Shown: positions 1 through 64,000 of the stretch, piece after piece
How the letters are laid out: every line of letters starts with the position of its first letter
Numbering within the stretch: position 1 is the first letter of the stretch
IMG/VR virus record: IMGVR_UViG_3300042305_001561
Span: 895 to 64,894 of that record
DNA length: 64,000 bases
Direction: 5' to 3' (one strand)
DNA from: a virus
Lineage: Duplodnaviria; Caudoviricetes
The notes under the pieces: model-generated
What the model saw: only the letters and a program-made list of their open reading frames with translations
Database searches by the model: none
Told to the model about the DNA's origin: nothing
Translations under genes and position numbers: made by a program

Positions 1-552
1 CGATATTTCATTTGGCTGCGGCGTTTCAGCTTCTTCACCATCTTCAACTGCTGTATCTAGTTCTTTTATCTTGAATGTCTTTTTACAGCCGAATGGATTA
101 TTTACATATAAAAAGTAGCAGTTATAGCACAATAATTCAAGATTATCTCGCAGTTTGTTTTTTCTGTTACCGTCTATATAGTTCAGCAATAATGGTGTGG
201 CATTATCTATTCTGCGTGTATCAAAATTACACTTATTACATTTTTCTTCTATGCGGTTAGAACGTATCAATCTTACTTTGAGCCTGTTTGTGCTATAGTT
301 TGGATGTTTGTTGGCTAATATTTGAGCAAGTGGATACTTTCCGCTGTCTTCATTCTTGATGGCTTTGCTTATACCTTTGCCAGCCATATTAGCAACTCTG
401 CCATACACTCCATACATTTTGGCATATTTTCTATATGTCATGAACGAAACGCCCAACTTGCGGGCACATTCGGCTTCTGTCTTGCTTATACTTTGTGCCG
501 CAAGAACTTCGCTTTCAAGCAGCATTTTTCTTGGTCTTCCTTTTATTAGCAT
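1..552 (-). CDS. HTH + degenerate HNH-like zinc-finger protein (runs off window start)
   Basis: Manually translated, not in ORF track: MLIKGRPRK...ECARKLGVSFMTYRKYAK (HTH-like)...CNKC...LLLNYIDGNRKNKLRDNLELLCYNC. Confidence 0.7.
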   Translation of the reverse strand, partial: MLIKGRPRKMLLESEVLAAQSISKTEAECARKLGVSFMTYRKYAKMYGVYGRVANMAGKGISKAIKNEDSGKYPLAQILANKHPNYSTNRLKVRLIRSNRIEEKCNKCNFDTRRIDNATPLLLNYIDGNRKNKLRDNLELLCYNCYFLYVNNPFGCKKTFKIKELDTAVEDGEEAETPQPNEIS

Positions 553-555
553 ATA

Positions 556-834
556 TTATACAACCTTTTTATTGTTTGCTTTTGAAATGATAGTATCTGT
601 TGGATTTACTACAGCGACAAAGTCGCCAAGGTGTTTTTTATTTACAAGAAAACTTTCATTCTTTGTCCATATGAAAATATAGTTGTCTTGTTCGTGATAG
701 CAGCATTGCTTGAATACTTGTGTGCCTACATCCTTGATATGTAGATAAAGCGTTTCACTAAAGTCTTCTGGTGTTATATGACTTCCCCAATCTGATTGTA
801 GTTGTAACGCTTGTTTTTTTGTCATTTGTCCCAC
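556..834 (-). CDS. hypothetical protein
   Basis: ORF in operon arrangement. Confidence 0.6.
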   Translation of the reverse strand: MGQMTKKQALQLQSDWGSHITPEDFSETLYLHIKDVGTQVFKQCCYHEQDNYIFIWTKNESFLVNKKHLGDFVAVVNPTDTIISKANNKKVV

Positions 835-1181
835 TCCGACATTCCCATATCATCAACAGCCAAATCGTTTCCGGTTTGTGCCTTGTAGTTTTTTCGCAAA
901 TCTTGTGCCAATGAGTATTGAGCCGCATTGTTTAGACACAGATAGGCATTCACAAACTTTTCCGTCTTTGCTTTCTTGCTTTTTCTAATTACAAGCATGG
1001 CACCAATATTGAAATTGTCTGTCTTCTCCATTTCTTGTTCAATGGCTCGTGTGCCCGCTTCGATGATTTGAACTTCTTCTGTATCAAATGCATTAGTATC
1101 CAATGATACTGTTTGTACCCAGTCCGGGCCTTCAACATAGTATGTTACATTCTTTGTTTTAGAACTCATTTCATTATTCAT
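822..1181 (-). CDS. hypothetical protein
   Basis: ORF with TATTTAT motif directly upstream. Confidence 0.65.
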   Translation of the reverse strand: MNNEMSSKTKNVTYYVEGPDWVQTVSLDTNAFDTEEVQIIEAGTRAIEQEMEKTDNFNIGAMLVIRKSKKAKTEKFVNAYLCLNNAAQYSLAQDLRKNYKAQTGNDLAVDDMGMSEWDK

Positions 1182-1190
1182 ATATAAATA

Positions 1191-2870
1191 TCAGTTAAAA
1201 TCTGTTCCTATTGAAACATCGCCATCATTTATTGTGTCGAGTGCTTGTAGTTTTATTTTTACTTTTTCGCATACTTCTTCTTCGACGGTGTTGGCAACAA
1301 ACACTATTTTTTGTAGTGCCTTTGTCTTACCACCTTCACGCCATACTCTACCAAGTGCCTGTCGTAAGTCAACAGCAGAAGGTGTTGGAGACAATAAAGC
1401 TATTCTTGGATAGTTTCCATTTAGATCGTGCAGAGATAAGCCAGCGCCGCCAGCCTTTACATTGATTATAATAACTCTTTTTTTATCTGCTTGGAAGTCG
1501 GCAATGTTTCTATCACGCTCTTCGCCCTTGTTTTCTCCCCATACAACGCAGTTTGTATCCAATCTCTTGCTAAGTGCTCGCACAGTTTCGCTGAAGTTTA
1601 CAAATATTGCTACACTCATGCCATCTTCTATGGCATCTTCTGCCATTTCAACAAACAACGGAACCTTGATAAGTTCTGCCTGCTGTCTGGCACGCAGCAT
1701 GATTGTCATAGCATTTAGTTTATATTCTTTGGTATTCTTACATACAGCCTTTAGATATGCGAGTTCTTTGTCCATTTCCTCGTATATCTTCTTTAGTTCT
1801 TTCTCTGATTGTTCATCTATGTTATATGCTTCAGCAAGCACATCGCAGTCGGGAAATCCTTTGATGTCTTCACGGCGTATTCTTACGCCACGTTCCAAAA
1901 ACAAATCAGCGTGTAGTTTTCTCAATACATCCTTGTCTCCATTGAACTCCCAACCAAATCTACCTTTTTCACAACCGTGTTCACGCAAAAATGTTGTCCA
2001 TTTGCCGTTCTTGTATATTCCTGTAATAAGTCCTACAGTTTTTAGTTCTATAGGATTGATGGCGTTAGTGGCACTACAGCATAGTATCTTATAACCTTGC
2101 TTGTGTGCCGCAATGGCGATTTCAGAGTTAATAGTACCATGTCCTTTTAGACGATGACTCTCATCAAATATGATAAGAGTATTCTTGGCTATGTTCCATT
2201 GAAAATACTCTCGGTTGCTTGTACGACTAATCGGCTTCCAACATCCAATTTCCTTATATTTCCCCGTCTTTACAGATTCATAGTTGAGTATAAACTCTGG
2301 CTTCAATCCGTAATGCTTGGTAATAACTTTTTGCCACGAAGATATAACTGCTTTGGGACATACCACGGCGATTTTCATACCAAGTTCTCTGGCAACAGCA
2401 ACCGCAGCATATGTTTTTCCTGCACCAGTATCACTGCCATCCAGTGCTGCTCCGTGAGCCTTGATTGCTGAACACAACTTGGCTACTATAGGAACTTGAA
2501 ACTCCCTCAACCCCGCCGTCTGCTTAACCTGATAATCTTCAAGACTGCTCTTTGTAGGAATATCAACCTTCTTAGCAGGATTATCTTGCCCAAAATCTTG
2601 ACGAAAATCTGACTTATAAGTCTGCCATTCATATAATGCCCATTGATTGAGTTTGTTTTTTCCGATGCTATATCCCTGTGCCTTCAGCTTTACTTTATTA
2701 TTGTTCCAAAATACAAAAAATCCCTCAAGATAGTCTTGAGGTATAACCCACCAGCGAACCCACTTTTGACCATACTTGGTGTATGTCTTATTGGGCTCTG
2801 ACCAGTTGATGAATAGTTTTTTGTCAGTTCCCATGAACGTCTTTGCTGCGAATAAATCTGTCCGCTTCAA
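1191..2870 (-). CDS. SF2 (SNF2/DEAD-like) helicase; true start may be 2834
   Basis: Walker A DTGAGKT, DESH, SAT, GGAGLSL, QALGRVWR. Confidence 0.9.
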   Translation of the reverse strand: MKRTDLFAAKTFMGTDKKLFINWSEPNKTYTKYGQKWVRWWVIPQDYLEGFFVFWNNNKVKLKAQGYSIGKNKLNQWALYEWQTYKSDFRQDFGQDNPAKKVDIPTKSSLEDYQVKQTAGLREFQVPIVAKLCSAIKAHGAALDGSDTGAGKTYAAVAVARELGMKIAVVCPKAVISSWQKVITKHYGLKPEFILNYESVKTGKYKEIGCWKPISRTSNREYFQWNIAKNTLIIFDESHRLKGHGTINSEIAIAAHKQGYKILCCSATNAINPIELKTVGLITGIYKNGKWTTFLREHGCEKGRFGWEFNGDKDVLRKLHADLFLERGVRIRREDIKGFPDCDVLAEAYNIDEQSEKELKKIYEEMDKELAYLKAVCKNTKEYKLNAMTIMLRARQQAELIKVPLFVEMAEDAIEDGMSVAIFVNFSETVRALSKRLDTNCVVWGENKGEERDRNIADFQADKKRVIIINVKAGGAGLSLHDLNGNYPRIALLSPTPSAVDLRQALGRVWREGGKTKALQKIVFVANTVEEEVCEKVKIKLQALDTINDGDVSIGTDFN

Positions 2871-3141
2871 AGATATTACATTTTACAGGACTAGAGTCCT
2901 TACGAATAACGCCAATATTGAAATATTGTTCCATCATTTCGTAAAATGCTCTGCCGGTAGGTTCGTCGGCAGAATGCCCAACACTCTCAGCATTGTTCAT
3001 ATATTGAGCACGAGTATGCTTAAACTGACGCTGACACATTACTTCTAAATGTTTAATAACGCCAGGTATGCTTTCAAACAGCATTACTGGATTTTTACCG
3101 TTTTGTTTGACGGTACTATCTACGATATAATATTTTGACAT
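2824..3141 (-). CDS. hypothetical protein
   Basis: ORF overlapping the helicase start. Confidence 0.6.
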   Translation of the reverse strand: MSKYYIVDSTVKQNGKNPVMLFESIPGVIKHLEVMCQRQFKHTRAQYMNNAESVGHSADEPTGRAFYEMMEQYFNIGVIRKDSSPVKCNIFEADRFIRSKDVHGN

Positions 3142-3163
3142 ATGACCTTTGTATAAGTTGTTT

Positions 3164-3319
3164 TTAGCCTAATCTCAAATCGCCCGTGATCCTAACAAGA
3201 TGAGTAACGTCGTTCTTGAGCCAAATATCACCATTTGCGTCAACGTCTATTAGATTGAGATCAACCGCCTGTTGAACAGTGATAGGATTATTTTGATAAT
3301 AAATTTGTCCGGTGTACAT
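3164..3319 (-). CDS. small hypothetical protein (51 aa)
   Basis: Manual translation MYTGQIYYQNNPITVQQAVDLNLIDVD...; fills the operon gap. Confidence 0.5.
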   Translation of the reverse strand: MYTGQIYYQNNPITVQQAVDLNLIDVDANGDIWLKNDVTHLVRITGDLRLG

Positions 3320-3320
3320 A

Positions 3321-3893
3321 TTATTTTAGTTCTAAGGTTATATCTGAATTAAAATTTACAAACCCGGTTCCGGAACCGTGTCCATACTTTGTTATGTCTT
3401 GCTTTGGATGCGACAATTCATTCCAAAATCTACGCATTTCATCGTTTAGATAAATATCATCACACAACATAATACCTGTCCAGTTATTTTTTGTTAAAAA
3501 TTGATACAGCCAGATCTCATTGTTGTATAAATGGTCAATGTCCAAAAAAATAAAAGAGGAAGCAAGAATAGTATCTTGAATATTTTTATCTGTATGAAAA
3601 TCTCCTACACAAAAGTTAATGTTTTTTAATGGTATTTTTTCCTTAAATACGCCCACGTCCAGACTAAATACTTGATTGCTTTTATTTTGTGCCAATGCCG
3701 TTGCTGATGCCCCTCTGTACGTTCCTATATCTGCAATTTTTATATTGTTAAAACAATTCGTTAAATAGATCAACAATCTGTAATGCTCTCTTCCCGATTG
3801 GAGGTGAAACCATTGCTGCATTTGTGGATGCACATAATCTACTCGTGTTGTATCTATTGCATCCAACACATCGTTTGATAACGTAATATTCAT
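3321..3893 (-). CDS. class I SAM-dependent methyltransferase
   Basis: DIGTYRGAS motif I, FIFLDIDH, LCDD. Confidence 0.75.
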   Translation of the reverse strand: MNITLSNDVLDAIDTTRVDYVHPQMQQWFHLQSGREHYRLLIYLTNCFNNIKIADIGTYRGASATALAQNKSNQVFSLDVGVFKEKIPLKNINFCVGDFHTDKNIQDTILASSFIFLDIDHLYNNEIWLYQFLTKNNWTGIMLCDDIYLNDEMRRFWNELSHPKQDITKYGHGSGTGFVNFNSDITLELK

Positions 3894-3961
3894 ATGTATA
3901 TATATAAGATTGAAAGCATAATGAACGTTGATAATGTGTTTGTCAACATATATTTATATAC

Positions 3962-4363
3962 ATGGCTTTACTAAAGAAAATACTAGAACAACAAGGTGGT
4001 GATATAGAAAATAAAGTGGCGGCATTTGAACGCACGCTACAATCATCATACCCAGAGTTGGATAAAGTAGGAATGTATTATGATCGTAGTAATGGCAGTT
4101 TGTTTCTTAGCGACCTTTATGTAAAAGAAGAGCACAGAGGAACTGGTGTAGGCACAAAAGTGATGAATAGCATTACAAAGTTTGCTGATACTGAAAACTT
4201 GCCTATTGTGCTAATACCAGAGCCAGATGATGATAATGTTTCGCCAAAAAAGTTGATGGATTTTTATAAGAAGTTTGGATTTATAATAAACAAAGGCAAA
4301 CGTATGGATTATACATTTAGTATGCCTTTTGCTACAACGATGTATAGAATGCCAAAAAGTTGA
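3962..4363 (+). CDS. GNAT acetyltransferase with MALLKKILE leader
   Basis: LYVKEEHRGTGVGT acetyl-CoA motif, FYKKFGF. Confidence 0.8.
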   Translation: MALLKKILEQQGGDIENKVAAFERTLQSSYPELDKVGMYYDRSNGSLFLSDLYVKEEHRGTGVGTKVMNSITKFADTENLPIVLIPEPDDDNVSPKKLMDFYKKFGFIINKGKRMDYTFSMPFATTMYRMPKS

Positions 4364-5479
4364 TTACTTCTTTTTGGTTGTTAGCCTGCCGTATTCAGCA
4401 AGTTTTTGATCTATATACTTTTCTATAGTCTTGTCTGCCACTTCAACAACTTCTCCACTCTTATTGGTCTTGTATTTTGTGTTCCATTCTTGCAGGCTCT
4501 TTTTTACCTGACCATATGTTTCGCCAGAAGTTTCCTTGAGATCTTGTATGGCGTTGACCATATTGTCATTACTTGTTTCAGCAATATTGTGTCTGTATAA
4601 TACATAACCAATGGCAGCGGCGGCTCCAACCAATCCGACCGTAAGTACCATCCAAGGTTGAATATACATTATTGCTACGGCTACAAATGCAAGCACAAAT
4701 GATATAACTGCTAATCCACCCTTACCAACCGGAGAATATACTGCACCAGCCATCGCTATTGCTGCTCCTATGCCACACCATATCATTATTTCACGTTTGG
4801 TCTTTTCAAGTTTTTCCGCACTTTCGCGTCTTTCTTTTTCGGCAGTAATGGCTGCGGCGGATGAAGCAAGTGCTTCGCTGTTTGCTTGATTCACTTTTTC
4901 CTGTGCTACTGTTATTTGTTTGGCAGCAGTTTCTTTGATTTCTTCTTTTTGTACTTGAAGTTGTTTTACTTCTTGCTTTGCTTCTTCTGTAGTTTTTACT
5001 AATACTCCCTTTTCCGCCAACAACTTTTCGTTTTCTTCCTGAAGTCGCTTTATTTCATCCTTGTTATCTTTATCAAACGCATCAATGTATTCTTGTAGTT
5101 TTTTTGGACCATTCAGTATTTCGTCGATAGTTGGAGATTTACCAAGAGCAGCAAAGCCAAGTCCAGTTTCACGCTTTGAATACTCAAATGCACCAACCTT
5201 TGGAAAAAAAGCATATGCTTGGTTTATAGAATATAACGAGTTTGCCGCACTCTGTATCTGCTTTTCTTGAGCGGTTATAACACTGTCTTTTGCAGCAGAT
5301 ATACGTTCTTGAACTTCAATCAAATCCTTGTTGTATTTGTCTTTTAGTTCTTTTAGTTGCGACTCTGCTTGTGCTTTTTTGACATACTTATCTTCCAAGT
5401 CTTTTTGTGTCATTGCCACATACGATTGGCAACCAGTAAGCATCAATAGCATCGCAAACAATAAAACCGTTGCTTTCAT
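4364..5479 (-). CDS. lipoprotein with long coiled coil and C-terminal TM helices
   Basis: Lipobox LTGC, K/E/Q-rich helix, hydrophobic segments from IMIWCGIG to IGYVLY. Confidence 0.65.
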   Translation of the reverse strand: MKATVLLFAMLLMLTGCQSYVAMTQKDLEDKYVKKAQAESQLKELKDKYNKDLIEVQERISAAKDSVITAQEKQIQSAANSLYSINQAYAFFPKVGAFEYSKRETGLGFAALGKSPTIDEILNGPKKLQEYIDAFDKDNKDEIKRLQEENEKLLAEKGVLVKTTEEAKQEVKQLQVQKEEIKETAAKQITVAQEKVNQANSEALASSAAAITAEKERRESAEKLEKTKREIMIWCGIGAAIAMAGAVYSPVGKGGLAVISFVLAFVAVAIMYIQPWMVLTVGLVGAAAAIGYVLYRHNIAETSNDNMVNAIQDLKETSGETYGQVKKSLQEWNTKYKTNKSGEVVEVADKTIEKYIDQKLAEYGRLTTKKK

Positions 5480-5480
5480 A

Positions 5481-5837
5481 TTATTGTAGTGTTAGATCGC
5501 CTTGAAACTTTACACCCAAAACTTTTTCTACAAGTTTTAATGCGGCATTTTGATTTCCGGCATTTACAAGATCATCAAACTGTTGTTTTTCGGCGTCAGT
5601 TGCTTTCTCAAAAAACTTGAACACTTCCATTATACCAGCATTGTTGGCATAAATCGCTTCTTTCATCGCAGGCGTTTCTTTTTTATTATGCTTATCAGTA
5701 TCAAACGCATTTATTGTCCAACGACCAGACATATCACTAGTAATGCCAGCGTGCGGTTCTTTTATCTCCGAACCTCCTTCGTTTATTGCTTCCTGTATAA
5801 GAAAGCAATAATGGTCAATTGGATCATAGTTTACCAT
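5481..5837 (-). CDS. hypothetical protein (LIQEAINE leader-like)
   Basis: ORF coupled to upstream gene. Confidence 0.55.
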   Translation of the reverse strand: MVNYDPIDHYCFLIQEAINEGGSEIKEPHAGITSDMSGRWTINAFDTDKHNKKETPAMKEAIYANNAGIMEVFKFFEKATDAEKQQFDDLVNAGNQNAALKLVEKVLGVKFQGDLTLQ

Positions 5838-7390
5838 TTTTCGTGAATGCCTGCTTGGATTTGGCTTGCGAAGTGGTTTAGTGGATCTGCTATACCAGTG
5901 ATGGTTGGTGTTTTTCCATACACCACCGTATTCTTGTCATTGACTACCTTTGTTTCCGGTGCGGTTAGGTTGGTTGACTTCAATGGTTTTGGCGATCCAC
6001 TTCCTAAACCGGACGTAGTTAATTTGCTTTGACTATCTGTGTCCGAACATATAGGAGCAGCAAGTGTTACTACTACTGTATCTATGTTGCCTGGCTCTTG
6101 TTCGATTTCGGAATCTTGTTCGTCTCCGTGACCAAGTCCAGCAGCGTTCAGTTTACTGTAATATCTAGGATCTTCTGCCAAATGATCCATAGCAATTTTT
6201 CTTGCCAGTTCTTCATCTTGGGTATGTTCTTTTTCAACGTCAATACCCATTGCTAACTCTGTGGTGTCAATGTTTTCCATAATTTTTCCTTGTTTGTCTG
6301 ATTTAAAATACATATCCAAGTCGCTATAATACTTGGGATTGGTTTCTAGGTTTTTGATTACGATTGGGCGAGCAACATCTTTGCTTGGATATTCCATATG
6401 TTTCATTTCCCAACGTAGTCCCGCCATAATTTCATCTGAATCAAATCTGTCATCTTTCAGGTCATCTTGTGTGATTGTATCATATAATGAACTACCAATC
6501 ACGGTATTGCCTTGCATATATGTGTATCTACGGCTTGCTGGATAATCTTTTAGTCGGCGTGATGTTTGATTGCTTGAGAATGTGCCTGCCCAGTTAGTTG
6601 GAGCAACTCCGCCACCAGCCATTGCTCCGCCGCCATATCCTGCCGATTGACCAACGTAATATTCCGACAAGGTCAGTTGAGAATTCAATACCATCAATTT
6701 TTGTCCCGTCCCGCCGAGCTTTATGACCGATCCATCTTGAGTCATTTGCACCACTGTTCCGGTTTTGCCGTGCCAATCCAAATCATCTGGCGTATTCATC
6801 GTGACTTTGTCGCCAACTTTTATTGTTTTTTCAGTATCGTCCATAATGATTGTTTCGTTCGTAAACGGGTCGTCGGTTGATTCGTTCGCGGATATAACCG
6901 CGTGTGGCATTCTATGAATGTTGCCGAACGGAAATACTGGATCAGCAACAGCTTTAGCCCCGCGCTTGAATCCAAATCTTTTGTAAAAATCCATCAATCT
7001 TTTGGATGACTCAGTCGATTTATACACTTTTTTGTCAATGATATCATAGCCGGGATCTCCAGACCATCCTTTGTCTGCAAGATATCCCGTAATCACAAGA
7101 TCGTTGTCGTCCGCTATTTTGCACAACTTTTTCATGAAACTCGTGCCCGTTCCTTTTTCTGCACGTTTCAATGCTCGCATAGACATTATCTGCATTTCTT
7201 TAGCAGTTGGATTTTCTTCCCGTTTTACAATTTTTGGTACTATTTCAATTGTAGCCTCCAGCTTTCCGGCATATGAGTTGATCAATTCATCAACTTCATT
7301 TTGGATATCCCAAGATCCTTTTCTCGCCGTTGCTTCATCCGATATGCGCAAATCATCCATAAAGCATTCCTTTTTTGATTGTTGGCTCAT
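5831..7390 (-). CDS. multidomain protein: GNAT-like, SH3/KOW-like and two DUF5661-like repeats
   Basis: KGTGTSFM...FYKRFGF; IKVGDKV...GKTGTVV; ELAMGIDVEKEHT...IAMDHLAEDPRYYSKL plus a second degenerate copy. Confidence 0.6.
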   Translation of the reverse strand: MSQQSKKECFMDDLRISDEATARKGSWDIQNEVDELINSYAGKLEATIEIVPKIVKREENPTAKEMQIMSMRALKRAEKGTGTSFMKKLCKIADDNDLVITGYLADKGWSGDPGYDIIDKKVYKSTESSKRLMDFYKRFGFKRGAKAVADPVFPFGNIHRMPHAVISANESTDDPFTNETIIMDDTEKTIKVGDKVTMNTPDDLDWHGKTGTVVQMTQDGSVIKLGGTGQKLMVLNSQLTLSEYYVGQSAGYGGGAMAGGGVAPTNWAGTFSSNQTSRRLKDYPASRRYTYMQGNTVIGSSLYDTITQDDLKDDRFDSDEIMAGLRWEMKHMEYPSKDVARPIVIKNLETNPKYYSDLDMYFKSDKQGKIMENIDTTELAMGIDVEKEHTQDEELARKIAMDHLAEDPRYYSKLNAAGLGHGDEQDSEIEQEPGNIDTVVVTLAAPICSDTDSQSKLTTSGLGSGSPKPLKSTNLTAPETKVVNDKNTVVYGKTPTITGIADPLNHFASQIQAGIHEKW

Positions 7391-7646
7391 TACGCACTCC
7401 TATTTTTCCTTTTAGCATATTGAGTGCTGCTCTTGGATTCATCTTGCCAAAATTCACGCCAAGAATACCGTGTTCATTACAAAATTTTTCCAGTTCCTTT
7501 ACATCTTCGGGATTATATTCCATAGTGGCTGGTTCAGATGAACGATTCTTCAGCATATTTGTAATATCTGATAAAGATACTTCGTCCTTTGCTTTACCAG
7601 ATGGTCTAAGCATAGATCTATTTAGCATTGGCCAAGATTCGTTCAT
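7353..7646 (-). CDS. hypothetical protein
   Basis: Start at MNESW, after a TATTTAT motif. Confidence 0.55.
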   Translation of the reverse strand: MNESWPMLNRSMLRPSGKAKDEVSLSDITNMLKNRSSEPATMEYNPEDVKELEKFCNEHGILGVNFGKMNPRAALNMLKGKIGVRNEPTIKKGMLYG

Positions 7647-7689
7647 ATATATGGTCTTATATAAATATAATCCAACAGCACTAATACGA

Positions 7690-8115
7690 TTATTTATAAC
7701 TGCCAAGACCCAACTTCTTCTTTTCGTCGTCTGTTAGTATATTTTTGATGAAATGTTTGGTGTATCTGCCAGAAAGTATGTTTGCCTCATCTTCTATCTC
7801 GCCGCCGATCTCTTGTTGTGGACCAGATATTCTGCCATCAACATCCTGCTTCATATGAGCCAGTTCATGTGCAATTGTTCTACAATAATCTACAAGATGT
7901 CGCCCGCCCGCTATACTACTTACTGTTTTATCTTTTGGACTATATGCCCCAGTAGTAATAGGTTCACTTGGATTAGGTCCAAGCAATCTGATAGTAATAG
8001 GCGTATCATCCAATCCAAGTTGCTCAACAGCATATTTTACATACTTGGCAATAAGACGTTGACTATCTTCGTCTATTTTAGGGCATCCTTTGACTATTAC
8101 TAACTTAGCATTCAT
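7690..8115 (-). CDS. HEXXH zinc-metallopeptidase-like protein
   Basis: RTIAHELAHMKQ...IEDEAN. Confidence 0.7.
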   Translation of the reverse strand: MNAKLVIVKGCPKIDEDSQRLIAKYVKYAVEQLGLDDTPITIRLLGPNPSEPITTGAYSPKDKTVSSIAGGRHLVDYCRTIAHELAHMKQDVDGRISGPQQEIGGEIEDEANILSGRYTKHFIKNILTDDEKKKLGLGSYK

Positions 8116-8191
8116 AATAATAAATATATACCACTTTATATAAATTGACACTTTTTTAGGTGCCCCTAAAATAGGTGACCTAAAATAAATT

Positions 8192-9271
8192 ATGCAAAAA
8201 TCACAATATCTATCATATCAGGACGTTTTTCTAAAGCCGCACTACTCAAAGTATCATTCTCGTTCAGACGCAGATGTTTCTGTAGAATTTGGACCAAAGA
8301 AGTTCAAGTTGCCTGTTACTCCCGCTAATATGAAATGCACCATTGATGCCAAGACGGCAAAATGGATGAGTGAAAATGACTATTTTTATGTGATGCATCG
8401 CTTCAATATCAGCCATCACGACACTCCTAATACTGATAATATCAACTTCATTGAGAAAGCCAATGAAGAGAACTGGAAGAACATCAGCATCAGCCTTGGC
8501 GTAAAGCAGGAAGATATGGATCTGGTTGAGCATTGTATCAAAAAGAATCTTCGTATTGATTATATCACAATTGATATTGCTCACGCACACAGCGTGCGAA
8601 TGAAGGAAATGCTTGCTTATATTATGCGTATGTATCGCAGCAGCATTTGCTCGGTTGAAAAGCCTTTTATCATCGCGGGAAATGTGGCAACACCCGCAGC
8701 GGTTGTTGATCTTGAAAACTGGGGAGCAGACAGCGTGAAGGTTGGTATTGCTCAAGGCGATGCCTGCACTACATATGGTCAGACTGGATTTGGTATGCCT
8801 ATGTTTACTTGTATGCTGGAATGTTCTGCTGCTGCCAGAAAGCCATTGGTCGCTGATGGTGGAATTAGAATGAATGGAGATATTGCCAAGGCTATTCGTG
8901 CTGGCGGTCAGATGGTTATGGTAGGCAGTGTGTTTGCTGCTTGCGTTGATTCTCCCGCCGAAACTATCCAGAAGGTTGTAAGAATGAACGAACTTAAAGA
9001 AACAATGAAGGTCAGCCCAAAAGGAGTTCTTGAACAAAGTCTGGATGAAATGCTTGCCAAGAAAAAGTATAAGCAGTATTACGGCTCTGCTTCTGCCATC
9101 AACAAAGGCTCAAATACTCACGTCGAGGGAAGATTGGTTACGCTCGAATGTAATGGATTTACATACGAACAGAAACTCAAGGAAATGACCGAAAGCCTAC
9201 AAAGCAGTATGTCATATGCCGGTGGAGACATTCGCCTCGCTGATTGGGGTATTATCTACCACAAACACTAA
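8192..9271 (+). CDS. guaC: GMP reductase
   Basis: PANM, IDIAHAHS, AGNVAT, KVGIAQGDACTT, ADGGIR, YYGSAS; TTGACA promoter upstream. Confidence 0.9.
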   Translation: MQKSQYLSYQDVFLKPHYSKYHSRSDADVSVEFGPKKFKLPVTPANMKCTIDAKTAKWMSENDYFYVMHRFNISHHDTPNTDNINFIEKANEENWKNISISLGVKQEDMDLVEHCIKKNLRIDYITIDIAHAHSVRMKEMLAYIMRMYRSSICSVEKPFIIAGNVATPAAVVDLENWGADSVKVGIAQGDACTTYGQTGFGMPMFTCMLECSAAARKPLVADGGIRMNGDIAKAIRAGGQMVMVGSVFAACVDSPAETIQKVVRMNELKETMKVSPKGVLEQSLDEMLAKKKYKQYYGSASAINKGSNTHVEGRLVTLECNGFTYEQKLKEMTESLQSSMSYAGGDIRLADWGIIYHKH

Positions 9272-9329
9272 AGCAACTTACGGAGAAAATCCAAGTGATT
9301 TACTCCTTCATACTTGCTCAAATAATAAC

Positions 9330-9362
9330 AAAACGCCGCTACAACAGCGGCGTTTTCTTTTT
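9330..9362 (+). terminator. rho-independent terminator
   Basis: AAAACGCCGCT-ACAAC-AGCGGCGTTTT then T tract. Confidence 0.75.
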
Positions 9363-9430
9363 CTAGTTTTTGAGACAGTTCCAGATATTTGCTATCACGG
9401 AACAATTCAAGATAGTCTACACACTTATCA

Positions 9431-9592
9431 TCAACGCTCATCTTCTTCTATATGAGCGTCTTTTTGTTTAGGCTTATTCTTTCCTTTTTTCTTGGGACGA
9501 AATTTTTCAAACTTTTCAGTTTCAATTTCGTCGAGTTCTTCTACGTCAATGTTTGAATAATCTTCTTTGTATCTATAATTATTTTTGCTCAT
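9431..9592 (-). CDS. small charged protein (53 aa)
   Basis: Manual translation MSKNNYRYKEDYSNIDVEELDE...; TATTTAT upstream. Confidence 0.5.
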   Translation of the reverse strand: MSKNNYRYKEDYSNIDVEELDEIETEKFEKFRPKKKGKNKPKQKDAHIEEDER

Positions 9593-9656
9593 GTTATTCT
9601 GCAATAAACTTTACAAATATAAATATAAGGCAAAAAATAAAACAATTAACTATAAA

Positions 9657-10310
9657 TTATAGTTTTACAATTAGAGTTTTGGAATAAGGATGAACTGTAC
9701 CAGAATCATCCACAACACAAAGTCCTTTCATTCCACTTTCTTCATACTCATATATTTCACCATGAAAATTTCCCATATAAACTTCAACTTTTTCCATGTT
9801 GAGTTCTCCGGTTTTATTTTCCGCAAAAAATTTTTTAACGGTTGTTGCTTTTTTTAGAGTGAATTTTTTAAATGCCGGTTTGGATAGTATATCTGTTGAC
9901 CCAAACCCACCTTCGCCTCTTTGAGTATTATCCAATCCAGTCGTCTCGACAAAATCAACGGGATTATAAAATTCAAATATGATTTGAGCAATCTTGTCTC
10001 CAATAACGACGTTGACATCTTCTTGGCCAAGATTGATAAGAATGACTCCAATTTCTCCGCGATAATCTTCGTCAATGACACCTGCCATAACATCTATGCC
10101 TTTTTTGTATGCGAGACCGCTTCTTGGCGCAATTCTACCATACATCCCAGACGGAATAGACATAGACAACCCAGTCTTGAATAGTTTTCTTTCACCGGGC
10201 TTCAAAATATGAAACTCTGTGGTATACAGGTCATATCCTGCTGCTCCAGCGCTTCCCCGAGTAGGAATGATTGCTTTGCTTTCTAGTTTTGTAATAGATA
10301 CTTTTTTCAT
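9657..10310 (-). CDS. dut: dUTPase with C-terminal extension
   Basis: AGYDL, APRSG, GVIDEDYRGE, AQ, RGEGGFGST. Confidence 0.95.
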   Translation of the reverse strand: MKKVSITKLESKAIIPTRGSAGAAGYDLYTTEFHILKPGERKLFKTGLSMSIPSGMYGRIAPRSGLAYKKGIDVMAGVIDEDYRGEIGVILINLGQEDVNVVIGDKIAQIIFEFYNPVDFVETTGLDNTQRGEGGFGSTDILSKPAFKKFTLKKATTVKKFFAENKTGELNMEKVEVYMGNFHGEIYEYEESGMKGLCVVDDSGTVHPYSKTLIVKL

Positions 10311-10352
10311 AAAATTTTAATATACACTAACTATCAAGTCTGTGTGTGTCAA
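10303..10352. repeat. 50-bp direct repeat, copy 1 (copy 2 at 11037-11086)
   Basis: tttttcataaaattttaatatacactaactaYcaagtctgtgtgtgtcaa, one mismatch. Confidence 0.9.
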
Positions 10353-10354
10353 AC

Positions 10355-11044
10355 TCATAATAGATGGGCAATTTTTAAAGTATTTTCGGTGAATGGACCG
10401 TTATCGTGCACCATTATAGGATTTGACTCTATAATAAATTTTTCATTTCCTTGTTTAACAAGATTTTTGTTTTCTAACGTGCTAAAAAACAGTTTGTTTG
10501 ATTGATCTACTTTAATATCATTAGTATACAAATACTCCAATGTCCAATGCCCTTGGTCGTCACATGAAGTTCTGTTCAACTTTATTATTTCTTCCATATG
10601 ATTTATAATTTTATCCGTATATCCGAAATATATTCCCGAGTTTAAAAAGAAACTGTCAGAAAATTTTTCTTTAGTTTCATATAAATTTCTTTCCTGTATA
10701 GGTGGCCACATCCACTTTTCTGCACAAAAAACTATATTACAGTTGTACGATTTGAATATATCAACTATGTCATTCGGTTCTCTGTAAAAATTTGTATCCT
10801 TGGCGTCAGCAAATAATATGTACTCATATTTTCCCAAAAAATGTTCTTTGTAATATTCTATATTTTTTACTACTTTGTAATAATATAATTTTTCGGCCAA
10901 AGATAACTCTCTGCGTGACTCGTCAAAATATCTAATTATATGAATATCATTTTCATCAAAATACTTTCTAGCATTATTGTAAAAACAAGGAATATAACTG
11001 GCCAGATAGTCAAATAATGTTGTTACTAAAGCTATGTTTTTCAT
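10355..11044 (-). CDS. glycosyltransferase (PLOD/GT-A-like domain)
   Basis: ILFADAKD, VFCAEKWMWP, FLNSGIYFG, DDQ. Confidence 0.7.
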   Translation of the reverse strand: MKNIALVTTLFDYLASYIPCFYNNARKYFDENDIHIIRYFDESRRELSLAEKLYYYKVVKNIEYYKEHFLGKYEYILFADAKDTNFYREPNDIVDIFKSYNCNIVFCAEKWMWPPIQERNLYETKEKFSDSFFLNSGIYFGYTDKIINHMEEIIKLNRTSCDDQGHWTLEYLYTNDIKVDQSNKLFFSTLENKNLVKQGNEKFIIESNPIMVHDNGPFTENTLKIAHLL

Positions 11045-11086
11045 AAAATTTTAATATACACTAACTACCAAGTCTGTGTGTGTCAA
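11037..11086. repeat. 50-bp direct repeat, copy 2
   Basis: Matches 10303-10352. Confidence 0.9.
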
Positions 11087-11359
11087 TCCGTAATCGCCTT
11101 TCCAGCCTTCTTCACTCAACCCAAATATTATATGCTCTTCAGTTCCTTCCACTCTATATATCACCATATTTGGATGTTCTTCCGATGTTACTTTCTTGTA
11201 TTTTACAAACTTGGCTATTTCTGGTTCTAGTAGGAACTCATCAAACAACTTAGTGATCTGCTCCAACGGAGTTTTTCTTACAATAACAACTCCACGACCA
11301 TTTCCGCCAAGGCCACGAACATAATCGACTACAAATATAAAAAGATTTCTAGGGTTCAT
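11051..11359 (-). CDS. hypothetical protein
   Basis: ORF in operon. Confidence 0.55.
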   Translation of the reverse strand: MNPRNLFIFVVDYVRGLGGNGRGVVIVRKTPLEQITKLFDEFLLEPEIAKFVKYKKVTSEEHPNMVIYRVEGTEEHIIFGLSEEGWKGDYGLTHTDLVVSVY

Positions 11360-11360
11360 A

Positions 11361-12572
11361 TTATACCTTTATAAGTGTTTTGCTTAAATCTTTTACAACC
11401 TTTGTTTTAAGCTTAAATATTCCAAGTTCAAAGTCCGAGTTATTTTCTACACCATCTTCCGAAAGAATGTCTGTTATTTTCATGAGTATACCCGCATTAC
11501 TATTACCGTCTTTCATAAACTCATCTTGGCTGAAATAAAGTAATATGTCGTTATTTACTTCTTTAATATAACCGTGATTGAGTATACGCTTCCGGAGATC
11601 AATCTTTGTGGTTTGCTGTTCTTTTTCTATATATCTTTCAGCACAACCCATATTGTCTACAAAGATATTCGTGGCCCAAGGTTCAACAAAGTGTAGAAAA
11701 TCTTCTGTTATAACATTTGTTAGTACAAATCCAATATTATACACAGGATGCTTTATTGGATGATGGTTTTCATCAAATGCCATCCAATGATGCCATTTTC
11801 TAATATAGTTTCTACGTGCTCTGTTCTGATAGAACTTGAACATATCATCATCTTTACCTACTCCATTCTTGGCCCAACTTCTGTGTCCTCTGCTGATCCA
11901 ATGCCAGCACAAGCTATCTCTGCTTTGTATAAGCTTATATCCAGCAAGATGAAAACGTAGAAACAAGTCCGCATCTTCTTCCGGGTATGGAGCAAAACTT
12001 TTAGCATCGTGACCGCCAATAGCCAAGAAATCATCTTTGCCTATCATCCAAGGAGCAAATATCCCGTTTGTTGTGACATCTTTTCTATCTTTTTGTTCTT
12101 GTTCAACAAATGCATCAAATTCGTTTTTCTTGAATTCGTGAAACTCTATACCAAAAGGTTTTAGTATCTTCTCTTTTCCCGGTGGATATATCCCTTCCGG
12201 TTCAATTCGTGTAGCACACACCACCGTTTTTTCTTTATAATGCTTGAGCATATTCTCAAGATAGTTTTTTCCACAAATCATGTCGCTATGGAAAATAGTA
12301 ACAAGTGGGGTTTTTGCCATCTTTATTCCTAGATCATATGTTATTGTATGTCCGAGAATATTTCCCGTGGTGTTCTTCCAACCGCGAAGATTGTTATCTA
12401 AATTTATTTGAGCGTCCAGATAATCAGCACTCCCGTCTGTACTACCATCATCCAATATAATAATTTCGTTGTTCGGATAATATTCCCGAATACTTCGGTA
12501 TGCCATCAATGTATAATTTAATGTATTATACGATGGTATTATGATTGAAATGTCTTTTGTAGTATATTTCAT
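11361..12572 (-). CDS. GT2 glycosyltransferase
   Basis: SIIIPSYN, DDGSTDGS, HSDM, EDADL. Confidence 0.9.
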   Translation of the reverse strand: MKYTTKDISIIIPSYNTLNYTLMAYRSIREYYPNNEIIILDDGSTDGSADYLDAQINLDNNLRGWKNTTGNILGHTITYDLGIKMAKTPLVTIFHSDMICGKNYLENMLKHYKEKTVVCATRIEPEGIYPPGKEKILKPFGIEFHEFKKNEFDAFVEQEQKDRKDVTTNGIFAPWMIGKDDFLAIGGHDAKSFAPYPEEDADLFLRFHLAGYKLIQSRDSLCWHWISRGHRSWAKNGVGKDDDMFKFYQNRARRNYIRKWHHWMAFDENHHPIKHPVYNIGFVLTNVITEDFLHFVEPWATNIFVDNMGCAERYIEKEQQTTKIDLRKRILNHGYIKEVNNDILLYFSQDEFMKDGNSNAGILMKITDILSEDGVENNSDFELGIFKLKTKVVKDLSKTLIKV

Positions 12573-12754
12573 GTTTTTCCGTGTTCTATACCAACTACAT
12601 CAAGTAGTTGTTGTTCTTTTTCAGTCATTTCGTTGTATACTCTATACAACTCTTTTCGCGTCTTGTTAGCAAGCAATCCGTCCTTCTCGCCTTCATCAAT
12701 GCAGCGTTGCAGTTTATAATACAACTCAAAATATTTTTTAGCAGCTTCTGTCAT
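12569..12754 (-). CDS. hypothetical protein (MTEAAKKY start)
   Basis: ATGA-coupled ORF. Confidence 0.55.
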   Translation of the reverse strand: MTEAAKKYFELYYKLQRCIDEGEKDGLLANKTRKELYRVYNEMTEKEQQLLDVVGIEHGKT

Positions 12755-13049
12755 ATTTTTTCATTTACTATAGTTGCGTCAAATTCTTCAATATAGCACC
12801 ATTCACCATCCCACCGTTCTTCTCCAACCGCATAACCAATGTTCTGTTCGCCAACATTATCTCCACACACCCGAACTCCTCTAACAAATAGACCTGCCTC
12901 CTTTATTGCCGTTTGCCATTGCTCCAATGTAATGCGATACAAATTATTCGGCGGATTAGAATAATAATCATATACCTCAGTTCCTTCTTTGAACCAAGTA
13001 TCATGTTTGGCAATCAATTTTACATATTTTTTAGCAGCCTCTGTCATAT
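12731..13049. repeat. 26-bp direct repeats (12731-12756 and 13024-13049) flanking ORF 12751-13047
   Basis: atattttttagcagcYtctgtcatat. Confidence 0.85.
12751..13047 (-). CDS. hypothetical protein (MTEAAKKY start)
   Basis: ORF bounded by direct repeats. Confidence 0.55.
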   Translation of the reverse strand: MTEAAKKYVKLIAKHDTWFKEGTEVYDYYSNPPNNLYRITLEQWQTAIKEAGLFVRGVRVCGDNVGEQNIGYAVGEERWDGEWCYIEEFDATIVNEKI

Positions 13050-13933
13050 AATTCCGGATTGTTATTATAACGGGTTCGCATTTGTTCTGAAACTTTTATA
13101 AAACCAACTTCATCATATGATGGCGGTTCTCCCCATAATGTCAACCAAGTTTTAAAGTTTTTCTGTTCGCTCAACTTTTGTCTATCGGATGTACCAACCA
13201 GTTTGTCGTGTTGTCCAAGGAAATGACTGCTACGTGCACCAAAGTGCCATACAAGTGCTTTACCAGATACAACAAAATCGTATCCTTTTAGTTGCATAAG
13301 CACACTTTGCATATGATCCTCAAAACTTGACGGGGCGAATCTTTCGTCGTTGGGTATAAAATGCTTTGTTCGCATCATATATGATACGCCTTCAACTTTT
13401 CTAAAGTCGGGAGCGTTGGACGATTTTACAAACTCATCGGCCCAATATAAAAATTCTTCTTTTAAGAAATCGTGATGATATACACCAAATCCGCCATTTA
13501 CTGGAGCAAATGCTGTTCCTAGCCTATCTTGATTGTTAAATATGTTGGGCTCAAGACGCCAAGCACAACCGACTATTTTCCTGTCAGTAGATGATACAAT
13601 GCCATACAAAGGTTTGTCGTAATGGCGACTGATGTACATATCACTATGTATAAGACTAAAGAATTCAGTCTGCACTCGTTTGATTGCTTCATTGACTCCG
13701 CCGCCGATTCCTTTTGGGTTTTCATTTTGTTCGTAAATAGTTTCTATATCTTTTTGTTCTAATAACCAATCTCGTGTTTCAGTATCATTTTCTGTATAAA
13801 CAATGATTGGTTGGTTCTTGTAATAAGCATTTTCTCTTATAGATTCAACCGCCAACTTCAAATATGGAAGCGATTTATAGCTATTGATTATCCAAGTATA
13901 CTTGGCATCGGCTTGATTTTCATTCATATTCAT
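13031..13933 (-). CDS. GT2 glycosyltransferase
   Basis: IINSYK, HSDM, FEDH, WHFG. Confidence 0.8.
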   Translation of the reverse strand: MNMNENQADAKYTWIINSYKSLPYLKLAVESIRENAYYKNQPIIVYTENDTETRDWLLEQKDIETIYEQNENPKGIGGGVNEAIKRVQTEFFSLIHSDMYISRHYDKPLYGIVSSTDRKIVGCAWRLEPNIFNNQDRLGTAFAPVNGGFGVYHHDFLKEEFLYWADEFVKSSNAPDFRKVEGVSYMMRTKHFIPNDERFAPSSFEDHMQSVLMQLKGYDFVVSGKALVWHFGARSSHFLGQHDKLVGTSDRQKLSEQKNFKTWLTLWGEPPSYDEVGFIKVSEQMRTRYNNNPELYDRGC

Positions 13934-14696
13934 ACGTTTCCGCTTTTTTTCTCAAGTCTAGATAATCTTGCATCAAATTATTCTTTTTGAAAAACTTATA
14001 CTGTCCCTCTTCCGCTCTACGACAATATGTTGGAATATCAAGACCAGCAACTCCTTTTTTTATAGTAACTGAGTTATGATGTAAGATACAGCATCTATCA
14101 ACAATACCAAGCTTGTATCCTTTTTTCTTGGCTACCAACGCAAAATAAAAACAAACTCCCCAACCATACATCAGATCAGAATCTATCTCTTTTACTTCTT
14201 CCAACATTCTGCGTGAAATCAACGGAGTTTGAAAGTCGATATAATCGACCTGCCTGATGCCATTTGCATTCCAATTGTGCATGCTTTTCCAATGGCACTG
14301 TTGATTCGGTTCTATGTTGTAAATGGAGGGAGATACAATGTCATACTTTATTTCTAGACTTCCCCACTTTCCGGCGAATATCTCCCCGAACATTTCCTCT
14401 CTTAGTGTTCTTACGTGATTGTATGGATGAATCGTAAGATCGTTATTGGAAAATATCATACTGTCATATTGCGGATTTTCCAACACATACTGCATTCCTG
14501 CATTGAATCCTCCTCCCATATATACATTATTTTCTAGTTCAAAACTGCTGTATTTGCTTTTTCCTTCGAGAGAAGACCCATTATCTAACACAAACAAGTC
14601 ATAATCATTTCTTTCATATGGCTTGAGAGATTCATACAGCATATCTGTATAATCTGGTAAGTTATGATTTAATATAAAAAATGCAGTTTTACCCAT
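13920..14696 (-). CDS. GT2 glycosyltransferase
   Basis: ILNHN, VLDNGS, NNDL, YGWG. Confidence 0.8.
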   Translation of the reverse strand: MGKTAFFILNHNLPDYTDMLYESLKPYERNDYDLFVLDNGSSLEGKSKYSSFELENNVYMGGGFNAGMQYVLENPQYDSMIFSNNDLTIHPYNHVRTLREEMFGEIFAGKWGSLEIKYDIVSPSIYNIEPNQQCHWKSMHNWNANGIRQVDYIDFQTPLISRRMLEEVKEIDSDLMYGWGVCFYFALVAKKKGYKLGIVDRCCILHHNSVTIKKGVAGLDIPTYCRRAEEGQYKFFKKNNLMQDYLDLRKKAETYEYE

Positions 14697-15114
14697 AACT
14701 GGTTCCTCCATTGAATATTTTCATTTTGATACTTTTACCAGACATCTCGGCGGGTTCTATAAAAAACTTCTTGTCTGGTTGCGTGATGCTAAAAAATAGT
14801 TCAAGTTCTTCTTCATCGTCCGCAAACATCATAAATGATTCATCTGTGCCACTTTCTCTGCACTTGAACAGGTTGTACTTCGTAGTAGCCACCGTAGTAT
14901 ATCCTTCTCTGTGTTTCATTGCTTCGGATATAATCATAAATTCGGCTGCGATGATTGCCGCGACTTGTATGGTTGTTACAATATTAGTACGCCAAGTATC
15001 AGCCAATATGGCGTCTTTTATATAGAATAAAGACATAACCATTAGTGGCAGACCAATGATGGAAAATAAAACCATCAAATAAAAATACAAACTTTTCTTT
15101 GGTTTAGAAGTCAT
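14689..15114 (-). CDS. membrane protein
   Basis: Two N-terminal hydrophobic segments; TTGACA promoter upstream. Confidence 0.55.
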   Translation of the reverse strand: MTSKPKKSLYFYLMVLFSIIGLPLMVMSLFYIKDAILADTWRTNIVTTIQVAAIIAAEFMIISEAMKHREGYTTVATTKYNLFKCRESGTDESFMMFADDEEELELFFSITQPDKKFFIEPAEMSGKSIKMKIFNGGTSYG

Positions 15115-15162
15115 ATAATCTTGCAATCATAGCTAATTATGTCATATTGTCAATCTATAGTA

Positions 15163-16041
15163 TCATACAGATTTTATTATATCTATGATTTGTTGAGCAC
15201 GAGTTTCTGCACGATGATGTACATTTACTTTACTGTATATTCTTTCTGCCAAAGTTTCACGAACATATTCATTATTTAGCAAATACTCTATTTGCTCGAC
15301 TGCTTCCGTTGGATTGGAATAATACATTATGTCTTTTCCATCTACAAACAGGTCATATATACCTGTAGCGGCTGATATGCGATTTGTAACTACAGCAAGC
15401 TTACATCCGCCAGCTTCAAACAACCGTCGAGTGATTTCGTCATATCTGGCATACTGAAACGCAACTGTGCCAGAATTATAAAATGATGTATTTTCCTGCG
15501 GTGGTATTTTTTTATTGACGAATTTATCTCCAAGTGAAGATTGAATATAATTTATTCCCGGCCTATCTCCGCAAGTTGTGACACAGACATTTTTTCTTGG
15601 TATTTCTTCTTTATATTTGAATAAAAATTCATCTCCCCAATGATTCAACCAACTCACATGGTTAAGACCCATCTCCTTATATTTTTGAAAACATCTAAAA
15701 TCTGGAGTAAATGCCGCATCAACATATTTAATTCTCTCAAAAGCTTGACCAAAAGTCTGTGGTTCGTCTCCAAGCTCTATTATTATTTTTCCATTATAAC
15801 ACGTTCTTATTTTTTTTATCTGATTATCCAGTGAATTGGAAGTCCAAGGCCAAAAAACACTTATGAATTCATATTTTGCTATGTTTGAATACAATCTATC
15901 CAAATTGCAATTCGCCGCATCAAACTTATATATATCTATGCTGTGTCCCAATCGCTTGAAGGCAAATGAAAGTCCGAGAGGACAATTCCAGTAATCTTCC
16001 GGCCCACTGTCATCTCCGTGCCATAACATTGCTATGTTCAT
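15163..16041 (-). CDS. GT-B glycosyltransferase (CgeB/GT4-like)
   Basis: RRLFEAGGC, LFVDGKDI, C-terminal GT-B domain. Confidence 0.75.
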   Translation of the reverse strand: MNIAMLWHGDDSGPEDYWNCPLGLSFAFKRLGHSIDIYKFDAANCNLDRLYSNIAKYEFISVFWPWTSNSLDNQIKKIRTCYNGKIIIELGDEPQTFGQAFERIKYVDAAFTPDFRCFQKYKEMGLNHVSWLNHWGDEFLFKYKEEIPRKNVCVTTCGDRPGINYIQSSLGDKFVNKKIPPQENTSFYNSGTVAFQYARYDEITRRLFEAGGCKLAVVTNRISAATGIYDLFVDGKDIMYYSNPTEAVEQIEYLLNNEYVRETLAERIYSKVNVHHRAETRAQQIIDIIKSV

Positions 16042-16862
16042 AGTTTTTCAAGTATTTTATCTACCGCTTGAAATATAGTGTATTTTTGACGAAAGCCAAG
16101 ATTTCTTATCTTTTCACAATCCATGAAGAAGTTCGGTGCTTGAACTATTTGATGAAACTCTGGCACATCTACGTATGTTATTTTACTCGTTGATCCGGTT
16201 TTTTTGATTACATAATCAATGATATCTATGAGTTTAATGCTTTCTTCTGCGCCAATGTTATATATTTCATTAAATTTTCCACTATGCGTTGCCAAGTTTA
16301 TAGCAGCACATACATCTTCAACGTGCATGAAATTTCTGTAATTGTCTCCTTTGTATATGCTTATTGGCTCGTTTCTAACAACGTTTCCAATGAGATATTC
16401 AAGTGCATTCTTTTTCTTTCCTGCACCAACATCGCCACCAATTACATTGCACAAACGTAATATTCTATAATTTCTATGGAATGTACGGCAAAATGACTCT
16501 GTAAGATCCTCTGCGGTTTTTTTTGTGATTGAATAAAACCCCTTTGGATTGCACGGGTCGCCTTCTTTGGCTGGACGATATTTGGTATATCCCTCGCCAT
16601 ATACAAACCAGCTACTTACGAAATTGAATGTACCTTGAACGTTTGGCAATACATCCATTAGCTTATTCAGATTGGTGTTGATGTCTTTATGAAGATCATC
16701 AAACACATGATAGTTGTGAGTTGTGCTGATAAGATATAGCACATCTTTCATATTCTCGGACCAATTTTCGTCGCGAGGCATTATTATGCTTTTTTGAGGA
16801 TATAGTTTGGCAAAATTACTGCCAACAAATCCAGATCCGCCAAATATTGTTAGTTCGTCCAT
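16038..16862 (-). CDS. NAD-dependent epimerase/dehydratase/reductase
   Basis: GGSGFVG, SSWFVYG, YSITK, RNFMHVED. Confidence 0.85.
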   Translation of the reverse strand: MDELTIFGGSGFVGSNFAKLYPQKSIIMPRDENWSENMKDVLYLISTTHNYHVFDDLHKDINTNLNKLMDVLPNVQGTFNFVSSWFVYGEGYTKYRPAKEGDPCNPKGFYSITKKTAEDLTESFCRTFHRNYRILRLCNVIGGDVGAGKKKNALEYLIGNVVRNEPISIYKGDNYRNFMHVEDVCAAINLATHSGKFNEIYNIGAEESIKLIDIIDYVIKKTGSTSKITYVDVPEFHQIVQAPNFFMDCEKIRNLGFRQKYTIFQAVDKILEKL

Positions 16863-18160
16863 GTTGATAATGCAGTTTCAATATGATTTAGATTGTCCGA
16901 AGATATTGTTGGAGCACAGCCGACGAAGAATACGAGATCAAGAACTTTATTTGATTCTGGATATTTCTTATAATCATCGAGATGCTTGTATCCATTATGT
17001 ACGAGCAAGTTTCCAGCAAAATAGTTTCTGGTCTGCACACCGTTCTTTTCCAAGAACGCAACAAGCGTTTCCTTTTGCTTTTTATCTCTACAAATAATAG
17101 GCACACCGAAAGGAACCCAATCTGTTTCAGCAAATGTGTTTGGAAAATTCAAACCATCAACATACTTCTTCAATGCGGATTGTATCGCGTCCTTGTTAGA
17201 TTGTCTTGTCTTACAGATATAATCAAGTTTCTTCAACTGCTCTAGACCTATGGCAGCTTGTAGGTCCAGTGGCTTCAAATTCCAGCCAATTCTATTGAAT
17301 ACATATTTGTGGTCGATAATAAGTTCTGGGAACTCTGGTAGCCAGTTTGAAAATCTCTTATTACACGAACCATTGCACAACAAGTTTGCTGCCCCCACGC
17401 AATAACAATCTCTGCCCCAAGTACCAAAGCTTCTGGCCAAATCAACAATTTCTTGTATGTCCGAAGACACCATTCCGCCTTCAAGAGTTGTTATTTCGTG
17501 TGCTGGATAAAAAGAACAACTGGATACTATAGCATATTCGTTTAGGTATTTTCCACGCCATTTTGACCCAAGAGAATCGCAATTGTCCAGCAAGAGTTTC
17601 AGGTTATGTTTTTTGGTAATAGCAAGCATTTCGTCCATATCTGGAGGATTACCCAACACTGGGCTAAGAAATACTGCCTTGGTTTTTTCAGTTATCTTTT
17701 CTTCAATCTTTACCAAATCAAAATTCAACGTTGACCATTCAATGTCTATAAACACTGGCTTTAGATTATTATGTACAATTGCAGACACGGTAGTTGGAAA
17801 TCCTACCGCAGAAACGATGATCTGATCACCATCTTTCCATCCAAAATATTCCTTGCACGCAGCAATCAAAAGCAAATTGGCACTCGATCCGCTATTGCAA
17901 AAGAACGAGAATTTATTATCAATGTGTCGTCCGAACTCTCGCTCAAATCTTGCACAAGTTTCTCCGGAAGAAGACCACTTTCCGAATAATAGTGCTTCTA
18001 TGGCAGCTACCAGTTCGTTATTATCAAAGTACGGACCTGAATAGTATACCTTCTTCTTATCTTTTGCCACAATATTGTGAGCAAACTTTGGCACAAATCC
18101 ATATTTGGATGTCATACTTTCTATGAATTTATAAATTTCTTCTCGTTGATTGTTTTCCAT
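16850..18160 (-). CDS. rfbH: CDP-4-keto-6-deoxyglucose 3-dehydratase (RfbH/DdhC-like)
   Basis: NSGSSANL, DNCDSLGS, SFYPAH (His in place of the aminotransferase Lys), RDCYC...C, DHKY. Confidence 0.8.
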   Translation of the reverse strand: MENNQREEIYKFIESMTSKYGFVPKFAHNIVAKDKKKVYYSGPYFDNNELVAAIEALLFGKWSSSGETCARFEREFGRHIDNKFSFFCNSGSSANLLLIAACKEYFGWKDGDQIIVSAVGFPTTVSAIVHNNLKPVFIDIEWSTLNFDLVKIEEKITEKTKAVFLSPVLGNPPDMDEMLAITKKHNLKLLLDNCDSLGSKWRGKYLNEYAIVSSCSFYPAHEITTLEGGMVSSDIQEIVDLARSFGTWGRDCYCVGAANLLCNGSCNKRFSNWLPEFPELIIDHKYVFNRIGWNLKPLDLQAAIGLEQLKKLDYICKTRQSNKDAIQSALKKYVDGLNFPNTFAETDWVPFGVPIICRDKKQKETLVAFLEKNGVQTRNYFAGNLLVHNGYKHLDDYKKYPESNKVLDLVFFVGCAPTISSDNLNHIETALSTWTN

Positions 18161-18165
18161 AAATT

Positions 18166-18744
18166 TTATTTTTTTATTGCCGTTGTGTTTAACCCTTGCG
18201 GATCTCCTACGTTATATCCCATACTTCCTAAAAACAGAATAAGGTCAGTATATCTTTGTTCTTTTCTGTGTACCCCGTCGATGTGCATAGATTCAAATTT
18301 AATACATTTAATATTACACTTTCCAAAGTCTATGCTTTTTATTATTTCATAATCATATCCTTCTGCGTCGATAACTAGAAAATCCAAGTTTCTAATATCA
18401 TATTTATCAACGATATTTGAAATTGTCAAACAATTAACGCTAATTGATCTTATCAATTTATCTTCAACGCCGTGATCGGTCAAGTGCTGTTTTTTCAAAG
18501 AACTTACTTGGTAATTGCTTTCGTTTATATAATAAAATGTCTGCTCTTTTATGTCGGGGTTATTGGTTATTGCTATATTTTCTATATATACGTTTTTTAT
18601 TTCGGCGTATCTATTTTGTAGTGCGGGAATACAATATGGTATTGGTTCTATCAACACTGCTTTACTTATTTTATCCCGATTTGAAGATATTAGTTCATAA
18701 ACCTCATCATCTCCATCATTCGCTCCTATTTGAATTATATTCAT
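18166..18744 (-). CDS. FkbM-family methyltransferase
   Basis: IQIGANDG, LIEP, IDAEGYD. Confidence 0.85.
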   Translation of the reverse strand: MNIIQIGANDGDDEVYELISSNRDKISKAVLIEPIPYCIPALQNRYAEIKNVYIENIAITNNPDIKEQTFYYINESNYQVSSLKKQHLTDHGVEDKLIRSISVNCLTISNIVDKYDIRNLDFLVIDAEGYDYEIIKSIDFGKCNIKCIKFESMHIDGVHRKEQRYTDLILFLGSMGYNVGDPQGLNTTAIKK

Positions 18745-19457
18745 ACTAATGATTTTTCTAAAATATGATTCCAATCTTTAAACGGACTTAGCCACGCAGT
18801 TTCTCCGTGTGTGGAATATCCTGGCATGCTGGATACTAGGAGCTTTCCATTAGCCTTGAGTTCCAAAAACATTCTATAATCGTCTGGATGTTTTCCGGAG
18901 ACCCATTTGTTTATAATAGAAAAATCTCGTTTTATGGTTTGCACTTTGGCCGCGTGAGTCATCGTGGTTGCTTCACAAGTCCTCCAATACGAATTAATAG
19001 ATCTAAAAACGTATTCGGGTATTATTCTGTCCGGCGTTGCTTCTTTGTCTGGATGAGCATACAACGTGACATAATCAACTTCTGCCCCCATCAAGTTGAA
19101 TCCTTCTTCTAGTATTTTTTTAGAGTCAATGTCGTGGATATAGTCTCCTTCAACAAAATAAACAATTTCGTCGTCAGAGAAATTTTCCATCGCATATTGC
19201 AACGCATACTTGTAAGAACCTGCGTTTCCATTGAGCGTGGTTATTATTTTTGGTGTACCTCCGCGACTCATTTTGTTGATGATTGTTTTAAACTTTTCAA
19301 CCGTATGTTCGTAACAATTGTCCATTATTATGGTTACTCCGTCAAAGTTTCCATTCAAAAAATTGTTACAGAAGTTAATAAAGCAGTTTTCATTATTTAC
19401 CAACGGTAATTTTTGCTTATCGTATCCAAGATCACTAAATCTATATATAATTTTCAT
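18741..19457 (-). CDS. GT-A glycosyltransferase-like protein
   Basis: GNAGSY, YFVEGDYIH, HPDD, STHGE. Confidence 0.65.
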   Translation of the reverse strand: MKIIYRFSDLGYDKQKLPLVNNENCFINFCNNFLNGNFDGVTIIMDNCYEHTVEKFKTIINKMSRGGTPKIITTLNGNAGSYKYALQYAMENFSDDEIVYFVEGDYIHDIDSKKILEEGFNLMGAEVDYVTLYAHPDKEATPDRIIPEYVFRSINSYWRTCEATTMTHAAKVQTIKRDFSIINKWVSGKHPDDYRMFLELKANGKLLVSSMPGYSTHGETAWLSPFKDWNHILEKSLV

Positions 19458-20146
19458 ATTTTTTGTATGGTGAACGCCCAAATTACGTTCGGTGTAAATG
19501 CGCTATACAAGTTATAATTTTTTGGGTCATTTATAGTGTTGTCCGATTCATACCATTCTGCAAAGTTAGCAGAATAATAAAATTTTTCATCTGTAATAGA
19601 ATATCCTCTGCTCACAACTTCATTTTTTAATATACTCTGACGCCTATGGTCATAAGACCTAAGAAATGGTTCGCCAGTTTTTTCATAATTCATATATGGC
19701 CCAGCGGGTAATGTAATTATAAACTTAGACCTTTCGTCTTTAAGTAATTTGCAACCTTTTAATATTCCTTTTATGTCGTGATTCCACCGACATACATCTT
19801 CTTCATATACGCCGCTAGCCATCTTATTGCCAGAAAACCAAAACCCAAAATGTTCAAATACAGATACGGCTACAATATAATCATACTTCAAGTTTTCATC
19901 ATATTGTATAAAATCCGCCTCTACGTGCTTCCATTCCTTGCCATTCAAATCAAGCCAAGAATCTTTTTGTATTGAAACAATGTCCGTGGTTGTTACGTTT
20001 CTTGCGCCCAGTCCGAATAACGTTTCGCTCACGCCTTCTCCTCCGTGTCTTTCTCCTACAATCAAGATGGATTTTTTTATATCATCTATCTGATCAATGA
20101 AGTATGGAACTTCTACTATTTTTGTACCTGATAATTTTATGTTCAT
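19454..20146 (-). CDS. SAM methyltransferase-like protein
   Basis: VEVPY, YDYIVAVSVFEHFG, ITLP. Confidence 0.6.
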   Translation of the reverse strand: MNIKLSGTKIVEVPYFIDQIDDIKKSILIVGERHGGEGVSETLFGLGARNVTTTDIVSIQKDSWLDLNGKEWKHVEADFIQYDENLKYDYIVAVSVFEHFGFWFSGNKMASGVYEEDVCRWNHDIKGILKGCKLLKDERSKFIITLPAGPYMNYEKTGEPFLRSYDHRRQSILKNEVVSRGYSITDEKFYYSANFAEWYESDNTINDPKNYNLYSAFTPNVIWAFTIQKI

Positions 20147-20904
20147 GTAATTGAAATATTTATGTATGGATCCACTGTATTATACTCATATCCAAGTACA
20201 ACATCTTTTCCGCGAAATGGTGCAGAAAATTCCTCGTGAATTGCCGACACCCAATCTCGATCTTTACTGTGTCCCCAACAAGTTACTTTTTTTATCATAG
20301 CTTCTTTGGATCTTACCCAGGAATAATGATGTATGAAAGGTTTTCCACTATAAATTACATTTCTCGCTCGTTCGTTTTTTGGAACATAATCGTAAAATGC
20401 GGAACGTTCGTTTTCGTGGAATATAAAAATATCTTCTGTAAATGTTCCTTTTTTAACCAATACTACCGAATCTTGCCATTCTTTTGCCTGATATATAACA
20501 TCCCTGAAATAAAAATAATTGGCAAGCTTATAACTCGTTAATAGTTGATATTGTTGATGCGACCACCAATCCTTGAATTGATCTGGAACAATTATCTCAT
20601 CAACGTCCAAAAATAAAAAATAATCTGTATCTTGCGGTGCCATAGAAATGCCGACTTTTCTTGCAGCATTATGGTGCCACCGAGAGGTTTGCGATGGAGA
20701 ATATTGGAATTCAAAAAATTGAGCATTTTTATTCTCTTTAATGCCTCTATTAATAAGTTCCTTGTTTTCGGGAGTTCCGTCCAAGAAATGGTCGCAGTAA
20801 GGAACTATTACAGAGTCTGAAAGTGCCAGTGCACTATCGATACACGGTTTCAAAAATACGTAATCGTTGCTACAGTAATTTATGATTGTGGTTATTTTTT
20901 TCAT
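20143..20904 (-). CDS. GT2-like glycosyltransferase
   Basis: FLFLDVDE, HHYSWVR, WGH. Confidence 0.7.
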   Translation of the reverse strand: MKKITTIINYCSNDYVFLKPCIDSALALSDSVIVPYCDHFLDGTPENKELINRGIKENKNAQFFEFQYSPSQTSRWHHNAARKVGISMAPQDTDYFLFLDVDEIIVPDQFKDWWSHQQYQLLTSYKLANYFYFRDVIYQAKEWQDSVVLVKKGTFTEDIFIFHENERSAFYDYVPKNERARNVIYSGKPFIHHYSWVRSKEAMIKKVTCWGHSKDRDWVSAIHEEFSAPFRGKDVVLGYEYNTVDPYINISIT

Positions 20905-21839
20905 TTTATAAAAACTTCATCAAATCGCTGAATAACATTTTGTGGAGAAAATTTGATAGAATATCTATCCCAATCAATATTATTGACATATGTTTTATTA
21001 ATTTGCAATAGATAAGAAGTCAATTCGTCCGATGTTTTGTAAAGAATTCCGCGATCTCCGAGCATATCGATGTGAGCCCTCATATACCACCAATATTGTG
21101 CATCGTATGTGAATATTGGTTTGTTGAAGGATGAAAATTCCGCAACCGCGAGTCCAAAGGTCTCTCCGTCCGAGCGACCGTGTATCATTGCATCACAAGT
21201 ATTTATAAACTTCGATTTATAATCCAAGCTTGGACTGAAAGGAAGGAATTTTGCTCTAGGATGATCAGTGAATTGTTTGGTATTTAAAAATATTGCCCAT
21301 AGATCATTTCTCTGTTGCAACGCATTAAACACACCGGACTGAGCCTCACGCACGTCGAATTGATTATATCCACCAAGTCGGCCAATAACAAAATGATTTT
21401 TTGGTATTCCAAGTTCGTCATGAAGAGTTTGGGTTGTTTTTGGAAGATTTATTATGTGAGGAACCCATTTATCTTTTTTGAAATATTTGGCAAGCCACTC
21501 GCTTACACCGGCATATACGTCACCATGGGGCTCGGCCATACTAAATACACAATGGATTGCGGTCTTGCAGTTTTTTGGAAAATATTCTACGCCACCGGCG
21601 CGAGTCATATACAATACATCTATTTTTCTTTCATCAATTATTTTTTCCAATTCACTAATATCATTATACATGGCACACTCAAATCCAGAATATCTTTCCA
21701 AAAAAATAGATTTATTTATGTCACTGGAAATAACCACCTCATATCCAAGTATGTTTTTTAATGCGGAAGCGTAATCGTATATTACAGTACCATTTCCCCT
21801 ATCGTCTAGTACATTTGCGTGCAAACATATTTTTTTCAT
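20901..21839 (-). CDS. GT4-like glycosyltransferase
   Basis: CDAMIHGRSDGETFGLAVAEF. Confidence 0.8.
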   Translation of the reverse strand: MKKICLHANVLDDRGNGTVIYDYASALKNILGYEVVISSDINKSIFLERYSGFECAMYNDISELEKIIDERKIDVLYMTRAGGVEYFPKNCKTAIHCVFSMAEPHGDVYAGVSEWLAKYFKKDKWVPHIINLPKTTQTLHDELGIPKNHFVIGRLGGYNQFDVREAQSGVFNALQQRNDLWAIFLNTKQFTDHPRAKFLPFSPSLDYKSKFINTCDAMIHGRSDGETFGLAVAEFSSFNKPIFTYDAQYWWYMRAHIDMLGDRGILYKTSDELTSYLLQINKTYVNNIDWDRYSIKFSPQNVIQRFDEVFIK

Positions 21840-22531
21840 AAATATTTTTTAATTTTGGAGTAATTGTGCTCGTGCCAACATCCCCACAAACAAGGTCTCC
21901 TTGGCCACCAAGACTCATTATCAAACCTTTTAACGACCGCATATGAGACGTTATGTTTTTCTAGCTCCGTTTGTAAAATCAATTCGCACCATGGATTGAC
22001 CATATTGCCATCTACACAGACGTTTGGTTGATTGTATTCGGGTAAAACGTAATTTGCAAACACATTCGTGTTGAGTAATTTTGGGCGAATAACAAATATA
22101 TCCGTACTAATCATCCGATTCTGTGGAAAGTTTTTATAAAGAACTGGGTCTGGTGGGTTGCACATAGAAAATACAAATGCGTGGTCCATATTACTCACCA
22201 TCACCTGAAGAAGTTTATTTTCATCTACTACAAAAACGTCACAGTGCAGATGGAGAACGTTGTCATATTGTTTCCATTCATCATATAAATCGCTGAGGGT
22301 TTGGTGTAATCCTTGAACATATCCCGCATTCTTTTCCGTATGGATAAGCTTTTTGTTTGCATTGGGAAATAAATCAAAGCAATTACGAAGATACTTTTGA
22401 TCTATGTTTTTATTATTGTTGTGTAATATTAAATCAAATTGCCATAAAAAATTTGTTTTTTTGAGAAGGGTTGGCGCAATCATGAACTCTTCGGTCTGAT
22501 TATGTGATGTAATTAAAATTAAATTTTTCAT
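21836..22531 (-). CDS. putative glycosyltransferase-like protein
   Basis: NAGY, HLHCD; lies in the glycosylation island. Confidence 0.5.
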   Translation of the reverse strand: MKNLILITSHNQTEEFMIAPTLLKKTNFLWQFDLILHNNNKNIDQKYLRNCFDLFPNANKKLIHTEKNAGYVQGLHQTLSDLYDEWKQYDNVLHLHCDVFVVDENKLLQVMVSNMDHAFVFSMCNPPDPVLYKNFPQNRMISTDIFVIRPKLLNTNVFANYVLPEYNQPNVCVDGNMVNPWCELILQTELEKHNVSYAVVKRFDNESWWPRRPCLWGCWHEHNYSKIKKYL

Positions 22532-22533
22532 TT

Positions 22534-23217
22534 TTAACCTTGCCCCATGTTGGCCTGTTTCGACCAATTTTGGTTGTAAAACTTGTTTTGAGAAAGCTGT
22601 CTCTGGATCGTTTTGTCGTGTATAATTGCCCATTCCACTTCTTTAGGCAATGTTGCAACATATTCTGCACCTTCTATGGTCTCGTGCAATGGCTTCTTCC
22701 ATTGAATTTTTTGACTATTCTTATAAATACGAGATTGATAGTCCCCGTGATTCCAATTGATTATTTGTTCGTTTCCAAAATATTTTGGTAATGTGCTTAG
22801 ATGCCATCCCCACATAGCCGCATCTTGTGGAGTACATCCTCTCACAATATTGACTCTCGGCACTCTGTATAATTCGACTTGCGGATTGGACGTGATCAAC
22901 TCTTGCATATTTTGCAACAGTTCGGGCCAAAGATACTCGTCAGCATCAAGTTGGACAATATAATCGCCGACACAACGTTTTGAGCCATAGTTCTTATGCT
23001 CGGCAAAGTTCTTGTTTAATGCATGCTGAACAATAGAAAATCCATATCCTCTCGCGTTTTCTAATATATTCTTTGTATCTTCGTTGTCTGAGAAGTCGTC
23101 TAAAATAACAACTTCGTCATTCGATGCATTAGACTTCAAGTGAGTGTTGAGTTTCTCGGTCAATTCGAGAAGTTCGCGTGTCTCGTTGTGGCAAGAAATT
23201 AAATAACTGATTTTCAT
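22534..23217 (-). CDS. GT2 glycosyltransferase
   Basis: DDFSD, FAEHKN, LDADE, PRVN, DYQSR, LHE. Confidence 0.85.
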   Translation of the reverse strand: MKISYLISCHNETRELLELTEKLNTHLKSNASNDEVVILDDFSDNEDTKNILENARGYGFSIVQHALNKNFAEHKNYGSKRCVGDYIVQLDADEYLWPELLQNMQELITSNPQVELYRVPRVNIVRGCTPQDAAMWGWHLSTLPKYFGNEQIINWNHGDYQSRIYKNSQKIQWKKPLHETIEGAEYVATLPKEVEWAIIHDKTIQRQLSQNKFYNQNWSKQANMGQG

Positions 23218-23405
23218 CTTTTTATAAAGTTAAATAAATGAGATACTAAAGTTGCTTCATATTGATATCTCTAAATCCAAGCGGGGTCTTTGTATCTATC
23301 CAGCCCCGCGTCTGGTTCCCATTCATTCTCTATTAATACGTGCTTTTTACGGTCGTCTCCGTAGTTCTTGAAAGAACTGTCGTTAACGTGAATGTAAAGA
23401 GCCAT
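23214..23405 (-). pseudogene. short ORF interrupted by one TAG (possible gene remnant)
   Basis: MALYIHV...PAWI*RYQYEATLVSHLFNFIKR*; the final TGA overlaps the next ATG. Confidence 0.35.
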
Positions 23406-23410
23406 AAAGA

Positions 23411-24721
23411 TCAGGCAACAGTGGGCGCTTCAGCGGGAGTTATTTTCTTAAATTTTGGCAAAGTAATTGCAACCTTCTTCTCGAACACTGGAAGATGCTT
23501 GTCAAGGACTTCGAACAACTTATTCCCCGCTTCATCCAGATTAAACTTCTGAGAATTTTGTACGCGCAACTTTTCGGAATTTGGGACGTAATTTATGTAA
23601 TTTTCATACATGTCTTCCAATTTTTGTGCAGCAATGCTGTAGTTGGCGTTGAACCATTGACCTTCCTTCACTAGCCATTCGTTACAAGCACTTGGATGAA
23701 TATTTACCAGTGTACCAGGCAATAAATTTGAGAGATTCTCCGGTAGAAAATCTACGTGTCCACTCCAACCAGTGGTAAGAAGTGGTTTTCCACTAAGAGT
23801 CGCTTCCAATAGCGGTCTTCCAAACCCCTCGCCATGTGTAAGACTAACGTGAGCTTTCACCTTCGGATGATTATATAAACGATTCAACTCAACCGGAGTC
23901 AATTCTCCGTGTATAATATATATATTTGGGAGATTGCCAGACAGCGAAGCACGAATATCATTGATTTTCTTTAATATTTCAGCTTTATCTATCTTAGAAA
24001 AAGTTGCTCCACTTGTTTTGAGAATCAACGCTGGTGCATTTTTCTTGTTTTTAAATACTTCACTAAAGATTTTCACTAGCATTCCGACATCTTTTCTATC
24101 TGCGCCGAGATCGCCCTGAATCCAATGTCCTACGAATAGATAACAAAATGTTTCTGGAATTGCGTTTAGTGCAGAATCTATTTCTTCAGACGGTTCATTA
24201 GTTTTTTTGTAAATATTTGTATCTACGCCTTCGAACACAACTTCAATTGGTTTATTAACTTGAATCTTATCCGTGACGCCTGTTCTTTCATCTCTGCGGT
24301 CATATGCAGTTTTTACGAATACTTCCTTCGAGAAATTGGATGGAACTATGTTTAGATTCATTCTATTAAGCCCTTCTATCCATTCTGGTTTTGGTACCGT
24401 ACTTTCAATACCCGCCGTTACACCTATATTGTATTTTCCTTTTGGTTGAAATTCGTTCGGAATAGATACTTGAACAAATAATTCCGGCTGCGAAGTAAGA
24501 TTTGTTGTCAATATTCTACTTTTGATTTCTTTCACCATAGGACGAGTTTCGTCATCCAACATCGTATTGGGGCATACTCCCCATCGCATCGGTACGATTT
24601 TAACGTCAAACTTATCATACTTGATAATGTCAGTCGCTAATGCAAAGCAATGGTCGCCATATCCAGAGCGAGATGCTATTGGACCTTGTATGACACATAC
24701 TGGTTTAATTTCGTTGCTCAT
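23411..24721 (-). CDS. GT4-like glycosyltransferase
   Basis: SRSGYG, RKDVG, THGEGFGRPLLEA. Confidence 0.85.
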   Translation of the reverse strand: MSNEIKPVCVIQGPIASRSGYGDHCFALATDIIKYDKFDVKIVPMRWGVCPNTMLDDETRPMVKEIKSRILTTNLTSQPELFVQVSIPNEFQPKGKYNIGVTAGIESTVPKPEWIEGLNRMNLNIVPSNFSKEVFVKTAYDRRDERTGVTDKIQVNKPIEVVFEGVDTNIYKKTNEPSEEIDSALNAIPETFCYLFVGHWIQGDLGADRKDVGMLVKIFSEVFKNKKNAPALILKTSGATFSKIDKAEILKKINDIRASLSGNLPNIYIIHGELTPVELNRLYNHPKVKAHVSLTHGEGFGRPLLEATLSGKPLLTTGWSGHVDFLPENLSNLLPGTLVNIHPSACNEWLVKEGQWFNANYSIAAQKLEDMYENYINYVPNSEKLRVQNSQKFNLDEAGNKLFEVLDKHLPVFEKKVAITLPKFKKITPAEAPTVA

Positions 24722-24740
24722 TTATATAACCTTTTGTTTG

Positions 24741-24932
24741 TTAGGGTGCTGTGCCTGGTGTGTTTTGACCTTCTTGCTCTTGAATAATAGCTTCCATCTC
24801 GGATTTAACATCGTTGATGCGATCCTTGAAGTCAGTCATAACAACTCGCTTTTCCATTTCAATTTCACGAAGTTGCTTGGCAAGTTCGTAGATTTTTGTC
24901 TTTGCTTCTTCCTTAGTTAATGCTTTAGCCAT
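24741..24932 (-). CDS. small coiled-coil protein
   Basis: ORF in operon. Confidence 0.55.
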   Translation of the reverse strand: MAKALTKEEAKTKIYELAKQLREIEMEKRVVMTDFKDRINDVKSEMEAIIQEQEGQNTPGTAP

Positions 24933-24940
24933 AATATTTC

Positions 24941-26419
24941 TTATTTGTTATATTTTTTTAGTACTTCATCTTTATTGATCTTAGGAATTGGAAATCCAAG
25001 ACTATTGTTTGGCATGTTGTGTCCAACATATTCATCGTGACGATGAATGTTAAATCTTTCACGACCTTTCCAGTTTGCCATCATATTGTCCAGTCCATTT
25101 GCCATTTTTTCACACATACTTTCTGCACTTAGTCCGCCAACTCCGCACATCCATTCTCTACCTTCTAATGCATATTCACGACGCTTTTCCTTACCGGTTA
25201 GATACCAATACATGAATGCTTCAGCACAATCTTCCCACTTGGCATAATCGGCAAGAATGTATGGAGTAGGAATACTACCTTGCATCATTCTTGCGCCCGG
25301 AAAGATTGGTGTAACCCATCTGCCGTGATTCTTGTATCTACCATCGGCATTAGTTCCCCATCCATTTTCAAATTGCACCGGATTTCCTGCATCGTCCGTA
25401 AATCCACACTGATCCTGCAATCCTCCAGTAACCGTGACAATTATTGGAGTACCTGCCATTACGCTTTCCGCAGTAGCAATACCAAATCCTTCGTTGTCGG
25501 AAAGATTCACTGTTACATCTGCAATGTTATATAACTGATTCATTCTTTCTGGAAGAACCTTGTCAACACTGAACACTACATCATAATTCGGGCAAAATGC
25601 CTGCTTGCACGCTGGCAAATCGGTACCCGCTTCATCTACTGGATGTGTATGTAGGAATAATACGCACTTTGCTGCTTCTTCTTTTGGTAGATTGTCACAG
25701 AATGCTCTATACGCAAGTAGTATTGTGCTGGTTTGCTTGCGACGAATATTTCTATTATTATAGAATATTACGAACTTATAGTCCTTCTTGAAATACTGTC
25801 TGCGTATTAGTTGCAATTCGCTCAATTCAGCTTCGGTAGTCAACGGTCTAAACATCTTACGATTAATACCGTGCGGCACATACGATACAGTTGTAGGATT
25901 ATTTAGTGTAGTTCCAAGAATGTTCTTTACAATGTTTTCTGTCTGCTTGCTGATACAGCCAATCCAATCGCACGACTCATAGTATGGACGATTATACATT
26001 GGATATGGAAGATCGTCCCAGATGCTATAAAACCCGATTGGAATTTTTTGACGCAATTCACGCTCAATCTGATATAGCCAAATCCAAAAACGAGGGTCAG
26101 TAAAATGAAGCAACGCATCTGGTTTTTCCATCTTGATAACTTCGTTTAGAAGATTGGCGTCCCCATAACCATCAACTGGATATAGGCGAACATACGAATC
26201 ATCTATACCAGCAACTTGGTTGGTGGCTTGGTCAAGATTCATTATCTTGCCTTTTTCGGGATGCGTTACGCTGCCTGCCATTTGCACCCAGTTGTATTTG
26301 CCCGCCAGACCTGTTACAAACTCTCTTGCCATTGTAGCAATACCAGAATGCATTCTCAGGTCATCGCAAAGCAGTATAATCTTTTTTCTGTCCTTCTGAG
26401 GAATATAACTATTTACCAT
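24941..26419 (-). CDS. GT4-like glycosyltransferase
   Basis: HSGIAT, NRNIRRK, NEGFGIATAES. Confidence 0.85.
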   Translation of the reverse strand: MVNSYIPQKDRKKIILLCDDLRMHSGIATMAREFVTGLAGKYNWVQMAGSVTHPEKGKIMNLDQATNQVAGIDDSYVRLYPVDGYGDANLLNEVIKMEKPDALLHFTDPRFWIWLYQIERELRQKIPIGFYSIWDDLPYPMYNRPYYESCDWIGCISKQTENIVKNILGTTLNNPTTVSYVPHGINRKMFRPLTTEAELSELQLIRRQYFKKDYKFVIFYNNRNIRRKQTSTILLAYRAFCDNLPKEEAAKCVLFLHTHPVDEAGTDLPACKQAFCPNYDVVFSVDKVLPERMNQLYNIADVTVNLSDNEGFGIATAESVMAGTPIIVTVTGGLQDQCGFTDDAGNPVQFENGWGTNADGRYKNHGRWVTPIFPGARMMQGSIPTPYILADYAKWEDCAEAFMYWYLTGKEKRREYALEGREWMCGVGGLSAESMCEKMANGLDNMMANWKGRERFNIHRHDEYVGHNMPNNSLGFPIPKINKDEVLKKYNK

Positions 26420-26464
26420 ATATAACCTTGTATTATGTTTTAAATCTGCGTTATGTCAAATTAT

Positions 26465-26674
26465 TTAAAATGCAGAACCGCTGATTTGTAAAGAATTTTC
26501 TTCGTTGAGCTTCTTTCTGAACTCTGGATCGTTGATATAAAGATATACACAACGATTTACAAGTTTTTGTAGCGTCATTCCACTTGATACACCTGCTTCC
26601 TTAAAAGCAGTATATTTGTCCTTGAACAGGTGTACAGAAGTGAATGATGTTTCGTGGCTAGTTTTTAGTTTCAT
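26465..26674 (-). CDS. small putative DNA-binding protein (ribbon-helix-helix-like)
   Basis: FTSVHL strand followed by two helices (MTLQKLVNRCVYLY). Confidence 0.5.
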   Translation of the reverse strand: MKLKTSHETSFTSVHLFKDKYTAFKEAGVSSGMTLQKLVNRCVYLYINDPEFRKKLNEENSLQISGSAF

Positions 26675-26801
26675 ATATATGATTGTTAGATTTCTCTATA
26701 TACATATATATGAGATTAGGTTTTCCGTATATATAAAAAACTATTGGCGTATAGAAACTAACAATTTTATTTTCCGTTTAATTATACCATATTTATTGAT
26801 T

Positions 26802-27194
26802 ATGATTAAACTAATAGAAATATTACAAGATGTTATAGACGACGAAATAAAATTCAGTAACAAGGGTGACGGAGCAGGCTACGAGTTAGTTAAAAAAAAT
26901 CCGTTTAATATTAAAAAATTAGTTGATCGTGGTATTATATTTGTTACTAAACCCGGCAATGGTAAAGGTGGAGTAGATGAACCAAACTGGGAGGGCGATG
27001 CTAGTATTATTACATTAAAAAACCTATCCAATCCAGATCCTTGGATGAAAATAGCAATAAAAAGTCCAATGCCAAAATCCATTCCATATATACAAAAAGA
27101 TCAAGATAAATTACTTTATAATGGAAAATATAATCAAATACTTTGGGGTATTGAAAAAAAGGGATTCAAGCCCGAAGATTTTTATTTGAAGTGA
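26802..27194 (+). CDS. hypothetical protein with MIKLIEILQD leader
   Basis: TATTTAT just upstream of ATG 26802. Confidence 0.6.
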   Translation: MIKLIEILQDVIDDEIKFSNKGDGAGYELVKKNPFNIKKLVDRGIIFVTKPGNGKGGVDEPNWEGDASIITLKNLSNPDPWMKIAIKSPMPKSIPYIQKDQDKLLYNGKYNQILWGIEKKGFKPEDFYLK

Positions 27195-27209
27195 AATTAA
27201 AGTGATATA

Positions 27210-28214
27210 TCAGCCTTCTTTTCCGTTACAATAAAGTTCGCCTTTATCGTTCTTGAGTGTCTTGAAGATACAATACTTACAGTTTTTGCGGCCCTTGCCA
27301 GGATTCTTTAGAAACACAGCGTCTTTATTATATTCACCGTTGTCATCAAAGCCATTTTTTATAAAGTCAAGAAAAGCAGATTCTACTTCTTTCATGCTCA
27401 TCTTGCCATCTGGCGGCGATATGCGTTGAATACGCTGCTGCGGAAACTCAGCATCTTCAAGTAACTTACGCTTGACTACAAAGAACTCAACTTCTATGTC
27501 AGACATCGGTACCTTGAACATTTGATGATAAAAACGCTTATACAACAGTAGTTGGTCAATCTTCGTGCGATCCGCTTTTTGGTACTTGTTCCAGCCTCTA
27601 CTGCTAGTCTTGAAGTCGAGAATAAGAATCTTTTGCGTTGTTTTATCTCTGAAAACGATGTCAAGAAAGCCTTTGTATAATATCGTATTGCTTCTCAGTG
27701 GAATCTCCAACGGCAGTTCAATGCCAACAATTTCATACTTCTTGCTAGGAAAATGCTTGCTACGCTGAGAATAACTCAATACGTGATCAAGAATAATCTT
27801 ACCATCGTTCTCAAATTCAGATACAAGTTGCGGAGTAATCAATCCTAATGCCTCAAGATCTTCTTCATTCAACTTGGATTGTTCTGCATCCGCAATCTTG
27901 AGATCTTTCAATCCCTCTTCATACGACTTCTTAAAAATAGAAAAAGTATCAAGTGCGTCTGCTTCTGTGGCACCCACCGTATATAGCACTCGCAGATACT
28001 CTTGCAAGGCTTCGTGGATACCTGTGCCAAAAACTGTGTGAATGCTTGCCTCATATGGAGCAAGCTTGTCTATATACGACAGTTTCCATTGCTGGGGGCA
28101 TTTCAGCCACATAGCATATTGACTGAAGCTTACTGTTTTCAGTTTTTTTGTTTCTTCTTGCGTAGGCAAAGGAGTTTCTGCTACTGGTTCGGCGTAAAAA
28201 TCATTTATAGACAT
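27210..28214 (-). CDS. PD-(D/E)XK Cas4/RecB-like exonuclease
   Basis: SFSQ..CP, GTGIH, GFLD, DFKT, QLLLY, CKYC..C. Confidence 0.85.
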   Translation of the reverse strand: MSINDFYAEPVAETPLPTQEETKKLKTVSFSQYAMWLKCPQQWKLSYIDKLAPYEASIHTVFGTGIHEALQEYLRVLYTVGATEADALDTFSIFKKSYEEGLKDLKIADAEQSKLNEEDLEALGLITPQLVSEFENDGKIILDHVLSYSQRSKHFPSKKYEIVGIELPLEIPLRSNTILYKGFLDIVFRDKTTQKILILDFKTSSRGWNKYQKADRTKIDQLLLYKRFYHQMFKVPMSDIEVEFFVVKRKLLEDAEFPQQRIQRISPPDGKMSMKEVESAFLDFIKNGFDDNGEYNKDAVFLKNPGKGRKNCKYCIFKTLKNDKGELYCNGKEG

Positions 28215-28295
28215 AAAATCAGTATATATCAAGTATTGTTGATGTCAATTGTAAAGAGTTTATATTTATTTAGATAAACAAAAAATATATCATAT

Positions 28296-28763
28296 ATGGA
28301 TAACAAAACATTCACACACGTTCTACAGAAAAAGGGAGTATTACGTACTTTTTCAGTGGCAAAGGTTGTAAAGAAGAAAGACATAGATGAGTTGAAAAGT
28401 TTAATTAAAAGTATTGCGGCGAATGATGCAGAGTATAATCAGATGCTAAAGGAAGAAATGGCTAAACTATCAGACATGCATAGCGATAAAAATCCAATAC
28501 CTGGCATCATATACAACAATGATGAGTTGTCGGCACGCAGAAACTTGATATATGCCATCGCAAACAAGTTCTCAAAAAATATCAAGAGCATGAACTTTGA
28601 GAAGGGAGAACTTGCCTTCTTGATTTCTTCTATCGTGGCAAAACTTGAGTTAGAGCACGAAGACTTTACCAAACTAAGCGAAGAACTTGAAAACGAACTT
28701 GGCGACGAAGATGATGAAGATGGCGAAGACCAAGAAGAAGATGGTGATGAATACAAATACTAA
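28296..28763 (+). CDS. hypothetical protein with acidic tail
   Basis: ORF; TATTTAT upstream. Confidence 0.6.
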   Translation: MDNKTFTHVLQKKGVLRTFSVAKVVKKKDIDELKSLIKSIAANDAEYNQMLKEEMAKLSDMHSDKNPIPGIIYNNDELSARRNLIYAIANKFSKNIKSMNFEKGELAFLISSIVAKLELEHEDFTKLSEELENELGDEDDEDGEDQEEDGDEYKY

Positions 28764-29377
28764 AACTTTTGTATCCAAATCTTCATAAACTTTTCTACGT
28801 GTTCATTCAGTTTTGGATTCAGTAATAGTTCTTCGGCTGTCATCTTGCCTTCATCTTCCCATTCTATGCGGTGTTGTGCGGCGGCTTTGATTTTTGGATT
28901 GTTGGCTTCTTCGTGGTCATTGGCGGGCAATACAAACTTCTTTACGCCATCAACAATGCTATACTTGCTGATATGACACAGCACTCCTTTGGTCTCTTTC
29001 TTCAAGAAGTATAGTTCATCTTTTTCATATACATCATATCGCACATCCGTAACGATATAAAAGTCATAGTTGGATTCATCAATAGTTTTCTTGGCAAGAT
29101 CAACCCAGTATCTGCCATTTGTGCGTTTGCGTTGAGCATCGCCATACCATACAAGCATAGGACGAATAAGAATCTTTTCTTCAGGAACTTGTGTAAAAGC
29201 AGATATGCCAAGATTTTCCAATAAAAACTTATCGCAATGCTGCTTTAGCGGGTCAGCAAATGCGACCTTCTTGACGCTATAACCAGCCTGCTGTAGTTTC
29301 ATTTCTACAATAGAAGCAAATGTATCTTTACCGCTGCGGGCTGCGCCTCCAACTCCTATAACATTTTTATTAGACAT
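28760..29377 (-). CDS. deoxynucleoside monophosphate kinase
   Basis: GAARSGKDT, FADPLK, TDVRY. Confidence 0.85.
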   Translation of the reverse strand: MSNKNVIGVGGAARSGKDTFASIVEMKLQQAGYSVKKVAFADPLKQHCDKFLLENLGISAFTQVPEEKILIRPMLVWYGDAQRKRTNGRYWVDLAKKTIDESNYDFYIVTDVRYDVYEKDELYFLKKETKGVLCHISKYSIVDGVKKFVLPANDHEEANNPKIKAAAQHRIEWEDEGKMTAEELLLNPKLNEHVEKFMKIWIQKF

Positions 29378-29381
29378 ATGT

Positions 29382-29816
29382 TTATTCCCATTTACGATGA
29401 TCTTCTGCCACCCATTCCCAACCATCATATTCAGCAATATGCCATTTTACATCGTCGGGTACTTCAACGATTTTTATTTTACAACTGCTTCCGCTTGCTG
29501 CCTCTGATCCAAGTTCTTCAATCGCCTCAATCAAAAACTTGTTGGTTCTGTCATTTGTAAACCTTTCGTTTACGCGATAATCGTGTGGATTTTTTTGCTC
29601 TTGAGGGTTTGGTATAGAAAACGCAATATAGTCACCGCCATAGCCACGACGGTCAGTCAAATCATGTGCAGGAACAAGTTTACTCGTGAACGTATGATCG
29701 GTAGTATATTCATACTTGAAGAAATAACAACTAACGCCTGCTTTTTCGCAGTATAGTTTCAGTGCTTCGGGTGATAGACCAAACCCTCCATAAGATGCGT
29801 TGATGGCTACTTTCAT
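29382..29816 (-). CDS. phage hypothetical protein
   Basis: INASYGGFGLS...EYDGWEWVAEDHRKW. Confidence 0.7.
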   Translation of the reverse strand: MKVAINASYGGFGLSPEALKLYCEKAGVSCYFFKYEYTTDHTFTSKLVPAHDLTDRRGYGGDYIAFSIPNPQEQKNPHDYRVNERFTNDRTNKFLIEAIEELGSEAASGSSCKIKIVEVPDDVKWHIAEYDGWEWVAEDHRKWE

Positions 29817-29819
29817 ATG

Positions 29820-30290
29820 TTATACTTCCATTAGTTCTTTGATTTGCTTTTCGTTATATCCGTATTTGCCAACAATGCCAACAATATCGGCCTTTGTCAA
29901 GATGGATATATACTCAAGCACATTTCTTTCGCTGTCTTGAAAATGATTGGATAGCAGAGTGAGTAAAGCAGGATTATACTTCTCACTCTTGCTCTTGATA
30001 TATGGATAAAATGCCCTACGCTTTGGCACAAAAGCAATCAGCACCTTGTAAAACTCTTTAGGAGATAATACGCCGCTATATTTCTGTACGTGATTCAATG
30101 TATCAATAAGTTCAGGTTGCATACTTAGAAAACGGCACACCATAAAGTTGGACCAACTCTTTTTGTCTGCGTCGGTAAGTTTGTCAAAATAATCAATGTC
30201 CTGCTTTTCGCGGACATGATTGATATGATCAAACAATCCCTTGGGCTTTGTTATGACAGCACCAGTTTCTGTTGCTTTTTTTCTTGGCAT
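29820..30290 (-). CDS. clamp loader small subunit (T4 gp62-like)
   Basis: LFDHIN..., FMVCRFLSM, YPYIK; gp44/gp45-like genes in the same window. Confidence 0.65.
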   Translation of the reverse strand: MPRKKATETGAVITKPKGLFDHINHVREKQDIDYFDKLTDADKKSWSNFMVCRFLSMQPELIDTLNHVQKYSGVLSPKEFYKVLIAFVPKRRAFYPYIKSKSEKYNPALLTLLSNHFQDSERNVLEYISILTKADIVGIVGKYGYNEKQIKELMEV

Positions 30291-30291
30291 T

Positions 30292-30501
30292 TTACGATTT
30301 GGTCCAGACACGCTTATCGTATTGTACAAAGGTTGTCAATCCAAAGCCGTTCTTGGCATTGGACCATACACCAGCATCATTTTTTGACGATGTTATCTTT
30401 GTGAATACAGCAGAAGTTGATTCTACAGGCTTAGTCAAGTAAAACTTGCTGCCAATAGCCAACTTGCCAAACTCAATCTGCTTTGTTGTTTCGTCGCTCA
30501 T
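30292..30501 (-). CDS. hypothetical protein
   Basis: ORF in operon. Confidence 0.55.
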   Translation of the reverse strand: MSDETTKQIEFGKLAIGSKFYLTKPVESTSAVFTKITSSKNDAGVWSNAKNGFGLTTFVQYDKRVWTKS

Positions 30502-30817
30502 TTTTGTTTTCCTCTTTTGGTAGTTCAACAGATTCTTTGTCTTTGGATAAAAGACGCTGAACGTGCTGCTCTAATCTATGAAATCGTGATTGATATTCCG
30601 TATGTTTGCCCGATAGTTTATCTACCTTACTGGTTTGACGCTTTAGATTGTCAAATATTATTCTTAGTGTTTCTGTGATGGCGTTGCCATTTTCAACTAT
30701 AGTAGTTTTATTTGTCTTATCCATCTTCTTTATCATAAGATAAAACTTATAACAAGAATACGCCAGACACAACTCAATAATGAATATCGCAACCAGAAGT
30801 ATATAAAAATAAGTCAT
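30473..30817 (-). CDS. membrane-anchored coiled-coil protein
   Basis: N-terminal TM helix. Confidence 0.55.
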   Translation of the reverse strand: MTYFYILLVAIFIIELCLAYSCYKFYLMIKKMDKTNKTTIVENGNAITETLRIIFDNLKRQTSKVDKLSGKHTEYQSRFHRLEQHVQRLLSKDKESVELPKEENKNERRNNKAD

Positions 30818-30858
30818 AAATAAATACCCCGATAATATAGATCAGGGTATTGTTGTTG

Positions 30859-31518
30859 TCAAGATGCTATTTCTTGCCTTACTTCAGTAACATTATCCAA
30901 GAAATGTATCCAACTTGGATGATGTGCGATTTGTATGGTTGAACTTACTGGCACAGCCCTTGGTGCCTTTGGCTTGCGAATAAGTTTTAGACCAGCCTGT
31001 TCTGGCGTTTTATCACCTTTCTTGCTGTTGATTTCTTTATGACACCATACCATATTCTCAAACGTATTCTTGCCGCCCTTGGTACGAGGAATAACGTGGT
31101 CAATGTTGCCATCTTTCCAAGAAATCTGACGACCCGTATATTGACATACTCCACCATCACGTTTACGAATGCTTTCTTTGGTCGGACGAGGAGTAACTAC
31201 AGGCATCTTGCTATAGTTTGGCTGTATGATTACTCGCGGAGCCCGAATAGTCATATTAGAAGTATGTATAGCCAAATCATAATCTCTTATAGGCAGATTC
31301 TTCCAAGTTTCCCAATCAACCGGCTGTACATATTCTGGATTATCCCAATCTACGCTGCCATTTTCATCCACACGAAAGTTCATATCTATGGCAAGAGCAG
31401 GCGGATTGTTGCCATCAACCCCACCCAGCATAGAAATAAGAGCCTCCTTGACAGTCTTTGTATTCAAAGCCTGCCATAAGTTATTTAGGCACAATACTGG
31501 TTGAGAGATAACATTCAT
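30859..31518 (-). CDS. HNH endonuclease
   Basis: RDGGVCQYTG, IDHVIP, N..KGDKTP. Confidence 0.85.
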   Translation of the reverse strand: MNVISQPVLCLNNLWQALNTKTVKEALISMLGGVDGNNPPALAIDMNFRVDENGSVDWDNPEYVQPVDWETWKNLPIRDYDLAIHTSNMTIRAPRVIIQPNYSKMPVVTPRPTKESIRKRDGGVCQYTGRQISWKDGNIDHVIPRTKGGKNTFENMVWCHKEINSKKGDKTPEQAGLKLIRKPKAPRAVPVSSTIQIAHHPSWIHFLDNVTEVRQEIAS

Positions 31519-31570
31519 AATATATCCTTTCAGATATAACTATGACTACAATAATATAAAAAGTCAAGTG

Positions 31571-31774
31571 TTATTTCTTGGCAGGTATAACTTTTTCAAT
31601 CCTGAAGTATGGGTCAAAGTCAATCTCCATATCATCATCAAATAATACAACGGTTCTATTAACCTTTTGTATTACGGCGGTTACTTTCATTTTTTTACCT
31701 GTTGAAGATATTACAACATCTCCAACTTCAAGACGCTTGGCGATTTTGTCTGTATGTGCTGTTTTTGTCATCAT
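31571..31774 (-). CDS. hypothetical protein
   Basis: ORF in operon. Confidence 0.5.
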   Translation of the reverse strand: MMTKTAHTDKIAKRLEVGDVVISSTGKKMKVTAVIQKVNRTVVLFDDDMEIDFDPYFRIEKVIPAKK

Positions 31775-31783
31775 AAATAAATA

Positions 31784-31975
31784 TTAGTATTTTGTAGCAA
31801 GATGCCAATATCCGCAATAACTACATTTGTATGGTATTCTATCACTACGATACTCTGTCAGTATTCTTTTAGCATCACGAATAGCATCGTTGCGAGATTC
31901 ATAGTTTGTTTTAGTTTCGCAGGAAAGTTTGTGATGATCATTTAAGAACTTGGTATAAGATTTTCTTGTAGTCAT
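31784..31975 (-). CDS. small zinc-finger protein
   Basis: C..K..Y...YKCSYCGYWHL. Confidence 0.6.
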   Translation of the reverse strand: MTTRKSYTKFLNDHHKLSCETKTNYESRNDAIRDAKRILTEYRSDRIPYKCSYCGYWHLATKY

Positions 31976-33053
31976 CTGCTGTTATTGGCTTACCGTCAAG
32001 CACTTTGAATACAATCGCAGATCTGCCTGTGCTGCCATGTGCTTGTAATATTTCTGCGGCAGCAAACTTGCGTGGCATTTTAGAACGAGCGGCGGCAAAA
32101 GCAAACAGTGCGTTCATTATGGTATGAACTTCTTTCATCGCATCGCATATGCGTGAAATATGCCCGATTGCCATATTTGCTATTTCGTAGTCAAACTTAT
32201 GCGTAAGATAATCAAAGAACTCAGTATAGCCAGTAGGTTCGTGAGATAGTGTATGACGGTCCATAAACCAATCAATATATACATCAATTACCTTTTCTAT
32301 GCTTGAGATTTCACTCTTGGCGCGATGCAGATACAAGTATTGAGCACTCTTGATCTTTAGAATATCCTGTTCGTCGTTGTAATACAGGCATATGCCCTCA
32401 AAGTCCCGCATATCAACCACTGCCTTCTGTAATTCGTCGATGGAGTTATAATTATAAAACTTTGGGCGGCGAAAGTTATAGTTTCTGGCAATATGGTTTA
32501 GTGAGTGCTGGTCTACAAGCGAATAGTCATCGTGTACAATTGCGGCAATAAGAACCATATCGGGCTCTTTGCCATAATCTAATACAATACGATTGGTAGG
32601 AGATAGCCACTCAAAGATATAAGAATGCTGAGTGGTGTCTTGCTTTTCAAGATATGATATAAACTTGGCATACTTATTTAGCAATACATCTATTTCGTGT
32701 GCGTTTTCTTGCCTACGAGCATCTGTCGTTCCTCTTGTACGAATAACAGTATGCCCCTTATATCTTGAGAATATAAGCGTAGAACCGTCCAACTTCTCAA
32801 TCATTCTTGAACCAACGAGAGAAGACGGTGTGGGTGATATGTCAGGCTTTTCACCAAGGTTAAAAAACTTCTTGAAACTCAGTGAAACAGGATTTCCTTC
32901 CTTATCCCACAGTGAAGATCTAAAGATAAGATTCTGCTTGTTCCAAGTCGCTCCGATATGAATAGGTTGAATCAAATAGCACTCGTGCTCACCAACGAGA
33001 TGCTGGTGAACCATAAAAGAGTTTCTATCTATAGACTGTATGTCTATTTTCAT
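31938..33053 (-). CDS. RNA ligase (T4 Rnl1-like)
   Basis: KFFNLGE, EKLDGS, FEW...NRIVLDY, FEG, KIKS. Confidence 0.8.
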   Translation of the reverse strand: MKIDIQSIDRNSFMVHQHLVGEHECYLIQPIHIGATWNKQNLIFRSSLWDKEGNPVSLSFKKFFNLGEKPDISPTPSSLVGSRMIEKLDGSTLIFSRYKGHTVIRTRGTTDARRQENAHEIDVLLNKYAKFISYLEKQDTTQHSYIFEWLSPTNRIVLDYGKEPDMVLIAAIVHDDYSLVDQHSLNHIARNYNFRRPKFYNYNSIDELQKAVVDMRDFEGICLYYNDEQDILKIKSAQYLYLHRAKSEISSIEKVIDVYIDWFMDRHTLSHEPTGYTEFFDYLTHKFDYEIANMAIGHISRICDAMKEVHTIMNALFAFAAARSKMPRKFAAAEILQAHGSTGRSAIVFKVLDGKPITADDYKKILYQVLK

Positions 33054-33087
33054 AGAACAAGCATACTATGGATATACTAAGTGTCAA

Positions 33088-33121
33088 TAAAAAATCCCCC
33101 AAAATAACTTGGGGGATTTTG
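33088..33121 (-). terminator. rho-independent terminator
   Basis: AAAATCCCCCAA...TTGGGGGATTTT hairpin with T tract. Confidence 0.6.
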
Positions 33122-33142
33122 ATATATCAATATTCTACAATA

Positions 33143-33358
33143 TTACTTGGTAAGAATACGGCGCAAAGCAGCAACTGCTCTACCATCAAGGCGAACCTTG
33201 TTCATCTTCTTGGTGACGGGATTGATACCAGTCACACTAAGATGCATAATCTCATCCTTTACACCCTTTACAGGGCGAGTAAAAGAAAGAGAATACTTTC
33301 CGTTCTTGACGAATGTATTGATTTTGCGGCCATTCTTTGTCTTGGTTGTCTTAGTCAT
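33143..33358 (-). CDS. small basic protein
   Basis: ORF with its own TTGACA promoter and terminator. Confidence 0.6.
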   Translation of the reverse strand: MTKTTKTKNGRKINTFVKNGKYSLSFTRPVKGVKDEIMHLSVTGINPVTKKMNKVRLDGRAVAALRRILTK

Positions 33359-33419
33359 ATGCGTATATTTTTTGTGTTTTATTATTCTTATATTGAATAA
33401 GATAAATACAGTATGTAGA

Positions 33420-34370
33420 TTACTCGCAGATTGTCAATAAACTTTCGCGTGAAATCTTATTTATAGCAAGTTCTTTCATCTTGAACTCGAAGTCAAGATG
33501 TAGATTGCCTTTGTAGTTAGCATAAATAGACGGCATCATAGTAGGAAAGTCGGCGTGAGCACGCGGATTTTTGCCAGGCAATGACTCGCTGAAATGAAAC
33601 AACGGAATAACTCCAGTTGGCCAAGTTGATAGTGCTGTATCAAACGCAAACTCTTCGCTGGTTGAGTCTGAATTACACATATGGTGCAGATTATCAAATG
33701 TAATTGGAATACCCAGTCGCTTGTATGTGTTTTCATATAATGCCATTACACTCCAACTCTTTAGTTTGTCTTCGTTCTCCAACACTAAACGACTACGCAC
33801 ACCGTCGCTCATATTATGATATACTTTCTGGAATCTATCTGTTGTTTCGGCATAGTTACCATTGTTATAACAGTTCATATGAATATTAATCGGTGCTTCG
33901 TATGAACGAGGTAAATTAAGCATATCCATAATCATGGCGTGTTGATCCAAGTCTCGTATAGAGTTTTCAACAACTTTTGGATTTGGACTGGCAGGTACAA
34001 CAAACTGGTCAGGATGCATGCTACAACGAATGTTATTGTCCTGTATGATCTTAGCGGCTGCTCTGAATTCCGAGTATATTTCTTCGGCGTTATAAAAATC
34101 ATCCACAGTAAACTCCAGATCTGGGTGCGTCATCAATGGAAAAACATTACTACCAATGCGGTAATTCCAGTTATTAACCTCACACTCTCCAAGAATAGCA
34201 CGAATAGTCTTAATATTATTCAATGAACGATCAGCAAGCACTTTCATAGCAACCTTGCTACCCAACTTCTTATATTGGGCATATGTCATTACATTGAACT
34301 TGATTTTATGCTCTTGTAGTCCTGTATGGATACAGCATAGCGATGGAGTAATATTAGATGGTAAAATCAT
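33420..34370 (-). CDS. uvsE: UV-damage endonuclease
   Basis: SMHPDQF, INIH, LENED, FDNLHH, HFSES, AHAD, EFKMKE. Confidence 0.9.
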   Translation of the reverse strand: MILPSNITPSLCCIHTGLQEHKIKFNVMTYAQYKKLGSKVAMKVLADRSLNNIKTIRAILGECEVNNWNYRIGSNVFPLMTHPDLEFTVDDFYNAEEIYSEFRAAAKIIQDNNIRCSMHPDQFVVPASPNPKVVENSIRDLDQHAMIMDMLNLPRSYEAPINIHMNCYNNGNYAETTDRFQKVYHNMSDGVRSRLVLENEDKLKSWSVMALYENTYKRLGIPITFDNLHHMCNSDSTSEEFAFDTALSTWPTGVIPLFHFSESLPGKNPRAHADFPTMMPSIYANYKGNLHLDFEFKMKELAINKISRESLLTICE

Positions 34371-34410
34371 AGCATACATATTATACGGTAAAATGCTGTT
34401 GTCAAATCAA

Positions 34411-34440
34411 TAAAAAAGAGCCTCGTGTGAGGCTCTTGAT
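34411..34440 (-). terminator. rho-independent terminator
   Basis: AAGAGCCTC/GAGGCTCTT hairpin with T tract. Confidence 0.65.
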
Positions 34441-34463
34441 TATAACCAGTTTATGATATGTTA

Positions 34464-35180
34464 TTAAAACTTGACGGTAACAAATCCACCAAGCCAACTA
34501 TTGTTGGTTGTGACAGAGTTGTTGAGGTAGTTATGGCGATAGCCAGCACCAACAACAACATTCTTGGCTTCATACACCAAGTCCAGTTTACCAGTTAGGT
34601 AATAATACGAATCCTTGACTGGGCCACCACGGCGCTCTGGTAGAGCATCCTTGGCACCAACCCATCCAAGAGTAGCAGCAGGAACCAGCTTGAATCCCTT
34701 GGCGAGCAGGAAGAGGTTGATTGGCTGGCTGAGAGAGCCTTCAGCAAACACCTGACGCAGATTCAGGTCATATCCTGCTGCTACGGTTGGGCTCAAAAAA
34801 GCATCGTAAGCCAGAGATCCGAACACTTCAACACTATAATTTGTTTCGCCCTTTGCTGGTGCAGCCTTGGGGTAAAAATATCCCACGCCACCAACCTTGA
34901 GTGTAGTTGCCTTGTCAATAGTATATCCTTGAGTCAAGGCCACATCAAGTTCACGAACGGTTGTATTTAGATTATCAAAATCCCATAGACCGACGACACT
35001 CAAGCTGGTCTTAGATGGTAGATTGACGGTGACTTCGGAAGTACCTACATTGGTTCCTCCAGCTACACCACGAAATACATAGTCACTCTCAAATCCAGCA
35101 GTAGCCGATACTGTCTGGGAGAAAGAAACTGATGTGATCGCAATCAATCCTACGATTAGTTTAGTAATATATTTCTTCAT
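34464..35180 (-). CDS. outer-membrane beta-barrel (TorF/Gcw_chp-like)
   Basis: Signal peptide, SDYVFRG, ELD, alternating strands, C-terminal Phe. Confidence 0.7.
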   Translation of the reverse strand: MKKYITKLIVGLIAITSVSFSQTVSATAGFESDYVFRGVAGGTNVGTSEVTVNLPSKTSLSVVGLWDFDNLNTTVRELDVALTQGYTIDKATTLKVGGVGYFYPKAAPAKGETNYSVEVFGSLAYDAFLSPTVAAGYDLNLRQVFAEGSLSQPINLFLLAKGFKLVPAATLGWVGAKDALPERRGGPVKDSYYYLTGKLDLVYEAKNVVVGAGYRHNYLNNSVTTNNSWLGGFVTVKF

Positions 35181-35270
35181 ATTTATTTTATATTTAGTTA
35201 TTATTCTTCACGGTTTTCGCAAAGTACCGATAACTATATGATATAAAATCTTTTATGTCAATATATAAAA

Positions 35271-35651
35271 TGGTGGACGTGAGGGGAGTTGAACCCCTGT
35301 GCTGTATAATATAACTACAACCATATACATGCTTATCTCTTATAATCCGACTAAGTTTGGTAGAGCACCACTTAGAAGTTGAGGACTCGTGTTTCTCGCT
35401 GTTGTTACGACCCTCGTCCTTACAACAGCAAGCAGATGGTCGAGCGTTTTATTCTATATATCTGCGTCAATAGATAAAACGGGTAGCAACTTAGGCTACA
35501 GCAACTTCGCTCTTACGGCTTACGCTTAGGAACGATGTCTTAGCAAGATTTCTCTTAGCATTTATTTTTTCCAACGGGTATTATACAGAGGCATTAGACT
35601 CTGTGCATGCGGACTGCATCTACACTATATAGTAGAATCCAGAACACGCCC
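35271..35651 (-). ncRNA. ssrA: tmRNA
   Basis: 5' GGGCGUG-UUCUGGAUUC; 3' GGGGUUCAACUCCCC-UCACGUCC-ACCA; G3.U wobble; tag ORF 35559-35491 AKRNLAKTSFLSVSRKSEVAVA*. Confidence 0.92.
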
Positions 35652-35662
35652 ATAATAAAGAT

Positions 35663-35844
35663 AGAAAACGTGTAGGGGCTAGGTGTTTGGGCACCGGCAC
35701 CGGAAATACATTCGGGTATTTCATCCTATCCCAACAACTTCGGCTATTTAGACAAGAATAAAACTTGATGCCTACTATGATGTTATGTGAGAATAGTCGC
35801 AAGTTTTACAAACAACGACTCTTTTAACTACCCTACACGCTTCT
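35663..35844 (-). ncRNA. unassigned structured RNA A (~180 nt)
   Basis: Closing stem CGUGUAGGG/CCCUACACG, several internal helices with minus-strand G.U pairs; between promoter/boxA and tmRNA. Confidence 0.6.
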
Positions 35845-35852
35845 AAAAGTGA

Positions 35853-35899
35853 TTCAAAGAACGACAACTATAATTATCTAGATATATCGTCTTGTCAAT
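35853..35899 (-). promoter_or_regulatory. sigma70-like promoter plus boxA-like GTTCTTTGA
   Basis: TTGACA...GATAAT/TATAGT then GTCGTTCTTTGAATC. Confidence 0.6.
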
Positions 35900-35977
35900 A
35901 CTTTTTATTTGAGGAAATTTTTATAAAAATTATATTCTGGTTGACATATACAATACTTAGAATAATATTTTATTTTT

Positions 35978-36331
35978 ATGTATAAACTATTTCTTGATGA
36001 TGTAAGAGAACCGGAGCAAGTGACTTGGGTAAAACTACCAGATGGTCCTTGGGAAATTGTGCGTAATTATGATCAATTCGTTGAGCATATCTCAAAGAAT
36101 GGCATTCCATCGTTTGTTGCCTTTGATCACGACCTCGCAGAAGAGCATTATGGTGCTAACCCAAGAAGTGAATTCAAAGAGAGAACGGGATATCATTGTG
36201 CTAAATGGCTGATTGAAAAGTGTATGGATGAAGACACGAACTTTCCGCACTATGTTGTGCATAGCATGAACCCAGTAGGAAAGATGAATATCACCAGCTT
36301 GGTCGAAAACTTCAAGAGCACCATCAAGTGA
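35978..36331 (+). CDS. cyclic-phosphate-processing receiver-domain protein
   Basis: LFLDDVR, AFDHDL, TGY, HSMN. Confidence 0.7.
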   Translation: MYKLFLDDVREPEQVTWVKLPDGPWEIVRNYDQFVEHISKNGIPSFVAFDHDLAEEHYGANPRSEFKERTGYHCAKWLIEKCMDEDTNFPHYVVHSMNPVGKMNITSLVENFKSTIK

Positions 36332-36993
36332 AGAAGTTATCATTCAAGAGTTCTGAACAAAAGATATGGTTTGTGTCCGACTTGCACGTTGGACACAACA
36401 AGCCATTTATATTAAATCCTCGCTTTTACAACAATGTAAATGAGGCAGTTCAGCATACTTTTGATATGATGTATAGTCATATTGGTCCAGATGATATACT
36501 ATTCAATCTTGGCGATATGGTATGCGGTGCTGGAGCAAACTCGGAAGAATATGCGAAGCGAGTAATAACCATACCTTGTAAACAACATTACTATATTTGG
36601 GGCAATCATAGTGCTGGTATCAAGGGACTATATGACAAAGTAAGAAATGATATTGGTTTGCTTGCAGATGATATTGATATGTATCCTCTTCCATATCCAA
36701 ATAGTCCATTTATTTTTCTTGGTCATTATGCGGAAGTGTTTATTGATAGCACGCCAGTTGTATTGACTCATTATCCTATTGCTTCGTGGAATCATATGGG
36801 GGATGGTGGGTATAATATCCACGGTCATTGTCATAGAAGCATGAAAGAGGATAATAGTCTTAAGCGTCTTGATGTAGGATGGGATTGGAAAAAGCGACCT
36901 GTTGAATGGAATGAGATTGTGCGAGAACTTAAATCAAACAAGTTTAGCCCAGTGGATCATCATGGTGCAGACACCAGTTCTTTTTTTGAATAA
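36328..36993 (+). CDS. calcineurin-like metallophosphoesterase
   Basis: SDLH, LGD, GNH, THYP, HGHCH. Confidence 0.85.
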   Translation: MKKLSFKSSEQKIWFVSDLHVGHNKPFILNPRFYNNVNEAVQHTFDMMYSHIGPDDILFNLGDMVCGAGANSEEYAKRVITIPCKQHYYIWGNHSAGIKGLYDKVRNDIGLLADDIDMYPLPYPNSPFIFLGHYAEVFIDSTPVVLTHYPIASWNHMGDGGYNIHGHCHRSMKEDNSLKRLDVGWDWKKRPVEWNEIVRELKSNKFSPVDHHGADTSSFFE

Positions 36994-36998
36994 AATTT

Positions 36999-37481
36999 AT
37001 GAAAAAACTAATACACAAAGATGGTAATCTGCTTACAGCAACGGACGTTGAAGTAATTGCTCATCAAGCCAACTGCCAAAACATATTTGGAGCAGGTATT
37101 GCCAAAAGCATAAAAGAAATGTATCCCAAGGCATATCACGCAGATACTATGGCATACAAGGATGGTAAGGCAGTGCTTGGAAGTTATAGTTTTTGTCATA
37201 TGGATGGAAATCCTTTCAAGAAGATTTTTAACCTTTATGGTCAAAACTTGTATGGCTCAAAAACCAGAATGACAAACTACAATGCGTTGTATGATGCTCT
37301 TGAAGGAATGAAAAACTATCTTGTAGAGAATGATGAAGATTTACCAGTTCCAAATATTGGATTTCCATATCTTATGGGATGTGGATTAGGTGGCGGAGAT
37401 TGGCGAATCGTGGAAAGGTTAATTGAAGTCGCCTTTCACAATTATGAAGGTGATATAATAATCTATAAATTTAAAGGATAA
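36999..37481 (+). CDS. macro domain protein
   Basis: GNL, HQANC..FGAGIA, NLYGQ, MGCGLGGGDW. Confidence 0.85.
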   Translation: MKKLIHKDGNLLTATDVEVIAHQANCQNIFGAGIAKSIKEMYPKAYHADTMAYKDGKAVLGSYSFCHMDGNPFKKIFNLYGQNLYGSKTRMTNYNALYDALEGMKNYLVENDEDLPVPNIGFPYLMGCGLGGGDWRIVERLIEVAFHNYEGDIIIYKFKG

Positions 37482-37482
37482 T

Positions 37483-37517
37483 AAAAAAGCCCCGAGAAAT
37501 CGGGGCTTTTGTTTTTT
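37483..37517. terminator. bidirectional terminator
   Basis: AAAAAAGCCCCGA-GAAA-TCGGGGCTTTTT between convergent genes. Confidence 0.8.
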
Positions 37518-37527
37518 ACTGGATAAG

Positions 37528-37863
37528 TTATGGCGTTGGCGTTGCCGTTGGCGTTGCCGTTGGCGTTGCCGTTGGCGTTGCCGTTGGTGTTGCCGTTGGT
37601 GCCGGTGTAGCGGATTGAGTCGGCGTCGGAGTAGGCGTTGCCGTTGGTGCTGGGGTTGCCGTTGGTGCTGGGGTTGCCGTTGGGGTTGGGGTTGGTCCCG
37701 TTCCGTCTTCTCCCCCAGCGCCTGCGCCAGGTGCAGCGTTTGCTTGTCTTGCCGCCATTTCTTCGTTGAAATCACGCACGATGCGAGCATATTGCTCCAT
37801 CAGCTTATTCAACGGCATTCTGTTTTTGTTTATTTGATAGTAGGTTTGCCAAGGTATTAACAT
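37528..37863 (-). CDS. Pro/Thr-repeat protein
   Basis: C-terminal (TATP)n and (TATPAP)n; TATTTAT upstream. Confidence 0.6.
37531..37696. repeat. 12-bp and 18-bp coding tandem repeats
   Basis: (ggcgttgccgtt)n and (ggtgctggggttgccgtt)n. Confidence 0.85.
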
Positions 37864-37890
37864 AATATGTATAAATATATGAATATTGTA

Positions 37891-38745
37891 CTAAAACTTC
37901 ATGTTTCTGAAGCGTTTTGCTGCTTTTCCCTGAAACTTTCTTATGTCTGTTCCTGCGTTTGTTTTTAGGAACTCTATGATCTTTTTCAATACTTGCATAA
38001 GCATTTTGACATCTTCTTTGGCGTCGTGCCATCCATCAATCTTTACTCCAAGTGCTTGACCTAACTTACCAAGACTTGAGCTATAGCTTTTGTATTTTGT
38101 TTTAGCGAGCAAGCCGTCCAGAACTTGTTTGGCTTCTGGATTTGTTTCTAATGCTTGTAATGCTGGGATGAAGAAGAATCTGGATATATTCACTGTATCT
38201 AATACAGGATATGTCTTCATTGGCGGCAAGCCGTGTAGTTTTCTTCTCGCCGCAATAACTTTCATATCAAATGTGGCATTATGTGCTAATATCACAACAT
38301 TCTGATATCTATCCAAAAACTTCTCAAACTCAATCAGTGCTTCTTTTTCATCAAGCTTTTCTGCGTTTGGCACATCATAACCAGTCATCTTGAGTGCGTC
38401 TCTTGGATGAAGGTCTGGCTTACCATACTTCTTTTGTCTGCGTGCCATTTCTTTACCAAGATGTTTTGCTTCAGCACTATTTGGATCATTTAATGCGTTG
38501 TTTAGTGCAGGTCCAATATTTATCTTTTTGCTAAACTCGCCGATTTCATTGAATGTTGAACCATCATATACCATAGCAGCAATATGTGTTACTTGAATAT
38601 ATGATGTGTTTGGTTCTAAGCCAACGGTTTCTGTGTCAAACAATACTATTGTTTTACCGTCAAACTGCAAAAACTTTTCTAATACTTCACTTATATTGAA
38701 GGAATATAGCTTGGCTTCTTTTAGTATGTCTTTGAGTTTGATCAT
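37891..38745 (-). CDS. DEDDh 3'-5' exonuclease with MIKLKDILKE leader
   Basis: FDTETVG, AHNATFD, LDT, WHDAKED. Confidence 0.85.
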   Translation of the reverse strand: MIKLKDILKEAKLYSFNISEVLEKFLQFDGKTIVLFDTETVGLEPNTSYIQVTHIAAMVYDGSTFNEIGEFSKKINIGPALNNALNDPNSAEAKHLGKEMARRQKKYGKPDLHPRDALKMTGYDVPNAEKLDEKEALIEFEKFLDRYQNVVILAHNATFDMKVIAARRKLHGLPPMKTYPVLDTVNISRFFFIPALQALETNPEAKQVLDGLLAKTKYKSYSSSLGKLGQALGVKIDGWHDAKEDVKMLMQVLKKIIEFLKTNAGTDIRKFQGKAAKRFRNMKF

Positions 38746-38765
38746 ATCTATAAATATAAAGATAT

Positions 38766-38795
38766 AAAAAAAGAGGGTGGAGAAATCCACCCTCT
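38766..38795 (-). terminator. rho-independent terminator
   Basis: AGAGGG(G)TGGA/TCCACCCTCT hairpin with T tract. Confidence 0.7.
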
Positions 38796-38817
38796 ACTGG
38801 TTTTCTTTTTTATTGGC

Positions 38818-38889
38818 TTATTTTGAGTAATCTTGGTCGAAAATAATGACCAAGCCCAAAACTGCCCAACATACAACGGCTGCTACCAT
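38818..38889 (-). CDS. putative 23-aa hydrophobic peptide
   Basis: MVAAVVCWAVLGLVIIFDQDYSK; AGGAGA SD, upstream hairpin, downstream terminator. Confidence 0.45.
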   Translation of the reverse strand: MVAAVVCWAVLGLVIIFDQDYSK

Positions 38890-39016
38890 GATATGTTTCT
38901 CCTATCTTAGAGCCACAGACCCATAGGTTTGGTGGCTGTTATAACTGAGCATATAACTATATACCCGATGTTATAATAAATCGCTAAAATAGCAAGTATA
39001 TTTTACTTTTTATAAA

Positions 39017-40516
39017 CTAACCTATGACTGAAAGCTTGAGGTTTCGTATCAACACATCATTCTTGAAGTTTACAAGTTTGAGTTGAAGTTCGAACTTATC
39101 GCCGTTTGGTATAACTTCTTTCATCTTTCCAAGATGTCCAACAGTCATAGTAAATGAGTGTGTAATGGTTTTGTTTGTTGTACTCGGATCTCCATCCATT
39201 ATCTTTACTCGACCAATATACTTTCCATTTACATATGCTTTGATGGCACATTTTCCAACGTGAAATACTGGTCCTGTTTCTATTTCCAATAATGATGTTC
39301 CGCCGTCTATTGCCTTACTAATCAAATCTTTTAACGTATTTTGCGGGCGAACATACAAAGATAACCCTTCACGTACTGTAGCATATTGATTTATTGGAGC
39401 AGATACACTGGCGTAGTTTGTTGATACGCTTGTGGGAACAGTCAAATTATTATCGGATGGTACAGCATATGATACTGTGTTCATCTTTGTCATAATATCT
39501 TTGATTGTTACAGTAACAGGAGAACCATCAATGTCTGGGAATGTATATACTTGTTGACCCCACGGACCATCAAGATCTGGCATTGGATTTCTGTATAGTG
39601 AGAATATGCGATCTATATTTCCGTGATGCATAAAGAATATAGGATCATTTGCCGCATATCTTAGAGTTCCCATATTACGATTCTTACCATAACGAGTACC
39701 TACCCAATCGTGGCCATCATTGTGTGGTCCAGATTCCACCAACCCTTGGCCAGTTGCTCTATCTGTAACAGGCTTCCCGCCAAATTGTTCCCAAGGGGTT
39801 GTAAGAACAAGATTGATATATTCTGGACTCATATAGTTTTTGCACTCTTGAACGTGAGCTTTTGAATCTTGTGAAACTTCGTTGTTTGGATCCATTTTGC
39901 TCTTTTGTATTGTTGGTCCACGATTTCCGTCAAACAATGCAATGTTGTCAAATCCAAGATTATCGGCGTTTACCATATTCTCTTGAGTAAGATCATATCC
40001 AAACAGCGGACTCGCCAAACCTCTTGCTTCACGTTCTTTTGTGTTTGGTATTTCTTGATGTGCACACCAATCCCAGAATGGATATGCAAAGGGTACACCG
40101 TTGTATCCCAACTTATCCAAACAGTTTGCGAGTATTCTTTCTAAGAAGAAAATATAGCCACGATGCCAAGGTAGAAAATGCCAACCCCAATGTACTTGAG
40201 GGTTTGCTGCATCCGAAGCTGTGCAGTGTTTCATATGAATATTTGCATATGATTCCCATTGGGTAGGTGTTCCCATAGGAAGAGTATTTCGCATATAGTC
40301 AACTGCTTTACACAGCGTTCTTACTTCTTCGTCGGTAAGATCATAAAAGCTTTTGCGAACTCTGTTTGGTTCTTTTCCAAATACAAAAGGTTTTGCGTTT
40401 GGATCACACAGTTCAACGGGCTTATTTATTCCACCCGGTTGAGCCGAATTCAATGTAGCTACACTGGTCAATCCGATGGCACCAGTACCAATAAATTTTC
40501 TTCTTGATATTTTCAT
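39017..40516 (-). CDS. Tat-exported tyrosinase/polyphenol oxidase
   Basis: SRRKFI twin-Arg; CuA H..HC, H...FLPWHR; CuB HNDGH, DPIFFMHHGNIDR. Confidence 0.85.
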   Translation of the reverse strand: MKISRRKFIGTGAIGLTSVATLNSAQPGGINKPVELCDPNAKPFVFGKEPNRVRKSFYDLTDEEVRTLCKAVDYMRNTLPMGTPTQWESYANIHMKHCTASDAANPQVHWGWHFLPWHRGYIFFLERILANCLDKLGYNGVPFAYPFWDWCAHQEIPNTKEREARGLASPLFGYDLTQENMVNADNLGFDNIALFDGNRGPTIQKSKMDPNNEVSQDSKAHVQECKNYMSPEYINLVLTTPWEQFGGKPVTDRATGQGLVESGPHNDGHDWVGTRYGKNRNMGTLRYAANDPIFFMHHGNIDRIFSLYRNPMPDLDGPWGQQVYTFPDIDGSPVTVTIKDIMTKMNTVSYAVPSDNNLTVPTSVSTNYASVSAPINQYATVREGLSLYVRPQNTLKDLISKAIDGGTSLLEIETGPVFHVGKCAIKAYVNGKYIGRVKIMDGDPSTTNKTITHSFTMTVGHLGKMKEVIPNGDKFELQLKLVNFKNDVLIRNLKLSVIG

Positions 40517-40553
40517 AACCTATATAACTATAACTATAAAAAATAACAAAATA

Positions 40554-41162
40554 TCATCTGACTACTAAACTTGTAGTTTCACTTTTTACAAGTCCAGCAG
40601 TATTGCGTGCTTCTACTTTATAGTTTCCTGAATCAGCAGTTGTAATATTGGCTAGTTTTAGGCTTGCATTTGTTTTGCCCGCTAAAACTACATTATTTTT
40701 ATACCATACAAATCTTAAAGGTCCAGTTGCAGCAGCATCAACATTTGCTTTTATAGTAATATCATCGCCAACATATGCATCTGCTTGTAGACTATATAAA
40801 TCACCTTCAAGCAACCAAAAGTTTCTGCTTATTCTGGTTAGTTTCCATTGCGAACCCATTTTTCGCGTTCTAAAAGCATCATCTGATTGTAGTATAACTA
40901 CGCCATTTTCACCAACAATATTTATTGTACCATCTGATAATGCTGTGCCATATATTTCTGTACCCGTGCCAAATACGTTGGTTCTTTCAAATGGCACAAC
41001 AAATCTAACCGTTGAGTTATTTGGCGTCTGCATCGCAATCAAATAACCAGAATCTCTGTTTGTTATTTTATATTCGGTGCTTGTGCTTATGGTTTTTACA
41101 TCCAAAGCATATGATGTAAGAGCAACTGTCAAGAATGTCAGTAGTAGAAATATCTTTTTCAT
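40554..41162 (-). CDS. secreted Ig-domain protein
   Basis: Signal peptide; WYKN, DSGNYKVEARN. Confidence 0.75.
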   Translation of the reverse strand: MKKIFLLLTFLTVALTSYALDVKTISTSTEYKITNRDSGYLIAMQTPNNSTVRFVVPFERTNVFGTGTEIYGTALSDGTINIVGENGVVILQSDDAFRTRKMGSQWKLTRISRNFWLLEGDLYSLQADAYVGDDITIKANVDAAATGPLRFVWYKNNVVLAGKTNASLKLANITTADSGNYKVEARNTAGLVKSETTSLVVR

Positions 41163-41279
41163 ATACCGTATAAATATAATATATACGGTATGAAAATATT
41201 ATAAACCGTTGATTAGTTTCTAATCATACTGATTTTCACGCCACTAATATATGGCGTGAATAATCAAACTTCAAGAATT

Positions 41280-41615
41280 TTATCCGCGAATAATTTGGAT
41301 TCTAACCTGATTAGGAGCAACTGGCGTAACAACAACAATAGCAAGAGGATCGCTATCAGCAGTGCCCCAGTTATTGGTTGCACGAAGCTTGTATGTGCCA
41401 GCATCTGTTAGAGCAATGGCATTGAATACAAGATTAGCACCAGTAGCAACTTGTACATCATTCTTGAACCACGCAAATGTGATTGGAGTTGTGCCCTGTG
41501 CTTCACCAGCAAGTGTGATTTTTGTGCCAGTATATTCTGTTGATTGTGTTTGAGCAAACAAACTCGTAGCTGAAACTAACAACGCTAAAATGCCTGAGAC
41601 TAGTAGTTTTTTCAT
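41280..41615 (-). CDS. secreted single Ig-domain protein
   Basis: Signal peptide; WFKN, DAGTYKLRATN. Confidence 0.75.
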   Translation of the reverse strand: MKKLLVSGILALLVSATSLFAQTQSTEYTGTKITLAGEAQGTTPITFAWFKNDVQVATGANLVFNAIALTDAGTYKLRATNNWGTADSDPLAIVVVTPVAPNQVRIQIIRG

Positions 41616-41694
41616 AATTTATGGATTTTATCTTTCAACCATAAATATCTTCGTATATATGAAAAACGTATATATAAAAACTCATTGGAAAATT

Positions 41695-41856
41695 TTACCA
41701 ACGATGTATTACGCCAGCAATAATAAACATATTGGTGATGATGTAAAAAAGTACAATGAGCGTGCGAACAAATGCAACTTTATCTGCTTCACAATTATCT
41801 TCACTTGCTTTTTCACCAAGTGATTTTGCCCATATTCTCCAAAATGATTTTAGCAT
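41695..41856 (-). CDS. small membrane protein
   Basis: WRIWAKSLGEKA...IIAGVIHRW. Confidence 0.55.
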   Translation of the reverse strand: MLKSFWRIWAKSLGEKASEDNCEADKVAFVRTLIVLFYIITNMFIIAGVIHRW

Positions 41857-41861
41857 AAAAT

Positions 41862-41947
41862 TGGTAGCCGCAGTGGGATTTGAACCCACAATCCCGAAGG
41901 CAATTGATTTTAAGTCAATTATGTATATCCAGTTCCATCATACGGCC
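41862..41947 (-). tRNA. tRNA-Leu(TAA)
   Basis: Cloverleaf, long variable arm, encoded CCA. Confidence 0.92.
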
Positions 41948-41954
41948 ATAAAAA

Positions 41955-42031
41955 TGGTAGTCGCGAAGGGACTCGAACCCCTGACCCTCTCGGTGTAAAC
42001 GAGATGCTCTAACCAACTGAGCTACACGACC
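41955..42031 (-). tRNA. tRNA-Val(TAC)
   Basis: Canonical cloverleaf, CCA. Confidence 0.95.
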
Positions 42032-42037
42032 ATACAT

Positions 42038-42121
42038 TGGTAGCCGAGGTGGGAATCGAACCCACAATGCTTTCGCGCTTGATTTTGAGTCAAGTGGATA
42101 TACCAGTTCTCCTACACGGCC
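42038..42121 (-). tRNA. tRNA-Leu(CAA)
   Basis: Cloverleaf, variable arm, CCA. Confidence 0.92.
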
Positions 42122-42122
42122 A

Positions 42123-42545
42123 TTATTTTTTTCTTTTCCAAGAATCTGTCAAAGCGTGACAATTACAGCATAATAACTGAAGATTGTCAATATTGTTATT
42201 AGTCCTATCGCCATCAATATGATGGACCTCAAGAGGTATTTTATTTTCCATCCACGTTGTTTGCTTACACGATTCGCATTTGTGGGTTCTTTCACCTATT
42301 AAGTGAGGTTTTAAGTAGGCTGCTCTTGTATAATCCGTCCAATCTTTTAATCTTTGTCCACTATTCCATCCCTGCCCCGTCCAGTGCGACGTATCAACAT
42401 TTAATCTTTGTAGATTTCTTTTCATATTATTGAAACTCCCACCAGCCGGTCGAAGTCCCAAGGATTTGAGTAATCCAGCAAGACTTTTTACGTTTGCTGC
42501 ATTGGCGATTATGTCTTTATCAGTATAATTTTTGTATTGTCTCAT
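42123..42545 (-). CDS. HNH homing endonuclease in tRNA array
   Basis: CESC, LEVHHIDGDRTNN..NLQLLCCNCH. Confidence 0.85.
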   Translation of the reverse strand: MRQYKNYTDKDIIANAANVKSLAGLLKSLGLRPAGGSFNNMKRNLQRLNVDTSHWTGQGWNSGQRLKDWTDYTRAAYLKPHLIGERTHKCESCKQTTWMENKIPLEVHHIDGDRTNNNIDNLQLLCCNCHALTDSWKRKK

Positions 42546-42625
42546 ACTAATAAATATTAGATTGGAAAACAAAACAACAAATATTTTTTCGTCTTCCATT
42601 TACCACGCTCTAACAACTAAAAATT

Positions 42626-42709
42626 TGGTGGTCGAGAAGGGACTTGAACCCATACGCCTTGCGGCAAAAGCTTCTAAAACTTTCATGTCTGCCATTCCAT
42701 CACTCGACC
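42626..42709 (-). tRNA. tRNA-Leu(TAG)
   Basis: Cloverleaf, variable arm, CCA. Confidence 0.9.
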
Positions 42710-42713
42710 ATAA

Positions 42714-42756
42714 TCAAAGAACACCTATACTCTACACACTTTATTTATTTCGTCAA
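42714..42756 (-). promoter_or_regulatory. sigma70-like promoter plus boxA-like TGTTCTTTGA
   Basis: TTGACG-16 nt-TAGAGT then TGTTCTTTGATT. Confidence 0.6.
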
Positions 42757-43089
42757 GAACTTTCTGCGATAAACTGCATATCCCAATCCAATCATTCCTG
42801 CAAACAATGCATATGTAGATGGTTCAGGTACCGCAGGGCCACAATAATCTTTATCATAACCACCTCCGCCGCCATAATATGGACGCTTGTATTTATCGTC
42901 ATCATCGTCATCATCTTCATCGTCATCATCCCAATCATAACTGCTGCTCATACTAATCATCTGCACAGGGTCTGTATATGACGGCTGAAATGTGCTCATA
43001 ATATCATAATTACCAAAATCTACAACAGAGTCATTGGCAAAAATGCCGCTAACAAACATAGTAAAGATAAACAATAGTTTCTTATTCAT
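42745..43089 (-). CDS. PEP-CTERM sorting-domain protein
   Basis: Signal peptide, poly-Asp, AVPEPSTYALFAGMIGLGYAVYRRK. Confidence 0.85.
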   Translation of the reverse strand: MNKKLLFIFTMFVSGIFANDSVVDFGNYDIMSTFQPSYTDPVQMISMSSSYDWDDDDEDDDDDDDKYKRPYYGGGGGYDKDYCGPAVPEPSTYALFAGMIGLGYAVYRRKFLTK

Positions 43090-43155
43090 ATGCTATAACT
43101 ATACAGATTTTTATGCTATACTCAAGCATAAAATCTATAATAAGTAATAATACGG

Positions 43156-43602
43156 TTATATCTTATAATCTTCGTGCTCTATGCTTTTTAGACTATTGTA
43201 TATGTAATGTACCCAATAATCAAGTTCGTGCGATTCATCTACTTTCAAATGATATTCATTTGGTTGCGTAAACAACTTTGTTGTATCAGTAAAATCTCTA
43301 ACTGGTTTTCTTGCCATTAATATTACATAAGCATCTTTGGCGCCAAATGCCTCTCGTGCTGCTGCCGTAGGGCATACAAAATCTGCTATGGCATATACAC
43401 CTGTTCTATTTACTATATCACATAATACTCCCATTCTTCTGGCGTGTTCTATTCTATCAGCTACATCAAACGTAAGGTCTTTATTTATTTTAGTTCTTAT
43501 TTCGTCGGCGTTGAAATGAACAGCGTTCATTGCTTTTGCTAAAGCAGTAGATAATGTTGTTTTACCCGAACCAGGCAATCCCATGACAAGTATCTTTTTC
43601 AT
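43156..43602 (-). CDS. adenylylsulfate-kinase-like P-loop kinase
   Basis: GLPGSGKTT, NADEIR, DRIEHARR, DFVCP. Confidence 0.75.
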   Translation of the reverse strand: MKKILVMGLPGSGKTTLSTALAKAMNAVHFNADEIRTKINKDLTFDVADRIEHARRMGVLCDIVNRTGVYAIADFVCPTAAAREAFGAKDAYVILMARKPVRDFTDTTKLFTQPNEYHLKVDESHELDYWVHYIYNSLKSIEHEDYKI

Positions 43603-43658
43603 AACTACGGTTAGTGTTAATATTTATGTAAATTTTTACAGATTAAAAAACCAGTTCA

Positions 43659-44171
43659 TCAAACTTTACAATTTGTAAACAATTTTTTTTCTTTTACGTG
43701 CTCAACTGGGCATTCGTAAAAATATCTTATTCTGTTTTTAAATCTATCTCTTTTTGAAACTTTTTTCCAATATTCGGAAGAGCTTGTAGTTACTATAAGA
43801 GCCGTAGTCATAGTGTCATTTAATATAACATATGCATACGGTTTTGGATCAGCATTATCGAATGTATGACATACGTCAACTATGATTGTTTTATAAGGAA
43901 AATCTTTTAGACCAGAAAATTTTAAAGATTTTCTATGTTTTACTTCTATTCTTTTATTTCCATTCAATTCATCAACAATTTCGAGATCTCCGTCGTCTGC
44001 ATATTCTGCCATTTTCTCTACGCTTGGCCTTTCCTTGACTTCGAATATATTTACTTTTTTTCCTAATGAACGAAGCCAATCGGCGACGACTTCTACGGAT
44101 TTTTTGCTTTCTCTCAAATCGGAGATAAAATTGGGATCTTCCTTTTCATACTTGGAAAAACTATATTTCAT
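43659..44171 (-). CDS. hypothetical protein, possible PD-(D/E)XK fold
   Basis: DDGDL...IEVKHR. Confidence 0.5.
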   Translation of the reverse strand: MKYSFSKYEKEDPNFISDLRESKKSVEVVADWLRSLGKKVNIFEVKERPSVEKMAEYADDGDLEIVDELNGNKRIEVKHRKSLKFSGLKDFPYKTIIVDVCHTFDNADPKPYAYVILNDTMTTALIVTTSSSEYWKKVSKRDRFKNRIRYFYECPVEHVKEKKLFTNCKV

Positions 44172-44175
44172 ATAA

Positions 44176-44250
44176 TGGTAGTGGGTGCGGCGTTTGAATC
44201 CGCTATCTTGGCTTATGAGACCAGCATTATACCACATTAATTAACCCACC
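44176..44250 (-). tRNA. tRNA-CAT (Met or Ile2), divergent
   Basis: GGUGGGU/ACCCACU acceptor, CUCAUAA loop, stem mismatches. Confidence 0.75.
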
Positions 44251-44259
44251 CTAACAATT

Positions 44260-44353
44260 TGGTAGTCCCAGAGGGAATCGAACCCCCGCTCGGCACTAAT
44301 CAGGTGCGCACAGTTTATAAGGCTGTCGGTGCTTCCAGTTACACTATGGGACC
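44260..44353 (-). tRNA. tRNA-Ile(TAT) with long variable arm
   Basis: CUUAUAA loop, GCAC/GUGC variable stem, CCA. Confidence 0.85.
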
Positions 44354-44403
44354 AAATCAACTAACAGTGACTAGTATGGATGTTATTTATCCAAAGTCAA
44401 TAA

Positions 44404-45396
44404 CTATTTTTCAATTAAGTTTTGTTTGAATATTTTCCAGCAATTTTCCCAAGTCCAATATGAACCATTCATCGCGACTATATCACGATTTAGTTTTAGC
44501 GACTTGTTGATACAATCTTCAAGATTATCTCCCATATATCCTGTCAACCCATCTTGAACAATATCTATTGGACCAGAAACGGGATATGCGGCTATTGGCG
44601 TGCCTAAACTCATTGCTTCTATCAAAACTATACCAAATGTGTCTGTTTTGCTGGGAAAACAAAATACATCTGCGTTTATATATTCATTTGCTAAATCTTT
44701 TCCGGTTTTGTATCCAAGGAACTTTACATTTTTATATTTTTTCTCTAAATGTTTTCTATATGGACCATCACCAACCAAGCGAACTTCATATTTGTCTTGT
44801 AGAACACACAAGTCATCCAGATTTTTTTCAAGGGATATTCTGCCAACATATAACACAACAGGAACTTCATTCTTTTTTCTTTGAGTTGTTGGCGTCAGCA
44901 GATTCTTATCAACTCCTCTTGTCCATATAACCATCTCAACGTCAAAATTGTTTTTACTCAGTTCATTCATCATTGACTTGGTAGTAACCAATACTCTACC
45001 AGAATGTTTATGAAACCATCTTACATAAGAATATGTGATACACTTTGGTATTTTATACATTTCATTCACATACTCTGGAAACTTTGTATGATATGAAGTG
45101 TTGTATTTGTATTTCTTACTATCACAATATAGTTTGGCAAAAAGTCCAAGCGGGCCTTCTGTAGAAATATGAATATAATCTGGATTGTATTCTTCTATCT
45201 TTTTTCCTAATCCAAATGGCAGGCTCATTTTTACTTCCGGATATCTTGGCATACTAAAATGCTTATACATTTCCGGTGAAATAAAGCATACCGTATGTCC
45301 ATCATTTTCCGCCTGTATCTTTATATTCTTGTATGTAGTTACAACGCCATTTATTTGCGTGAAAAGATTATCCGTTACTATTAGTATCTTTTTCAT
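44404..45396 (-). CDS. GT4 glycosyltransferase (Agt-like glycolipid synthase)
   Basis: IVTDN..QINGVVTT, HISTEGPLG, TSYHTKFPEY, WTRGVD, FPSKTDTFG. Confidence 0.85.
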   Translation of the reverse strand: MKKILIVTDNLFTQINGVVTTYKNIKIQAENDGHTVCFISPEMYKHFSMPRYPEVKMSLPFGLGKKIEEYNPDYIHISTEGPLGLFAKLYCDSKKYKYNTSYHTKFPEYVNEMYKIPKCITYSYVRWFHKHSGRVLVTTKSMMNELSKNNFDVEMVIWTRGVDKNLLTPTTQRKKNEVPVVLYVGRISLEKNLDDLCVLQDKYEVRLVGDGPYRKHLEKKYKNVKFLGYKTGKDLANEYINADVFCFPSKTDTFGIVLIEAMSLGTPIAAYPVSGPIDIVQDGLTGYMGDNLEDCINKSLKLNRDIVAMNGSYWTWENCWKIFKQNLIEK

Positions 45397-46135
45397 TGTA
45401 GTGTATCAACTCAAATGTTCCATTGTGATGCTCTACTATGGCGGTCAATGATTCTACCCAATCGCCGCAGTTCATATAATGAACATCATTTATATGTTTC
45501 ATTTCTGGATGATGTATATGACCGCATATTACGCCAACATATCCTTTTCTTTTACAATGATTAGATATATTAGTCTCAAACTTGAATATAAAATCAACGG
45601 CCTTTTTGACGCGATGCTTCAAAAACTTGCTGAAACTCCAATAACCAAATCCAAGTTTATGTCTTATCCAGTTATATTTTGTATTTAGGGCAAGAATAAA
45701 ATCATAACTTTTGTCTCCAAGAAAACTAAGCCACGGAGCCAATCTTGTTATACCATCAAATAAATCTCCGTGAACAACAAGATATTTTTCACCATATACA
45801 CTAATATGTTCTATTTCATTACATAACTTGATGTTTCCTACTTCAAGTTCATATGGCAGCATCAATCTGAAAAACTCATCGTGATTGCCAATAACATATA
45901 CTATTTTGGTATCATTACGATGTAGTTTCAACAATCTTCTGATTACTTCAGAATGGCTGTTTTTCCATTTTGACCTGTTTTGTTGAAACTTCCAACCATC
46001 TATGACATCACCGACGAGATAAAGAGTCTCGCAACTGTTACATTTTAGAAAATTTTCTACCTCTTTCGCCTTGCTATTTTTAGAACCGAGATGTAGGTCG
46101 GATATAAAAATAGAGCGATATTTAGGTAGTTTCAT
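45368..46135 (-). CDS. PlcP/LpxH-like metallophosphoesterase
   Basis: FISDLHLG, LVGDVIDGW, GNHD, HGDLFD, GHIH, NCGDWVESLTAIVE. Confidence 0.85.
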   Translation of the reverse strand: MKLPKYRSIFISDLHLGSKNSKAKEVENFLKCNSCETLYLVGDVIDGWKFQQNRSKWKNSHSEVIRRLLKLHRNDTKIVYVIGNHDEFFRLMLPYELEVGNIKLCNEIEHISVYGEKYLVVHGDLFDGITRLAPWLSFLGDKSYDFILALNTKYNWIRHKLGFGYWSFSKFLKHRVKKAVDFIFKFETNISNHCKRKGYVGVICGHIHHPEMKHINDVHYMNCGDWVESLTAIVEHHNGTFELIHYNEKDTNSNG

Positions 46136-46387
46136 TTAGTCCGCTTTATCTCCAAACATGAACTTGTTGGCAATAACATCTATGTTATGAAATGCTATGC
46201 TAACCTTATCTATAATCCAAGGATCTAACTTTACAGTTTCACTTGCCATAATCTCTTTTATACGCTTACACTTTTCTTCTATGGCAGTTAGTTGATATTC
46301 AATCATATCCTGCTGGCGTTCTGGATTTAATGTTACCATTTCATCCATTACTTCTTTGATAAGGTCTTTGAGTTCTGATTTTTTCAT
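46136..46387 (-). CDS. hypothetical protein with MKKSELKDLIKE leader
   Basis: TATTTAT upstream. Confidence 0.55.
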   Translation of the reverse strand: MKKSELKDLIKEVMDEMVTLNPERQQDMIEYQLTAIEEKCKRIKEIMASETVKLDPWIIDKVSIAFHNIDVIANKFMFGDKAD

Positions 46388-46413
46388 ATAATAATAAATA
46401 TATACACATAAAC

Positions 46414-46440
46414 AAAAACCCAGCATTTACGCTGGGTTTT
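46414..46440 (-). terminator. rho-independent terminator
   Basis: AAAACCCAGC/GCTGGGTTTT. Confidence 0.7.
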
Positions 46441-46465
46441 CGTGAGTTGATATATATTAACTATA

Positions 46466-48430
46466 TCAAGGCTTTGGAGGCAGGAATGTGCCTGTACCAG
46501 CATTGACTGGATATACTCCACTCAAGTTGGCAGCAAAACTCAATGCACTCAAGTCTGTTACTCCCTTGGCATTGAATGTAAGTGCCGAGGTCTTTAACAG
46601 ATTGGACAGCGTGATACTGCCACCCGCAGTCAGGGTCAAGGGGCCGACCACAGAGTTGGTCGCCTGTGCAGATGTATTGAAGATATCCGCACCGCTGGTA
46701 ACGCTAGTAACGCCGCCGTTCAATAGACCAATGTTAGCAGAAGCAAGTTCAACAACATTGATTGCACCGGTACCAGTAGTGATAGAGATCAAGCCAAAGT
46801 TGTTATTTGGCTGAGTCAGTGCCACTTCAGCATTGTTGGTGTTTACAGTAACATTGCCACGAACATCGGCGGATGTAGCAGGTACTTGAGTAACTGTGGA
46901 GCCCTCAAGACCAACTGTAGATACAGTCAAGTTACCACCAACAACGGTAGTACCAAGAACTGTGCTGCGAGCCTGTGTGATATTAGCATCAGCAGTAGCA
47001 GTCAGCGTAACATTACCGAGGTTGTTTAGACCAGCAGGGTTGTTAAGAGTAACATTGCCACCAGACAGATTGCTAGTAGCAGCAGTCACGCGGCTAGTAG
47101 CCAGCAACTGTACGATGTCGTTCTTGCTAGCAGCAACCAGATTGCCAGTAACAGCAACACGGTTCAAGTTCAGCGTAGCGTCTTCAAGGATAGTAGCATT
47201 ACCACCAACGGTCAGACTTACAGGACCAAAACTGTGCTTGGCGCGTGTAATATTAGTGTCACCAGTTGTAACAAAGGCTGTTGGACCATATACGAACAGT
47301 CCTTCAGCACCATCAACGACGCTAGGAGCGGTGAATGTAGTGTTACCTGTGCTAGCAATAGCAACCTTATTCAGCGAGACGCGGGAGTTGGCAGATACAT
47401 TAGTATCACCAGTTCCGCTGCTGGCAACATCAGTAAGATTTACCATGTTACCAGACAATGTCAGGTTACCAGCAGCAAGTGCGGTATAGTTAGTAGTAGC
47501 AGCAGTGCTGGCTACAACAATATTGTTACCAGACACAGTCACATTTGTGCTAGAAACTCTGGGTAAAGAAATGTCCTTACCAGACACAGCCAGATTGGCA
47601 ACATTGAGTGTACCAGTTCCCTGCGTAACTGCACCAGCAGCAATAGTACCGGTGGCATTGATAGTGATGTTACCCGTGGATGTAATAAATCCATTCGGAG
47701 CAATCACGACGCTTCCGCCAGATGTAGACACATCAGTCTTGCCGTTGAGCACCATGGGAGCAGATGCAGACGAACCAATCGTGACTGTGCCACCATAGGT
47801 ATTGACAACAAGGTTACCAGTTACTACAGCACCACCGATATTAGCAGCACGCGAAGCAATTGTGATACTATCACCAACAGACTGAATGATGGCACCATCA
47901 TTTACGGTGACACCGTTAACCAGAACGCTGGTGGGTAGATTGTCTTGGCTGGGCAACTTACCATTGGTATTCCAGTATCCAAGAGATACAGTGGGATCAT
48001 CCACAGTGCTAACATATAGTCCAGCAACATTGATGGTGCTGGTGCCGCCGATCAAAACGCCACCCGGATTAAGGATAAACACTTTGCCATTGGACTCAAT
48101 AGCACCGTTGATTGTAGATGCTGCTCCACCAGTAACAATGTTTAGAACAGATGAACCGGCAGACGGCAGTGTATATTCAATGCGTTCACCCGTATTGAAT
48201 GTGCTTGTGCCGCTACCAAATGCCTGCCAAGACAACACGGCCTTGTTTGGTGCAGAAACATTCAGCGTGGTCGCTGTTCCTGTTACATTTACACCCGTTG
48301 TGGTTTGTAGATTGCTGACATCAATGCTAGGAATAGCAAAGACATAACCAGCGAATACAAACGCCATGAACAAAGAAAAAGTCTTTGTCCAAAACGAGTT
48401 ATTTCGTGTATTAGTATTATTGTATTTCAT
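46466..48430 (-). CDS. filamentous-haemagglutinin-like (TPS-domain) beta-helix protein
   Basis: Signal peptide, AVLSWQAF, STINGAIESNGKVFILNPGG, T/G/N/V-rich repeats. Confidence 0.8.
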   Translation of the reverse strand: MKYNNTNTRNNSFWTKTFSLFMAFVFAGYVFAIPSIDVSNLQTTTGVNVTGTATTLNVSAPNKAVLSWQAFGSGTSTFNTGERIEYTLPSAGSSVLNIVTGGAASTINGAIESNGKVFILNPGGVLIGGTSTINVAGLYVSTVDDPTVSLGYWNTNGKLPSQDNLPTSVLVNGVTVNDGAIIQSVGDSITIASRAANIGGAVVTGNLVVNTYGGTVTIGSSASAPMVLNGKTDVSTSGGSVVIAPNGFITSTGNITINATGTIAAGAVTQGTGTLNVANLAVSGKDISLPRVSSTNVTVSGNNIVVASTAATTNYTALAAGNLTLSGNMVNLTDVASSGTGDTNVSANSRVSLNKVAIASTGNTTFTAPSVVDGAEGLFVYGPTAFVTTGDTNITRAKHSFGPVSLTVGGNATILEDATLNLNRVAVTGNLVAASKNDIVQLLATSRVTAATSNLSGGNVTLNNPAGLNNLGNVTLTATADANITQARSTVLGTTVVGGNLTVSTVGLEGSTVTQVPATSADVRGNVTVNTNNAEVALTQPNNNFGLISITTGTGAINVVELASANIGLLNGGVTSVTSGADIFNTSAQATNSVVGPLTLTAGGSITLSNLLKTSALTFNAKGVTDLSALSFAANLSGVYPVNAGTGTFLPPKP

Positions 48431-48554
48431 ATTTATTTTATGTATTTGTCTTTTACGACTTTGAACCGATAAATATACACGTATATACGACAGCGTCAAG
48501 TAAAAACTTCTTATATATATTTTTATATATACGATTTGATATATATTATCACTT

Positions 48555-55752: not shown

Positions 55753-56415
55753 TTAGTATCTGTTTTTTATACGTTTGGTTGATCTACGCGGCTTTTTCTT
55801 TGCCACACAGTCCCCCTTACACCTGAATAATGCCACACCCAGTATAATTGTCAAGGCAGCAGTGAAATATACTACTTTTTCATATGCTACTAATTCATCC
55901 AACGCAATTTTTCTTGAATTTTCCGCCGCATCAAACTTATTATCCAGTATCTTGTTTATGATTTCCGTTACGGGATCTATTAGACGATATAACTCTCCAT
56001 TATACAATTGTGCGTGTATTTCTTTTACATCTCCACGCACACTCAATACTTGTATCTTTTTGATATATTCTGTTACTCGCTGTGTGCGTATAAACAACTC
56101 TTTGTCGTCTATTGTTTCTTTTCCTTCTACATTTTTCTTGTATGACGTAAGTAAAGTTTGTTGCTGTTGTAGCGTTTTTGTTAGCGTGTTTCTAAACTGA
56201 TCTAGTGTTATAAGATCGTGCGATACTTTGACTTGACTATCTACAAGCGTAAGACCATATGAGTCAAACAACGGACTAAGTGTATTTGTTACAACCTCAA
56301 ATTCTTTATACGAATGATCAATCTTTGAACGCAGCATTGAACTTGTGTATAGCCCCTTTGATACAAAAATGGACACAATAAAAAGCATTACAATAATGGC
56401 GTGTTTTGATTTCAT
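55753..56415 (-). CDS. TM-periplasmic four-helix-bundle-TM protein (chemoreceptor sensor-like, no signalling domain)
   Basis: Two TM helices flank DSYGLTLVD...LYRLIDPVT; short basic tail. Confidence 0.55.
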   Translation of the reverse strand: MKSKHAIIVMLFIVSIFVSKGLYTSSMLRSKIDHSYKEFEVVTNTLSPLFDSYGLTLVDSQVKVSHDLITLDQFRNTLTKTLQQQQTLLTSYKKNVEGKETIDDKELFIRTQRVTEYIKKIQVLSVRGDVKEIHAQLYNGELYRLIDPVTEIINKILDNKFDAAENSRKIALDELVAYEKVVYFTAALTIILGVALFRCKGDCVAKKKPRRSTKRIKNRY

Positions 56416-56732
56416 TTTTTATTGATAAACTTTGCTGGGTTTTTGGATACTTGCTTTGCTAATCTTGCCAATCCTTGTAATAACTCAGGTGATATTACAC
56501 CAACAACACCATATATTATTGCTTTGGTTAGGCTGGATATGTCAGTTTGTTCCAACATAAACCACGCTATTATAGAGCATATAGATGCAGCAAATATCTT
56601 TTTGAGTTGTTCTACCCACGGCATTTTACTGTCGTCTGTAAGTAATCTTGCGACCATTCCTGCCGCACCTACCAGTGCTACAAGCCATCCGCCAGTCAAA
56701 AACTCTCTTATCAGGTCTTTATCATCTGCCAT
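56412..56732 (-). CDS. putative holin
   Basis: 106 aa, three TM helices, basic C-terminus. Confidence 0.6.
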   Translation of the reverse strand: MADDKDLIREFLTGGWLVALVGAAGMVARLLTDDSKMPWVEQLKKIFAASICSIIAWFMLEQTDISSLTKAIIYGVVGVISPELLQGLARLAKQVSKNPAKFINKK

Positions 56733-56788
56733 ATATTTGTATATCTATAGATATAATATATATGTCAAAAAACTATATAAAATTATTT

Positions 56789-57085
56789 ACAATTAGCAAA
56801 TACGTAATACTACGTATTTCCCATTCCGAACCGCGTGGAGGTTTGTAAAACTCGGAACACTAAAAGAATATATCTCAACGGGATTGATTACCCATCTTAT
56901 TAATATATTCTTTCATTTATAAGAACAATATATTCACTTCGTGCTCACAACAAGTTATCTCTGTCACTATCCTAACCTAAACTTGTTGATTTGCTTCCCA
57001 CAAAACGGTCCTCTCTATTATGAGTCCGGTGGCTATTTTAACGCTTAAATAGGTGCGTTTTTACCTCTATCCCTAACAAAATTGA
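56789..57085 (-). ncRNA. unassigned structured RNA C (~300 nt)
   Basis: No ORF; pseudoknot AGGU/ACCU + AACGC/GCGUU; CAACAAGUU/AACUUGUUG; terminal AAAUACGUA/UACGUAUUU; follows promoter/boxA. Confidence 0.6.
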
Positions 57086-57089
57086 TTTT

Positions 57090-57134
57090 TCTAAAGAACA
57101 ACTAACACTCTACACACTTTTTATACTTTGTCAA
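57090..57134 (-). promoter_or_regulatory. sigma70-like promoter plus boxA-like TGTTCTTTAGA
   Basis: TTGACA-16 nt-TAGAGT then TGTTCTTTAGAAAA. Confidence 0.65.
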
Positions 57135-57159
57135 ATACTATTTTGATTTTTCTCCAAAT

Positions 57160-57191
57160 AAAAACCCCACCTTTTTTACGGGTGGGGCTTT
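57160..57191 (-). terminator. rho-independent terminator
   Basis: CCCCACC/GGTGGGG hairpin with T tract. Confidence 0.75.
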
Positions 57192-57219
57192 ATAGGTTGG
57201 AAAATTTACTTTTCTCCTC

Positions 57220-57336
57220 TTAAGCCACACCCTCCTTTGTATCGCCTTCAGCGGCTCCAATGGATGGTTGTGCAATGAAGCAGATACCCCAATTGGAGCT
57301 TGTATTGCTATACTGTAGATGTGATGTGCTATTCAT
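57220..57336 (-). CDS. putative 38-aa peptide
   Basis: MNSTSHLQYSNTSSNWGICFIAQPSIGAAEGDTKEGVA between TATTTAT and terminator. Confidence 0.35.
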   Translation of the reverse strand: MNSTSHLQYSNTSSNWGICFIAQPSIGAAEGDTKEGVA

Positions 57337-57378
57337 TTCTTACTATAAATATGACTATGATACGAAAAAAGTGAGAAG

Positions 57379-57594
57379 TCAAACACTTTTTTCATTATTG
57401 TATAACCGCCTAAACCTTTCAGTTATCTCATACGGATGATAAAAGAAAGTTTGGCCGTCATCAAACTTGATAAAGTCAAACTGTATGCCTTTTACTTGTT
57501 TCCTTGTACCTGTATATGTTGCCATTTTTCCCGTAGGAATATGAACAAGTCGTTCATTTTCAGCGAAATGATGTTCTGCGTATGCGTTTTTCAT
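57379..57594 (-). CDS. hypothetical protein
   Basis: ATGA-coupled to the RNA ligase. Confidence 0.55.
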   Translation of the reverse strand: MKNAYAEHHFAENERLVHIPTGKMATYTGTRKQVKGIQFDFIKFDDGQTFFYHPYEITERFRRLYNNEKSV

Positions 57595-58613
57595 TCTTTG
57601 TATTTCTCCAAGAAGCGGTTTGATATTGTCTTGAAACTCAAGCGACCTTTTAGCACATCGCTGTATGTCTCAACGCTTGGACGCCAAACAATACCTTCGG
57701 CTGGTGTACCGTTAGAATAGTTCAGTTCATTGGCAATGCTCAAAAAATAATCAACACTCTTGGGCACAACATCATTACCAAGTTGAATAATATGTACAGT
57801 ATCTACAATCTTGATGTTATGTTTCTTACCAAAGCCAATCAAATCTTCTCTGTTGAGATATTTGCCACTATCAATGTCATATAGATTGAAAAGATATAAT
57901 TCAATCTCTTTGAACCCAAGACGATTTGCTTGTATGCCCGGTCCAACCATTTCACCTTGAATACACAGGTTGCGATGTTCACTGCGAAGAATCTCTTCAA
58001 GTTTGAGTTTGCGAGCCATCTTCCAATGAGCATTATCTTCTGTTTCTTTCAGGTTGAGATTGCGAGAGCATACACCAAACTCATCATCGCGACGATATGC
58101 CGTAAAACTTGTGCCGTCCATCTTTAGTGTGCCAATGAGCACCAATCCTTTATTGCTTGCTTCAACAAGCACATTTGGTTCAGATTGCAGACGAACTTCA
58201 TCTGTCTTATGTAAGAAAGATGGAAAGTTTCCTTTGACCATTCCGCTCAAATGAGCAGGTACAACAGGTTCATATTTTTCAACACCAACAAGCGATGTAA
58301 CATCCTGACCAACTTCATATTCACCTTGGGGTAGAATAGAAAGCGGCAATGCCAATCCTTGCGAAAGTTGGCCGCGAAGACGAATAGTTTTTACACGCAG
58401 TTTCTTATCTGCTTCCTTACGAAGATGATCATTCCAACTTGCGATAGGAAGTACAGAGTCAATCTCAAAATATACACACTTGTCATTTGGTTGAAACTCA
58501 TTCTTTTTTACAACACATTCCCACCCAAGAACTTTAGCACAAAGAATAGCATCTGCTCCATTTATAGGGTTCAGTTCTTTGATAAGTTGAATAGATGCCA
58601 GTTTTCGGTCCAT
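57591..58613 (-). CDS. RNA ligase, DRB0094/Rnl5 family
   Basis: RKLASI, YFEIDS, LRGQLSQGL, KTDE, KMDGTS, QGEM, EGIV, SFKTISN. Confidence 0.9.
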   Translation of the reverse strand: MDRKLASIQLIKELNPINGADAILCAKVLGWECVVKKNEFQPNDKCVYFEIDSVLPIASWNDHLRKEADKKLRVKTIRLRGQLSQGLALPLSILPQGEYEVGQDVTSLVGVEKYEPVVPAHLSGMVKGNFPSFLHKTDEVRLQSEPNVLVEASNKGLVLIGTLKMDGTSFTAYRRDDEFGVCSRNLNLKETEDNAHWKMARKLKLEEILRSEHRNLCIQGEMVGPGIQANRLGFKEIELYLFNLYDIDSGKYLNREDLIGFGKKHNIKIVDTVHIIQLGNDVVPKSVDYFLSIANELNYSNGTPAEGIVWRPSVETYSDVLKGRLSFKTISNRFLEKYKE

Positions 58614-58694
58614 AATGCTATTACCATACACTATAATAACCTTTTGTCAATATGTTTTTAGCCCTTGATATATATTTATTATAATCAAGCATAT

Positions 58695-60272
58695 ATGATT
58701 TCACTACTTTCTCTATTACAAGAAGCACTTAGCGGCAAAGGATTTTATGACCAGCTTGTAAGTCCTTCGTTCAGAACACAGGATACATTCCCAGTAAAGA
58801 TAGACTTTATTGTTGATAATAAGAAAGTAGAAGTAAGTATTCCTGTAAAGATTACCATGAATAATCTAAAGCGAGAAGTTGACCAATACTTGCGTGCGCC
58901 TGGTGAAATGAAAACCAAGCTTGATACATATGCCTACTGGTATGACAACTTCAATAAGCTTGTGTTTCAAAGTATGGGAGAAAGTGATGGTTGTTTGTTC
59001 TTGGCGGCTTGCGGTTATTGTTCTGCCAACACCGCACTTGACCAAAACATTCTTGAAGCCGCTAAACTATACACCGCAGTAAAAAAAGATTTTGGTAGTG
59101 AAGAAGGTAAGCAGGCACTTTCAGATATTGCCGCTAATGTAAAGAGTAATCTAAAAGATAAAGATCTGGCGTTCTTGGCAAAATATCCAAACAGTGCATA
59201 TGCCAATCTACTTCTTCCAAAGAAAGACTATACTGGAAAGAAGATTGAAAAGGGGCCAAAGAAAGGTCAAGATGACATCTTTAGTGAAGTTACCGTGTCA
59301 AACGCCAAGATTCCAAACTTCAATACATATGTAAAGTATTACCTTCAGCATAATGGAAATGTATCAAAAGAAGAACTATACAAAGATCTTGAATCTGGTG
59401 TATTTACCATCAGCGGTACAAAAATCAACTCGTTCCTTATCAATCTTATATTTCCTGGCAAAAAATGGGCAGGCAAGATTGACCCTGCGACCATTGACCG
59501 CTGGATGATACGTGTATTCTTTGATGAACCATTGAAGAACATGGTTGAAAATGACATCACAGATTGGATTGCTCATATCCCAGACGATGAAGATGAAGAA
59601 GAAAAGGTCGATGAAGCAAAGCCAAAGAAACCAAAAAAGCCAAAGCTTTCGCCGGAAGAAGAAATGCTTGCCAAGAAAAAGAAATCATTGGAAAAAAAGA
59701 AAAATGCCATCGTAAACAAAATAGTAATGAAGCTGTTTGGCGATGATTATATACGTCAGAACCTGGTAAAGATACTACACGAAGAAGCACAAAAGATTGG
59801 TCTTACATCATATCAACTACAGGCACTTGCTTGGGTAAATATACGTGAAAGATATGATGAACCTGCTGCCAAGTTCGCCAAGTTTGAAGATGTTATGGAA
59901 TATGCCAGAGATGCTGCCAGCACAGTTATGGCAATAGATCCAAACATCAACTCGGTGATGAACACGATCAAGATACTTTCATCTGGACCAAGATTCAAGT
60001 TCACCAATCCACAACAGGTTGTTGATACAATAGAAAACGCAGAAAGATATGAAAAGGTATATTTTCTGCCACCAAAAATCGCCAAAGCAAAGAAAGACAA
60101 GGGCTCTACGATTGATTATACCAAAATCAAAGTTGGTATGGTAAGCGACAATAAGGCGGATATATACAATCTGAAAATATCCAAAAAGAAGCCGATACAA
60201 TCAATAGATGGAGCAAACAGAGCAGAAACACTCAAGAAAGTTCTTGATTGGATTTTAAACTATAAAACATAA
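58695..60272 (+). CDS. large protein with MISLLSLLQE leader and HhH/glycosylase-like core
   Basis: WY, SANT...N, GTKINSF..NL, TIDRWM, QLQALAW. Confidence 0.55.
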   Translation: MISLLSLLQEALSGKGFYDQLVSPSFRTQDTFPVKIDFIVDNKKVEVSIPVKITMNNLKREVDQYLRAPGEMKTKLDTYAYWYDNFNKLVFQSMGESDGCLFLAACGYCSANTALDQNILEAAKLYTAVKKDFGSEEGKQALSDIAANVKSNLKDKDLAFLAKYPNSAYANLLLPKKDYTGKKIEKGPKKGQDDIFSEVTVSNAKIPNFNTYVKYYLQHNGNVSKEELYKDLESGVFTISGTKINSFLINLIFPGKKWAGKIDPATIDRWMIRVFFDEPLKNMVENDITDWIAHIPDDEDEEEKVDEAKPKKPKKPKLSPEEEMLAKKKKSLEKKKNAIVNKIVMKLFGDDYIRQNLVKILHEEAQKIGLTSYQLQALAWVNIRERYDEPAAKFAKFEDVMEYARDAASTVMAIDPNINSVMNTIKILSSGPRFKFTNPQQVVDTIENAERYEKVYFLPPKIAKAKKDKGSTIDYTKIKVGMVSDNKADIYNLKISKKKPIQSIDGANRAETLKKVLDWILNYKT

Positions 60273-60280
60273 CCAAACAT

Positions 60281-60727
60281 ATGCCAGCACCAATCATACC
60301 AGGACCAAACAATCAACTGATTACAGGATCTTTACCCACTCAGTATGGATTTACTTCAAACTATGTACAATCGGATACAGGAAGTGTAACAATAGCAAGT
60401 GGTTCAACTACTCCTGCGTCCGTTGTTAATGTTTCAATAACTACCACGGGAAATCCCGTATTTATTTCTTGTACCGGAGATGCAAACCCATCAACGGGTG
60501 GAGGGTGGTGTGTATTTCAACTATATAGAGACAGCACCGCAATTGGAAAGAAAATTCAAGCAGAAAGTTCCGATAGCAACGAGAATGTTCCATATGGAAT
60601 TACATGTATTGATAATCTGCCCGCCGGTACATATACATATTCTCTCAAAGTTACATCAATTGCTGGTAGTAATTTTACATTCGGTGAGCCAGATGGCCCC
60701 AACTTAACAGTGTTTGAAATAAGATGA
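60281..60727 (+). CDS. beta-rich hypothetical protein (fibre C-terminus-like)
   Basis: S/T/G-rich; AGTYTYSL...LTVFEI. Confidence 0.5.
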   Translation: MPAPIIPGPNNQLITGSLPTQYGFTSNYVQSDTGSVTIASGSTTPASVVNVSITTTGNPVFISCTGDANPSTGGGWCVFQLYRDSTAIGKKIQAESSDSNENVPYGITCIDNLPAGTYTYSLKVTSIAGSNFTFGEPDGPNLTVFEIR

Positions 60728-60730
60728 TAC

Positions 60731-60760
60731 AAAAAAGCCCGCCAAATAGGCGGGCTTCTT
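60731..60760. terminator. bidirectional terminator
   Basis: AAGCCCGCC-AAATA-GGCGGGCTT between convergent genes. Confidence 0.75.
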
Positions 60761-60777
60761 GTTTATACATTATCGTA

Positions 60778-61761
60778 TTATTTGGTATATAGATTTTTGA
60801 ACTTGTTGAAGGTAGATTCAAATAAAGTTTCAGTCATTGGGTCCACATTGATATTTCCGGATTTCATTGTATTGATAAATGTATCAAGTTTTCCGTCGCC
60901 ACCTTTTTCTGTTTGAGGCATTATTGCTCTTTCATATTCACCGGGACGCTGCTTTATAAGTAGAACATTTTTCCAAAGATATGGTATTATTACATTACTA
61001 ACAAATTGTACGTTGTTTCCAGCGGCGGCATCATCGGCCTCTTGCAATTTGGATTTCATCTCAGCTTCAACTATTTTAAATGATTTTAATGCAGCTTCAT
61101 TGTTATCTAAGTTTGCGTGAATCCACTTGGCAAATCCATCCTGCGCTACTTTGAACAGGTCTGTGTCCGTTGATTGTCCACCCGTAGTTGGTAGTTCTTT
61201 TCTAGTGGCTGCTATTCCGAGGTGAATCTTTTTCAAAATTGTAGTTGGATCTGATTTTCCTTCGAAGGTAATATTATATACTGGGATGACTCCTTTTGGA
61301 TTTAAACAAAAAATTTGAGACCAACGATGGTGTCCGTCGATAACATAGTTTCCAGAAACAATTATGGGTAGCATACTTCCTTTGGCATCTCTTATATAAG
61401 ATACAATATTTTCGGGCTGCTTATTGAACGGCCAATTGAGAGATTTTTCCAAAAATACTTCATTTTGCGTCGGTATCAGCGACAAAACTGGCACCTCATT
61501 TTGTTGTATCCGTATAACATCATCGTCAGTTGCCCCATCTTCTTTAGCCGCCATCAAAAATGCTTGTACCTTTGGGTCAGTAATTGCACTCTGCAATTCT
61601 TTGACGAAAGAGCCCAAATCTTTTTTCAGCATTTGTCCAAATTTTATTTTGTATTGCTTTATTTCGGCGGGAGTGAGCGACGCCTCCTCACCAATCAATC
61701 CATTTCGGCTTTCTAATACCAATTTCTTATGCTTCTCAAAGGTAGATTCAAATATATTCAT
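60778..61761 (-). CDS. ParB/Srx-like domain protein with LVLE leader
   Basis: LIPTQ, PIIVS, VIDGHHRW. Confidence 0.7.
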   Translation of the reverse strand: MNIFESTFEKHKKLVLESRNGLIGEEASLTPAEIKQYKIKFGQMLKKDLGSFVKELQSAITDPKVQAFLMAAKEDGATDDDVIRIQQNEVPVLSLIPTQNEVFLEKSLNWPFNKQPENIVSYIRDAKGSMLPIIVSGNYVIDGHHRWSQIFCLNPKGVIPVYNITFEGKSDPTTILKKIHLGIAATRKELPTTGGQSTDTDLFKVAQDGFAKWIHANLDNNEAALKSFKIVEAEMKSKLQEADDAAAGNNVQFVSNVIIPYLWKNVLLIKQRPGEYERAIMPQTEKGGDGKLDTFINTMKSGNINVDPMTETLFESTFNKFKNLYTK

Positions 61762-61805
61762 ACTGGTCTATAATAAGGTTATGTGTATAAATATATATAA
61801 AAAAC

Positions 61806-61833
61806 AAAACCCACCGTTTTTTGGTGGGTTTTT
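61806..61833 (-). terminator. rho-independent terminator
   Basis: AAAACCCACC/GGTGGGTTTT. Confidence 0.7.
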
Positions 61834-61836
61834 ATA

Positions 61837-62055
61837 TTACAACCACTTCTTTACTTCACTATCGTTGTTATATCCACCCTGCTTGGCAAGTGCTTTGATT
61901 TTCTTCATTTCATCGCCTTTGATTTCTTCTGCCATCACATTTACAGGGTGCATATCGTATATCTTACCATTGTCGGTAAGATAATACTTTTTTTCGCCTG
62001 CTTCTAATCTAACAACCTTATTGTCTGTAAAAAATACAGCGTCTGTTATTTTCAT
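61837..62055 (-). CDS. hypothetical protein
   Basis: ATGA-coupled ORF. Confidence 0.55.
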   Translation of the reverse strand: MKITDAVFFTDNKVVRLEAGEKKYYLTDNGKIYDMHPVNVMAEEIKGDEMKKIKALAKQGGYNNDSEVKKWL

Positions 62056-62453
62056 GACACTTCTTTTACTTCGCCACTTAGTGTAACTAACCCATCAACT
62101 GGCGTCCAGTTTGTTATTTTGTTGCTATCTACTGGCTTGCCACCAATTCGTCTATTTACTGCTACCGTGATATGCGGTATAGTATTCTTGCTATAAAAAC
62201 CAACTACTCTTACGGCAATAGCCTTGTCGCTGATACCATAATGAGTAATATCCAGTTTTTGCTTGGTGCCAAGATATTGTTTTATAAACTCGGGAGCATT
62301 GCCCATACTTATGGTCATATGATGGCAGATCATTTCCCAGCCATTATCACGCACAAGAATAGGCAATCTAACGCCATTTAGCTTAATATTGTCATCTGCC
62401 CATTTGGTGAGCTTTAGATGTGACTTTTCGTCTAATACAACAGCGGTATACAT
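62052..62453 (-). CDS. 2H phosphoesterase (tRNA-ligase CPDase-like)
   Basis: HHMT and PHIT motifs, SN.I..W. Confidence 0.8.
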   Translation of the reverse strand: MYTAVVLDEKSHLKLTKWADDNIKLNGVRLPILVRDNGWEMICHHMTISMGNAPEFIKQYLGTKQKLDITHYGISDKAIAVRVVGFYSKNTIPHITVAVNRRIGGKPVDSNKITNWTPVDGLVTLSGEVKEVS

Positions 62454-62454
62454 A

Positions 62455-62628
62455 TTATTCTGGTAGTTTATAGTTGTCTGGAACTTCGTTCTTTATAACG
62501 AGCAAAGCATATTCTTCGAGCGACAACCCCAAAGATTCATGCAAGTCTTCGCCCTGTGGTGTATTTTTCCACACTTTGATGCGTGACTGGATCCTTGCTT
62601 CAAGTTTAGGATTGTCGGCTAACTTCAT
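62455..62628 (-). CDS. small hypothetical protein (57 aa)
   Basis: Manual translation MKLADNPKLEARIQSRIKVW...LHESLGLSLEEY. Confidence 0.5.
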   Translation of the reverse strand: MKLADNPKLEARIQSRIKVWKNTPQGEDLHESLGLSLEEYALLVIKNEVPDNYKLPE

Positions 62629-62629
62629 A

Positions 62630-63583
62630 TTATTTGGTGATTGTTAGTACCTTATAAATAGTTGCCATAAAGCATATTTCTCTGTCTGCCACAGATGCTT
62701 CTTGATATTGACCTTCTGCAAGAGCAAGAATAACTTCACCTTGAACATTGCTGGCATATACATCAACCTTTTCATACATCTCTGTATAAAGATCGCTGAA
62801 GTTCTTTAGACTGTTATCTGCCACAAGTTGGCGAATGTCTGTGAATGCCTGCTTCTTGTTTGTATTCTTGAGCATATCAATCAGTTTGGACTTGATATCA
62901 CCCTGTAATACATCTTCTTTGGCAAGTTTGAGTTGAGCATTGATTACTCCACGCTGTGCGGTATTGATAATGGCACGAATGTCTGGATAATGACTATTGA
63001 CGAGCAATACAACACTCTCCTTATCAAACTTGACATTTTCCTTTTGTAGAATCTTTACAAGATTGGCGGCAACATCCTTCTTGGTGGGAGGATGAATAGC
63101 ATAAGACTGACAACGAGACTGAATCGGCTCGGTGATGCGTTCGTAATAATTACAAGTAAGTATGAAGCGAGTGTTCATACTATATGTCTCCATCGTATTA
63201 CGCAGACCTGCCTGACCGGCAGCGGTCAAATAGTCAGCCTCGTCAAGAATAATGACCTTCAATCCATTGAAGCCAATGGTCGAGGCGAAGTTCTTGATCT
63301 TTACACGAATGGTGTCAATGCCGTTGTCATCCGAAGCATTGATGTAGAGTACATCACACTTGATGCTCTTCGTGATAAGTTTCGCAAGAGTAGTTTTGCC
63401 AGTTCCAGCGCCACCATATAAGAGTAGATGTGGTATGTCATTTTCGTTGATATATTGCTTTACCTTTTCCTTCAGAACTTCGTTGCCAACATAATCGGCC
63501 AAACTTGTGGGGCGATACTTTTCGCACCAAAGTGAATGCTCGATGTTGGTGTTTGTATTTTCGGTCTCTTCAAGAAAGTTCAT
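62630..63583 (-). CDS. clamp loader large subunit (T4 gp44/RFC-like)
   Basis: WCEKYRP, GGAGTGKTT, NASD, DEAD, SRC. Confidence 0.92.
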   Translation of the reverse strand: MNFLEETENTNTNIEHSLWCEKYRPTSLADYVGNEVLKEKVKQYINENDIPHLLLYGGAGTGKTTLAKLITKSIKCDVLYINASDDNGIDTIRVKIKNFASTIGFNGLKVIILDEADYLTAAGQAGLRNTMETYSMNTRFILTCNYYERITEPIQSRCQSYAIHPPTKKDVAANLVKILQKENVKFDKESVVLLVNSHYPDIRAIINTAQRGVINAQLKLAKEDVLQGDIKSKLIDMLKNTNKKQAFTDIRQLVADNSLKNFSDLYTEMYEKVDVYASNVQGEVILALAEGQYQEASVADREICFMATIYKVLTITK

Positions 63584-63584
63584 T

Positions 63585-64000
63585 TTAGTTGTCAATCTCC
63601 TTCTTGATGAGGAAATAGGACGCTTCAAAGTCCTTGTTCTTGAATGATATGTTGGAAATGCCAGCAGCAGCGACCTTGAAGATGACTCCGCCAAGACCAC
63701 GACTCTTGCTCACAATCTCCTTGAAATAATTGGCATTGAAACTGATGGGCTTATCCAACTTGTCCTTGCCAGCAATCGGAGACACATCCAACTTGATGCG
63801 GCTGGTGTTGATGCTGCTATATCCAATCACCAGTTCCATCTTGTTCTTCTTGTTCATAAGAAGAGTAAATGTTTCAACTTCCGGCAGAGCATTCTTGGCT
63901 TTGATATACTTCTCAATGAAAATATCATCCATAGGAATCTCAACGTCATATGACTTGATTTCCTTGACCTTGGGGGCGGATGGAATAATAGACAGGTCCG
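63585..64000 (-). CDS. sliding clamp (T4 gp45-like), 5'-partial
   Basis: Directly upstream of the clamp loader; FNANYFKEI...G..NISF...YFL C-terminus. Confidence 0.65.
   Translation of the reverse strand, partial: DLSIIPSAPKVKEIKSYDVEIPMDDIFIEKYIKAKNALPEVETFTLLMNKKNKMELVIGYSSINTSRIKLDVSPIAGKDKLDKPISFNANYFKEIVSKSRGLGGVIFKVAAAGISNISFKNKDFEASYFLIKKEIDN

Follow-up and report, generated by a model that had tools for sequence, protein, structure and literature searches.

What do eight otherwise unrelated phage proteins gain from beginning with a short peptide of the same kind? The genes in question (Table 1) lie in the window, i.e. the whole stretch of 64,000 nucleotides that was analysed, which is a fragment of an uncultured T4-type giant myovirus. 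Flavobacterium and Rhodothermus are the hosts of its closest cultured relatives, and Microcystis is named in one record. Among cultured phages, a megablast search with 20 kb of the window returned no match, and neither did tblastn with a 21-residue tag, probably because that query is too short. The relative G001 (297 kb) is collinear with the window, and 53 of the 88 window proteins are matched at a median identity of 64%. Since the conserved tags end in the site of a T4-type head protease, they probably load the enzymes behind them into the capsid. The preferred reading, with a probability of roughly 0.6, is that they would act as a capsid-targeting propeptide in the manner of phage T4.

Table 1. 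Tagged genes of the window with the positions of their tags, upstream TATTTAT elements and adjoining terminator-like hairpins.
Product	Gene	Strand	Tag (position)	TATTTAT	Hairpin (about)
GNAT acetyltransferase, 133 aa	3962..4363	+	MALLKKILE (3962-3988)	3951-3957	
130-aa protein, no family assigned	26802..27194	+	MIKLIEILQD (26802-26831)	26790-26796	
DEDDh exonuclease, 284 aa	37891..38745	-	MIKLKDILKE (38716-38745)	38750-38756	38772-38795
83-aa protein	46136..46387	-	MKKSELKDLIKE (46352-46387)	46394-46400	46412-46443
'ParB C-terminal domain'-like, 143 aa, GTG start	52222..52653	+	MKLYLLAKKILE (52222-52257)	52211-52217	
AMOP-like Cys-rich protein, 202 aa	54453..55061	-	MKYKDFYNNDSLLLE (55017-55061)	55068-55074	
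525-aa protein, no family assigned	58695..60272	+	MISLLSLLQE (58695-58724)	58673-58679	
ParB/Srx-like protein, 327 aa	60778..61761	-	MNIFESTFEKHKKLVLE (61711-61761)	61787-61793	61806-61832

The start codons, N-terminal peptides and upstream TATTTAT elements of the eight genes are all as claimed in an earlier note on this DNA. Its domain labels are backed by profile matches for the GNAT acetyltransferase (PF13508, E 1.2e-8; the protein also aligns to part of a PHROG profile of 3925 positions), the DEDDh exonuclease (RNase_T, E 7e-11) and the AMOP-like protein (PF03782, 32.5 bits with a cut-off of 25), whose gene lies directly 3' of tRNA-Trp. The 143-aa protein matches the PHROG 'ParB C-terminal domain' (E 4e-37), the match beginning at residue 12. 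The label 'ParB-like' for the 327-aa protein is weak. In its motif DGHHRW the D, G, H, H and W are invariant among 36 sequences and the R nearly so, and its top Foldseek matches are all ParB-N or Srx (ParB-N at E 1.4e-3, the others no better; TM about 0.2), but there is no Pfam match at 1e-3. The note had further described four of the genes as solitary on the + strand. This is correct for the GNAT gene, which is flanked by genes of the - strand, and for that of the 130-aa protein, but not for the genes at 52222 and 58695, which are followed by further + strand genes (at 60281-60727 in the latter case).

TATTTAT occurs 51 times on the two strands of the window, with the consensus tATATTTATw and without a -35 element. 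When a promoter gene is defined by a sense TATTTAT at most 50 nt upstream of its start codon, the window contains 25 of them. In 12 of these the start codon follows 4-7 nt past the motif without a Shine-Dalgarno sequence; in the eight tagged genes the gap measures 4-25 nt. The element appears to behave as a late promoter, because in relatives it is located upstream of structural genes: those for sheath, tube, portal, adaptor and tail spike in G001, and in the Flavobacterium phage immuto those for the portal and for the terminase TerL. The eight tagged genes are thus best explained as late genes, and in three of them a terminator hairpin abuts the promoter. The reading of TATATTTAT as a -7 promoter of a Bacteroidota host was set aside, as the window also contains canonical TTGACA-N17-TATATT promoters.

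The tag had been described by the motif (I/L)-(I/L)-x(0-1)-E/D. Searched as [IL][IL]x(0-1)[ED] in the first 20 residues, it is found in 8 of the 25 promoter genes and in 5 of the 69 others (Fisher p 0.005), and is therefore not equally common in genes without TATTTAT. Six ORFs that had neither the motif nor the promoter were then removed because they overlap tRNA genes. Within the first 16 residues, 8 of the 25 promoter genes match, where composition-preserving shuffles give 3.3 +/- 1.4 (P 0.004); among the 63 other genes there are 2 matches, with 3.2 expected. The statistics of the window are post hoc; G001, unseen when the motif was defined, provides a repeat, with 10 of 45 promoter genes matching versus 4.5 expected (P 0.0065) and 29 of 347 other genes versus 24.7. 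The core motif is also 20-38 times commoner at N-termini than in protein interiors, at 2.27 and 0.06 per 1000 positions, respectively, in the window, 4.34 and 0.18 in G001, and 3.02 and 0.15 in G003. The eight matches in the window are seven of the tagged genes and a membrane protein at 30817. The motif as first worded thus fits seven genes, but fails for the ParB/Srx-like protein (LVLE). The 17 TATTTAT genes that are untagged include those of signal-peptide and membrane proteins and of homing endonucleases. An ending of the gp21 type, I/L-x-E, had been proposed as well. It is present as [IL]xE in six of the eight tags, with the site conserved in orthologues, but the 130-aa protein carries Asp in place of the final Glu (L-Q-D) and the ParB/Srx-like protein has Val at P3 (V-L-E).

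The idea of one common leader did not hold. The tags can be sorted into at least four conserved classes, namely MIKLKDILxE (GNAT, DEDDh exonuclease and 130-aa protein), MKKSELKxLIKE (83-aa protein), MKYKDFYNDxDLLxE (AMOP-like protein) and MNIFESTFEKHKKLVLE (ParB/Srx-like protein). The single-leader model was rejected when an HMM of nine MKKSELK leaders from G001, run on the six-frame ORFs of the window, retrieved only the 83-aa protein (27.5 bits).

In each class the tag is under stronger conservation than the cargo behind it, and variation within the tag is greatest at the position just before the Glu. In the GNAT family, an alignment of the window protein with 21 homologues picked from 75 matches yields the N-terminal consensus MIKLKxILxE. 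For the ParB/Srx-like protein, the pairwise identity of 27 homologues, which were chosen for an MN[IL]FE start, is 0.86 at residues 1-17, 0.15 at residues 18-40 and 0.31-0.45 in the body. Nine full-length orthologues of the DEDDh exonuclease (67-98% identity) have kept the hairpin, the TATTTAT and the core KLKDIL[KAI]EA. A more distant copy (56% identity) still reads KLKDLLFEA, but has ATA as start and in-frame stops, and a homologue of 35% identity is without the tag. The AMOP-like tag is kept in most of nine homologues (34-92% identity), followed by a linker rich in indels; two of the nine are without the tag ending and one is without the whole N-terminal segment. The IMG/VR scans gave no usable relatives of the ParB/Srx-like and AMOP-like proteins, and the homologues of both were taken from a large protein collection. 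Synonymous codons vary freely within the tags (Leu as TTA, CTA, CTC, TTG or CTT; Ile as ATT, ATC or ATA), and selection thus acts on the tag peptide.

Unrelated cargos can begin with one and the same tag, and related ones can differ in theirs. In G001 the MKKSELK tag is carried by three tandem genes with unrelated bodies, and 39 pairs of N-termini score at least 30, compared to 4 in each control segment. In IMG/VR the MKKSELK and MIKLKDILxE tags head over 121 and over 124 stretches; a control pattern of reversed order heads 2, compared to the more than 124. The MKKSELK tag is found on at least 78 distinct IMG/VR proteins. When 53 of 77 proteins with this tag were searched against Pfam, one family exceeded its cut-off (GP88). 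Tagged cargos in IMG/VR include a NUDIX protein, a zeta-type kinase, an ATP-grasp enzyme, M23 and lysozyme domains and a cell-wall hydrolase. In phage immuto, a match to the MIKLK class was absent at up to two mismatches.

Differing N-termini are also seen among the homologues of single proteins. A homologue of the 130-aa protein begins with MIKLVDLLKE, and in two others a body of this type stands behind another domain that begins with MNRLKKIIQE or MKKSKLRQIIKE. Distant homologues of the ParB/Srx-like protein start with MIKLKQLLKE, MKNLLKKLVKE and similar peptides. The G001 orthologue of the 525-aa protein (65% identity) has a longer and different N-terminus, in which LLE|T is aligned to LQE|A. 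Nine homologues of the 143-aa protein (36-53% identity) align only from residue 12-15 onward, and its tag resembles the beginning of a G001 head-module protein, MNLTDIAKKILKE. The earlier proposal of a portable 'late promoter + leader' module is accordingly supported by indirect evidence for the tags, which are conserved and portable, and for the late type of TATTTAT, but not for a joint movement of the two: among the matches listed, 32 of 77 and 18 of 82 IMG/VR genes bearing the two tags have a TATTTAT within 50 nt.

Neither the window nor its 64.9-kb contig, itself a fragment, contains a head gene, and the prohead protease is therefore deduced from relatives, where the tags co-occur with a T4-type head module. 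G001 encodes a Peptidase_S77 (E 5e-26), which also matches the structure of T4 gp21 (5JBL, E 3e-12), and a Gp23 (E 1e-77). Its capsid protein begins with MSIKSLLTE, and between the portal and capsid genes lie tag-bearers that start with MTKSQLKQLIRE, MNLTDIAKKILKE and MNTLKLKYLIE. In G003 the protease gene has tag genes on either side, and in complete relatives the same tags are found on small proteins adjoining the gp21-type protease. The S77 peptidase is present in 10 of the 13 tag-bearing records searched, including all six with a completeness of 90% or more; for the three records without it, completeness is 38-64%. In the literature, no virion proteome of a tag-bearing phage was found, Mel-JY01 and immuto included (for immuto, in titles and abstracts of the papers listed), and titles and abstracts yielded no paper on MIKLKDIL tags and none on capsid targeting sequences that treats such phages.

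The capsid targeting sequence (CTS) of T4 is the textbook phage route for packing proteins that are to be injected, and it has been used in T4 engineering. To our knowledge, a CTS is known experimentally only from T-even phages and for few, small cargos. It is reported on the internal proteins IPI-III and on Alt, from which the prohead protease gp21 removes it (PMC3012670, PMC8442874, PMC9026906, PMC12991175). The T4 tag, MKTYQEFIAE, is described as having 10 residues (PMC8442874), of which 4 and 7 contribute to targeting and 8 and 10 to processing; Asp at the position of the Glu stops the cutting while targeting is kept (PMC9026906). Cleavage by gp21 is stated to occur after I/LxE (PMC12991175). 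Compared with these accounts, the window likewise has a tag of about 10 residues that ends in I/LxE on otherwise unrelated, apparently late proteins, and MIKLKDILxE is hydrophobic at positions 4, 7 and 8 with Glu at position 10. The lineage also has head genes of the gp20/gp21/gp23 type, and the cargo genes vary among relatives. This is a likeness of pattern without demonstrable homology, as ten residues are too short for statistics. The tags differ from that of T4 in sequence, in their number (at least four classes in one fragment) and in their length of 9-17 residues. Recognisable enzymes are among the cargos here, whereas those of T4 are small basic proteins, and G001 alone has 17 N-terminal motif matches (about 15 distinct proteins) compared to a handful in T4. 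Judged from sequence, each gene here has a late promoter of its own, often 4-7 nt before the start codon.

A second parallel comes from the giant phages SPN3US, phiKZ and 201phi2-1, in which a prohead protease related to that of T4 is reported to cleave head proteins behind a Glu; paralogues there have identical N-termini on diverged bodies, and the propeptides are thought to target the prohead (PMC5694885). A cut after Glu, here proposed, and N-termini shared by differing bodies would be common to both systems. In the giant phages, however, the reported site is A/S/G-x-E, with the majority of the propeptides longer than 100 residues, whereas the tags described here are short, with I, L or V at P3.

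By analogy with T4, we infer core binding, cleavage, retention and injection as follows. The products of the eight genes begin with an amphipathic tag of 9-17 residues that ends in hydrophobic-x-Glu. During prohead formation the tag would tether the protein to the scaffolding core, and a gp21-type protease would then cut behind the Glu. The released cargo (GNAT acetyltransferase, DEDDh exonuclease, ParB-type domains, AMOP-like protein and the small unknowns) may be retained in the head alongside the DNA, with which it would probably pass into the next host cell.

The alternative that survives best, itself unlikely, is that the tags provide a shared N-terminal helix for another late job, such as docking with a chaperonin, with an assembly factor or among themselves, or controlled turnover, with the cargos acting in the infected cell. 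The tags are indeed predicted to be amphipathic helices. In the AF2 model of the GNAT protein the tag runs on into a helix of residues 2-29, and could therefore belong to the fold; the pLDDT is 56 at residues 1-10 and at least 80 elsewhere. For the ParB/Srx-like protein it is 69-72 at residues 1-30 and at least 91 in each of the four blocks of ten residues that follow. Many of the cargos resemble enzymes of the cytoplasm (GNAT and exonuclease here, NUDIX and ATP-grasp in relatives), the N-terminus of a T4 head protein is said to direct proteins to GroEL, and packaging is argued from analogy. Such a helix would, however, leave unexplained the protease motif at the end of the tag with its free residue before the Glu, the small tagged proteins encoded on the flanks of the G001 and G003 protease genes, and the S77 peptidase of every complete tag-bearing genome searched.

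It is less probable still that the tags load components of the core or scaffold into the prohead, where these would be degraded or remain as structural proteins instead of serving as injected effectors. The clearest tag-bearers do lie in the head module at the place of the T4 core proteins, and T4 gp22, gp67 and gp68 are reported to be cleaved to peptides (PMC9958956). Folded enzymes with one N-terminal site are nevertheless more like Alt and the internal proteins of T4, for which a single cut followed by ejection is described (PMC9026906), and five of the eight genes are absent from G001, which makes them unlike core components.

A role at the level of the mRNA, in which the first codons are conserved for the translation of late transcripts with almost no 5' leader, would suit the 12 promoter genes with very short gaps. 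It is highly improbable and was rejected, since the residues are fixed while synonymous positions vary freely and other near-leaderless late genes have no tag. Least probable of all is chance, for although K, L, I and N abound at residues 2-12 of the promoter genes, a K/I/L/E-rich composition of AT-rich N-termini could yield the motif and the motif was defined post hoc, the shuffles, the repeat in G001, the reversed-order control and the conservation across orthologues led to its rejection.

Beyond the window, the capsid-targeting reading might extend to a 'capsid address code' that can be read from sequence across uncultured T4-type phages. Its classes would include MIKLKDILxE, MKKSELKxLIKE and MNIFESTFEKHKKLVLE, and up to about a dozen or more cargos per genome would be packed in the head and injected before phage gene expression, among them acetyltransferases, exonucleases, ParB/Srx nucleases, NUDIX hydrolases, zeta-type kinases and cell-wall hydrolases. 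This wider proposal, cargos included, is tentative, and we would rate its chances at somewhat below even. The logic of the T4 CTS would here operate in a distant uncultured lineage, with different tag sequences and on recognisable enzymes, and each of two tags recurs in at least 120 IMG/VR stretches. If the address code is true, sequence alone would suffice to list the proteins that thousands of uncultured phages inject. Confirmation by proteomics would make injected proteins predictable from metagenomes; the tags would then point to enzymes of host takeover in the first minute and of counter-defence, and would supply new packaging tags for phages of Bacteroidota.

The arrangement of the genes also recalls two known systems. 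PeSLs are promoter-stem-loop cassettes that flank variable genes of T4-type phages, and their promoters are of the early type. The hairpin abutting the promoter in three of the eight genes and the presence or absence of five of the eight relative to G001 are similar; here, however, the promoter is of the late type and the unit includes a peptide tag. Polyvalent proteins are found in phages and conjugative elements, and comparable domains occur here (ParB-like, GNAT, zeta-type kinase), but each is encoded apart from the others, by a small gene that has a tag and a promoter to itself. Homologues of the 143-aa protein are found in longer ORFs, which in most cases extend 5' of the match and in eight reach the edge of the 400-nt flank examined.

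Several classes of short N-terminal tag, portable between unrelated proteins, conserved and ending in protease sites, are carried by eight genes of the window (Table). The tag system is read here as a variant of the T4 capsid-targeting system. All eight N-termini described in the earlier note are present, each with TATTTAT upstream. The further proposal of that note, in which the tagged proteins are loaded into the head, cut and injected, is given a probability of about 0.6 by analogy with T4. The idea of one common leader did not hold.

Features of the window: tagged genes (by position) and other gene groups
Feature	Position	Strand	Content
Tagged gene	3962		GNAT
Tagged gene	26802		130-aa protein
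Tagged gene	38745		DEDDh exonuclease
Tagged gene	46387		83-aa protein
Tagged gene	52222		143-aa protein
Tagged gene	55061		AMOP-like
Tagged gene	58695		525-aa protein
Tagged gene	61761		ParB/Srx-like
Sugar-modifying gene run, 16 kb	10355-26419	-	several GT2 and GT4 glycosyltransferases, epimerase, DegT aminotransferase, FkbM methyltransferase
RNA ligases	31938-33053 and 57591-58631
tmRNA and 16 tRNA genes	35271-35651 and 41862-55745	-	interspersed among small late-promoter genes and homing endonucleases
Three-gene group	35978-37481	+	cREC_REC receiver, phosphoesterase, macro domain
Exported-looking protein set	39017-48430	-	tyrosinase with Tat-like signal, two signal-peptide Ig-domain proteins, PEP-CTERM protein, 654-aa TPS-domain protein

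The T4 tag is given as MKTYQEFIAE (PMC8442874), and T-even internal proteins are described as diverse outside it (PMC3012670). According to the T4 work cited, positions 4 and 7 are involved in targeting, 8 and 10 in processing, and an Asp at position 10 blocks cutting while leaving loading unaffected (PMC9026906); the preference of gp21, the prohead protease, is reported as I/LxE (PMC12991175). MIKLKDILxE is as long as the T4 tag and shares its pattern at positions 4, 7, 8 and 10. By the Asp rule, the 26802 product, whose tag has Asp as its last residue, would still be loaded, without being cut.

In the DEDDh exonuclease, the hairpin, the promoter and the core KLKDIL[KAI]EA are kept in nine full-length orthologues (67-98% identity), and a tenth copy, L011 (56%), retains the core with a Phe; a homologue at 35% identity lacks the tag. 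L011 (record G002, around 3001) may be a decaying copy, because ATA replaces its start codon and in-frame stops are present. The same tag heads the GNAT family, with the consensus MIKLKxILxE among 22 aligned sequences (21 of them picked out of 75 matches). The GNAT homologue P0066 has a C-terminal extension with a tag-like LKELIKKIVRE, which may be read-through into the next tagged gene. One homologue of the 130-aa protein begins MIKLVDLLKE; in others the body comes after another domain headed by MKKSKLRQIIKE. In G001, a 297-kb IMG/VR relative, the tag of the 83-aa protein, MKKSELKxLIKE, also stands at the head of three tandem genes whose bodies are unrelated, and of no fewer than five other proteins. 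At G001 138577-140448 a GIY-YIG endonuclease gene stands with three tandem tag-bearing small genes; the orthologues of the flanking genes are separated by a 44-nt gap in the window (7646-7690).

MKYKDFYNDxDLLxE is retained by most AMOP-like members. In 27 ParB/Srx-like sequences, selected by their first five residues, pairwise identity is 0.86 over the tag MN[IL]FESTFEKHKKL[VM][LM]E, 0.15 over the next 23 residues and 0.31-0.45 over the body. The N-terminus of distant members is instead MIKLKQLLKE or MKNLLKKLVKE. LQE|A of the 525-aa protein aligns with LLE|T of its G001 orthologue, whose preceding N-terminus differs. For the 143-aa domain, homology to proteins of other phages starts only at residue 12-15, and in most homologues the reading frame extends upstream of the matched part. 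The predicted helix of the ParB-like tag has a pLDDT near 70. The model of the GNAT protein places the tag at the beginning of helix 2-29 (pLDDT 56), which counts against a targeting tag.

Also against the capsid-targeting reading are the division of the tags into several classes and the absence of head or tail genes from the 64-kb window. G001 (CheckV completeness 100%) and the window are collinear: 53/88 window proteins are matched in G001 at a median identity of 64%. G001 encodes Gp23 and a Peptidase_S77 that matches T4 gp21 (E 3e-12). Its capsid protein begins MSIKSLLTE, and small proteins encoded between portal and capsid genes begin MTKSQLKQLIRE, MNLTDIAKKILKE and MNTLKLKYLIE. In another relative, G003 (369 kb, terminal repeats), the protease gene is flanked by tag-bearing genes. 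S77 was found in 10 of the 13 tag-bearing records searched, including all six at 90% completeness or more; the other three records have a completeness of 38-64%.

TATTTAT occurs 51 times on both strands of the window, and 25 sense sites (consensus tATATTTATw) lie at most 50 nt upstream of a gene start; their alignment contains no -35 element. The motif is best interpreted as this clade's late promoter, as the earlier note had it, because it lies upstream of structural genes: in G001 within 50 nt of the tail sheath, tail tube, portal, head-tail adaptor and tail-spike genes, and in phage immuto before TerL, portal and others. Tagged genes are not the only ones it precedes in the window: secreted Ig-like proteins, the TPS-domain protein and two homing endonucleases also follow it; none was found between genes of the sugar-modifying run. 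Many late mRNAs may be leaderless or nearly so, since in 12/25 cases (e.g. sites 3951, 26790, 38756, 50459) the start codon follows after 4-7 nt without a Shine-Dalgarno sequence.

The pattern [IL][IL]x(0-1)[ED] occurs in the first 20 residues of 8/25 TATTTAT genes versus 5/69 others (p 0.005). With the first 16 residues, six ORFs overlapping tRNA genes removed and composition-preserving shuffles as null, the test, post hoc for the window, gave 8/25 against 3.3 expected (P 0.004) and 2/63 against 3.2 for the remaining genes. The result was reproduced in G001, at 10/45 against 4.5 (P 0.0065) and 29/347 against 24.7. In the window, G001 and G003, a core motif is found 20-38 times more often at N-termini than within proteins. 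In an unsupervised N-terminus comparison of the window, pairs among six of the eight tagged genes rank near the top, and seven pairs score at least 24, versus 1-3 in control segments.

IMG/VR scans with two back-translated tags returned more than 121 and more than 124 stretches, versus 2 for a control that kept the codons but reversed the order of the residues; the 80 loci fetched per tag held 78 and 82 distinct tag-bearing proteins. It is the peptide that selection acts on, since synonymous positions vary freely and the most variable residue is the one before Glu. Of the 56 MIKLK-tagged proteins tested (from 73 of at least 90 aa), 10 received a Pfam label: two NUDIX, a zeta-type kinase, a RimK ATP-grasp enzyme, an M23 plus tail lysozyme, a phage lysozyme, a cell-wall hydrolase, two DUF5824 and a beta-flower protein. 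A family above its cut-off was obtained for 1/53 MKKSELK-tagged proteins. Phage immuto has no MIKLK-class match, which again counts against capsid targeting.

The viral contig is 64.9 kb long, of which the window covers 64 kb (GC 36-39%, majority of genes on the - strand). No DNA-level match of the window to cultured phages was found; by a relative's capsid protein the closest are Microcystis phage Mel-JY01 (59%), Flavobacterium phage immuto (55%) and Rhodothermus phage RM378 (38%). Besides a large glycosyltransferase cluster, tRNAs and a tmRNA, T4-type replication and repair genes are present: clamp loader subunits, a UvsW-like helicase, two RNA ligases and a dNMP kinase-like protein. At 9657-11044 (-), near-identical 30-nt stretches, GACTTG[A/G]TAGTTAGTGTATATTAAAATTTT, precede both the dUTPase gene and the glycosyltransferase gene next to it. 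Two neighbouring small genes at 12569-12754 and 12751-13047 (-), probably paralogues, encode proteins that both begin MTEAAKKY.
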